DNA of 64,000 nucleotides from Macrostomum lignano (GCA_002269645.1 NIVC01000551.1:186001-250000); one strand, 5' to 3'; shown: positions 1 to 64,000, counted from the stretch's first letter. The notes: generated by a model from the sequence alone, not told the origin. Numbers and translations: made by a program.

Positions 1-185
1 GTTTTCTATAAGCTAATGAAAGAAATATTCCAAACCTGGGGATCCTATAAGCTAATGGGAGAAATATCCCAAAACTGAGGATCCCATATGCTAATGGGAG
101 AAATATCCCAAAACTGAGGATCCCATATGCTAATGGGAGAAATATCCCAAAACTGAGGATCCCATATGCAAATGGGAGAGTTATC
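1..185. repeat. 39-bp tandem repeat (GCTAATGGGAGAAATATCCCAAAACTGAGGATCCCATAT), 4-5 copies, probably intronic
   Basis: GAAATATCCC recurs at 61, 100 and 139 (period 39). It lies downstream of the ankyrin exon donor site on the - strand. Confidence 0.9.
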
Positions 186-235
186 TAAAAATATGCGAAT
201 AACCAAAGAATTACCCCTGCACTTTGGCCTCTCAC

Positions 236-607
236 CTGTCCGCATCCTGGCACACTTTTAGCCAAATCCAGCGGAGTCCTGCCCAGCCAGTCCTTAACGC
301 ACCGAGCCGCACCGGCTTCAACCAGACGCTCGGCCACCCAGGCCGGGGCACCGGCACTGGCCGCATAGTGCAGCGGCGTCCACCCCGACGGTTCCACCTC
401 GGGCGAGTCGCGCAATTCGCAGCTGTTCACCAGCGACGATTTAAAAGTGCCGGCATCGAAGGCGACGTCCCAGGATTTGCTTTTGAATGGCTGGAACAGC
501 CGCAAGATGCAATCGGCGTAGGTGTCTTTCAGTGTCGACTTCAGGGTGATTCCCGACCAGTCCGGCATGATGGGGCCGCTGGAAGCTGCGAAATTTACTG
601 AGCTCAT
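236..607 (-). CDS. Exon of an ankyrin-repeat protein (partial; 5' boundary uncertain)
   Basis: Translation contains GWTPLHYAASAG...GAARCVKDWLGRTPLDLA (ankyrin TPLH motifs). Donor CAG|GTGAGA at 236/235. The best acceptor (628/627) is not in frame with this ORF, so an indel or a different acceptor is needed. Confidence 0.7.
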
Positions 608-639
608 AGCATCTCGTAGGCCTTAGCTGGTGTAAAGAA

Positions 640-1610
640 TGAATCTCAGTAGATGTAGGGGCGAATCTCATAGGATACAGGGGCGAATCTCATAGGATAC
701 AGGGGCGAATCTATTAGGGTACAGGGGCGAATCTCATAGAGTACAGGGGCGAATCTCAGAGGGTACAGGGGCGAATCTCATAGTCGATACAGGGGGAAAT
801 CTCATAGGGTACAGGGGCGAATCTCATAGGGTACAGGGGCGAATCTCATAGGGTACAGGGGCGAATCTCATAGGGTACAGGGGCGAATCTCAGAGGGTAC
901 AGGGGCTAATCTCATAGTAGATACAGGGGGAAATCTCATACGGTACAGGGGCGAATCTCATAGTAGATACAGGGCGAATCTCCTAGCAGATAGTGACAAA
1001 TCTCATTTAAGAAACATAGACGCATGTCATACTGGATATAGGGACGAATCTCAGCAGATACAGAGGCGAATCTCATAGCAGATTCAGGGGCGAATCTCAG
1101 TGGATACAGGGACAAATCTCATAGTGGATACAGAGACGAATCTCATAGTGGCTACAGGGACGAATCTCATAGTCGATACAGAGACGAATCTCATAGTGGA
1201 TACAGAGACGAATCTCATAGTGGCTACAGGGACGAATCTCATAGTGGCTACAGGGACGAATCTCATAGTGGATACAGAGACGAATCTCATAGTGGATACA
1301 GAGACGAATCTCATAGTGGATACAGGGACGAATCTCATAGTGGATACAGAGACGAATCTCATAGTGGCTACAGGGACGAATCTCATAGTGGATACAGAGA
1401 CGAATCTCATAGTGGATACAGGGACGAATTTCATAGTGGATACAGGGACGAATCTCAGAGGGTACAGGGGCGAATCTCAGAGGGTACAGGGGCGAATCTC
1501 ATAGTCGATACAGGGGAAATCTCATACGGTACAGGGGCGAATCTCATAGTAGATACAGAGACGAATCTCATAGCAGATGCAGGGACGAATCTCATAGCAG
1601 ATGCAGGGGC
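640..1610. repeat. 22-bp minisatellite (GAATCTCATAGGGTACAGGGGC and variants)
   Basis: GAATCTCA recurs every 22 bp (e.g. 841, 863). It explains the spurious ORFs 1084..1434 and 1100..1504. Confidence 0.95.
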
Positions 1611-2384
1611 GACCTGCCAAATGGGGATGAAATAATCTTGAAAAACAGGATCCTAAAAGAAATTTACTAAATGAAAGATTTTTAACTGTCGCTTCGAGAT
1701 ATCAGATTTTTATTATAATTTTATCAGATTAATTATAGCAGGTTGTTCATTGGAATCGAAAGTGTTCATCTAAAACAATAATAATTATTTAATAAACTAC
1801 CGGTACTAACAATAGCATTATTCGTGTGCAGATTTCACTATACTACTTATAATAATGAACGATTTATATATTGACTTTATTAAAAATAGACTAAACCACA
1901 ACAAAAGGAATGCTAATCACAACAAATAAATATTTTGACAGCAACTCTCTAGAGTATACTACTCATATCATCGCAACAACAGTAATAGCGTTGGGGTTTA
2001 AACCGTAATGAAAAAGTCTGCATTCTGAATCAGAATATGGCAATCATCAAAAACCTGCTTATTGTAATAATTGTAATAATAATTATCACTAAAGATTCTC
2101 TGCTGGCAAATCACTAATTACTGAGGACAAAAACTGGAATATGAAGAAAAACATCATTGATAAACTAATTAATTCATAATTTGTGTCTTCTGCTGCTGAA
2201 TAATCCATTGGACACTAAGTTCGTTTGAATGACAGCATAACTGAATATATACGTGTGTGTGTAGCATTCTAAATGAATATTAATCAGAAAAGTTAATGTA
2301 GCAATCCCAGGTTAAATGACAATGGCAGGTTCTGCTTTAACCTTGTTTATTTTTCTGAGTTGCTACGTGCTGTTGCTTTTGTGC

Positions 2385-3118
2385 AACTGAAGATCTGGGA
2401 GGCTGGCCCAGCAACTGAAGATCTGGGAGGCTGGCCCAGCAATTCTGAGGATGTGGGAGGCTGGCCCAGCAACTGAGGATGTGGGAGGCTGGCCCAGCAA
2501 CTGAAGATCTGGGAGGCTGGCCCAGCAATTCTGAGGATGTGGGAGGCTGGCCCAGCAATTCTGAGGATGTGGGAGGCTGGCCCAGCATTTCTGAGGATGT
2601 GGGAGGCTGGCCCAGCAATTCTGAGGATGTGGGAGGCTGGCCCAGCAATTCTGAGGATGTGGGAGGCTGGCCCAGCAATTCTGAGGATGTGGGAGGCTGG
2701 CCCAGCAATTCTGAGGATGTGGGAGGCTGGCCCAGCAATTCTGAGGATGTGGGAGGCTGGCCCAGCAATTCTGAGGATGTGAGAGGCTGGCCCAGCAATT
2801 CTGAGGATGTGGGAGGCTGGCCCAGCAATTCTGAGGATGTGGGAGGCTGGCCCAGCAATTCTGAGGATGTGGGACGCTGGCCCAGCAATTCTGAGGATGT
2901 GGGACGCTGGCCCAGCAATTCTGAGGATGTGAGAGGCTGGCCCAGCAATTCTGAGGATGTGAGAGGCTGGCCCAGTAACTGAGGATCTCGGAGGCTGGCA
3001 AAGTAACTGAGGATCTGGGAGGCTGGCAAAGCAACTGAGCATCTGGGAGGCTGGCCCAGCAACTGGGGATCTGTGAGGCTGGCCCAGCAACTGGGGATCT
3101 GTGAGGCTGGGCCAGCAA
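2385..3118. repeat. 28/30-bp minisatellite (GGGAGGCTGGCCCAGCAA(TT)CTGAGGATGT/CT)
   Basis: Exact 30-bp period in 2521-2940 and 28-bp variants at the edges. Same family at 52388 and 57722. Confidence 0.95.
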
Positions 3119-3606
3119 CAAAGAGGAGAATATTAATTAGAATTAATCGCAAACCAGCAGCAAAGCTCAGGATTTAAAACAGGTAACAAAAACAGGACAA
3201 AAATACAAATTAAATAAACAATAGATTGAACAGCAGTGATCTGGAAAACAATAAAAACCTTAAATTGTGCATGCCGGAATAGACACACAGAACCCACAAA
3301 GAGACTATTGAATTGAGAAAAGTCTATCAATCTATAAATAAATAAATAAATTCGCGCGCAGAGTGAGTGAATCAAGCGAACCAAATTCAGGAAAAAAGAA
3401 CTGATCTGCAATTCTGCTGCTACATCAGCTATATCATATAGATTATCATTACTAATGCAAATAGAATTACTTCAAAACAATATTATGCGAGTGGGACGAT
3501 AAAATGGTTTGGTTTTTTGTAGTTTTTCTGTTGTCGGCTTCATTCAATAATTTTCACACCCAGACAACTTAAACATCCGGAGACGTTCTCTTAATAGCTC
3601 TCATCC

Positions 3607-8812
<5,206 letters not shown>

Positions 8813-9567
8813 TGCTAATGCTTTTTTAGTTTCTGTTCAAGTTTAATTTAAATACAAAACTGTTGTCAAATTTATCATGCAAAATAATATAATTAAAAAA
8901 GTTGAAAAATGCAAACAAGTCTACTACAAGTACTATCAAATAACAATGAGAAAGTATTCAAAGAGAAATTGCACATACCATAATAAACATTTACGAGTAC
9001 TTATTGGAGCATTTCATTGGCATGCCTTATTAACTTCTTTTATATGAGCTATTTCATTGATCTAGGCAAGGATCTTAGCCTATGGTAGCAAAATGTGTTT
9101 TTGCAATGATTTACAACTTAAGGACAAAGAATATTATTATTGTGCATATACTCGTACATTATGCCCTATGCAATATACAGTACATCAGTTGCATGATCTT
9201 AAGTACATGTATTGCATATATGTGTAAGGTATATATATGCTTGTACTCAGCAACATCAAAAAGTCGCCATCACAGAAGGTTCTTTCTGTGGTCGCCACTT
9301 TTGAAAGTGCAGGTAAAGCCTCTCATCTTTCTGAGTGACATAACTCAGCTACGCCATGGCGGACTTGAGTTTAGGAATGAAGTGGGGGAATGGTTTGCAA
9401 GGGTTGAACGGATTAAAGCTACACCAATCAGTTTTCTTGTAACTTTTAGTTCAGAATAGTTCAAGAGAAATTTCTCACTGGCGCATAGAGTGGCAGCTTT
9501 ACAATGTTGCTGAGTATAAATATATGTTGTATTTTCTTACTTATGACACAGAAAATAAAGTTGTCAA

Positions 9568-9799
9568 CAATGGTGGTGCAGGTGGGGGCAAAGAGGGATG
9601 CTGCCCCTTGGTGACTACCATCCTACCCTCTGGGGGATGACCACTCCCATCCTTTTATGAAGTGACCCACTATAATTTTTAGTACGAGCTTGCTATGCTT
9701 TTTTGTAAGATTTTAGCATAATGCACTGCTCTAATTCTTAAAATTAGAGGGGGTGACCACCCAACCACTGCCCCCCCATAATTGGAAGTGATGCCACTA
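9568..9799. mobile_element. hAT-type MITE, 232 bp
   Basis: Perfect 8-bp TSD GTTGTCAA at 9560-9567 and 9800-9807. Degenerate termini CAATGGTGG / TAGTGGCAT (reverse complement) resemble the hAT YAGTGGCG end motif. Confidence 0.7.
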
Positions 9800-11332
9800 G
9801 TTGTCAATTCAAAGTTTATTTAGAAAAAGGAACTGTTTTGTTGCTTTGTAAATAAACTAAAGCTTAACTAATCATGATCCTAGTCATAACTAAAAAATTC
9901 TAGGAACCATTACAAAAAGTTTTTCTTCTACATTTCTAAATATAATAAGTATATAAATAAAAAGCTAAGTATATTTATAGTAAACGATTAATTTAATTGT
10001 TTTAAGGAGATGGATCATCATTTTTAAGTCTATGGCTACTATTATTTTACTTTTCTAATATCCTAGTCATAACATCTTAAATGTAATAGATGTCTTCCAA
10101 TTTTTCAATGAATGAAATTGAAAAATTTAGTTTTATCTTGGCTTTATCTTTATTGTATTCAATAAAAGAGATTTCTATTGTTCTTTTGTTAAAGTTTTAA
10201 GGCAAAGGCTAAAAGTATTAAAAAGTAATAGTTAGTCGAAGTTATATATTTTTGCATAAGTTTTGAGAAAAATGTTGCTTATTTAAACAAAAATGCCATA
10301 AAACCCTTATTTGGCAATTAGGAATACTATATTTCAATAATTATAGGTATATTAAATAGAAGAAAGATTAAGCATGACTTCTATAGTCTGGATCATGCTT
10401 GGTGCACACCTGAACAAAAATTGAATAATGATAAATGCATACCAAAAAATTGTGCATAGGCCTACCCATACTCTTAATTATAGGACGTAGGAGTATTTAT
10501 TTATTGTAACAATAAATGGCCTTTTTTGTGTTGTGATAGTTAAAGACCTTTTTGTGCTGTGTAAAGCATATTTTTAGCAAATAATTTGCTTTTTAATCTT
10601 TTTTGCCTATACTGGGCTATCTTTGGTAGAAAATTGATAGGTATAAACATTTGTTTAATTGCTATATTATAAGCTTAAAAACTGGAAAGCTTGAAATTTA
10701 TGCTTAAAAATAAACTTTTTGGAATGATTATTTTTCTAGTTATAAGTAACACTACCTTTTTTATGTGAATTTTATGAAGTGCATGCTAGGTATACACAAA
10801 TACCATTTTCTTAGGAGTCCTTCACACCAACTGTGCATGCTAATGTTTGGCATGCAAGGCTAATGTATGCCTACATTTTTAGGTGTATATTACATGATTT
10901 GGAGTGTGGCATGTCATTTGAAGGAGCTATTTGAATAAATCATAAGGGCCAAGCCTAAAGACAAGACATGCTTAAATTGTTTAATCTTTTATAAAATATA
11001 GAATAGACAAAAAGACTTTAGGGCTTTTTTTAAATGTTACCAAATAAAATCCTAGAAAACACAAATAATGCCTAGAAAATTAGAATCTTAATAAAATTAA
11101 AAAACGAACAAGTTTGCACGTTCCACGACACAATATACTTGTGCAATATAGTAGTATAATTTAAAAGGAGTTTTAGTATATTGGATTGACACAATATTTG
11201 ACTGTCTTTACGGACACTACTGGCGACGTTCGAGCTACCTACGTACATGTATCGAATCATGTTGCATTTAAAGCCCATTGTTCAGAGACAACCGTCGTGC
11301 CCCCAGGCATATGAGTGCTGAGTGGTAGATTA

Positions 11333-11511
11333 CTAGGAACACGGCCGCCATGTCCCTATACAAAGAGCTAGGGACACGGTGGCCATGCTGCGAGTCCACA
11401 TAGCTAAAGACACGGCCGCTGTGGCTCTAGGCACAGAGTAGCGTGGTAGCTAGGGACACGGCAGCCATGTCCTTAGACATAGAGTTAGAGGCACTGCCGC
11501 CGTGTCCCTAG
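11333..11511. repeat. Degenerate ~35-bp repeat (5 copies) with a palindromic core CTAGGGACACGGC-N-GCCGTGTCCCTAG
   Basis: Copies start at about 11333, 11368, 11404, 11450 and 11485. The consensus is self-complementary. Confidence 0.75.
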
Positions 11512-12699
11512 TCATGGTGATTTAATTATACTATAAACAAAAAAAATTAAAGATTTACTACAATGATAAAAGCATGACAAAGATAAAGGCTTGATAAGCA
11601 TTCCATACACCAGGTTCATGTTTCCCAGCGGCAGCATGCACTTAACATGATCCAGGATTCTAGAGACCAGAGTAGGCCTATGGCTACTACAGGTCTATAC
11701 AGTATACTATTAGTATTATTGGCTAATATCTATGCCATGCCTATCACAGTGAATTAACGAGATAAAAAGCTAAAAGCATGCTTATTGGGCTAAAAATTAA
11801 AAAGGTAAGCTTCCAGTTCCATTGCAGTAGCAGTAGGCTACTATGATTCCTGTCTACTAGTACTACTACTCTCTACTAACAAAAAAACTTAAGCATGATA
11901 TCCATTTATACATGTTAAGCATGTTAAGCGCCGGCAAGCAGCATATTTTTATATCGACGAATATGCATATTTTATCTGTCTATTCACAGTTTAGTAAAAT
12001 TTTTGTAGTGTCGCTAGGCCCTAGCAATCTAGCATTATTACTTTGAGTTTGGGGGGGGGGTGGGCAGTGATTTTTGTACAACTAATTTCGCATTTGAATA
12101 TCTGCGTAGTTATTATTTAAAACAAACTACAACATTAATCTAAAATAAATACTTTTAATTTATAACTAGAGGGATCAAGTTGCCGTTAATTAACACTGCT
12201 TCTTGTTAATTTTGGCGAAAAGCATGAGAAATATTTTCAAAACTTAATCGTTTTAAACAGGTGGGTTGTGTAACTATTCATCAAACTAATTTACTTTAAA
12301 AAGCATAAATAATGCGAATACTAATGCTAAAACTAATACAAATTGAAAAAAATAATCATTAACGTATTTCTACGTTACATCTGTGTGTTTTTGATTTGTA
12401 TACATGCGCGTACATGTATTGTCATTCATAAAGCTTACGCGTATTTCATAGGTAGATAAAAACATGTCAATGACGACTTACGGTGACTTACGCTTTTCAT
12501 AACTTTGTTGTCGAGGTCGTCGAGAGATATTTCATGTACCATTAATGTTACATATGTGGCTTAAAACTTTCTGGAGGTAATGTACACACATACATAAAAA
12601 TATCCGCTCTGTACTGCTGCTCTACCGTCTGTCTCGAAGCGGCCACCAACAACAGCCAGCAACAGCTAGGCCCTGCAGCGGGGGCAGCCGGTATGGGGA

Positions 12700-13740
12700 G
12701 ATCTGGGGAGGCTTCATTTAAGCAGGCGCGAGCAACCAGCGGATCGAGGAGGCCTACATGTATATGCGGCTGTCGATCTACAGTATCTGCAGCGTGAGAA
12801 TTTTGCTGTTGATGACGCCCTTCAGGCCGTCTCTATCGCTCGGCCCGATGCGAGAGGTCGCGTGGCCTGCACTGGTCGGCCATCAACACTCTGACTGGAA
12901 AGCGGCGCATTCCGCTAAACCAGGCAGGCCGCGACTCTGCGGACGAGCGCAGGAACGAGCTGCGTCAGTTCTTCGCCGCCATTGTCAACGCGTCGCCACC
13001 CAGCCAGCTGCCAGACAGTCTGACTCTGCCGCCGAAGATGTTGTTGCCGGCAGAGGAGAGTTTCATCAGTCTAGCACCAGTCAGCACAGCCGACGCTGTG
13101 ACGTCTCGCTTAAACATTCACCGGGCGGGAAAGCGCGCGCTGGGTTCGGACGAGGTGCTCATTGAGCGCTGCGCGTTTACCGTGTGGCCATGCAGTGAGG
13201 TCGCCGGAGTGATGAATCAACTGTCCTGGGTGCCAAGAGACAATTTGACAAGCTAGTTGCTGTTGCAGCGAGTGTCGGCCTGGTGGTCAACACGCAGAAA
13301 ACCATTATGCTTTGCGTGCCGGACGACATCGAGGCTGCGATTTTGTGACGAGGAGCTGATGGACAGGCGACGGAGCTCCCGCGTTGTTGAGGATTTGCGG
13401 CGTCGATCGCAGCGGGCTTGCCTAGGCTGCCTTTCGTTCTGTGAGGGCAGTCCTGCAGTCCGAGGCCCTACTCTATTCACTCGAGAATTGCTGTGCCGTC
13501 GGCGACTACAACTGGCAGACCACATTATCTGCGCCGAGACGTCCTGCCCACAGCCGGTGCAGGAGGTGCTACTGCTGACGCTGCAGAGGCACCCTTCCGG
13601 TGGGTCAGACCCGCACTCGGCGTTTCGTCGACTGTCTGTTGGCTGACGCCGGCGCCCCGGATTCGGCCGGCGGCTTGGCGTTCGTTTGTGACCTGGCCCT
13701 GAGGCGCGCTATGACGCCGTATTTTGTTTTTGTTGCTGTT
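12700..13740 (+). mobile_element. Degenerate, internally deleted RTE-type non-LTR retrotransposon fragment with 3' end
   Basis: Collinear frameshifted pieces: AINTLTGKRR..DERRNELRQFFAAIVNA..GKALGSDEV (pre-RT), VGLVVNTQKT (RT end), AFRSVRAVLQSEAL, RRRLQLADHII..QEVLLLTLQ, RRFVDCLLADAG..DLALRRA. A TTG-rich tail follows. Confidence 0.75.
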
Positions 13741-14518
13741 GATACACATGTGTACATGTGCATACATGTATGTACACCGAACTGAGGTAAAATTCGATTC
13801 CACATTTATAAAGGCTGATATTCATAAAGCACGATCGTCGGAATGCATACAAGCATATACATGATCGGACAATTTTAACGAGACATTCAAATTCCCTTCT
13901 GATGACTGGGTAAAAGATTGACATAAAAATGCGACGCATACTGGTAAGATACTGCTAAAGATACACGTTTATGCAGCCTGCTACAAGACATTGCCAATTT
14001 TATGTAGAAGCTAGCTAGCTCTGGCTGTAATGAGCCTGTGTTTTTCCCATGTGCAGAGCTGGGCTACTGCGGAGGGGGTCTGTGAATGCGCGGGCCGATG
14101 CTGTACGTTGTACGAGCTACTTGCCCCACCTGCACCTCCACCTGCATCCTCCACGTGGCATTCAATGGCTGCTCAAAAAACTCCGCTCCAATAGTCGCAT
14201 GCTCCAATTTGGGGAGGGAGAGGGATAGAGAAACGCATTCCAGCCTCCCAATGCGGAACAAACAAACTCTTCCCCTCCCTTTCTCGGCCTCACCCATTCA
14301 ATTCCTTGTCGTATAGCTCCCATGCAGAGCTAAAATTTACAAGACTTCCTCCCAAACTGGCCTTCAGAGCAGAGCGTTCGTTATTTCCATCTTTGCTTTC
14401 CCTATCACTGCACTGTAAAGTGCCATCGATTTTTACCTGTAGCACATCTTGTTGGCTCTCAAATCTTCTGTAGTGTCACCAGATTAGTTGTCAATTATTC
14501 CCTTAGGAAACTTCAAGC

Positions 14519-17575
<3,057 letters not shown>

Positions 17576-19278
17576 TTTGCCGGGTTGCTGTAATTAAATG
17601 CCAAAATGTACTTTAACAAAATAAACCGGATGAAAGCGGTAGCTGGGTCAACAAGCGTCCAAGAGTCACTTGCGTCGCCCCAGAGTCGTTGCAGGTAACA
17701 TCAGTAGAGTAGGAAGCAAGCGACGAGATGCCACGGCACAAGTCGCTAAAAAGTCACCAATGAGTTTCCCGAGAGTGACACTGTGCAGCGTTTTATTGTC
17801 TGCAACTTTGAGGGCGACACAAGTAACTCATTGGCGCGACGGTATATAGCGACTCTGGGGCCGTAGAGTATCGAGTAGCGCGCCAGAGTCGCTAGGGTCA
17901 CTGGAGAGTAGTTTTTAACGGATCTTTTGCTATTCTTTTCAAGCTCGTGAAGCAAATATTCGCTGCGAAATGCATCAGCAATGTAGGAAGCTTGTGATAG
18001 AAAGTACCCAAGGACAACTAAAGCAACGTATATACAGGACGCGACACTCACGTTTCCTTGGAAAAAGTTTTGAAAGCCACTTTAGATAAATATTTTTATT
18101 TCACTTTTCTTAAGGCACTCAATTTTTTTCAACAAAGTATGCCTTGCTATCTTAAGCCTTAAGCTTCATTTATAACTCTCTGAAGGGTTCGATTAGACGT
18201 GTAGAATCTGTAAACAGTATAAATAAGTGTTATAGCAAAACGGTAGTATCCGGCAAAATATTTAAGTTCAGCTAAAGCCGCGAATGTTTTTTCTTAAAGG
18301 ATGATATATTTCGAAGGTCCCAGGGAAGAAAGACATTTCCACGTGTAAAAGTGGCCTTCAAAACATTTACCGTAGGTTTAGAGTGTTGCGTCCTTCTACT
18401 TTAGTAGTCTTTGGAAGTACCCAAATTCCTAATGTCTCATCCTTTGAACGTCCGAATTTTCGATGAAGTCATTATATTCATCGTCGAGGTGCACTAGCTA
18501 GTGCATTTTGCAGCATAAGAAAGCACCCTTCTGCTTTAGTGGTCCATGCACTTACAACACAATGTGTGATGCTAAATTGTCTGTTTATCCAAATTTTTCT
18601 TTGACGCAGCCAAAACTAATATGATACTAGTAGTAAGACACGCATATTACATTGCCCCATTTACAGTGTAAGCTGTTTCTCAGTGTCGTGAAAAAATACA
18701 CATTTTCTGCTCTTATGTGTCGACTTCAGTTTTCTGTGCTGTTGATATTCAATCGTGATTTACCTTACGAGTTCCTACGGTCATTTTTTTATTAAATGAC
18801 TAACCAAAATTATTATTTATCAAACTGTGGTTCATACAAGAAGTGCTTATTGTAGCCAATAGGCTGCTTTAGGGCAAAGAAATCTCAAAGTAATGTTAGT
18901 TTAACAATGTACGGACTAAGATGTCAATTTGCAGTCTCAAAAATCAATTACGAGTATAGCGATTTTGGTAAAATTTACGAGTAATTTAACGAAAAAACAT
19001 TTCCTGTCGCTAAAATATCTAATAAAAGCAATTCTACGCTCGCATTATTGAATTGAAATAGTGCAGTTTCAATAAAAAAAGAAACTGATTTTGAATCTAC
19101 GGATTCAGGTTTAACGATTTAAACAAAAAATTCTAATCCGTTAAAAAGAATTTGAAATGAAATTTAAAACAGCATGCAGATCTTTAGCAGTTTTTTAGTT
19201 ATGAAAATACAGCTGAAGTACAAGTACTTACACATTGAATTAAAAATGTGTTATTGTCTTCAGACAAAACAATTTTCA

Positions 19279-19435
19279 TCAGACACAAGCGACAAATCCA
19301 GCAACAACCAGCGCCGCTCCAAGACCGAAAGTTGAGGACCCGAGCACGACGGCTCCAACGAAGGTCACCCCTCCAGCAGCCAGAGCAATGCCAACTCTAT
19401 CGCAGCCCTGCGACACCGTCTGGTCCTCGCAGTCC
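19279..19435 (-). CDS. Probable terminal exon encoding a small Gly/Ala-rich hydrophobic segment; upstream exons not identified
   Basis: Candidate acceptor at 19437/19436, then DCEDQTVSQGCDRVGIALAAGGVTFVGAVVLGSSTFGLGAALVVAGFVACV*. It is a GC-rich island in AT-rich flanks. Confidence 0.45.
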
Positions 19436-19756
19436 CTTAGTGAAATAGTAAAATAAATAATTGTGATATTAAAAAAGAGTGATAAAAGGTTAAACGCATC
19501 CAACAAGGCAAACAAAAGCTTCGTACCTCCCATCCGTGTGCTTACAACACTGTCGTTTGCCGCAGAGGGGCTGTCTGGAGAGAGTGTTTAGAAACCAACA
19601 GCGACAATATCATAGAACATCAGATACTGCTTTTTCAATCATTTATCTAGGAATTCTCTGAGGTATCATTTCTACTATTACTACATCGGAAGTAATTAAT
19701 TTTTACTCTTGTGCTGAGAAAGTGCTGGCCAAAACAAATGATCAACTACATGTATG

Positions 19757-20320
19757 CCCCCTCTGAGACAAGCACCGACCCACTGTAGTATAACATGATG
19801 TAACCCCCTCTGAGACAAGCACCGACCCACTGTAGTATAACATGATGTAACCCCCTCTGAGACAAGCACCGACCCACTGTAGTATAACATGATGTAACCC
19901 CCTCTGAGACAAGCACCGACCCACTGTAGTATAACATGATGTAACCCCCTCTGAGACAAGCACCGACCCACTGTAGTATAACATGATGTAACCCCCTCTG
20001 AGACAAGCACCGACCCACTGTAGTATAACATGATGTAACCCCCTCTGAGACAAGCACCGACCCACTGTAGTATAACATGATGTAACCCCCTCTGAGACAA
20101 GCACTGACCCACTGTAGTATAACATGATGTAACCCCCTCTGAGACAAGCACCGACCCACTGTAGTATAACATGATGTAACCCCCTCTGAGACAAGCACCG
20201 ACCCACTGTAGTATAACATGATGTAACCCCCTCTGAGACAAGCACCGACCCACTGTAGTATAACATGATGTAACCCCCTCTGAGACAAGCACCGACCCAC
20301 TGTAGTATAACATGATGTAA
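19757..20320. repeat. 47-bp minisatellite (CCCCCTCTGAGACAAGCACCGACCCACTGTAGTATAACATGATGTAA), about 12 near-identical copies
   Basis: TAACCCCC at 19801 and 19848 (period 47). Confidence 0.97.
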
Positions 20321-21177
20321 AACTCCAAGTTCGTGCAATTTTTTAAGGCTAATGCACCGTGGAGACGGAAAATGTTTTTTCATCACAAAATCAAAGATTG
20401 CATTTGATTCTGGGGCAGTTAAGATTACCATTCTTAGCCAGCAATGAAACAGCTACGAGTAAATTATGTGACTAAAAGCGAATAAGTTTGAATTTGAAAA
20501 TTGAAATTCACTTACGCCATCTGGCAATCTTTACAATTTTCCACTTCACAGCACTGACTCATGATTGATCGTTTATTCAGTTAAACAAACCGAGATAACT
20601 CAGGCTTGTACTTCGAATTCATTTCTATATCCCCGTCTCAATTAGAGCTACTGTTTTTCTAGGGTCAAAACACGGTTGTACCTGGTGAGTCACTAGCTAC
20701 GAGCGTACGTTCGAATTGCCTAGAACAATACTTCACTATAAAAACTAATAATAATTTGCTGCGAATTTTTTCGGTTTCAAAAGTTCTTTTAACTTAACAA
20801 AACATTACTGTGACAGGCTTGCGGTATATTGATTGTTTGAGTCATATATGACACTATAAGAGTCCCGTGAGACACGAAGTAGAGATACTTCTAAGCCAAT
20901 CTTCTTCTTCATCTAAAATTGATTCTACTCAATTCCAGGCTCAATACCTACACAGTATTCTGACTGATTTTGTCACTTATAAACGGTACACTATGGTTGC
21001 ATCAGTGTTAAATTTAAATCGGTGTTAAACATTAAGAGTGAGAGATTAAGGGCAGCCAATGAGAAGGAGGATAGGAGAGAGAGAGCCTGCGCTAGTGAGA
21101 GGGGCCATGGCCGCACCGCCACAATAACCGCGCTGTTTCAAAAACTAAAGATAGTACGAGCTGAGACAGTTGAACTA

Positions 21178-22008
21178 GAGACAGGGGCGCCCACCAAGAG
21201 ACAGGGGCGCCCACCAAGAGACAGGGGCGCCCACCAAGAGACAGGGGCGCCCACCAAGAGACAGGGGCGCCCACCAAGAGACAGGGGCGCCCACCAAGAG
21301 ACAGGGGCGCCCACCAAGAGACAGGGGCGCTCAGCAAGAGACAGGGGGCGCCCACCAAGAGACAGGGGCGCCCACCAAGAGACAGGGGCGCCCACCAAGA
21401 GACAGGGGCGCCCACCAAGAGACAGGGGCGCTCAGCAAGAGACAGGGGGCGCCCACCAAGAGACAGGGGCGCCCACCAAGAGACAGGGGGCGCCCACCAA
21501 GAGACAGGGGCGCCCACCAAGAGACAGGGGCGCCCACCAAGAGACAGGGGCGCCCACCAAGAGACAGGGGCGCCCACCAAGAGACAGGGGCGCCCACCAA
21601 GAGACAGGGGCGCCCACCAAGAGACAGGGGCGCCCACCAAGAGACAGGGGCGCTCAGCAAGAGACAGGGGGCGCCCACCAAGAGACAGGGGCGCCCACCA
21701 AGAGACAGGGGCGCTCAGCAAGAGACAGGGGGCGCCCACCAAGAGACAGGGGCGCCTACCAAGAGACAGGGGCGCTCAGCAAGAGACAGGGGGCGCCCAC
21801 CAAGAGACAGGGGCGCCCACCAAGAGACAGGGGCGCCCACCAAGAGACAGGGGCGCCCACCAAGAGACAGGGGCGCCCACCAAGAGACAGGGATGCTTAC
21901 TAAGAGACAGGGGCGCCCACCAAGAGACAGGGGCGCCCACCAAGAGACAGGGGCACCCACCAAGAGACAGGGGCGCCCACCAAGAGACAGGGGCATCAAC
22001 CAAGAGAC
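21178..22008. repeat. 20-bp GC-rich minisatellite (GAGACAGGGGCGCCCACCAA), about 41 copies
   Basis: Exact 20-bp period at 21181-21320. It explains the ORF 21022..21903 and the antisense ORFs. Confidence 0.97.
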
Positions 22009-22565
22009 TAAAGACACTTAATTATTAAAAAAGAAGGCTCATTTAAGATAATGAATTAGTAAAAGTGTAAGTCGTTAAGCGAAAATTTAAAGTTGACCTG
22101 ACGAATACATTGACTAGGGCACTCGACGTTAAGTCGACTGCTGAATTGTTTCTAAGACCAACTGACATGTGAGCCGCATCTGAGTAGACGGAGAAAGTGA
22201 TATTTTTAGCAGACAATTTGCTCATCTACATCAAACAGCACTAGCCGACACTGTTGCTATAGTGATCAAAGATTTCTGCCGATTCAAAAACCATGCATGC
22301 AGCACGGTTGATGAACTCAGAAATACTCACATGACTTAGTTTACATGTAGCTTTAGCTCAATCAGCAAGCCGCTTAGCTTCAAATAGAACCGGCAAGCAA
22401 AAGCAAAATCGGCAAGTTGAAAGACAGTAAAATCAATTGAAATTCTTTGAGTCCCAGTTGGAAGCAATGAAGCAGCAACTTTTCTCTACCTATTTTGGCT
22501 ATATATTGTTCGACAATAAGTATCGCAGGGCTGTACAGACTCCGATCCGACCTTCCTACTCAAGG

Positions 22566-23300
22566 ATGACGCAGATCTCCAGACTACTCAATGCGCTGCT
22601 GATTCTTCAGTCAGTGACGGCTCCGTGCCCTGCTCCGTTTCAACTCGAATCCGGCAGGTGCGTGTTTGTTAAAATGGCCCACAATTACACCTGGTGCGAG
22701 GCCAATCAACGATGCCAGGAGATGGGAGGCGAGCTGTTGAACCAGTACGAATCGCTGAAGTTGCTGCACCAGATGCCCAGCGTGAGCTGCACTCACTGCA
22801 AGCTGTGGTTCGGACTGAGCGACCTGGCCGATGAGAGAGACACCAAAAGGGGAGGCTGGCAGCGGATTAATGACAATGGAAAGCTGCCTTACGACGCCTC
22901 ACTGTGGTACACTGGCATGCCAAGCAGCGTTGGCAACCAAGACTGCATCGCCAGCTCCTCGTACACAGTGAAATTCATTGATAACGACTGCTCGAACTTG
23001 CGCGGATTCGCCTGCGAGTACGTGGACCCGGAGGCGTCTCCAGCGGTGGATTTCTGCAAGGCCAAATGGAAGCAGACTGAGTTTAGGCAGACCAGCTACA
23101 ACCCGAGCGGCAAGTACTGCTTCAAGGATGTCCCGGTGGACACCCTGGCGCAGTGCATAATGGCCGCGACTGCTGACCGAAGCGCGAGGCGCGTGTTGTA
23201 CAACACCAAGACGAACAAGTGCCGTCTGCTGCTGTTCACAGATGCTCAGGTGGAGCAGTGGATCGAGACTGGAGCCAACTGGGTCAAATACAGCCTTTGA
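22566..23300 (+). CDS. Secreted C-type lectin domain protein with a C-terminal PAN/apple-like segment; intronless, 244 aa
   Basis: ATG at 22566 starts a signal-like MTQISRLLNALLILQSVTA. CTLD pattern WCEANQRC..GGEL, WFGLSD, NQDC, DNDC..FACE. Then C..TLAQC..YN..TNKC. Confidence 0.85.
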   Translation: MTQISRLLNALLILQSVTAPCPAPFQLESGRCVFVKMAHNYTWCEANQRCQEMGGELLNQYESLKLLHQMPSVSCTHCKLWFGLSDLADERDTKRGGWQRINDNGKLPYDASLWYTGMPSSVGNQDCIASSSYTVKFIDNDCSNLRGFACEYVDPEASPAVDFCKAKWKQTEFRQTSYNPSGKYCFKDVPVDTLAQCIMAATADRSARRVLYNTKTNKCRLLLFTDAQVEQWIETGANWVKYSL

Positions 23301-24679
23301 TGGATGATGAGATTAACCGTTTAATAACATTTCCGAAACATAATGTTAGATTTTTCAAGTACTCTTATTCTTGAAGAAAAACCTACTTTGCTATTGAAGT
23401 CTACGGTACAATGGGGTGGGACTTTAAAGTAACAAATGAAACATTGATGAAAACACATCTTTTCTAGAACTTTACGTAAATAAATACATAAACCCTATTA
23501 TAACGTTTGTAACGGGTACTACAGTACATTAATCCTAAAATGCACCAATGAGAGGTTCACAACAAAAATTTTGTAGCTTACAGGTAAGAAATTGTTTTGC
23601 TTTGGTACCTGATTTGGTCTTTCTTATATCGCATTAAAGTTAGAATTTGTTTCAAAAATATTGTCTTCAACGACTTCAATGTCCTTGTTACTCTACTAAA
23701 GCATCGAGCAGTAGTGTAGTTAGCGATTTATAACCAAGTAGCTAATAATACAGCAGTAAAAAATTACTCGTGGAGTATTTGCTCTCCAAAAACGAGCTGG
23801 GCGTAATACGCGTTTATGGAAATGCAATTGAGCACAAGCTGAAAGAAGAGCCAAACAAGTACACTCACATTGTACTCACAGGAAACAACACTTTTTTAAT
23901 TGTGTCCAATATTTTTAGAGGCGGCGTCTGCTTTATTTTTAGATAAGGAAAAACCAGATTAAAATTCATCGTGTTTGTATTTCCCAGCGATAATGCCGTC
24001 TCTCTCATAGTCTTTCGTGAAGCTTGAAAACAAGCTTGCAAAGGAAACGAAGGAGTTCAACTCTAATTATTTAATTACCATAGATCAGGGGGTCAGAGAA
24101 GGGGGAGGAGTAGAAGGGATAGAGAAGAGGGAAGAGAGATATGAGACAGGTGAGAGAATAAAGAAGAAGAGAGAAGAGAGGAGACGAGAGGAGGAATCGA
24201 AACCGAAAAAGGGGAGAGGAGAAGAGAGGAGAGAAGAGGGCTGAGAAGAGACAAAAACCTTGAGCGAGTGCTATTGTGAAGTTTCAAAAAACCCGAGAGC
24301 CGGGTAGAGAATCTTCGCGGGTTGCATGTGGCCTGCGGGCCGAAGTTTGCGGGCCCCTGCACAGCTCAAAATCAAGCATACGTGAGATCCTTCTAAGTAT
24401 ATATTTACTCATGATATTTCTCACAATTTTGGCAATGTGGTTTGACGTGGTAAATCTATTCAATGCTTTGCTTGCCAGACTTACTTTTGCAAAGGCAAGA
24501 CTTAAAAAATTCTTTTGAGTGGTTTTGCCCGAATCGCAGACAAGTGCCTTTTTAAAGACCCATCGCCACTGTGTTGTAACTGACAAACGTACCATCAACT
24601 CTTTAGTGACCCCAAGAGAGACACTCGCTGCTGTTACAAACGCTGTTGTATTCTGCGGTTTGTATCTGTTGCTTGTGTC

Positions 24680-24780
24680 AACAACAAAAATAACAACAAC
24701 AACAACAACAAAATACGCTGTCACGATTTCTAGAAAGCTGCGTCACTGGGCGCACTTCTGGGCCAGGTCGCCAATCAGAA
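24680..24780 (-). mobile_element. Very short 3' end of the RTE-type LINE with (TTG)n tail
   Basis: Reverse complement GCGACCTGGCCCAGAAGTGCGC...GCGTATTTTGTTGTTGTTG matches 13690-13740. Confidence 0.65.
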
Positions 24781-24914
24781 GCTGTTCTGGGGTGTCAGTG
24801 ACTTAGGCTTTTCTGTTAACTCGAAACGAGAGTTTGGCTCCTTCAGAGATTCCCTTTTATAGAAAAAGGTCAGATCCAGTATTGTACGATGAATAGACTC
24901 GTTTATGATCCGAA

Positions 24915-25218
24915 ACAAAACGGTGACCTCTACCCTCTTGGATTTCACCTAAGGCGGGTTACTCACCCCACTGATCTGGAACCTCGTGATGGACGAACTC
25001 CTGACGGCTGACGTCCCCAGCAGCATCGTAAAAAGCCGATTTTGCTGGTTACGCTGATGATGTTGCAGCTATTGTCAGTGGCCCCAACACAAGCACTCTC
25101 CGGAACTTGATGCAGCAGTTCGCCGATAAGGCGCAAACCTAGGCCACCCGGCATGGTCTAACTATCAGCACCCGATAAGACTGTGGCCATTATCTTCACC
25201 AGGTAGCGGAAGTGGAGC
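24915..25218 (+). pseudogene. Reverse transcriptase fragment related to the LOA/R1-type LINE at 29413..35293
   Basis: RTVTSTLL..GGLLTPLIWNLVMDELL..GYADDVAAIVSGPNTSTLRNLMQ..KTVAIIFT (with stops and frameshifts) aligns with ORF2 GGVLTPTLWNLVMDALL..GYADDVTAIVAGPSPSTLRDLMQ..KTVAIMFT. Confidence 0.85.
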
Positions 25219-25408
25219 ATGCGGGGGCCGTCGTCTGCGATGATGGACAGCGATGGGTTTGGTCTGAGGACGTCCGCCCGGATGTCTGCGTGTGTCGGGC
25301 ATTGGTTTATGAGGTGTTCAAGGTCCTCCTCGGCTTTGCCGCATTCTGGGCAGGTCGCAGATAGCTCCAGTCCGATGCGGTGGCGATATTTGCGGAGGCG
25401 GGGCCGGT
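25215..25408 (-). pseudogene. C-terminal zinc-knuckle fragment of a non-LTR retrotransposon ORF2
   Basis: Translates TGPRLRKYRHRIGLELSATCPECGKAEEDLEHLINQCP (C-x2-C-x8-H-x4-C). Confidence 0.7.
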
Positions 25409-25800
25409 AGCAGCGATCGGTAAAGCGCGTCCAAGGCTCGCTCTCGCGTTTCGGTCAGCGGCACAGCCTCCATGCCGTACAGCAGGATCGGCTCTACGGC
25501 CGCGCGGAACAGGCGCATCTTCAGGTCGTCTCTGGCAGCTGGATTGAAGGCGTTCCTGAGGAGGTGCGCGGCACGCCAGGCCTGGTTCCTCCTGTCGGAG
25601 ACAATCGCATCGGGGCTCATCACCAGGGCGCCGAGGTACCAGAAGTCCTCGCACACCGCGATACGGTCTCCATTGGGCAGCGTGAGAGTTGGGGCGGTAT
25701 TCGTGCCCACGTGCAGCGCCTCCGTCTTGCGAGCGTTCACCAGCAGCCAAACACGGGCACCCTCGTCGCAGAGCCTTGTGAGATCGCGCTGCTATTCGTA
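25409..25800 (-). pseudogene. RTE-type RT C-terminal fragment
   Basis: VNARKTEAL..YLG..DRRNQAWRA..KMRLFRAAVEPILLYGMEAVPLT..LDALYRSLL. Confidence 0.8.
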
Positions 25801-26095
25801 GTACCTCAAAAAGTAAGTAACCCGAAAGGATGTTCGATCATGCATAACGACTGCCTGTCTCATTTGTATATTAAAAATTGTGTGCCAAAATTTCTAAAAA
25901 TTATTGCTACGATTTTGAACGACCCATGTTTAAATCTGAAAATGACGCTGGACTCAAAAATTGAACAAGGTACAGCTCCTAGTTAAGGAATATACGCTCG
26001 TATACGTATCAAGACACAGCGAAAGATGCTAGCATATTGTTAAGAATCTGTCTTAAGAAGCTTGAAATTTTTTATCATCCATCGTATAAGATCGA

Positions 26096-26480
26096 ATGGC
26101 AAACCAGTGCTGTCAGAAGTCAAATTGCAAGGCATGTGCGAATGTGTAAGTGATTTGATTTGATTGCCGGTAGCTACAGTGCTACATACTGCTATTCGGT
26201 ATCTCAATTAGAGGCAATGCATGATACTGATCTTATCAATCCACTTCTTTCCTATTGAAGGTACTCGTATTGTGACTTTTCTTAAATTTGTTCTGTCCTT
26301 TCTTTCCTTTCTGCCAGAAGGAAAACCAATCCTAATGTGTGCTGCCAGCATCCGAATTGCGAGTAAGTCGATCATCTGTTTTAACAGCCGGAGTGCATTA
26401 ATTACTAATAAATATCTAGGAGAGGTCAAGTGCGTTTCTACAAGTACATTTTTATTCGAAAGATCTCGTTTGATGCGGTA
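26096..26480 (+). CDS. Candidate small Cys-rich gene A1; exons 26096-26145 and 26318-26362; third acceptor altered (truncated or pseudogenic)
   Basis: MANQCCQKSNCKACAN-GT|GTAAGT ... CCAG|A-RKTNPNVCCQHPNC-GA|GTAAGT, phase-compatible. Confidence 0.55.
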
Positions 26481-27509
26481 AAATATTGCTGTCTAAAATA
26501 TCACAGCTTGCTGTGTTGGTACATATACAGTGTTTCAATTCTTTTTCAGAGGCTGCGGTAACCGTTAATCCAATTGGCAACGCTCCTGGCTGCTGGCTGC
26601 TTTGTTTTAAATAAACACTTTGTTTACCAGTCGAGAGCAAACAGTTTTCATTAAAGACTTTTGTTCAATTTCTAACAGCTGATCTACAGTAACCACCAAT
26701 GCACGAGAGACCCCATCCCTGCACCCAAAAGTAATGCCTGAGTAATATAAAAGCGGAAACTCTGTCTTATTCCCTATATTGAGCTTAAAATTACCTTGAT
26801 ACCAAAGCATTCTTCAATTATTTGTTTATCTTCCTTGTAATCGCTGTTAAGTTTAACAAAGATACGCGCTCGCACTATAAAACAATCAAAAATTAAATTT
26901 AACAGCAACTTAGGTTCGTGCACAGCTGAGATTTCAACCATTTTAAATATTTTTATTTGCTTCTGTGATTTAGTCTGCGCAAACTTTTTATTCAAATATT
27001 TCCGTGAGCCGATTTCTTAGAATTCATAAAATACATGGATGGATTACCTACTCCCCACCCAGAATCTCAGTAAAACTGATGGATTTACGATCTTATCCAA
27101 TGCCTTTCGATGTCTTTCGTCTTTGCCAAGTGCTTGCTGGCTCAAGCCTTTGTCTAAAATTTGAGAAGACGTCAGTTATAAATTAAGATCAGTATAAGTA
27201 CCTGATGTGAGCGCAAGAGAGACGAAAGCTGCAATAGACCAAATTGAAATGTCGCCTAGGTATGGCAATGATTCCAAGTGCATTATTGCGAGGTCGAATG
27301 ACCAAAAAAGCAATTTGCTCAGCTCACTATTTTGTATTGCTGCAAAATGATGAATTTGGCATGTAGCTGGTAGATGCTACCAGCAAAAAGTAAGGAATTG
27401 CCTTGTAGGGGCTATGTACCTGTACGAACTATCGTATATGAGTACATTTACCGTTCGACAATGTACTCGTAGCTGAACTTCTTTTTCAGCGTGAGTGTTT
27501 CAATTAAGT

Positions 27510-28250
27510 GTCAGTAGTGTGACTCTCCCAGTGTCAGTATGACTCTCCCAGTGTCAGTGTGACTCTCCCAGTGTCAGTGTAACTCACTATCCCAGTGTCA
27601 GTGTGACTCTCCCAGTGTCAGTGTGACTCTCCCAGTGTCAGTGTGACTCTCCCAGTGTCAGTGTGACTCTCCCAGTGTCAGTAGTGTGACTCTCCCAGTG
27701 TCAGTAGTGTGACTCTCCCAGTGTCAGTAGTGTGACTCTCCCAGTGTCAGTAGTGTGACTATCCCAGTGTCAGTGTGACTCTCCCAGTGTCAGTGTGACT
27801 CTCCCAGTGTCAGTGTGACTCTCCCAGTGTCATTGTGACTCTTCCAGTGTCAGTGTGACTCTCCCAGTGTCATTGTGACTCTTCCAGTGTCAGTGTGACT
27901 CAGTGTGATTCTCCCAGTGTCAGTGTGACTCTCCCAGTGTCATTGTGACTCTCCCAGTGTCTGTGTGACTCTTCCAGTGTCAGTGTGACTCAGTGTGACT
28001 CAGTGTGACTCTCCCAGTGTCAGTGTGACTCTCCCAGTGTCATTGTGACTCTTCCAGTGTCAGTGTGACTCTCCCAGTGTCATTGTGACTCTTCCAGTGT
28101 CAGTGTGACTCAGTGTGATTCTCCCAGTGTCAGTGTGACTCTCCCAGTGTCATTGTGACTCTCCCAGTGTCTGTGTGACTCTTCCAGGGTCAGTGTGACT
28201 CAGTGTGACTCAGTGTGACTCTCCCTGTGTCTGTGTGACTCTTGTGACTC
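27510..28250. repeat. 20-bp minisatellite (GTGTGACTCTCCCAGTGTCA)
   Basis: Direct inspection. Orthologous arrays at 51120 and 56225. Confidence 0.95.
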
Positions 28251-28779
28251 TACCTCTTCTCTGAAGTCCATTAACAACTGCAGAATAGAGCAACTGATTC
28301 TTGGTCGATGAAAATGCGTTTAAAAGTTCATTTAGAAACGCCAGGAGTCTCGGTGTAAGTGCTCACCTCATACTCGAACTAGCACGAGTGTTAAGCCTAG
28401 ATGAATTCTACTTCCACGACCTTGTTACTAAGTTATAATTTGACAAAACGTGTGCTCTAAATTAAGATTTGCACAGAATAAACTCATAGCATTAATGGAG
28501 AAAAAGCAAAGTGGCCGTCGGTTACGTGTCGATTATTTATGGCACAAGTAACAGCTGGAGCCAACTCATTGATGCAAGATGATGAGCATCGAATGAAATG
28601 ATCTTAGACAAAAATGAGACTCGGCAACAGAACGCTGAGGTACTACCGTGTGGGGTCCATCTAAGGCTATATTTATTGCTGTTACAGTAAATACAGTACC
28701 GCTACAGTGCAGTAAAATTCGAAATTTTGCCTTTGACGAATAACTCTCACGAGAGGTTCACGGATCATTTCCATTCATC

Positions 28780-28823
28780 ATGGAGTGTTGCCAGGTGCAG
28801 AACTGCTCTGATTGCAAAAGGCT
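28780..28823 (+). CDS. Candidate first micro-exon of Cys-rich gene A2 (MECCQVQNCSDCKR); downstream exons not found before the satellite and LINE
   Basis: ATG, CC-x4-C-x2-C, phase-2 donor GTAAGT. Paralogous to 52115 and 57452. Confidence 0.5.
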
Positions 28824-28950
28824 GTAAGTTTCGAACTTGCAAATTTGGGATAGCTATATTCTCCCACTGCTCAAGGCTGTAACTTAAGCATACGAGTACA
28901 TTATCCTTACCAATAAAGCATCCCTAAAAAGTATTCTATATTTTTCAGGT

Positions 28951-29412
28951 CTATCTATCATACTCATTTTGGCACCACTATCATACTCATTTTGGCACCA
29001 CTATCATACTCATTTTGGCACCACTATCATACTCATTTTGGCACCACTATCACACTCAGTTTGGCACCACTATCACACTCATTTTGGCGCCACTATCACA
29101 CTCATTTTGGCACCACTATCACCCTCATTTTGGCACCACTATCACACTCATTTTGGCACCACTATCACCCTCATTTTGGCACCACTGTCGCACTCATTTG
29201 GCACCACTATCACACTCATTTTGGTCTCACTGTAACACTCATTTTGGCAACACTATCACACTCATTTTGGCACCACTATCACACTCATTTTGGCGTCACT
29301 ATCACACTCATTTTGGTCTCACTGTAACACTGATTTTGGCACCACTATCACACTCATTTTGGCACTACTATCACACTAATTTTGGCACCACTATTACACT
29401 CATTTTGGCACC
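28951..29412. repeat. 23-bp satellite (CACTATCACACTCATTTTGGCAC), left part
   Basis: Direct inspection. The same unit resumes at 35294. Confidence 0.97.
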
Positions 29413-29533
29413 TTGACTTACTTGACTTAGCTGCAGGGCTGTCCCGGAGGGGACACAGCGGGAAGGCGCGGGCGCCCATTCCGCAAATCCCTGAACGGCC
29501 GACGCGTCGCTATGGACGGAGGTTTGGCGCCGC

Positions 29534-32500
29534 TCAGGGAGGTCCCCCAGTGTCGCCAGCAGCTATGGTGCTCTCTGGAAAGGAGAGTTCAGCCCTGCGG
29601 GTGGCCCGAAGGTAGCGCATGAGCTGATTAAAGTTTTCGGGTTTGCACGCTTCAGTAATAGATGTGTGTGGCCCGAGGTAAGTGAGTCTGGCCCGCGTTA
29701 AGGCGGGACAGATGCTGACGAAATGCTCAGCAGTTTCGTCACCTGAGTTGCAGAAACTACAGGTGGCGTTGGTGGCGTTGCCCTGCAGGTACTGGTGCCT
29801 GGAGAAGCAGCCGTGACCAGAGAGGGTCATGGTGGCAGCCCGGATGTCTCTGCGCGAGAGGCGCAAGAGGAGCTTCCAGAGCTGGTGAGAGGGCTGAGGG
29901 ACAGCGCCTCTGGATTGCCTGCAGTTCGTGCGGTTCGCCCAAGTCGAGCGGTGCTGAGTCCTGATCCACGCTTTGATGCGCGAGTCGATGACACAGCCAG
30001 GAATCGGGACAAGAGGTTCGGGGCCGAGAGAGGAGCCGGAGGCACCAACTTTTGCAAGGGTGTCAGCCAACTCATTTCCTCGGATCCCCACATGCCCCGG
30101 AACCCACTTAAGGTAATTTTGTTGGTGGAACCCAACACGTTGAGAAGTTTGATACAGTCGAGGACTGTAGCAGAGTTGGTGCTGCAGCCACTGATGGCGT
30201 GCAAGGCAGCTTGGCTGTCCGAATGGAAAATGATGTTCTTGCCAATAACGCCAGTGGCGAGAAGCTCTGCAGTGCAGGAGCTGATGGCCAGAACTTCATT
30301 TTGGAAAACACTGGAGTTTACCCCAGTGTATTGAGCGTGGGTAGCGATGACCCTCCCGTTCAGAAAGATTCCAACACCAAAGCCGGTGTTGGCTGACTGC
30401 TTAGAACCGTCGGTGTAGCTCACCAAGGTTCCATTGGTCATTGATGTTATCGCGCGAGTCGATAGCTACGGAGTAGCGCTGTCTCAGGTTGAGCGTTGAG
30501 GCAATGCCATCGGTGAAGACGCGATTGGCCTGACACTCGTTGAGAAAGTTGAGGCACAGGTCGCTATGCGGGGCAAGGTTCCGCTTAGCAGGTGCTCTCA
30601 TGTAAATGAATTTGACGCCGGCATCAATTAGACGCCGCGTCGTTCTAGCCGCCTCACCCCTGACGAAGAGGTCAAGAGGCGGTAGATTAAGGAAGGCCCC
30701 CATGCCAGCAAAGGGCGTGGACCTGGTGGCGTTGCAGATGAGCCTACACGCTCTGCCTTGGATCGTGTTGAGCAGGTCTGCATGGCTTTTGACCTGGGTA
30801 GCGCTAACCCAGACAACAGAGGCGTACGTAATGGCAGGTCTAACTACGGAAGTATAGATCCACCAAAGCCGCTTTGGGGATAGACCCCAAGAAGTGCCAA
30901 GTGCTCGTCGGAGCTGGGCCAGGATGGCCGAGGCACGCTTGGCTTTTGCTTTCACGTGGAAGGACCAGTTGAGCCGGTGGTCAAGTATGACCCCGAGACA
31001 TCTGGTCTGGTGCGCGAAGGCAATATCTCTGCCGTAGAGCTGCAGAGGACGTATGTTCCAGCGTAGTCTGCTGGTAAACATAATGGCAACGGTTTTGGGC
31101 TCAGAGAGTTCCAGACCATTGTCATTGGCCCAGGATTCTGCTTTGCGGATAAAGCTCTGCATCAGATCCCTGAGCGTGCTGGGAGACGGTCCTGCCACAA
31201 TGGCCGTGACGTCATCAGCATACCCGACTTTGAAGACGGGGTCGGGTCGTGAGTCACTCAGAAGAGCGTCCATGACCAGGTTCCAGAGCGTCGGGGTGAG
31301 GACTCCGCCTTGGGGTCCACCCTTACAGACTCTGGTGGAGGCAGTTTGCCCAAGAAGTTGGGCAGTGACCGTACGGTTGGAGATCATGTACATGATCCAC
31401 CGTATGAGGGTAGCATAAGCTTTGCGATTTTGAAGGGCCCTCTGAAACACTTCAAAAATAACGTTGTCGAAGGCGCCAACAATGTCAAGAAAGAGAGCCA
31501 GAGCGTAACCGTCACCCAGTACCGCCCGTTCAATCTTCTCGACAATCGCATGCAGGGCGCTGTCAGTCGACCTCCCGGTACGGAAGGCGTGCTGATTATT
31601 GCTGAGGGGCATCGCTGTCAGCTCGCAGGACAGCAGCCGCCAGAGAATAAGCCTCTCAGTGAGCTTAAGCATTGCTGACGTTAAGCTAATAGGCCGGAAG
31701 GCCTTGACGCTTTGGTAGTCACCCTTCCCAGGTTTGGGAATAAAGACTACCCGAGCTTCAGTCCAGCATTTGGGAACGTATCCCAGTTGGATAGAGGTCC
31801 GCATAAGATTGCGGGTGAGTCTCAGGAACGAGGGTATCTTGGCTGCTTCACGAAAGAGGACAGGGTAGATACCATCAGGTCCAGGAGATTTGAAGGGTTT
31901 GAAGGTTCTGACCGCACGAGCGATTAGGTCTTCAGTGACAATGCCCGCCGCTAGGGTGGCTCCATCCATCGAATGGTTGGGCTCCGGTCTAGCAGTAGGT
32001 ACCCTCGGGAAGAATGTGCTGAGTAAATGCTGAAGCACTTCTTCAGGGTCTTTAGTAAGAGAGCCATCATCTTTTTTGATCATGGCTAATTTGGACATTT
32101 TGTCCATTGTAAGGGCCTTGACAAGCCTAGAAGTAGGTCTGTCTTGATCCAATTCATTGCAGAATTGGCGCCACTTACATTCCTTGGCCTTGCGCACTTC
32201 AGATTTGAAATTGCGGGAGGCTTGCCGGAAAAGCTCCATGTCCTCCGAATTTCCGGTCTTCATGGCACGGCGATGAAGGCTTTTGGCCTTCCGCCTGAGT
32301 TTCCCCAGCTCTGGGTTCCACCACGGCGCCGAGGTCTTGCCTTTGTAGGCGCGAGCAGGACAAGCCGCTTCGTAGGCTGCAATAATGCAACCTGTCAGCG
32401 TCTCAGCCATATGATCCACATCCTCGCAGGTCTCAATCGGACGTAAGTCCGTGAGTTCCTGCAGGTGCAGATCAAGGGCAGCCTTGTAGGCCGCCCAATC

Positions 32501-33241
32501 AGTGTTGCGGATATTGCGCCTCCAAGTGATCGGAGACTGGGTTTTAGTGTCCGCGATGTTAAAGACGATAAAGCAGTGGTCGGACAGGGAGGGCTCCTCA
32601 GACCAGACTCTCCACTCCTCAACTCTGTCAAAGAGTCTTGGGGTAACGAGTGTGGCGTCGAGGACCTCGGTCCATCTGCCATTATTAAAAGTAGGAGTGC
32701 TGCCGCGGTTGCAGAGCATGAGGTTTGTGTTAGAGATGAGGGCCAGAAGCTCCTCTCCTCTAGTGTTGGTATCTTTCCTGCCCCAGTGCTTGTGGTGCGC
32801 GTTGAGGTCGCCCCCTAAGCACAGCTCAGCGTTCTGGGACTCGCAGCACTGCGCAAGGCGCAGTAAACTCTCGGGAGCAGGGTCTCTGTCGCCTGGGATA
32901 TAAACCGAGGCAACGAGACGCGTACGCGGAGAGAGATGATTAGATTGGATGACGCAAAGGTCTCCATCAGAGAGATCAGTCCTCAGCCAAGCCTGGAGAT
33001 GGCTAGCAGCGAGGATAGCCGCTCTAGGGCGGCTGTTCCCCGGGCCACACACATAAAAATCAGAGTAGCCAGAGGGAATGTTGGGCAACTTACCGTTGCG
33101 CATCCAGGGTTCCTGGATCAGGATGAGGCCTGGCCTGTACAGCTCAGCAATCTTCATCAGATTTACTGACGCAGATACGCAATGCTGTAGATTTATTTGC
33201 AGACAGAATGTCGCTCCTTTGGCAGCGTGGAGCTTAGTCAT
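29534..33241 (-). CDS. LINE ORF2 (endonuclease, reverse transcriptase, RNase H, zinc knuckle), broken by two frameshifts near 30420 and 30110
   Basis: LQINLQH, IQEPW, GDLNAHH, SDH (APE). KSPGPDG, FRPISL, GPQGGVLTP, YADD (RT). YTDGS, E, SDSQA, WVPGHVGIRGNELAD (RNase H). CSFC..ETAEHF..C. Confidence 0.92.
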
Positions 33242-33368
33242 ACTGTATTAAATGCAAAGTTTGGCTAGAGCCCCGGGCCATCAAGGAGACTTGGACAACA
33301 GATCGTCCTCGTCCCAGGCCGCTGGGGCTTGACTGGGAGATGGGAGTTGGTCGACGTCCATGGCCTCC

Positions 33369-34769
33369 TCACCCCCACCGGCCCCCCCCAGCAGAGCCCT
33401 CAGGCTCCGATGACAGGATGGAGGAAGCTTCCTCACCTGCATCTTTACCTTCAGACCCCACCAGGGTGGCCGAGGAGAGCTCGGATTCCGAAGACCCGGC
33501 CTCGTCCTCAACTCCTTCTCCGACTAGCAGGTTTGGTTCCCGGGGCTTGGCCGGAGCCGTTACCGCGGTCGCCGAACTGCTGCTAGCAGAGGGGCGAGAT
33601 GCAGCTTTGGCTTTGGGATCGGCTTGCGCCTTTCCTTGGGCCTTAGACTGCGCCCCGCTCTTGCCGGAGATGCCGGGGTTGGCAGTAGCCTTCCCTTTGG
33701 CAGACTTTCCTCGGCGCATCTTGAGCTTGAGGGCACCCAGCTGGAAAGAGGATCCATTAGGGTACCGACTCGCCCAAGTGCTGGAAAGGCCGAGGACAAT
33801 TGAGTTGCCCGTCTCCCCCCTGCGGACTTGGCGGTGATACACCAGTCCACTAGCAGGGAAGTCGGGATTCAGACGCAGTAGGACCCGGCGGATAACGTCT
33901 GGTCCAGCTGCGGTGCTCTTAGCAGGGACGAAAACCACATAGGGTATCGTCTTTGGACGCTGGCCCTCGCGAAGAAAAAGAGCTCCGCCAAGGTCAGCAT
34001 CCAAGGAGACCGTCGGTAGCCGCTGGAGCAGCTGCCGAGCGTCCTCCTCGCTGCTAGGAGCAATAAGAACGAATGTGCTTCGCAGCACCATCCGCTCAAT
34101 GCCGATGGAGATTCCCTCCTCGACAGTCAGCTCAATCAGATAGGAGTCAACAGCACTCCACACTTTTTGAAGCTGATCAGTGGTCCAGTCCTGGTCGCGA
34201 CCTTGGATGATCACTCCCGGGATTTTGGCCTTGGCCTTCGCCGCAAAGGTAGCTCCCGAAGGAACCTCCTTGTTGGCAGTGGCCATTTGTTGCGCCGTGG
34301 TTTCGGCCTCAGCAGCCGCGGCAGCATCTCCAGGGAGCGCCGCCGCTGAACTACTGGAGCTTCCAGCGGCCGGCCCGTCTGGTTGCCTTGGGACGCCAGT
34401 CGCTTCAGCGTCCATGGTGGACGCCGCCGCTTTGGCCCCCGCAGCTCCCTGCTTGGCCTGCCTTTTGGCGCGTTGTTTAGCGCGTTTGCGCTCAAGCCGA
34501 GCCCGCTGAGCTTCATCAGATCTGCCAGATTTGGCCGGTCCTTTAGGCTCAGAGCTCGCGGTTCCCTTAGATCCACCAGCGGAGCTGGCAGGTCTTTGGG
34601 TATTATGAGTTTGGTAGCTCTGGTCGGATCTGCCAGCAGAGCCAGCCGGTCCTTCCTTTGCCACAGTTGAATCAGTCGGTTGGGATCTGCCAGCAGGGCC
34701 GGCTGGTCCTTCGGACTGAGGTTAGGGTTTAGAAGGGTCCCCGTCCCTAGAAAAAGCTTGGTTATCCAT
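33369..34769 (-). CDS. LINE ORF1 (gag-like, DUF4780-like core, no obvious CCHC); in-frame TAA at 34724-34722
   Basis: ATG at 34769 (and 34787) is in frame with the 431-aa ORF but interrupted at codon 16. Basic Ala-rich N-terminus and core RRVLLRLNPDF..GNSIVLGL. Confidence 0.8.
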
Positions 34770-35293
34770 AATCGGCTCGAAGGCCATGATAAAAGGTTAG
34801 TGGGCTACCCTCAAAGGGGCGCGGTACCCACCCGGCCGCTCCACCTGACCTGGCAGTAGGCCAATAGAACCCTCAAGGCTGGCCCGACACCAGGAGGGGG
34901 ACCGCTTGCGACCGGACTACTCCCCGGCCTTCCAGCCCATCGGCACGGTCAACACCTTAGGCATTAGAGAGTACGTTGAGCAGTACCACGGCCTGCAGGT
35001 TGGCGAGCCAGACCCGCATACCCAAATTCGGCCGAAGCCACTGGATAGGGTCGCCAGCGCCGGAGCCCAGTCTGTCCAGCAGCCCTAGGGTCTGCTTTGA
35101 ACACACGCGGGGACGAGTACCCTGGGTCGACTTGCGAGACAGCGTGGGGGGGGGGTCTGCGGCTGCCAGAGGCAAATAGAGGGTGCAGACCTCCCACCAG
35201 CCTTGACCTGCTGAAGATAGGGGCAGGCGTGAAGCATCGCAGACCGTAGCCCATAGGCCTAGTCTGTCTCATACTTCACTGGCGTGCTGAATA

Positions 35294-37770
35294 CACCACT
35301 ATCACACTCATTTGGGCGCCACTATCACACTCATTTTCGTCTCACTGTAACACTCATTTTGGCACCACAATCACACTCAGTTTGGCACCACTATCACACT
35401 CATTTTGGCGTCACTATCACACTCATTTTGGCACCACTATCATACTCATTTTGGCACCACTATCACACTCATTTTGGTCTCACTGTAACACTCATTTTGG
35501 CACCACTATCACACTCATTTTGGCACCACTATCACACTCATTTTGGCGTCACTATCACCCTCATTTTGGCACCACTATCACACTCAGTTTGGCACCACTA
35601 TCACACTCATTTTGGCACCACTATCACACTCATTTTGGCACCACTATCACACTCATTTTGGCGTCACTATCACACTCATTTTGGCGCCACTATCACACTC
35701 ATTTTGGCGCCACTATCACACTCATTTTGGCACCACTATCACACTCCTTTTTTGTCTCACTGTAACACTCATTTTGGCACCACAATCACACTCATTTTGG
35801 CGCCACTATCACACTCAGTTTGGCACCACTATCACACTCAGTTTGGCAGCACTATCACACTCATTTTGGCACCACAATCACACTCATTTTGGCGCCACTA
35901 TCACACTCATTTTGGCACCACTATCACACTCAGTTTGGCACCACTATCACACTCATTTTGGCACCACTATCACACTCATTTTGGCACCACTATCACACTC
36001 ATTTTGGCGCCACTATCACACTCATTTTGGCACCACTATCACCCTCATTTTGGCGTCACTATCACACTCATTTTGGCACCACTATCACACTCATTTTGGC
36101 GTCACTATCACACTCATTTTGGCACCACTATCACACTCAGTTTGGCACCACTATCACACTCATTTTGGCACCACTATCACACTCAGTTTGGCACCACTAT
36201 CACACTCATTTTGGCACCACTATCACACTCATTTTGGCGTCACTATCACCCTCATTTTGGCACCACTATCGCACTCAGTTTGGCACCACTATCACACTCA
36301 TTTTGGCGTCACTATCACACTCATTTTGGCGCCACTATCACACTCATTTTGGCGCCACTATCACACTCATTTTGGCACCACTATCACACTCCTTTTTTGT
36401 CTCACTGTAACACTCATTTTGGTCTCACTGTAACACTCATTTTGGCACCACTATCACACTCATTTTGGCACCACTATCACACTCATTTTGGCACCACTAT
36501 CACACTCATTTTGGCACCACTATCACACTCATTTTGGCACCACTATTACACTCATTTTGGCACCACTATCACACTCATTTTGGCGTCACTATCACACTCA
36601 TTTTGGAACCACTATCACACTCATTTTGGCACCACTATCACACTCATTTTGGCACCACTATCACACTCATTTTGGCGTCACTATCACACTCATTTTGGCG
36701 CCACTATCACACTCATTTTGGCGCCACTATCACACTCATTTTGGCACCACTATCACACTCCTTTTTTGTCTCACTGTAACACACATTTTGGCACCACAAT
36801 CACACTCATTTTGGCGCCACTATCACACTCATTTTGGCACCACTATCACACTCAGTTTGGCACCACTATCACACTCATTTTGGCACCACTATCACACTCA
36901 GTTTGGCAGCACTATCACACTCATTTTGGCACCACTATCACACTCATTTTGGCACCACTATCACACTCAGTTTGGCACCACTATCACACTCATTTTGGCA
37001 CCACTATCACACTCATTTTGGCGTCACTATCACACTCAGTTTGGCACCACTATCACACTCATTTTGGCACCACTATCACACTCAGTTTGGCACCACTATC
37101 ACACTCATTTTGGCGTCACTATCACACTCATTTTGGCACCACTATCACACTCAGTTTGGCACCACTATCACACTCATTTTGGCGTCACTATCACACTCAT
37201 TTTGGCACTACTATCACACTGATTTTGGCACCACTATCACACTCATTTTGGCACCACTATCACACTCATTTTGGCATCACTATGACACTCATTTTGGCAC
37301 CACTATCACACTCATTTTGGCGTCACTATCACACTCATTTTGGCACCACTATCACACTCATTTTGGCACCACAATCACACTCATTTTGGCATCACTATGA
37401 CACTCATTTTGGCACCACTATCACACTCATTTTGGCGTCACTATCACACTCATTTTGGCACCACTATCACACTCATTTTGGCGTCACTATCACACTCAGT
37501 TTGGCACCACTATCACACTCATTTTGGCACCACTATCACACTCAGTTTGGCACCACTATCACACTCATTTTGGCGTCACTATCACCCTCATTTTGGCACT
37601 ACTATCACACTCATTTTGGCGCCACTATCACACTCATTTTGGCACCACTATCACACTCATTTTGGCACCACAATCACACTCATTTTGGCACCACTATCAC
37701 ACTCATTTTGGCACCACTATCACACTCATTTTGGCACCACTATCACACTCATTTTGGCATCACTATGACA
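35294..37770. repeat. 23-bp satellite, right part (about 107 copies)
   Basis: Direct inspection. It explains the 833-aa and related spurious ORFs. Confidence 0.98.
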
Positions 37771-38211
37771 AGAGCTAAAATGTAGCTGTGCATAGCTGGC
37801 TTCATCAGATAATATTATCTTTTAAATTTATTTTTAGTAGTTTTAGTTTGTCCCCCAGATTAAATTAAGTATTAAACTCGTGGTCTCATCTCTCATCAGG
37901 CCGATTCAAATTATCTTTAGTAGCTCGTATTTCCGTGGGTCAAAGATTGTTGAAATCAGTTTTAAAATCAATTTCAACAGCAAATTAATGTGGGCAATAT
38001 TTGAACCTAGGAGCTTACTTTAAGGTAATGAGAACCTGCCTTAACCAGCCCAGCTAATGCTAAATTGAGTACATCATCTTTCTACGTCTAGACTTTGTGC
38101 ATCCAGAAACTTATTGAAACCTCCTCGTACATTTGCCACTTGGAAAAATTCTGCTTTTCGATCTTGTAAGCTTCGAATCTGATAGCCACAAACAAATTCT
38201 ACTGCAGAGCG

Positions 38212-38982
38212 ATGAAAAGCTTGATGGACGAACAAGGACCAAGCCTTCATTTCCAACCCATTGTGACACGACCGTCAAAGTCACCAGAGTCGCCTTCAAA
38301 ATCATCAGCAACTACTGCACATCTGAAGTCACACTTGGATGAATGTCCAATTCCTGAGATCATGGTTTCTACGAAATTTAGGAAACTTGCGAAACCTACT
38401 GGCAGTATTTACGGCTTCAAGAATGCAGCTACGAATATGGTTGAAAAAGTTGCAGCCAACCCCCTATTCGACAAGAACACGGTGCTCACAGACTTAACGT
38501 ACTCTCTATGCTGCATTCCCAACCTGCCAGTTAGACTGACCAGTTACCACAGCGTCAGAGGCATTTACGCTCGGTACTTGATGCCAGATGAGGCAGAGAG
38601 GAAGACCACTGATTTGGAAGAGAAGAAACAGTCAGTTAGGCAGATGCTGCCTGCAAATCTGCGTGAAGTTTTCACGGAAGAAGAATTCCGTGAAGATGAA
38701 AAGCTGTGTGTAACTGAGCTGGCAATCAGCATTGCAGACGGCGAGTGGGCGTTTGACGAAGAGGAAGCGAAAAGCTTGCTTCAGAACTCAGCTGAAATCG
38801 TTCGCAGTCACCTGCAAGCCCTGAAACTGAGTACCGATCAGCCTCGGGACCGCTGCCCAGTGGCGGAGGCCTGGTTCTGCCTCATGGTGACCGTGTGGAG
38901 CCGCCTCAGGACTGTCGTGACCGAGCCTGAGGACGAGGCTGAGAAGTTCAAAGCATGTATGGGCAACAGGACTGTGAGTTGA
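38212..38982 (+). CDS. Uncharacterised intronless ORF, 256 aa, paralogous to the C-terminal part of 39822..41729
   Basis: Non-repetitive, protein-like ORF. C-terminal LAISIADG..LLQNSAEIVRSHLQALKLS..VAEAWF aligns with the neighbouring ORF. Confidence 0.7.
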   Translation: MKSLMDEQGPSLHFQPIVTRPSKSPESPSKSSATTAHLKSHLDECPIPEIMVSTKFRKLAKPTGSIYGFKNAATNMVEKVAANPLFDKNTVLTDLTYSLCCIPNLPVRLTSYHSVRGIYARYLMPDEAERKTTDLEEKKQSVRQMLPANLREVFTEEEFREDEKLCVTELAISIADGEWAFDEEEAKSLLQNSAEIVRSHLQALKLSTDQPRDRCPVAEAWFCLMVTVWSRLRTVVTEPEDEAEKFKACMGNRTVS

Positions 38983-39821
38983 GCCTTTTGGCTTGTTCGG
39001 CACGCTCTGGAATCTGAACTCGATCGTATTTGAATGTGTGAGGACCAAGTTTTTGTCTCCCAGATATTTTATAATATTAATTCATACGAATAACATGTAG
39101 AACTTATAAAACATTTACGTGATATATACTCGTAGATACGAGTACACGTATACCGCAGTACTTTGCGCCACCCGTTCAAAATTTTGTTATTTCCGTTCAT
39201 TCCAGTATATTTTTTTCTGCAAATTATGATAGATGATTCTGTTTTTCAAGTTGTGGCAAGGGCCTAAAATATTTTGACGAATAAAATTATTGTTCTTTAT
39301 TTTTCTTGAACCTTGTATAGTCATTAAAGTTTGAAGCTACTTGTTTACATAAATTTTTTAAGTTAAGTACAATTTTTTATTACCAAGACCACTTTTTCTA
39401 CATATTTTTAATGAGTATTTCGGTCGCTAAAGCTGTCAAATCCATATTTTTTGGCTTTTTATTAACAAAAACTTTTTCGAATAAAAAACTCGGTACTTAA
39501 GCGCCACTTTGCTGTGCCTCTCTTGCTACATTCTTTTCTCAATTTATGATAGTGATCGCACACCAAAATCAATGCATTGTGATGTATTTCAAAAACTTAT
39601 AAAATGCATTTTATATGATTTAGTTTTATTGCTAGCTATAGAAGCAAAAACATTTATTAGAACAACAAAAATTGATATTTTAGCAGAACAATAGCTTTTA
39701 GTTTCCTGAGAATTTGAACCCAAATTAAATCGCATCAATTAATTCAGCTAGCTGTGGTTTAATTTTGAATTAACGTGACTGTTCCTAACTCTCAGTTCCA
39801 GCAGCAGCAGAAAAAAAACAA

Positions 39822-41729
39822 ATGCAAGAGCAGCCACAACAAAAACCGAATGCAGTTTTGCACATTGTCGTAAAGGGCGGTGAGCGAGCATCGAGAATTC
39901 ATCTCAACATTTGCGATTCCACGGAGACTAAGCCGCACGAACTGAAACAAAAGACACTTGAAACAGGTGAGCAAATATGGTACTCAAAACTGGATACTGA
40001 CGGCGATAGAAGATTGGAAAATATAAAAGTGACGGAACATGGCGAAATCAAGACAGCCGACACCAAAAACATTCTGCACTTCGGACTGAGTGCTACCATG
40101 GAACAGGAAGTACTCGACTATAAGATAGAGTTTGGCGAAGGGACCCGGTTTGTGCCTCACTTTGTCAAGGACAAACAGGTGGAGTTTGTTATTTACTGTG
40201 ACCTGACAAATAGCAATTTCCGAGTCATTCCGATGGCACCGATCTGCCTTATCTTCGAATTTCAAACGGAGTTGGAAAATTTTAACACTAATTTTCAGCT
40301 TGAAATTGAACATAATAGCCATAAGCAGTTTGAGAAGTCTCGTAAACTTTGCACAAAGTGCATGCAATGCGATGCTGCAAAGCAAGATCACGGAGACGCA
40401 CAGGTCTGGACGCTGACGATCGATGATCTGCAAATGGCCAATTATAACAACTTCATGAGACTGCCTACCAAAGAGCCTCTGAGAGTTAGAGTTGTGAAAG
40501 CTCAAGCTCAAGAGCCTATGGTACCTTTCACAGAGTTTTGCGACATCAATCTGCCTGTCGATTATGCAAATCCAACGCAAACGTATCTAATCAAACTGGA
40601 CCCTCAAGCTCAGCCCAGAGTGTACGCAGTCACTCACATTGAGCTGCATTTTGAATGCGAGCTTCGGGATGTCGAATTCTTCGAGTTTCGGGGAAACTGC
40701 GGTGAGTTCGGCTTATGGGAAAAGCCTCTTAAATTTGAGATCGAAAACGAACGCAAAAAGCCGCTATGGGTGGCTGCGGCAGTTGTGGAAGTTGAGGGAT
40801 CAAAGCTTTTCAAGACGTTTGATCTGAAAGACTTTCGATTTGAAGTGCTGCTTCATTTCAAAAAGCAACAAGAGGCGCCTTGGCCAAAAACATGTACAAT
40901 TTCACGCCTCCAAGTTCCACTGGAGCCGTTCTCCGTATTTATAATTGAAATATGTAATCTAAAAAAAAGAAATTTTGTTTCGCTTCAACCCAGGCTCTCA
41001 ATCGAACCAGTAGTCAATGAAGTCATTCGCAGGTTGCGCGAGATTTCAGGTAGTCGTATGAGCACGAAAGGCTTAACAATTCTTGCTCCTAAGTTACGCA
41101 GACTTGGCCAAATCTACAGTGAGGACGATGATCCGCAGAGAACGCACGATATCTGGGGCGAAGACCTTCCAATGGAGACACGTGATGATCTTGAGCCAGA
41201 AGCAAAGAGCGGATTGACCTATCTGCAGCTGAGGCAGACTCGGCATCAACATAAGAGCCTCTGTGGAAGACGAATCGTTTTGAAGAGGCTTAACAAACAG
41301 TATCACCGCTATCAGGACGAAGCTGTTAGACTTATCTTTAAAGACTGGAACGACAAAAAATTTATCAAGACAAGAAAAGATGCGCTTGAAAAAATTTGCA
41401 CAGGTGACGCATTTGATGGCGAATACAAAAACATTTTGCAGACTCTTGCCACAGAAATTTCCGAAGGCCGCTGCAGTGGCGAAGACCACTCGCTGCTGCT
41501 GCAGCTGGCCGCTGCCATTGTTCGCGGCAGAACTGAGGCTCTGATTCTGAGTCCCAGGGCTCAGACATGGCAGCAAACTAATTGGGAACGGCACATGGTC
41601 GCTGCGGAGTCCTGGTTTCGAGTCGTCTTGGCGCTCTGGAAGACTCAACACGATGACAGAGCAGACTTTTGTGAAGCAATCCGGAGAGCCGGTGGAAGTC
41701 CCGCCTTTTACACTTGGCGCGATAATTGA
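39822..41729 (+). CDS. Uncharacterised intronless protein, 635 aa; beta-rich N-terminal domains (one CBM20-like) and a helical C-terminal domain
   Basis: 1.9-kb open frame without repeats. FEFRGNCGEFGLWEKPL..PLWV resembles the CBM20 G..ELG.W..W pattern. Confidence 0.85.
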   Translation: MQEQPQQKPNAVLHIVVKGGERASRIHLNICDSTETKPHELKQKTLETGEQIWYSKLDTDGDRRLENIKVTEHGEIKTADTKNILHFGLSATMEQEVLDYKIEFGEGTRFVPHFVKDKQVEFVIYCDLTNSNFRVIPMAPICLIFEFQTELENFNTNFQLEIEHNSHKQFEKSRKLCTKCMQCDAAKQDHGDAQVWTLTIDDLQMANYNNFMRLPTKEPLRVRVVKAQAQEPMVPFTEFCDINLPVDYANPTQTYLIKLDPQAQPRVYAVTHIELHFECELRDVEFFEFRGNCGEFGLWEKPLKFEIENERKKPLWVAAAVVEVEGSKLFKTFDLKDFRFEVLLHFKKQQEAPWPKTCTISRLQVPLEPFSVFIIEICNLKKRNFVSLQPRLSIEPVVNEVIRRLREISGSRMSTKGLTILAPKLRRLGQIYSEDDDPQRTHDIWGEDLPMETRDDLEPEAKSGLTYLQLRQTRHQHKSLCGRRIVLKRLNKQYHRYQDEAVRLIFKDWNDKKFIKTRKDALEKICTGDAFDGEYKNILQTLATEISEGRCSGEDHSLLLQLAAAIVRGRTEALILSPRAQTWQQTNWERHMVAAESWFRVVLALWKTQHDDRADFCEAIRRAGGSPAFYTWRDN

Positions 41730-43367
41730 ATGTAATTTTCGAATGATACTCGATTTGATTTACTGATTGCATGCAGTAGCTATATGGACTTTAGCTATTT
41801 TCACTTTCTATCGCTAACCTAAAATTTATATCGAGAAACCATAACTGTAAAATTTAAGTTTTATGTGAAAAAACTGTGTCAGCTCCGGATGTGACTTACA
41901 TTCACGTAAATGTAATCTGCCCCTTTGCCATTGTACGACCAAGGACCATGTAGCAGCATATCAGGACACTATGAGAATAATTTGTTCCTACCTTCGGAGG
42001 TAGGAAAATTTTTTTACCTCAAAATCAATCAAGGAACAAAATAAAAGTTTAGCTAATGACACCTGTACCCGAGTATTGACAACTTGGGCTTATAAAATAA
42101 AAAGCAATAAGAAAAATGAAACTTTCAGGGCACAACAATACGAGTATAAAATACAGCAGAGCAAAATGCTGGGCATACTAAATTAAAAGAATGGCAATCT
42201 TCTCTAACCCAGATGCCGAGATGCAAAATGCAATCATCAATTTTGTGATGAAAAATAATTATTTTGCTTTCCTATCTCAGATCTATAGCGCATTTTTTAT
42301 TAGCATGCAATCTTTGATCTGAGTGTAGCGTCCTGATATACCGCTAGTGGTCCTTGTGCACAACCTATTATACGTTTTACACTGTAGACTCTCAAAGTGT
42401 GTAATTATTTTTCCTATAGCTGTTAGCAATACGGTAATTTGGTAGAGTTTGCTGTTTACAATATCTATGCAACACAAAGTTACCAATATTTCTGAAATAT
42501 CTTTGCCAAAGCAAAGCTGATCTGTCGTTGAGCATGAACTGTTGTATGTGCCTATAACTGTAGGTATCATTAATTAGAAATTCTGTCTTTAAATTCTGCC
42601 TACTTAAAATATACTACACATACTACTAATAGACACCATCTAGCCGGTTATATTCGAGTCAGTCACTGAAGTTCGCTTAAGGGATTCTTTGGCCGCTGCC
42701 GCAATGCAAACCGACAGTCAACCCGGCAGCCAGCAGTCATGCCAGCTCTGGTGACTCCTGAGCACGCAGACGCTCACGCAGGGTGTACATCGGGCCTGAC
42801 TGTCTCGCTGTCAGGCAGGGTGCACATCTTGCGTGCTGGCCTCCACTGTCACACGTTAGAGAACGAGAGAGAGAACACGTTAGAGAGTCACCTACTCATG
42901 GATTTCTCACTCCAACATTTAGTCACCTTAATATATTAGTATAAAATATTTGTGAGCAGCAAATTCCATCAATCAGAAACTGAGCAATGATAAAAAACTG
43001 CTTGAAAATATTATTGATATATTGTATTTTTACCTTAGCAGCAGGACAATGGCTAATCAGTATGAATGCGGCTGGCACAGCGTGGCACAATGGCACTACT
43101 GGCTGCTCAGCCGTCTTGCATGCATTTTAAAGTATATAGCAGATGAGCACTTCTTAATGAGTATGATGAGAGTTGAGCTCTAATCAACATTTTTGTAACA
43201 AAGTTCAGTACAGATCATAAACCATGCGGCATCTTCAACAAACCCTAGCAACAGGACTGTTTACATTGTATTCGACACTGTTGAATGCACCGAGACAGTT
43301 CAATAAGAAAGCAGAAATATTGTATATTGAGACTGGGGTGAAGGAGTCAGGACATGAAGGAGACAAG

Positions 43368-43525
43368 AGATGGAGTCTGGAGATGCAGGAGTCTGGAGAT
43401 GCAAGAGTTTGGAGATGCAGGAGTCTGGAGATGCAGGAGTCTGGAGATGCAGGAGTCTGGAGATGCAGGAGTCTGGAGATGCAGGAGTCTGGAGATGCAG
43501 GAGTCTGGAGATGCAGGAGTCTGGC
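43368..43525. repeat. 16-bp tandem repeat (CTGGAGATGCAGGAGT), about 10 copies
   Basis: Direct inspection. It lies just 3' of the BTAF1 fragment stop codon. Confidence 0.93.
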
Positions 43526-43552
43526 AGCTGAAGAGCTCAAAGCCGTGGAGCA

Positions 43553-45540
43553 TCAGGACAGCAGCTGCACGAACTGGCTCATGTCGAACTCCTCCTCGTA
43601 GTCCACAGTCAGCTCAGCCTCCGCAGCTGACGCGCCCGAAGCTGAAGCCGCCGACATCGAGCTGAGCACCGAGCCCAGCGTCTTGGACATCGCCTGCTTG
43701 GCTCTCTGCCTGGAGGCCGAATCCCTGCTGTCTGCCGCCGACTTGCCCGAAGCTGCTGAGCCGGAGGAGAACTCGAACAGGTCCAGCAGCTGCTCGGTGC
43801 CGAGCGACTCCACGCTGGCGTTGTCTGCGTTCACCACCGAGTTGGCGACTGCCGTCTTGAACTTCTGGTACCTGCGGGGAGCGGAGGGCGGTGCTGCTGG
43901 CGCTGGGGAATCTTCGGGCTGAGGTGCTGGATTCTCAGCACCGAAGAAATCCCCACAGTATTCCCCACAGCATCCCTCTAATCCCCACAGCATCCCTCAA
44001 ACCCCACAGCATCCCTCAAACCCCACAGAATCCCTCTAATCCCCACAGTATTCCAAAATTTCCAAAGGAATCCGAGAATTTTTCAGCCCGAGTGTCTCAT
44101 AATGTGAGCTCCCCTTAGCAACCCAGAACTCCCCATAGCAACCCCAAACTCACCTTGACAACCATGAACGCCTAATAGCAACCCAGAGCTTACCCTAGCA
44201 ACCTTACTGTTACGCTTCTTCCCGGGTTCTTGAAGATGTTCCTAGAAATAGAACTCGCTGCTCCGGAAGTAGCTAGATAGTACCGTTGTACTACTTACTA
44301 CCTATCGATTTTCCTGAAAAACCTAAAACGTTAGCCTTAGACTTGGTAGGGTTGCTGCCACTTTGGTTTGCGGACTCGACGCGTCGGCTGAGTTTTCTAA
44401 CCGTAACCTGAAATAAAATAACGAAGTCGCTCGGAGCAAAGGCAAATCTGAAAATGTCTCGACAGTTGATCGTTCCAAGTTGCTGCTCGAACCTGAAAAT
44501 CTTGAAAATCCTGCAATGAGAGAGGAGAGTTCGGAGAGGAGGCATGACAGTCTCGAAGCACGACGACGACGCTCTGGGAAAAAACGGCTCCCAGATGCTC
44601 TGTATTTATAGCCGAGCGGACACCCAAAATTCACGTGAGTTTCATGCGGTGAGCGCGTGAAACTTCCTTATTTGGGCTTCAGAATCATGCGAGAGATGCG
44701 CGATCCAAGGCCAACTTCTAAATAAGGTAACCCTGTCACGCAGCAGGGGCGTGACTCAAGGTCACCGGTCACGCCCAACTTGCGTGCAGAGTCACGTGCC
44801 TTCCTGTGCTAAAAATAGATTTGGGCGAATGAGTCATCCTGTTTACTCCCTCTAGGCAGCCATTACACTCCGCGCGCGCGAGAGGGCAGGTGATGAGTCA
44901 TCCTGCTACGCCTCCTCAGCGCGGGTGGGGAAAACATTGTGTGGCTGCCCGCGCCTGCTCGGGCGATGAGTCATTGGGCAGTAAACACTTCGGCCTAGCA
45001 CAGGGTAACTCTCTCTCAAACAGGTGGACTGAGCTGCTGTTGGATCACAGGTGGATCACAGAGCTCTTAGGGATAGCTAGTGAATGCTGCTGAATACCCG
45101 GTTAGCAGCTATGTCACTACACAACTCCTGAACTCACCTAGCAACCACCGTAGCAACCAAGAGCCAGAACTCCCCAGAAATCCCCAGCAACCCAGAACCC
45201 CCCAGTCCACGCACTTCATGATCTTCTCCTCGATGGTGTCCCTGGTGAGCAGTCTGTAGACGCTCACAGCCCGAGTCCATCCGATTCCGATCCGATGCGC
45301 CCTGTCCATGTCCTGCAGATCCTGCATGGGGTTCCAGTCGTGGTCAACAAAGATCACGGTGTCAGCGCCAGTCAGGTTCAGACCGAGGCCCCCAACAGAG
45401 GTTGTCAATAGCAACGCATCGATGCTGGGGTCGGAATTGAACTTCTGCACCAGACTGTGTCGGTCAGCGGCTGGCACCGAGCCGTCCAGCCCGCAGGTGC
45501 TGCATGTCGATGTCCTTGAAGACCAGCTTCTCAACGAGGT
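43553..45540 (-). pseudogene. BTAF1: Orphan 3' fragment (last two exons, about 45540-45215 and 43871-43553) of BTAF1/Mot1 SNF2-family ATPase
   Basis: [73 protein letters not shown]|YQKFK..LGTEQLLDLF. Intact GT-AG intron 45214-43872. A +1 frameshift precedes LDG, and no upstream exons are seen in the window. Confidence 0.85.
44603..44973 (-). promoter_or_regulatory. Promoter-like motif cluster: TATA, CArG, MEF2, two E-boxes, four AP-1 sites
   Basis: TATAAATA (44610-44603), CCTTATTTGG 44666, CTAAAAATAG 44809, CACGTG 44632 and 44793, TGA(G/C)TCA at 44752, 44830, 44894 and 44967. Confidence 0.5.
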
Positions 45541-47154
45541 CCACAGTTCTCAAACAAGAATCAAGTCGCCAGCCCCCCGGACCTTCGAGATATTTGATGA
45601 TTCTCCCAAAAGGTTGCATTTATTACTTTTTAATAAATGCTTGAGCGACTTTTACTTTTAACATTTTAAAAATCTCTCAAAACATTACATTATTGGCGAA
45701 AAAGTATTTATCGGATTTTTGCGGTTGCTGCTAAATCAAGTTTTGTTAAATAAGATGCATACGAGCGTATTTCATTTCATTTTTATATAATTTGACCTAC
45801 ATATAAATGATGTTAGATACGCTGCAGATACAAAAGATACGCTGCATGCTCTCACAGACTAAAAACTTGAAAGTACCTCATCGCTGATCTATACTTAGCG
45901 CAGGCGTAGGGTTCTATTTTAGTTCAACGTTTTCGGTTTCGCTGTGTACTACAGCTACAGCTAAAAAACATTAGCTAGCTATACAATGGACAAGAGACTT
46001 ATACTACCTCGTAAAATGTACATTCATAGCTGTAGCTACTGTGCATTGTACAACTGGTTAATAGGATTTCCAATCTAGTCTAGTTAACAGCTCTACTCAA
46101 CGCCTCACTATGTAGAAATACCAATTTGTGATATTAGTAAATTGCATTTGTTTGATAGGGTACATTGAAGTATTGTTGAATCGTTAAGGCACTTCCTGCA
46201 AGAGGATTTATGGTTGTAAATGTGCTACTAGAACTTTTATTGTAATCAATTTTTAGGCCTTAATTACAATCAACAGGCAGACTAGCACAGATACTCGATT
46301 CGATATCTGATTTGAGTCGATTCGCCCAGATGCAGAGCAAATTCCAGTGTAAGGTGCGATTAGAAGGCAAATTAGTTGGTCAGAATGATATTTTTAGTAC
46401 ACGTAGAATAGATGAGATATCTGTTTAGAACAGGGTAGATCCATGTAGAAGGTTCTGGCGTTACAATGCTGCAATGACGTCTTCATGGGCAGATGATGCA
46501 TTTAATAAAGCACAACCTCTGACTGGGCTTTTTTACTTTTTGTAAGTTGATTTCGGTAATTTCTTTTATAACTGACATCACGCGCCGACACAATATTGAC
46601 ACCATGTTGTCCTTGGGGTATTTAGTGCCGTAATTGTTGGTAAGTACAGAAGTCATTTTATAAACTACATGTAGCGTCTGTTTCCTCTTTCCTTGTAAGC
46701 CTTGACATCTCAGCAATTTCCCCCACAAGCCTTAAGATATCAACCCCCGTCTTGAAATCATAATGCCTTATCTCTAAGTAGCCACGAATCAGTTGAATCA
46801 GAGCTACTCGGAACGACTACTTAAACTTACACAATGCAGTACCGTGTAAACTTATGTGTATTTTTGGGATGCATTTTTAGTTTGCTTTAATGCTATAGTA
46901 GCTGCTTCGAAGAATTACTGTTTGTTACCAGATAAAAGGCCTAAGAATGGTGGAATCCTGGAAAATTTTTCCATGTGGCAAATGCAAGTAAGTCCTTTAG
47001 CCAGCAGCTGAAATTAATTTAACATGAATCACCATGTAATTTTAGGTATTATTTAGCGCCTAGAGATTTCCTGCTAACTTTTAGTAAGGTAAAGTTCAGT
47101 GACAAAAATGGAGACTGACTTGCAAGTGTTGCAAGCACTTCAGCAGCAATGCTT

Positions 47155-47337
47155 CAGTCAGTCAGTTAGTCGGTCAGTCACTCATTCAATTCAGTCAGTC
47201 AGTCAGTCAGTCAGTCAGTCAGTCAGTCAGTCAGTCAGTCAGTCAGTCAGTCAGTCAGTCAGTCAGTCAGTCAGTCAGTCAGTCAGTCAGTCAGTCAGTC
47301 AGTCAGTCAGTCAGTCAGTCAGTCAGTCAGTCAGTCA

Positions 47338-47368
<31 letters not shown>

Positions 47369-47433
47369 TGTTAGTCAGTCATGCAGTCAGTCAGTCAGTC
47401 AGTCAGTCAGTCAGTCAGTCAGTCAGTCAGTCA
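47155..47433. repeat. (CAGT)n microsatellite
   Basis: Direct inspection. Confidence 0.97.
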
Positions 47434-49137
47434 GTTAATTTTATCTGTGCACTACTCAGAGCGGCCCAGAGAGATGGATTTTGCTGCTGCGTACATTGGG
47501 GAAGCTCGAGAGTTCATCTGTTTCTTGCGGTTGCTGCAGCAGCAGCTGCGCTGTCGGTTGTCGCACTAGACGTCAAGAAAGCTGTGACGTCAATTTGAAA
47601 GTTCGTAAGTCTAATTACATGCACAGAATGTGAATTTATTATGTGCAGAACATCAAAATAAATTGCTATTTTTGGGCCTATATTTAATTTAAATCATGTT
47701 TTATGGACATTTATAGCTCGTATAATAATATCTGTTAAGCTGACAATTCGATATATCGATTAAAAAGTGTGAACATCGTCTTCCCAAAAACTGTTACTCC
47801 TATGAGATAAAATTATTTCAAATAGCTGTCTGTTTTACAAACAGACAAAGATACTTGTTCTCTCGGCCTGATTTGAAACTTCGAAGCTGTAATCTGTGTA
47901 CTTTAATCTGCAGAAAATAAATGTAAAATAAATCAAGATCCAGTCAGGTCTATGCATTGTAGTCCTAGTTACTATGCGAAATAAGCTCCATGAACTACAA
48001 AGTAACTGACCACTATAGACTGGAAAATATCTCCAGTTTAAAGGCGTTGGATTCTACTTGTGTACGCTCGCATATAGATTTACCGTTTTTAATTTCGCTG
48101 CGTACAAGCCCTAGTGGAACTCGGTTCGTACATTAGTTAGCTAACTACGCCGTTTTTTTCAAAAAGATTACCCAAATCCCGCTTTTGATTAAATTTGTTC
48201 TTTTTAATTGTCCGTTTAAATAAATAATGTTTTATATGACGCACCAAAAACTTCATTCCACAGGGCCTCTGCTTGGAGCATGATCGGGAACTCTGGGCTC
48301 AATCTGGAGGATTTCTCAGCAGGGGATCCTTTGTGGCTGTTAGCGAGGCTGACTTGCGGCTTTAATTACTAAGAGTAGCGTGAGATGAAAATGTACTGTC
48401 TATATTTTAGATTGCTCAGGGCGAAGGGACGCGTCAGCATGGGGTTGCAACCTTCCTACTGCCATTCTGTGCCAAGACTCGCTCATCCCCTCTACTGCAC
48501 GCACACTCCGACCCGCAGCACGCACCCACAGCCGTTAGCTTACCCAAACTTCCTTATGCTTCGCCACCCAGGGAGAAAGGCTTAGCAAGCCATGAGTGAA
48601 ATGATGGTGAAAGAGTGAATAATGATGAGGTTAGTTAATAGTTAATAATTAGGCCCTTAGGCAAATAATTAGGCAATTACGCGGCTTCACTATTGAATAA
48701 AGTACAGCAAAAGATACGGTATCACAATCGGCTCAGCTCTCTAATCATGCAATGGAAAATAGGCAAACCCCGGATAAGCAAGGCAATTAGAGCACAAATT
48801 AGTAATAGGAGCTTACCGGCAGCTGCACAGAGAGAGAGCGACGGAGTGGCCGAGGGCGGCTGTAGGCTGCAGTCAGACAGACGATGAAGCGGCGATGCGC
48901 TGAAGCGGCGAGGCGCTGGTGTAGATCAGGCGTTGCTGATGATGATTGGCGGTAACAGACCGCGGGCCGGCAGATGAGTTCACTTGGTGAGCTGAAGATA
49001 ACTTGGCGGTAACAGACCGCGGACCGGCAGAGGTTCGTCTTATAGACGAATAGGTCAGAGCAACGTCTGACAGCAAGTCCACAATAGGACGCTTGAGAAA
49101 ACGCGAAAGTTGAGGATTCTCATGCCGAAAACCGCTT

Positions 49138-49655
49138 CCTTATATAGCCTTCCCAGTCGCCGCTCCAAGGCCGTTTCCATGACTCCCTCTCTCTGATTGG
49201 ATGCCGGCAGAATGACGTCAGAATGAGTCATGATGAGAAGCATGAGAACGGCCTAGCAACATGAGAAATGGGAAAATTGCGCAATCCGGAGGTGGGGTGG
49301 GGGGATAATTGGCGCAGCGGAAGGTCGAGAAAGTGTTGCGCAAGCAAACATTGAGAACAATGGGGCGGGGGTCGAGAACAAAGGAATTGGAAATCGGGGA
49401 TAATTGGGGGAGAATCGAGAACAATAGAAAAGCAAACATTGGAGAAAAGGTGATAATTAGGTGCGAAAACGAGAACAATAGAAAGAGAAAATCGGAGAAA
49501 ATGTGACAATTGGTGGGGATAAAGAGAACAAAAGAAGCAAAAACGAGAACAATAGAAGCGGAGGTGGGGTGGGTGTCGCATGAGAAATTTGGGGAGGAGA
49601 ACAATGGTATGAGAAAAGATTGCGCAAGAGAAGGGGATGAGTCATCGATGAGTCA
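49138..49655 (-). promoter_or_regulatory. Promoter-like motif cluster: TATA/CArG-like, CCAAT, CRE, three AP-1 sites
   Basis: CCTTATATAG 49138, ATTGG 49196, TGACGTCA 49213, TGAGTCA at 49224, 49638 and 49649. A - strand donor CCG|GTAAGC lies at 48817/48816. Confidence 0.5.
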
Positions 49656-50062
49656 TCGAGGGGAAGGAGGGGTCACACGACTTGCGTCACCGTTTGGGAG
49701 TTTGAGAAGGGATGGGGACAGTGAGCACACAAAATACTGTAAGTAGACGCAGAGAAAGGGGGGACAGCGCAGGAAAATAGTGCGAAAAGGGGCAAAAAGA
49801 GGGGAGACAGGAAAATTGCATGAAGAATAGGGCGGAGCGCAGAGGAGATAGGGTAGAGAGGGAGGTACAAAGAGGGAGGGGGAGCTCCGGAAAGGCAAGT
49901 GTGGCGGCAGGGGAGACGGAGCCAAGGCAGCAGGGGGGTGCAGCAGAGCGGGAGTCTCCAGGCCTGGTCGGAGACCTGGCCGAGTCTCAACAGCTCTGTG
50001 CATGGAAGATATTGTGACTTTTCCTAAAATAAAGTTCTTATTCTTTCTATCCATTTTGCCAG

Positions 50063-50107
50063 AAAGGAATCCCATCCTGATAGGTGCTGCCAGCACCCGA
50101 ACTGCGG
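50063..50107 (+). CDS. Candidate second micro-exon of Cys-rich gene B1 (KESHPDRCCQHPNC); its own first exon is missing
   Basis: GCCAG| 45 nt |GTAAGA, with the same length and phase as 26318-26362 and 55038-55082. Confidence 0.5.
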
Positions 50108-51119
50108 GTAAGACGATCATATGTTTTAACAGAGTTGCGCATATTAATTACGCTCGTACGAATAAAGATATTGAAAGAGGTCAAGAGCGTATCTATTTTG
50201 CTATAGTATAGCTAAGACTCCAACTCAACGACTGCAGTTGCCGGATTGTTGTTAGTAACTGGAAAGAAAGAAAAAATGAATCTACGGTCATAAATCATAT
50301 ATACAAAAAATGAAAATATCTCAAAATCAGAGTAACACTTTGTTCCCAAATTATCAGTAAGCAGTTTTAATTAAACCCTGTAATTTTAATCCTACAGTAA
50401 ACACCGCTTAAAAAATTAATGTCTGATTAATACTCTATTGAGCAATTAGAAGTACACGTTGGACTTTTTGCTAAAACTTTCCACAAAGAATTTTTATCTT
50501 CTATGGATCTTCAATCGCTTCAAAATAGGCTAAAATTTCAGATCAGCTTAAATAATGTTTTTGTTGTCTCTGGTTTAGCCTTTGTACTCGTATAAAACTT
50601 TTTACTTTTAGAGGCTGATTATTACCGATTTGTTATCAGATTCTTAAAATACATCGATGTATTACCTAGAGTGTACTCCTAATCAGAATCTCAGTAAAAC
50701 TGATGGATTTACGATAAATCCAATGCCTTTCGATGTCTTTCGTCTTTGCCAAGAGCTTGTTGGCTCAAGCTTTTGTCTAAAATTTGAGAAGACATCAGTT
50801 ATAAATTAAGATCAGTATATGTACCTGATGTGAGCGCAAGACCAAACGCAAGAGCTGCAATAAACCAAATTGAAGTGTCGCCCATATATGGCAATGATTC
50901 CAAGTGCACAATTGCGATCTCGAATGACCAAAAAAGCAATTTAGTCAGCTCACTAGTTTGTAGTGCTGCAGGATGATGAATCTGGCATTTACAGGGTAGA
51001 TCTACCAGCAAAAATTAAGGTACTGCCTTGTAGGGGCTGTGTACCTGTAACTCTATCGCATGCATTTACCGTTCTACAATGTAGCTTAACTGCATTTTCA
51101 GTGTGAGTGTTTCCATTAA

Positions 51120-51570
51120 GTGTCAGTAGTGTGACTCTCCCAGTGTCAGTAGTGTGACTCTCCCAGTGTCATTGTGACTCTCCCAGTGTCTGTGTGACTC
51201 AGTGTGACTCTCCTAGTATCAGTAGTGTGACTCTCCCAGTGTCAGTAGTGTGACTCTCCCAGTGTCAGTAGTGTGACTCTCCCAGTGTCAGTAGTGTGAC
51301 TCTCCCAGTGTCATTGTGACTCTTCCAGTGTCAGTGTGACTCAGTGTGATTCTCCCAGTGTCAGTGTGACTCTCCCAGTGTCATTGTGACTCTTCCAGTG
51401 TCAGTGTGACTCAGTGTGACTCTCCCAGTGTCATTGTGACTCTCCCAGTGTCATTGTGACTCTCCCAGTGTCTGTATGACTATTCCAGTGTCAGTGTGAC
51501 TCAGTGTGACTCAGTGTGACTCTCCCAGTGTCTGTGTGGCTCAGTGTGACTCTCCCAGTGTCTGTGTGAC
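51120..51570. repeat. 20-bp minisatellite (GTGTGACTCTCCCAGTGTCA) in copy B
   Basis: Direct inspection. Confidence 0.95.
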
Positions 51571-52114
51571 TCTACCTCTTCTTTGAAGTCCATTAACAAC
51601 TGCAGAATAGAGCAACTGATTCTTGGTCGATGAAAATGCGTTTAAGAGTTCATTCAGAAACGCCAGGAGTCTGTGTGTAAGTGCCCACCTCATACTCGAA
51701 CTAGCACGAGAGTGTTAAGCCTAGATGAGTTCTATTTCCACGACCTTGTTGACCAAGTTTAAATTTGACAAAAACGTGTGCTCTAAATTAGGATTTGCAC
51801 AGAATACACTCGAAGTACTCATTGCTTTGATGGACAAGAAGCAAAGTGGCCGTCGGTTACGTGTCGATTATTCATGGCAGCTGTAGCCAACTCACTCGGT
51901 TCGCATTGCTGCAAAACGATGAGCATCCAATGAAGACGATCTAGTTAAAAATGAGACTCGACAACATAACGCTGAGGTACTACCGTATGGGCTCATCTAA
52001 GTCAGTATTTATTGCTGTTACAGTAAAAACAGTACCGCTACAGTGCAGTAAAATTCGAAATTTTGCCTTTTGACGACTAAATTACGCGAGGTTCACGGAT
52101 CATTTGCATCCACC

Positions 52115-52161
52115 ATGGATCAGTGTTGTTCGGTGCAGGGCTGCCCTCGTTGTAAAAGTGT
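52115..52161 (+). CDS. Candidate first micro-exon of Cys-rich gene B2 (MDQCCSVQGCPRCKS)
   Basis: CACCATGG context, CC-x4-C-x2-C, phase-2 donor GTAAGT. Confidence 0.55.
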
Positions 52162-52387
52162 GTAAGTTTTTCGAATTGCGAGACGCTCAAGGTTTCTACA
52201 GAAATGTACATTACAAGTACAAAGGTACAAATGTGCCTTTCTATTTTCTATTCCGTTGAGACCTGGTGATAAAACATGCTCCCCGAATCTTCGCTCCCCG
52301 TAATAGCGATATATCGCGGCTCACAGGCAGAGCTGCATTATACGCTTGTAATAATACACTGAAACGAGGAGATACACCAGAGTCTGT

Positions 52388-52715
52388 CTGGGAGGCTGGC
52401 CCAGCAACTGAGGATCTGGGAGGCTGGCCCAGCAACTGAGGATCTAGGAGGCTGGCCCAGCAACTGAGGATCTGGGAGGCTGGCCCAGCAACTGAGGATC
52501 TGGGAGGCTGACCCAGCAACTGGGAATCTGGGAGGCCGGCACAGCAACTGAGGATCTGGGAGGCTGGCCCTGCAACTGAGGATCTGGGAGGCTGGCCCAG
52601 CAACTGGGAATCTGGGAGGCCGGCACAGCAACTGAGGATCTGGGAGGCTGGCCCAGCAACTAGGAATCTGGGAGGCTGGCCCAGCAACTGAGGATCTGGG
52701 AGGCTGGCCCAGCAA
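52388..52715. repeat. 28-bp minisatellite (GGGAGGCTGGCCCAGCAACTGAGGATCT)
   Basis: Same family as 2385 and 57722. Confidence 0.95.
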
Positions 52716-52909
52716 CCAGAGTCTGCAGTATTTCATTGTTTTGTTGTATTATTATATATTTGAATCAATCTCAAAGCTCTGTGGCATGCGGTCATTTAAG
52801 CATTAATTACCAATAAAATATCCCACAAAGTATTTCATTTTTCCTGTTGTTAATTAAGCCGTTAATTAAGCCGTCTCTCCAGTAGCCCATCTGACTCCCA
52901 CAGTAGCAC

Positions 52910-54750
52910 ATTGGTGTGTCAGTGACTGCATTGGTGTATCAGTGACTGCATTGGTGTGTCAGTGACTGCATTGGTGTATCAGTGACTGCATTGGTGTGTC
53001 AGTGACTGCATTGGTGTGTCAGTGACTGCATTGGTGTATCAGTGACTGCATTGAGTGACTTCATTGGTGTGTCAGTGACTGCATTGGTGTGTCAGTGACT
53101 GCATTGGTGTATCAGTGACTGCATTGGTGTGTCAGTGACTGCATTGGTGTATCAGTGACTGCATTGAGTGACTTCATTGGTGTGTCAGTGACTGCATTGG
53201 TGTGTCAGTGACTGCATTGGTGTATCAGTGACTGCATTGGTGTGTCAGTGACTGCATTGAGTGACTTCATTGGTGTGTCAGTGACTTTTCTGGTGTGTCT
53301 GTCAGTGACTGCACTGGTGTGTCAGTGACTTCATTGGTGTGTCAGTGACTGCATTGGTGTGTCAATGACTGCATTTGTGTGTCAGTAACTTCATTGGTGT
53401 GTCAGTGACTTCATTGGTGTGTCAGTGACTGCATTGGTGTGTCAGTGACTGCATTGGTGTGTCAGTGACTGCATTGGTGTGTCAGTGACTGCATTGGTGT
53501 GTCAGTGACTGCATTGGTGTGTCAGTGACTGCATTGGTGTGTCAGTGACTGCATTGAGTGACTTCATTGGTGTGTCAGTGACTGCATTGGTGTTTCAGTG
53601 ACTGCATTGGTGTGTCAGTGACTGCATTTGTGTGTCAGTAACTTCATTGGTGTGTCAGTGACTGCACTGGTGTGTCAGTGACTTCATTGGTGTGTCAGTG
53701 ACTGCATTGAGTGACTTCATTGGTGTGTCAGTGACTGCATTGGTGTGTCAGTGACTGCATTTGTGTGTCAGTGACTTCATTGGTGTGTCAGTGACTGCAT
53801 TGGTGTGTCAGTGACTGCATTGAGTGACTTCATTGGTGTGTCAGTGACTGCATTGGTGTGTCAGTGACTGCACTGGTGTGTCAGTGACTGCATTTGTGTG
53901 TCAGTAACTTCATTGGTGTGTCAGTGACTGCACTGGTGTGTCAGTGACTGCACTGGTGTGTCAGTAACTTCATTGGTGTGTCAGTGACTTCATTGGTGTG
54001 TCAGTGACTGCATTGGTGTGTCAGTGACTGCATTGGTGTGTCAGTGACTGCATTGGTGTGTCAGTGACTGCATTGGTGTGTCAGTGACTTCATTGGTGTG
54101 TCAGTGACTGCATTGGTGTGTCAGTGACTGCATTGGTGTGTCAGTGACTTCATTGGTGTGTCAGTGACTGCATTGGTGTGTCAGTGACTGCATTGGTGTG
54201 TCAGTGACTGCATTGGTGTGTCAGTGACTGCATTGGTGTGTCAGTGACTGCATTGGTGTGTCAGTGACTGCATTGGTGTGTCAGTGACTGCATTGAGTGA
54301 CTTCATTGGTGTGTCAGTGACTGCATTGGTGTGTCAGTGACTGCACTGGTGTGTCAGTGACTGCATTTGTGTGTCAGTAACTTCATTGGTGTGTCAGTGA
54401 CTGCACTGGTGTGTCAGTGACTTCATTGGTGTGTCAGTGACTGCATTGAGTGACTTCATTGGTGTGTCAGTGACTGCATTGGTGTGTCAGTGACTGCATT
54501 TGTGTGTCAGTGACTTCATTGGTGTGTCAGTGACTGCATTGGTGTGTCAGTGACTGCATTGAGTGACTTCATTGGTGTGTCAGTGACTGCATTGGTGTGT
54601 CAGTGACTGCACTGGTGTGTCAGTGACTGCATTTGTGTGTCAGTAACTTCATTGGTGTGTCAGTGACTGCACTGGTGTGTCAGTGACTGCATTTGTGTGT
54701 CAGTAACTTCATTGGTGTGTCAGTGACTTCATTGGTGTGTCAGTGACTAC
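52910..54750. repeat. 20-bp satellite (GTCAGTGACTGCATTGGTGT), about 90 copies with higher-order structure
   Basis: Direct inspection. The same series of variant monomers occurs at about 53625 and 54364. Confidence 0.97.
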
Positions 54751-54800
54751 ATATTGTAGGGCTTTATAATTTTTAAAAATAATTCATCGTATTTGATCGA

Positions 54801-55520
54801 ATGGCGAATGAATGCTGTCGAAGGCCAAATTGCCCAAATTGTGCGAATATGTAAGTGATCTGGCTTCAATACTGGTAGCTACAGCTTGTTACATACTGAT
54901 ATCCGCTATCTGAATTAGCGCCAAAGCATGATACTTACCAATCGACTTACCAATTAACTTACCAATCGAATTCCTTCCCGCTTTATTGAGGATATTTTGA
55001 CTTGTTATTTAATAAATTTTTTTTTCTTTTCTGACAGAAGAAGACTCTATACTAATGCGTGCTGCCACCACCCAACCGACGGGTAAGTCGATCATTTGTT
55101 TTAGTAATTAATGATAATAATAATTGAATATGCACCTGTCTTTATGAGCAGATGGGCAAATAATAGCTCAGCCGAAACTTTTCTGTCCATGGACTATTCA
55201 GATATGAAGGCTGCGTACGGCTGTTCAGTCCAAGGACTGGAGGGTCGCCACACACCCTCAATTACCCCAGCTAATGCTGGCACCCTACCTCGTGCAACCC
55301 CTATTTTATCTGATCTGTTTTAATAGAGTGCATTAATTACGAATAAAGTTCTAAGAAAGGTCAAGAGCGATTCTACGAGTATGTTTCTCCGAAGGATCTC
55401 GTCTGCTGCGCTAGCATGCTGTATTGGTACATGCATGTACAGTGTTCCAAAAAACTTTCAGAGGCTGCGGTGGCCGAGGATCCAACTCAACGATTGGGAT
55501 GGTTGGCATCTTTTTTCTAG
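54801..55520 (+). CDS. Candidate complete small Cys-rich gene C1; exons 54801-54850, 55038-55082, 55395-55426, 55462-55520; 61 aa MANECCRRPNCPNCANIRRLYTNACCHHPTDGISSAALACCIEAAVAEDPTQRLGWLASFF
   Basis: All three introns are GT-AG and phase-consistent. The PTQRL frame of the last exon is also retained in copy B. Confidence 0.55.
55190..55300 (-). mobile_element. SINE 3' fragment (same family as 4675..4850) in intron 2 of gene C1
   Basis: CCCTCAATTACCCCAGCTAATGCTG is the exact reverse complement of a segment near 4745-4770. It is absent from copies A and B. Confidence 0.65.
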
Positions 55521-56224
55521 CGACTGGAGCAGTTATTCTTATCGGTGCTTTCGGATCAAAAAGATAAATCTATCTTACTTTCTCGAAAGCAAATACATGA
55601 GTTAATTATTCGTGAGATTGATTGATGAGATGTAAGTATAACAAACATACGCACTCGTATTTTAAAACGATAAAAATTCATTTAACAGAAACCTGTCATG
55701 TATGTTCGTGAACTATTTTTCATTGTTTCTGTGATTTAGGCTGAGTAAACTTTCTACTGCTCTAGGGGGCCGATCATTTTTAATTTGGTATCAGATTCTT
55801 AAAATACATGGATGTTATTACCGACTCCTAATCAGAATCTCAGTAAAACTGATGGATTTATGATCTATCCAATGCCTTTCAATGTCTTTCGTCTTTTCCA
55901 AGAGCTTCGTTTGTCTAAAATTTGAGAAGACGTCAGTTATAAATTAAGACCAGACTAAAGCTGCAATAGACCAAATTGAAATGTCGCATAAATGTGGCAA
56001 CCATACAAGTGCATAATTGCGAGCTCGAATGACCAAAAAAGCGATTTAGTCAGCTCACTAGTTTGTAGTGCTGCAGGATGATGAATTTGGCATTTACAGG
56101 GTAGATCTACCAACAAAAACTAAGGTACTGCCTTGTAGGGGCTGTGTACCTGTAACTCTATCGCGTGCATTTACCGTTCTACAATGTAGCTTAACTGCCT
56201 TTTCAGTGTGACTGTTTCCATTAG

Positions 56225-56925
56225 GTGTCAGTAGTGTGACTCCCCCAGTGTCAGTAGTGTGACTCTCCCAGTGTCATTGTGACTCTTTCCATTAGGTGTC
56301 AGTAGTGTGACTCCCATGGCGTCATTGTGACTCTCCCAGTGTCAGTGTGACTCTTCTAGTGTCAGTGTGACTCTCCCATTGTCAGTGGGACTTTCCCATT
56401 GTCAGTGGGACTCTCCCAGTGTCTGCAGTGTGACTCTCCCATTGTCAGTGTGACTCTTCCATTGTCAGTGGGACTCTTCCATTGTCAGTGGGACTTTCCC
56501 ATTGTCAGTGTGACGCTCCCAGTGTCAGTAGTTTGACGCTCCCATTGTCAGTATGACTCTCCCAGTGTCAGTGTGACTCTCCCAGTGTCAGTATGACTCT
56601 CCCAGTGTCAGTGTGGCTCTCGCAGTGTCAGTATGACTCTCCCAGTGTCAGTGTGGCTCTCCCAGTGTCAGTGTGGCTCTCCCAGTGTCAGTATGACTCT
56701 CCCAGTGTCAGTGTGGCTCTCCCAGTGTCAGTGTGGCTCTCCCAGTGTCAGTGTGGCTCTCCCAGTGTCAGTGTGGCTCTCCCAGTGTCAGTATGACTCT
56801 CCCAGTGTCAGTGTGGCTCTCCCAGTGTCAGTGTGGCTCTCCCAGTGTCAGTGTGACGCTCCCAGTGTCAGTAGTTTGACGCTCCCATTGTCAGTAGTGT
56901 GACTCTCCCAGTGTCAGTGTGACTC
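56225..56925. repeat. 20-bp minisatellite (GTGTGACTCTCCCAGTGTCA) in copy C
   Basis: Direct inspection. Confidence 0.95.
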
Positions 56926-57451
56926 TACATCTTCTCTGAAGTCCATTAACAATTGCAGAATAGAGTGACTGATTCTTGGTCGATGAAAATGCGTTTAAAA
57001 ATTCATTCAGAAACGCCAGGAGTCTGTGTGTAAGTGCCCATCTCATACTCGAACTAGCACGAGAGTGTTAAGCCTAGATGAATTCTATTTCCACGACCTT
57101 GTTGACCAAGTTTAAATTTGACAAAACGTGTGCTCTAAATTAAGACTTGCACAGTATAAACTCATAGCTTTGATGGAGAAGAAGCAAAGTGGCCGTCGGT
57201 TACGTGTCGATATTCATGGTAGCCAACTCACTCGGTTCGCATTGCTGCAAAATGATGAGCATCCAATGAAGACGATCTAGTTAAAAAATGAGACTCGACA
57301 ACATAACGCTGAGGTACTTTCGTATGGGGTCCATCTAAGACAATATTTATTGCTGTTACAGTAAATACAGTACCGCTACAGTGCAGTAAAATTCGAAATT
57401 TTGCATTTGACGACTAAATTACGCGAGGTTCACGGATCATTTGAATCCACA

Positions 57452-59048
57452 ATGGGTCTGTGTTGTTCGGTGGAGGACTGCCCTCGTTGTAAAAGTGTGT
57501 AAGTTTTTCGAATTGCGAGACGCTTAAGGTCTATTTTCTATTCCGTGATAAAACTTGCGGAGATCATCAGTAGCTTAACTCCGCGCGCTACGATAGACAA
57601 AGGAATTCTACGAGTAGCCCGAGTTTATCTTCACTCCCCGTAATATCAGGCAGGCTCACATGCAGAGCTGCATTACACGCTTGTAATAATACACTGAACC
57701 AGACAGATACTCCAGAGTCTGTCTGGGAGGCTGGCCCAGCAACTGAGGATCTGGGAGGCTGGCCCAGCAACTGAGGATCTTGGAGGCTGGCCCAGCAACT
57801 GAGGATCTGGGAGGCTGGCCCAGCAACTGAGGATCTGGGTGGCTGGCTTAGCAACAGAGGATCTGGGAGGCTGGCCCAGCAACTGAGGATCTGGGAGGCT
57901 GGCCCAGCAACTGACACTCTGGGAGGCTGGCCCAGCAACTGAGGATCTGGGAGGCTGGCCCAGCAACTGAGGATCTGGGAGGCTGGCCCAGCAACTGAGG
58001 ATCTGGGAGGCTGGCCCAGCAACTGAGGATCTGGGAGGCTGGCCCAGCAACTGAGGATCTGGGAGGCTGGCCCAGCAACTGAGGATCTGGGAGGCTGGCC
58101 CAGCAACTGAGGAACTGGGAGGCTGCCCAGCAACTGAGGATCTGGGAGGCTGGCCCAGCAACTGAGGATCTGGGAGGCTGGCCCAGCAACTGAGGATCTG
58201 GGAGGCTGGCCCAGCAATCAGAGTCTGGAGTATTTCATTGTTTTGTTGTATTATTATATATTTGAATCAATCTCAAAGCTCCGTGGCATGCGGTCATTTA
58301 AGCATTAATTACCAATAAAATATCCCACAAAGTATTGCATTTTTCCTGTTGTTAATTAAGCCGTTAATTAAGCCGTCTCTCCAGTAGCCCATCTGACTCC
58401 CACAGTAGCCCAACTGACTCCCTTCCACAGTAGTCAATCTGACGCTCAGTATTAGTCGGACTTGCCATTTAGCATTCCGACCGCATAACTATGATTCCTC
58501 AAATTCATTTCGCAATCGTAAAGTTGCTTCTATATGAACATAATAATGTTCAAGTGAACTGGTAAAGTTATCAATATGAAATATACATTCAAGCGGTGCG
58601 AGAAAAGTTTTAGAGAAATCAATATTTCATTTATAGATATATGTACTGGTCCTAAAAACCTCCCTATAGTTGGTACTGGATCCTCTGGTGTTCCATTGAC
58701 CCTGCCATATGCCTCTGAAAACCGGTTATTTAAAATTATGACAATTTTAGAAGAGACGAACGCGAACGCCGCGACGGCTACCGTGACGGATGCTGCAAAC
58801 ACCCAAACAAAAAGTACGTTGTTTTGTTTATCTGCGCAGAATCGCCAGCCCGAAGCTCTTTCCGCTACATGCACAATGCTACTCATTTCAGTGGCTGCGA
58901 ACCCGCTACAGACAGTGTTGAACCTAAAATACTGGCGCCCAATGCTGGCGATGCTGCCATCGATGCTGGAGTTCCAATCAGGGAGCCAACTCTAGCGAGC
59001 AACGGTGAAGCGGATGACACAGTTGACTTCAACAGCGATATAATCTAG
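57452..59048 (+). CDS. Candidate Cys-rich gene C2; exon 57452-57498 (MGLCCSVEDCPRCKS) joined to an exon from 58751 (RDERERRDGYRDGCCKHPNK), which either reads through to TAG at 59048 (114 aa) or splices at 58813
   Basis: Phase-2 donor GTAAGT, acceptor TTTTAG|A at 58750/58751, and a CC-x-HPN motif like the other second exons. Confidence 0.5.
57722..58215. repeat. 28-bp minisatellite (GGGAGGCTGGCCCAGCAACTGAGGATCT)
   Basis: Same flanks as the 52388 array. Confidence 0.95.
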
Positions 59049-59932
59049 CAGTGTCATTTTTTATGTCGCAAGGCTAGCAACAGCTGACCAACAACAACGG
59101 TGTTTTAGTTGTCCCTACATGATACCGTAGTAACACATCTAACTTTTAGTAAGCTGTTTTGTCATCAGATCCATGAGTCGGCAGGTGCATGTGCGAGCTT
59201 AATTTCTTTAGCACTTATTTAGAAAAACAAACCGTCTGAGTTCTCGCAGTCTCAGGGTATCTAAGTAATCTCGGCTTCAGTAACTACTCGATAATTAACT
59301 GCATCCTGGTGATGCCATCTGGTTACACATTTAGTTGTAGCGTAGCATTGGTAACCACTAGATGCTGCATCTAAAGGCTTTGGTCTTCTCTTGGCAGTTC
59401 TCCTCCTCCGTGTACCCCGCCAGCGCTTCCTCACAGACTCGCTAACACTTCCCCGATTCTTTGGGAAAAAATATTTGAAATTAAACTTAATACTCTCACT
59501 TACTCCCTCATCAGAAGCCTACCGCACACTCATCGGATCAATAATTTCACCCAGACTATAGAAACTCTGCCAGAACATTGACAAACACAATCTGCTGATG
59601 ACTGATCTACTGAGCAGGATAGGTAAGTCGTCCGCTCGTATTTTGTCTGAAGCGTAGAAAAATATAGAGAGGTGCTGCAATTTTCGGCAGATTACCTTCA
59701 AACAGCATGAGCCAACACTGCTAGTTAAGTGATCAGTGATCAATTCTGTCAATTGCAAAACCTGCAGAGTTGATGAACTAAGCTGCTTGAGTCTTTTACA
59801 AACTATACTCAGATGGCTCACTTCAGCTTCAACTCGAGCAGAAAAGCGCCAGCTTCAAATGGAACCGGCAAGCAAAAGCAAAATCGTCACAGGGCTGTAC
59901 AGACTCCAATCTAACATTCCTGCTCAAGACTG

Positions 59933-60345
59933 ATGCAGATCTCCAGATTACTCAATGCGCTGCTGATTCTGCAGACCCTTCAGTCAGTGACGGCTCCGTG
60001 CCCTGCTCCGTTTCAACTCGAATCCGGCAGGTGCATGTTTGTTAAAATGGCCCACAATTACACCTGGTGCGAGGCCAATCAACGATGCCAGGAGATGGGA
60101 GGCGAGCTGTTGAACCAGTACGAATCGTTGAAGGTGCTGCACCAAATGCCCAGCGTGAGCTGCACTCACTGCATGCTGTGGTTCGGATTAAGCGACCTGG
60201 CCGATGAGACAGACACCAAAAGGGGAGGCTGGCAGCGGATCAATGACAATGGAATGCTGCCTCACGCCTCACTGTGGTACGTTAATGCAACTGAAATTCA
60301 TCAATAAATCGAACTTTCTCGAACTTGCGCGGATTCGTCTGCGAG
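59933..60345 (+). pseudogene. Truncated paralog of the C-type lectin at 22566
   Basis: Near-identical N-terminal 115 aa, then a deletion of the TGMPSSVGNQDC region, a frameshift and stop (60307), and loss of everything after the FACE-coding sequence. The upstream region is also homologous. Confidence 0.9.
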
Positions 60346-60399
60346 TCGAACGGAATCATCAGCAACAATGCCAGTTTTCAGTTAGTTCTTTAAGGCAGC

Positions 60400-61795
60400 A
60401 GAGTCACAGGGCGCGTCTTCGGGCCTGGGTGCGAACGTAGGTCGAAAGCGGGGCGTCTGCGTCAGCCAGCAGGCAGTCGATGAGACACAAAGTATCCTCG
60501 CCAGTAGGGTGCCTGCAGCGTCAGCAGTAGCACCTCCTGTGCCAGCTGTGGGCAGTACGACTCGGTGCACGGGATGATGCGCCCTGACAGCTGGAGTCGC
60601 CGACGGCCGCAACAATTCGCTCTGGAACGGACGAGGCGTGTGGTTCTACGACAACTGCCTGCGCGACAACTGCCTGCGGCGACAGCTGACTGCAAGCTGA
60701 GCTTGTTCAGCAACTCAGAGCGCAACATCATAGTTATTATTTGTAATTAGAAAAAATATAAAATACCAAACAGAGAAATAGAAAACAGGCTTTAGTGTAT
60801 TGAATTCAAAATTATATGTTTTATATTTTTTATTTAGTTACACGATTTTAAGTCGACAGAAACTATTTGCTGCTACTACAGTACATTGGTTCACTTTGTT
60901 GTTAACTTGAACTAAAGCAACAGGGAACACACGCACAAATAAAGTTGTCGTCGCAGGCAGTTGTCGTCGCAGGCAGTTGTCGTCGCAGGCAGTTGTCGTC
61001 GCAGGCAGTTGTCGTCGCAGGCAGTTGTCGTCGCAGGCAGTTGTCGTCGCAGGCAGTTGTTGTCGCAGGCAGTTGTCGTCGCAGGCAGTTGTCGTCGCAG
61101 GCAGTTGTCGTCTCAGGCAGTTGTCGTCGCAGGCAGTTGTCGTCGCAGGCAGTTGTCGTCGCAGGCAGTTGTCGACGCAGGCAGTTGTCGTCGCAGGCAG
61201 TTGTCGTCGCAGACAGTTGTCGTCGCAGGCAGTTGTCGTCGCAGGCAGTTGTCGTCGCAGGCAGTTGTCGTCGCAGGCAGTTGTTGTCGCAGGCAGTTGT
61301 CGTCGCAGGCAGTTGTCGTCGCAGGCAGTTGTCGTCTCAGGCAGTTGTCGTCGCAGGCAGTTGTCGTCGCAGGCAGTTGTCGTCGCAGGCAGTTGTCGAC
61401 GCAGGCAGTTGTCGTCGCAGGCAGTTGTCGTCGCAGACAGTTGTCGTCGCAGGCAGTTGTCGTCGCAGGCAGTTGTCGTCGCAGGCAGTTGTCGTCGCAG
61501 GCAGTTGTCGTCGCAGACAGTTGTCGTCGCAGGCAGTTGTCGTCGCAGGCAGTTGTCGTCGCAGGCAGTTGTCGTCGCAGGCAGTTGTCGTCGCAGGCAG
61601 TTGTCGTCGCAGACAGTTGTCGTCGCAGGCAGTTGTCGTCGCAGGCAGTTGTCGTCGCAGGCAGTTGTCGTCGCAGGCAGTTGTCGTGCTATCCAGGCGT
61701 GCGGGGCGTACAGTTTCGCGTTGGAAACTGGCTCGGCCAGCGTGCGCCGCGTCAACTTGCTGTTTAAGCGAGTCTGTCAGCATCCAAGTCTCGAA
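60400..61795 (-). mobile_element. RTE-type LINE 3' fragment (61795-61695 and 60640-60400) split by an insertion
   Basis: MLTDSLKQQVDAAH..PVSNAKLY on the right. RRRLQLSGRII..QEVLLLTLQAPY..IDCLLADADA..RRRAL* on the left. Homologous to 13490-13710. Confidence 0.75.
60641..61694. mobile_element. Non-autonomous TIR-like element whose terminal repeat unit is amplified into a 16-bp satellite (GTTGTCGTCGCAGGCA, 60945-61688)
   Basis: Direct repeat AGGCGTG at 60634-60640 and 61695-61701. The left end ACGACAACTGCCTGCG (2-3 copies) is the inverse of the right-end array. Confidence 0.7.
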
Positions 61796-62164
61796 ATTCT
61801 AAAATAGGACGGTCTTGACCACCACCTGGAACAACTCCGCCCTCTGACGGTCAGATCTTAGACTACAAGACAGCCCTCACAGAACGAGAGGCAGTCTTAA
61901 TAACCCAACGGCAACGCCAAAGATTCTCGCGGGTGTTAGGAATCAGACCGACAATGTAGACGAACGATCCTGTCATCGCAGAAGTGGCGTTGCCTCGCGC
62001 ATTTTAGCAAGCAAGCAAGATATTCTTCTTCGTGCTGACCATCAAGCAAATTTAGCTTGTCTAAGACAGCAGCGCTAGGCAAGCACGCTGAGCCGCCTCT
62101 CTGCTTTGCGTCGACTCATGCATCACCGCTCCAGAAAGCCATATTAGTTGGTAAGAGAACAGTC

Positions 62165-62510
62165 CTGTTTTGCGAGTACGACAACGAAGATGCTCAGCAT
62201 TTCGTCTGTCAATGCCCGTTCTTCACCAGGGAGCGGCTAAACCACCTCGGTCCAAACCCATCTATCGATGATGTTTGTAGACCCTAGAACATCTCACGGC
62301 TCGTCCGGTTCCTTCGGGCAACTAGACGAGCCTCTTTCTTCCCGAATGAAGAAAACGCTGCAGGACGTACTGGCGGACCGCCCTGACTGGCCCCGCACCA
62401 TTGCCGAAGCGGGCGGGACACCAGGGTTTAAGTAGCGGAATGGGCGACTCTCGCCTCCCCTCTGCGTCTTCGGACTGCCCTGCAGTTAAGTCCAGTAAGT
62501 AAGTCAGAGC
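62165..62510 (+). mobile_element. 5'-truncated 3' end of a LINE related to the 29413..35293 element
   Basis: FCEYDNEDAQHFVCQCP..RERLNHLGP..RFLRATRRA..GRTGGPP* parallels FCNSGDETAEHFVSICP..RARLTYLGP..RYLRATRRA..GDTGGPP*. Shared 3' UTR end GCCCTGCAG.TAAGTC.AGTAAGT. Confidence 0.85.
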
Positions 62511-64000
62511 AGTCCTCAAGCATTCAGTCAAGCATCAAATCTCCCTGAAACAGCCCAGAGGATGTCTCGAATAGGTCTCATATGTCGTTCAGTGTTGCCA
62601 GGACAGTTTTCGTGTCACTTTTCATTGGTGTGAAAGGTGCTCTAGAACGTTTTACGCACGGAGCTCCTTCTGGAGCACTGCCCTGACGATGGAGTCGAAT
62701 TCCTGGGTGAAATTTATAAAAATAACAATCGTAGGATCGACTGGTGTATCCGCGCCTCCTCGATGACTCGAAAAAGAGCCAGGATCTGTGCCATTGTGCC
62801 GCGATGGTGCCGGAACCCGTTTTGTTGAGGGCACTTGTGCGGATCCAGCAGGGGCTGCAACCGCGATGGTTGCGAAACAGTGCAGAAACGAAGACAGATG
62901 ACTCGTGTCTCTATATAAGTAAAGTAACACTGTTCGTTTCTTGACTTGTGCTCATAGATTGCAGCTACTTTATACAGATACTACTGCTTGAATTTCTAAA
63001 GTAGTGTATAAATATATACGCTCGAAAAGCGATAAAAAGCGATAAAGATTGGAATTAGCAGCTACAGTGGCTAAGAGCAGTTGGTTAGAAAACTACCAAC
63101 CCAAGGAGTTGTGGACGATAGGTGGTACAATAAAAGGACGACGCAAATGCGCAATACGAGCTAGTACTTGCCGCGTTCTATTTAGCCCTCGCGTTTAGGC
63201 TATATTTAGATCTGGGGAAGTACCTGATTTGGATTCTCCAGCAGTAACTCGTACTAAACTGCTCTTTACGCAATTGAGAAGGATATAAATCTTCTACGTG
63301 ATTTTGTAGACCTTAAAAGATGTGTGCTGTAAATGCCTCAACAATGTGACTGCTGATTGTACGCTCGTATGTCACATTAAGTTAAGAAAGTTATCTTTCC
63401 AGCAATTAATTTTTGTCATAATAACCATGCGTATGATGTCATGGAGCTTGATCAAGAGCAAAAATTATCAATAACCTTTTACGTGCTAATTCTTCTCTAC
63501 TTAACGGTTCCGAGGATAGATAAAAATGGGATGCTTTTCCCTTGATTTCCCGCAATTTTCGGTAACGATACATTACTTACAAGAGGTCACTAAAAACCAG
63601 GCGGCATTGATAAAAGTGGAAGCAAGACTGAGAGTCAGGAGGAGGACAAAGACAGGTGTTGTAAAGATCCAGCCAAATGTGAGCTGTGCATGTAAGACTT
63701 TGTTTGTCTGTTTTACTATCTGATTTAACATTACGAGCGTATTTTGATTTTGACCTTGTATTCAGCGTGATCATGGTGACTTTGCTTTAGTAATTCTCTA
63801 GAATTCTAATATCACCGTGTCGACGAGTTTTCACCTTGAGAGGCTGGTTTCTTAGAAACGGCCGCAGGTAAGATTTAGATGAAAAGCCGTAAATTAGCCG
63901 TGTGGTCACTCTTTCAAACGCCATTCGCTGGATTTACAAGCTAGGACCATGATTTCCAATTTTCATACCTGTCTTTATTATTCTTGGCTCATTATTCAAT

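Follow-up and report, generated by a model that had tools for sequence, protein, structure and literature searches.

A real, mostly unannotated tandem family of three-exon genes is present in the 64,000-nucleotide stretch of Macrostomum lignano DNA analysed here (NIVC01000551.1:186001-250000, the window). We favour, with a probability of about 0.55, the reading that its products are cytosolic modules tethered to membranes, forming a lineage-restricted family and predicted to be either metal-binding or acylated.

Gene structure and the conserved Cys/His module

A regular-expression search and a six-frame scan showed that CC-x4-C-x2-C occurs exactly six times in the window, with no further match in any frame, and that all six matches lie within an ATG-initiated exon of 44-50 nt ending in phase 2 at GTAAGT. 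CC-x-H has five matches, each in a phase-matched second exon, and none elsewhere in any frame. Not one motif match was found in 300 first-order Markov shuffles, and since the copies are paralogs the excess marks a gene family rather than independent events. An earlier note on this DNA had correctly placed five first exons (26096, 28780, 52115, 54801 and 57452), with the right peptide strings, and four phase-matched second exons (26318, 50063, 55038 and 58751). The extent that it gave for the cluster holds for these exons, but a minus-strand gene, M (20562-19279), lies outside that range and had been missed:

20516..20562, minus strand: gene M exon 1, 47 nt, phase 2, donor GTAAGT; MSQCCEVENCKDCQMA
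19527..19574, minus strand: gene M exon 2, 48 nt; QPLCGKRQCCKHTDG; acceptor ctctccag, donor GTACGA
19279..19435, minus strand: gene M exon 3, 157 nt including the stop; RDCEDQTVSQGCDR, then a Gly/Ala-rich hydrophobic tail, VGIALAAGGVTFVGAVVLGSSTFGLGAALVVAGFVACV*

Six paralogs are complete: M, A1, A2 and B3 in the window, and two of the same architecture, N and B4, just outside it. Exon 2 measures 39-63 nt, both junctions are in phase 2, and exon 2 is spliced straight to the last exon, which starts with [A/T]GGCTGC. Exon 1 and exon 2, together with the opening codons of exon 3, specify an N-terminal module, M-x(1-6)-CC-x4-C-x2-C-x(8-16)-CC-x-H-x5-C, in which CC sits 2-7 residues after the initiator Met in every copy. 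Alignment of the six paralogs demonstrated that only C4, C5, C10, C13, C25, C26, H28 and C34 (seven Cys and one His) are invariant, bearing out the proposal that residues between the cysteines vary freely; outside these eight ligand positions the paralogs are only ~30-35% identical.

Gene B3 links the family to transcript data:

57272..57451, plus strand: ~180 nt preceding exon 1, candidate promoter or 5'UTR shared by the B copies
57452..57498, plus strand: gene B3 exon 1, 47 nt; MGLCCSVEDCPRCKSV; GenBank BOX15_Mlig009568g1
58751..58813, plus strand: gene B3 exon 2, 63 nt; RDERERRDGYRDGCCKHPNK
58892..59048, plus strand: gene B3 exon 3, 157 nt; NGCEPATDSV...DFNSDII*

The hand-spliced B3 product (57452-59048) is identical to GenBank PAA81081.1, a hypothetical protein of 88 aa. 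The annotation that holds this entry was built from an RNA-seq transcript assembly (PMC5730564), so both B3 junctions are real, and the gene family postulated from the DNA has one member that equals a deposited RNA-seq-based model. The cluster had been called hidden; this is accurate for the other copies, which are absent from every protein collection searched, but not for B3. Models other than B3 are predicted from paralogy and splice-site logic, with transcript-based support for this one member. The ~180 nt upstream of B-type exon 1 are 88-94% identical among the three B copies (57272-57451, 28600-28779 and 51935-52114).

Searches of 5.8e9 clusters and, by profile, of 1.84e9 representative proteins retrieved nothing beyond PAA81081.1, with a profile of 41-47 positions that would miss distant relatives, and neither Pfam nor the PDB sequences yielded a homologue. 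As far as these searches show, the family appears to be restricted to the Macrostomum lineage, in agreement with what had been proposed. AlphaFold2 gave no confident model (pLDDT 45).

Exon 3 encodes two interchangeable types of tail, a Gly/Ala-rich hydrophobic C-terminal anchor in M, A2 and N and an acidic soluble tail in B3 and B4, with Kyte-Doolittle 19-residue maxima of 2.1-2.35 and 0.55-0.95, respectively. The anchors, present in three of the six complete paralogs (B3, B4 and A1 lack one), had been overlooked. The M product has 83 aa and a maximum of 2.13; its ~38-40 hydrophobic Gly/Ala-rich residues, like those of N, are compatible with one long segment or a hairpin. The tail of B3 is acidic (net charge -8), without a hydrophobic segment. 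Gene A2 has the following exons:

54801..54850, plus strand: gene A2 exon 1, 50 nt; MANECCRRPNCPNCANI
55038..55082, plus strand: gene A2 exon 2, 45 nt; RRLYTNACCHHPTDG
55462..55567, plus strand: gene A2 last exon; GCGGRGSNST, one hydrophobic segment, IGMVGIFFLATGAVILIGAFG, then SKR*

Its product, of 65 aa with a 21-residue hydrophobic segment (maximum 2.35), looks tail-anchored. We rejected the extra 32-nt A2 exon of the earlier note (55395..55426, plus strand; junctions 55082-55395 and 55426-55462): its inclusion would close the frame at ...LASFF*, ahead of the tail, and a counterpart is missing from every paralog, the deposited model included. In place of four exons and products of 40-115 aa, we found three exons and 37-89 aa.

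Truncated copies and sequence divergence

Only M, A2 and B3 look intact in the window. The remaining elements are as follows:

26096..26145, plus strand: gene A1 exon 1, 50 nt; MANQCCQKSNCKACANV
26318..26362, plus strand: gene A1 exon 2, 45 nt; RKTNPNVCCQHPNCE
26550..26568, plus strand: gene A1 last exon, coding part; GCGNR*
28780..28823, plus strand: B1, exon 1 only, 44 nt; MECCQVQNCSDCKRL
50063..50107, plus strand: relic exon 2, pseudogene fragment; RKESHPDRCCQHPNCG
52115..52161, plus strand: B2, exon 1 only, 47 nt; MDQCCSVQGCPRCKSV

The stop of A1 is premature relative to A2 and removes the hydrophobic tail, with AATAAA 42 nt downstream; A1 is either a gene for a 37-aa peptide or a pseudogene. 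B1 is probably an orphan, because the duplicated unit stops ~8 nt past the donor, at the start of a 23-bp minisatellite that was later split by a LINE. B2 is probably an orphan first exon as well: its intron meets a 20-bp minisatellite and then gene A2, which leaves it no second or third exon. The relic at 50063 has no upstream exon 1, and its intron 2 and tail region have collapsed. Thus, of the five first exons that had been taken as genes, those at 28780 and 52115, like the second exon at 50063, are probably what truncated duplications left behind, as orphans or relics. The A1 truncation and the orphan exons show that the cluster is partly decaying.

The non-ligand positions and the acidic tail seem to change at about the intron rate or faster. 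The dN/dS ratio, calculated from very few sites in each case, is 0.28-0.41 for the N-terminal module, ~1.1-1.3 for B-type exon 1 and 2.5 for the B3/B4 tail. Identity between paralogs is 83-87% for introns and 76-81% for exons. B3 and B4 differ by one indel, which is in frame.

Predicted topology and competing explanations

The N-termini are all polar and Cys-rich without a hydrophobic stretch, and the absence of a signal peptide reported earlier is upheld. Since the anchor stands at the extreme C-terminus and a signal peptide is lacking, the module should face the cytosol on the membrane surface, where disulfides would be unlikely. Eight conserved soft ligands in ~35 residues would fit two putative tetrahedral sites for Zn(II) or other thiophilic metals. 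B3 and B4, which have no hydrophobic tail, may reach the membrane by acylation instead. The PROSITE N-myristoylation pattern is G-{EDRKHPFYW}-x2-[STAGCN]-{P}; the B3 start, MGLCCSV, matches it with Cys adjacent, and in B4 (MGPVSSQCC) the Gly is followed by Pro, which the pattern disfavours.

It is conceivable, if rather unlikely, that the N-terminal Cys serve mainly for S-acylation, making a multiply palmitoylated membrane patch like that of GAP-43, SNAP-25 or cysteine-string protein and binding no metal. The closeness of CC to the initiator Met in every copy, the resemblance of MGLCCS in B3 to a dual-acylation N-terminus, the missing signal peptide and the hydrophobic tails, which imply a membrane context, are all consistent with such a patch. 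Acylation patches, however, tolerate shifts in Cys number and spacing, whereas CC-x4-C-x2-C and CC-x-H-x5-C are fixed here, and an invariant His at fixed spacing better suits a folded ligand set. S-acylation and metal-binding roles are mutually compatible. We regard it as very unlikely that the genes make disulfide-rich peptides of the extracellular space or a lumen (with a toxin-like, antimicrobial-like or reproductive role), exported nonclassically or by a hydrophobic segment that works as a reverse signal-anchor and translocates the short N-terminal domain. The local likeness of CC-x-HP-x-C to alpha-conotoxin framework I in two copies, the fast evolution of non-Cys residues, the tandem amplification and the basic residues (SKR) after the hydrophobic segment of A2, compatible with an N-out topology, would fit secreted peptides. 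Signal peptide and pro-peptide are nevertheless absent, a hydrophobic segment so close to the C-terminal end typifies proteins inserted post-translationally as tail anchors with a cytosolic N-terminus, and B3 and B4 lack such a segment altogether; in addition, several copies lack the third conotoxin Cys (CCHHPTD, CCKHPNK, CCKHTDG) and the total number of Cys is odd (seven) in A2 and B3.

The decay described above raises the improbable alternative that recent segmental duplication, in a neopolyploid genome rich in repeats, left most copies as non-functional debris, with B3 and perhaps one or two others expressed and the diversification due to relaxed constraint. Exons that diverge no less than introns, the truncated A1, the 50063 fragment, the lack of exons downstream of B1 and B2, and B3 as the sole copy in any protein collection all agree with debris. 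Yet the eight ligand positions, the splice sites and the reading frames are all intact in six paralogs that differ widely elsewhere, the only indel between B3 and B4 keeps the frame, and dN/dS of the module is below 0.5. Moreover, the GenBank annotation deliberately excluded repeat-overlapping transcripts (PMC5730564), which would remove minisatellite-laden genes such as these. A further possibility, highly unlikely in our view, is that a complex locus uses the first exons as variable alternatives, with B2 (52115) joining exon 2 of A2 (55038) and B1 (28780) joining 38208 to give a large unrelated protein a Cys-rich N-terminus. All first exons share phase 2; a junction from B2 to 55038 would keep the frame, making B2 a possible alternative first exon there, and for B1 a candidate acceptor at 38208 is in frame with a 256-aa ORF starting at 38212. 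An in-frame fit, however, has a chance of 1 in 3, and the 38208 acceptor lies 4 nt before the ATG of that ORF, as would a spliced-leader trans-splice site; trans-splicing is common in M. lignano (PMC5730564). Duplication boundaries account for the orphan exons without any such splicing.

Within the cytosolic, membrane-tethered reading, a more specific version is unlikely as it stands: a hitherto undescribed, Macrostomum-specific Cys7His two-metal micro-domain of ~35 residues on the cytosolic membrane face, with interchangeable anchors (a Gly/Ala-rich tail or N-terminal acylation), whose tails and non-ligand surface would be under diversifying selection. It would constitute a new family of very small metal-binding folds, with a role in buffering or sensing metal at the membrane to which it is tethered, or in an interaction that evolves fast, such as a reproductive one. 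Should the module bind metal at membranes, it would rank among the smallest known membrane-tethered metal-binding domains; if the genes are a fast-evolving lineage-specific set, they offer a case study of duplicated microprotein genes swapping membrane anchors. Either way the discovery is local and lineage-specific and answers no long-standing question. An entire tandem family of proteins below 90 aa has escaped the RNA-seq-based annotation of a model flatworm, likely owing to short ORFs and minisatellite-filled introns, and the compact invariant Cys7His signature can be used for a genome-wide search. M. lignano is used in marine toxicology, and transgenesis and RNAi are feasible in it, so the function of the family is directly testable.

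Comparison with known small Cys-rich proteins

Like metallothioneins and other small cytosolic Cys-rich metal-thiolate proteins, the family is small, lacks a signal peptide, contains CC and CxxC, is tandemly amplified and conserves little besides Cys, leaving the remaining residues free. Metallothioneins, in contrast, are ~30% Cys, whereas the flatworm module is ~20% Cys with an invariant His and fixed long-range spacing, and is fused to a C-terminal membrane anchor or acidic tail; when six members were run through hmmscan against Pfam-A at E<=10, no metallothionein family was matched. PLAC8/PCR proteins, small, membrane-associated and implicated in metal handling, also have CC-x4-C near the N-terminus. 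Their motif is CCXXXXCPC or CLXXXXCPC and the PLAC8 domain spans ~100 aa; the flatworm spacing is C-x2-C, not C-P-C, and PF04749 was not matched at E<=10, so that we rejected this assignment. Tail-anchored small Cys-rich proteins, such as those with the CYSTM module, share a size below 100 aa and the missing signal peptide, and their lone hydrophobic segment at the C-terminal end resembles that of A2. In the CYSTM module the Cys lie within the membrane segment and the N-terminus is Pro/Gln/Tyr-rich, whereas the flatworm Cys are in the polar N-terminal module, the anchor is Gly/Ala-rich and no Pfam match was obtained.

These are not micro-exon genes (MEGs) as the term is used for schistosomes. 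In schistosome MEGs, a signal-peptide exon and a terminal exon flank a long series of symmetric micro-exons (6-36 nt, multiples of 3), and the encoded proteins are secreted. The present family likewise comes from a flatworm and has small exons, small fast-evolving products and clustered paralogs, but it has three exons only, an internal exon of 39-63 nt, asymmetric phases (2/2) and a first exon that is no multiple of 3 in length and encodes M-x-x-CC-x4-C-x2-C without a hydrophobic leader. The likeness to alpha-conotoxins (framework I, CC-C-C), CC-x-HP-x-C in two copies (26340 and 50085), is superficial, as had been suspected: we rejected membership in the A superfamily, as signal and pro-regions are absent and A2, B3 and M lack the Cys after CC-x-HP. 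Phylum and gene structure also differ, and the flatworm products are probably cytosolic.

Dual-acylated N-termini (MLCCM... in GAP-43, MGC... in Src-family and G-alpha proteins) are short motifs with loose spacing. Here, too, a Cys pair stands a few residues from the initiator Met, as in MGLCCS of B3, but the family holds eight ligand-like residues at fixed spacing over ~35 residues. A Met-Gly start is found in both acidic-tail genes, B3 and B4, and is absent from the other members, a correlation of just two genes against four.

Genes of the family and their annotation

Searching the window with a regular expression for exon 1 (ATG-(codon)0-5-TGY-TGY-N12-TGY-N6-TGY...GTAAG) recovered the five plus-strand first exons described in the earlier note (26096, 28780, 52115, 54801 and 57452) and a sixth at 20562 on the minus strand. 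Exon 1 is 44-50 nt long, ends in phase 2 and is followed by GTAAGT in all copies. Six-frame translation of the window showed six occurrences of CC-x4-C-x2-C and five of CC-x-H, every one inside the family exons, and no match to either motif arose in 300 Markov-shuffled versions of the window. The exons that the note had described are present as claimed; its observation is thus confirmed, and its interpretation was right in part.

Three-exon models were built by hand for these genes and for two paralogs just beyond the window; three further copies consist of a lone exon.

Gene models and lone exons of the Cys-rich family (window positions)
20562-19279, minus: gene M, 83 aa
26096-26568, plus: gene A1, 37 aa; its stop is premature relative to A2 and the tail is lost
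54801-55567, plus: gene A2, 65 aa
57452-59048, plus: gene B3, 88 aa, equal to PAA81081.1
just outside the window: gene N, 79 aa, hydrophobic tail, same gene structure
just outside the window: gene B4, 89 aa in the hand model, acidic tail, same gene structure
28780, plus: B1, lone exon 1
52115, plus: B2, lone exon 1
50063: lone exon 2

The exon following exon 2 opens with [A/T]GGCTG[C/T] in every copy (GGACTGC in M), and the start of this last exon supplies a conserved Cys five residues past the His. M (19279-19435, minus), B3 (58892-59048, plus) and B4 have third exons of exactly the same length, 157 nt. The additional A2 exon that had been proposed at 55395-55426 was rejected, as its inclusion stops the frame ahead of the tail and the annotated B3 model contains nothing equivalent.

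A profile of the hand-built products retrieved a single protein, PAA81081.1 / A0A267G4Y5 ('hypothetical protein BOX15_Mlig009568g1'), which is identical at every residue to our splice model of B3. The record places it on contig NIVC01000551.1 of GCA_002269645.1, in which the window spans 186001-250000. The GenBank annotation derives from genome-guided RNA-seq assembly and TransDecoder, with repeat-overlapping transcripts removed first (PMC5730564); hence, the junctions 57498/58751 and 58813/58892 have transcript support. The locus annotation holds no other GenBank gene calls in 47452-57451, and the repeat-overlap filter plausibly accounts for the absence of the minisatellite-laden sister genes. 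Models of M, A1, A2, N, B4 and a B2-A2 chimera had no exact match in a collection of 15e9 proteins. Over B4, a deposited 79-aa gene (19588-20164 of L001, the locus record around B3; window-equivalent 67039-67615) has its start codon 20 nt 3' of the Cys-rich ATG and in a different frame, and none of seven reconstructions of its product was found in the same collection. The deposited annotation of this locus probably mis-frames exon 1.

Conserved module and divergent tails

The products comprise an N-terminal module (exon 1, exon 2 and the first codons of exon 3) and a tail encoded by the rest of exon 3. Alignment of the six complete modules showed exactly eight invariant columns, C4, C5, C10, C13, C25, C26, H28 and C34, spaced as CC-x4-C-x2-C-x(8-16)-CC-x-H-x5-C; at all other columns, pairs of modules are only ~30-35% identical. 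M, A2 and N have hydrophobic C-termini rich in Gly and Ala, where the Kyte-Doolittle maximum over 19 residues reaches 2.1-2.35. B3 and B4 carry acidic tails of net charge -8, without a hydrophobic segment, and they alone start with Met-Gly. A signal peptide was found in no member. The 157-nt exon 3 encodes a hydrophobic tail in M but acidic ones in B3 and B4. No homology between the two kinds of tail could be shown: M against B3 gave a shuffle p=0.67, and N against B3 did better, yet partly owing to a common NGC start.

The 180 nt preceding the B-type first exons (28600-28779, 51935-52114 and 57272-57451) are 88-94% identical among the three copies and are a candidate shared promoter or 5'UTR. 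The B-type first exons themselves are 73-91% identical, below their upstream sequence, and the intron start ~50-60%. Identity of B3 to B4 is 83-87% in the introns and 76-81% in the exons, and the sole indel keeps the frame. Nei-Gojobori estimates of dN/dS, which rest on few sites and small counts of changes, were 0.28-0.41 for the module, ~1.1-1.3 for pairs of B exon 1 and 2.5 for the B3/B4 tail; B2 and B3 differ in exon 1 by four nonsynonymous and no synonymous changes. By the earlier note, the family would be refuted if its exons were no more constrained than the introns: this is what we see for the bulk of nucleotides, but not at the ligand codons, reading frames and splice sites. From these small numbers, we read the pattern as a fixed ligand scaffold, with the rest changing at the neutral rate or faster.

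Relatives and possible function

Pfam returned nothing meaningful for the six products at E<=10, and a single-sequence protein search with gene M found no relatives. A profile search of 5.8e9 clusters retrieved the annotated B3 protein only, as did a 47-position HMM, a short profile that could miss distant relatives, against 1.84e9 representative proteins (E=1e-21). A PDB sequence profile search gave nothing below E=1, the top match (E=1.2), to a CPYC stretch of a glutaredoxin, being noise. The AlphaFold2 model of gene M from a three-row alignment was unusable (pLDDT 45, pTM 0.17). Rfam and tRNA scans gave no matches. The name 'Mlig009568' is absent from paper texts and from the supplements of PMC5816591, PMC5730564, PMC7336406 and PMC12896417, and a literature search with motif strings returned venom papers only, with no mention of the gene or motif. 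Metallothioneins, CYSTM-type tail-anchored proteins, proteins with dual-acylated N-termini, schistosome MEGs, alpha-conotoxins and PLAC8 show resemblances only; each of these six systems seems to differ from the family in at least one defining, testable feature. We conclude that this is a mostly unannotated, apparently lineage-restricted and new family of microproteins, and we regard its reality as highly probable.

Given the lack of a signal peptide and an anchor at the extreme C-terminus, the module would be cytosolic, at the membrane surface. In such a position, the simplest role for the seven Cys and one His, whose spacing is fixed, would be as ligands of two tetrahedral metal sites, with Zn the probable metal. 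The main rival to metal binding, or its complement, is S-acylation of some of the cysteines. For the paralogs with acidic tails, N-terminal myristoylation and palmitoylation may provide the route to membranes. The membrane-tethered, metal-binding reading, which we draw from sequence, is tentative, at a probability of roughly 0.35-0.4.

Duplication of the cluster and its surroundings

Self-comparison showed a unit present twice, at 26074-28831 and 54779-57506, the two copies being ~80% identical, and part of a third copy at 50010-52169. The first copy stops ~8 nt past the B1 donor, at the start of a 23-bp minisatellite that the later insertion of a LINE, which has EEP and RT domains, divided in two. 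The B2 intron leads into a 20-bp array and then gene A2, and the exon at 50063 lacks an exon 1 and has a collapsed 3' part. In view of these unit ends, arrays and missing exons, the first exons B1 and B2 are probably orphans and 50063 is a relic; judging by frame, B2 could possibly splice to 55038 and B1 to 38208. A transposon-borne ORF origin of the units was rejected, as they contain no transposon protein domain and the sole LINE is a later insertion into the B1 intron.

A ~200-bp element common to A2 intron 2 (~55105-55310) and the region downstream of N (L001 ~18855-19045) is an insertion in A2 relative to A1. By eye the copy in L001 resembles a SINE of tRNA origin; ARAGORN called no tRNA in it. 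The sole database relative of the C-type-lectin ORF beside the cluster is from Macrostomum lignano. Mini- and microsatellites make up ~22.7% of the window.

Other features of the window
185-607, minus: ankyrin-repeat ORF
657-1612, 2387-3118, 7447-8301, 21177-22008, 52909-54752 and 60943-61687: 16-31-bp arrays
3607-7390, minus: gene for a V-type ATPase catalytic subunit A, represented by exons with the Pfam domains ATP-synt_VA_C, ATP-synt_ab and ATP-synt_ab_Xtn; introns carry long microsatellites of the types (CAGA)n and (AGAT)n
16685-17147: (AGT)154 microsatellite
19757-20320: 47-bp x12 array in the first intron of gene M, at 99% identity
22437-23300 and 59887-60280, both plus: C-type-lectin-domain paralogs flanking the cluster, 92% identical in nucleotides over ~390 nt; the first is 47% identical to a M. 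lignano UniRef protein
28955-29412 and 35294-37770: 23-bp minisatellite, ~128 units overall, split by the retrotransposon
29534-34664, minus: non-LTR retrotransposon with an intact 946-aa ORF2, in which Pfam identifies endonuclease and reverse transcriptase, an ORF1-like frame of 431 aa and further ORFs downstream at 29534-30441, one of which was scanned against Pfam with no match
38212-38982 (256 aa) and 39822-41729 (635 aa), both plus: long ORFs with neither Pfam match nor database relative
45109-45534, minus: Helicase_C fragment
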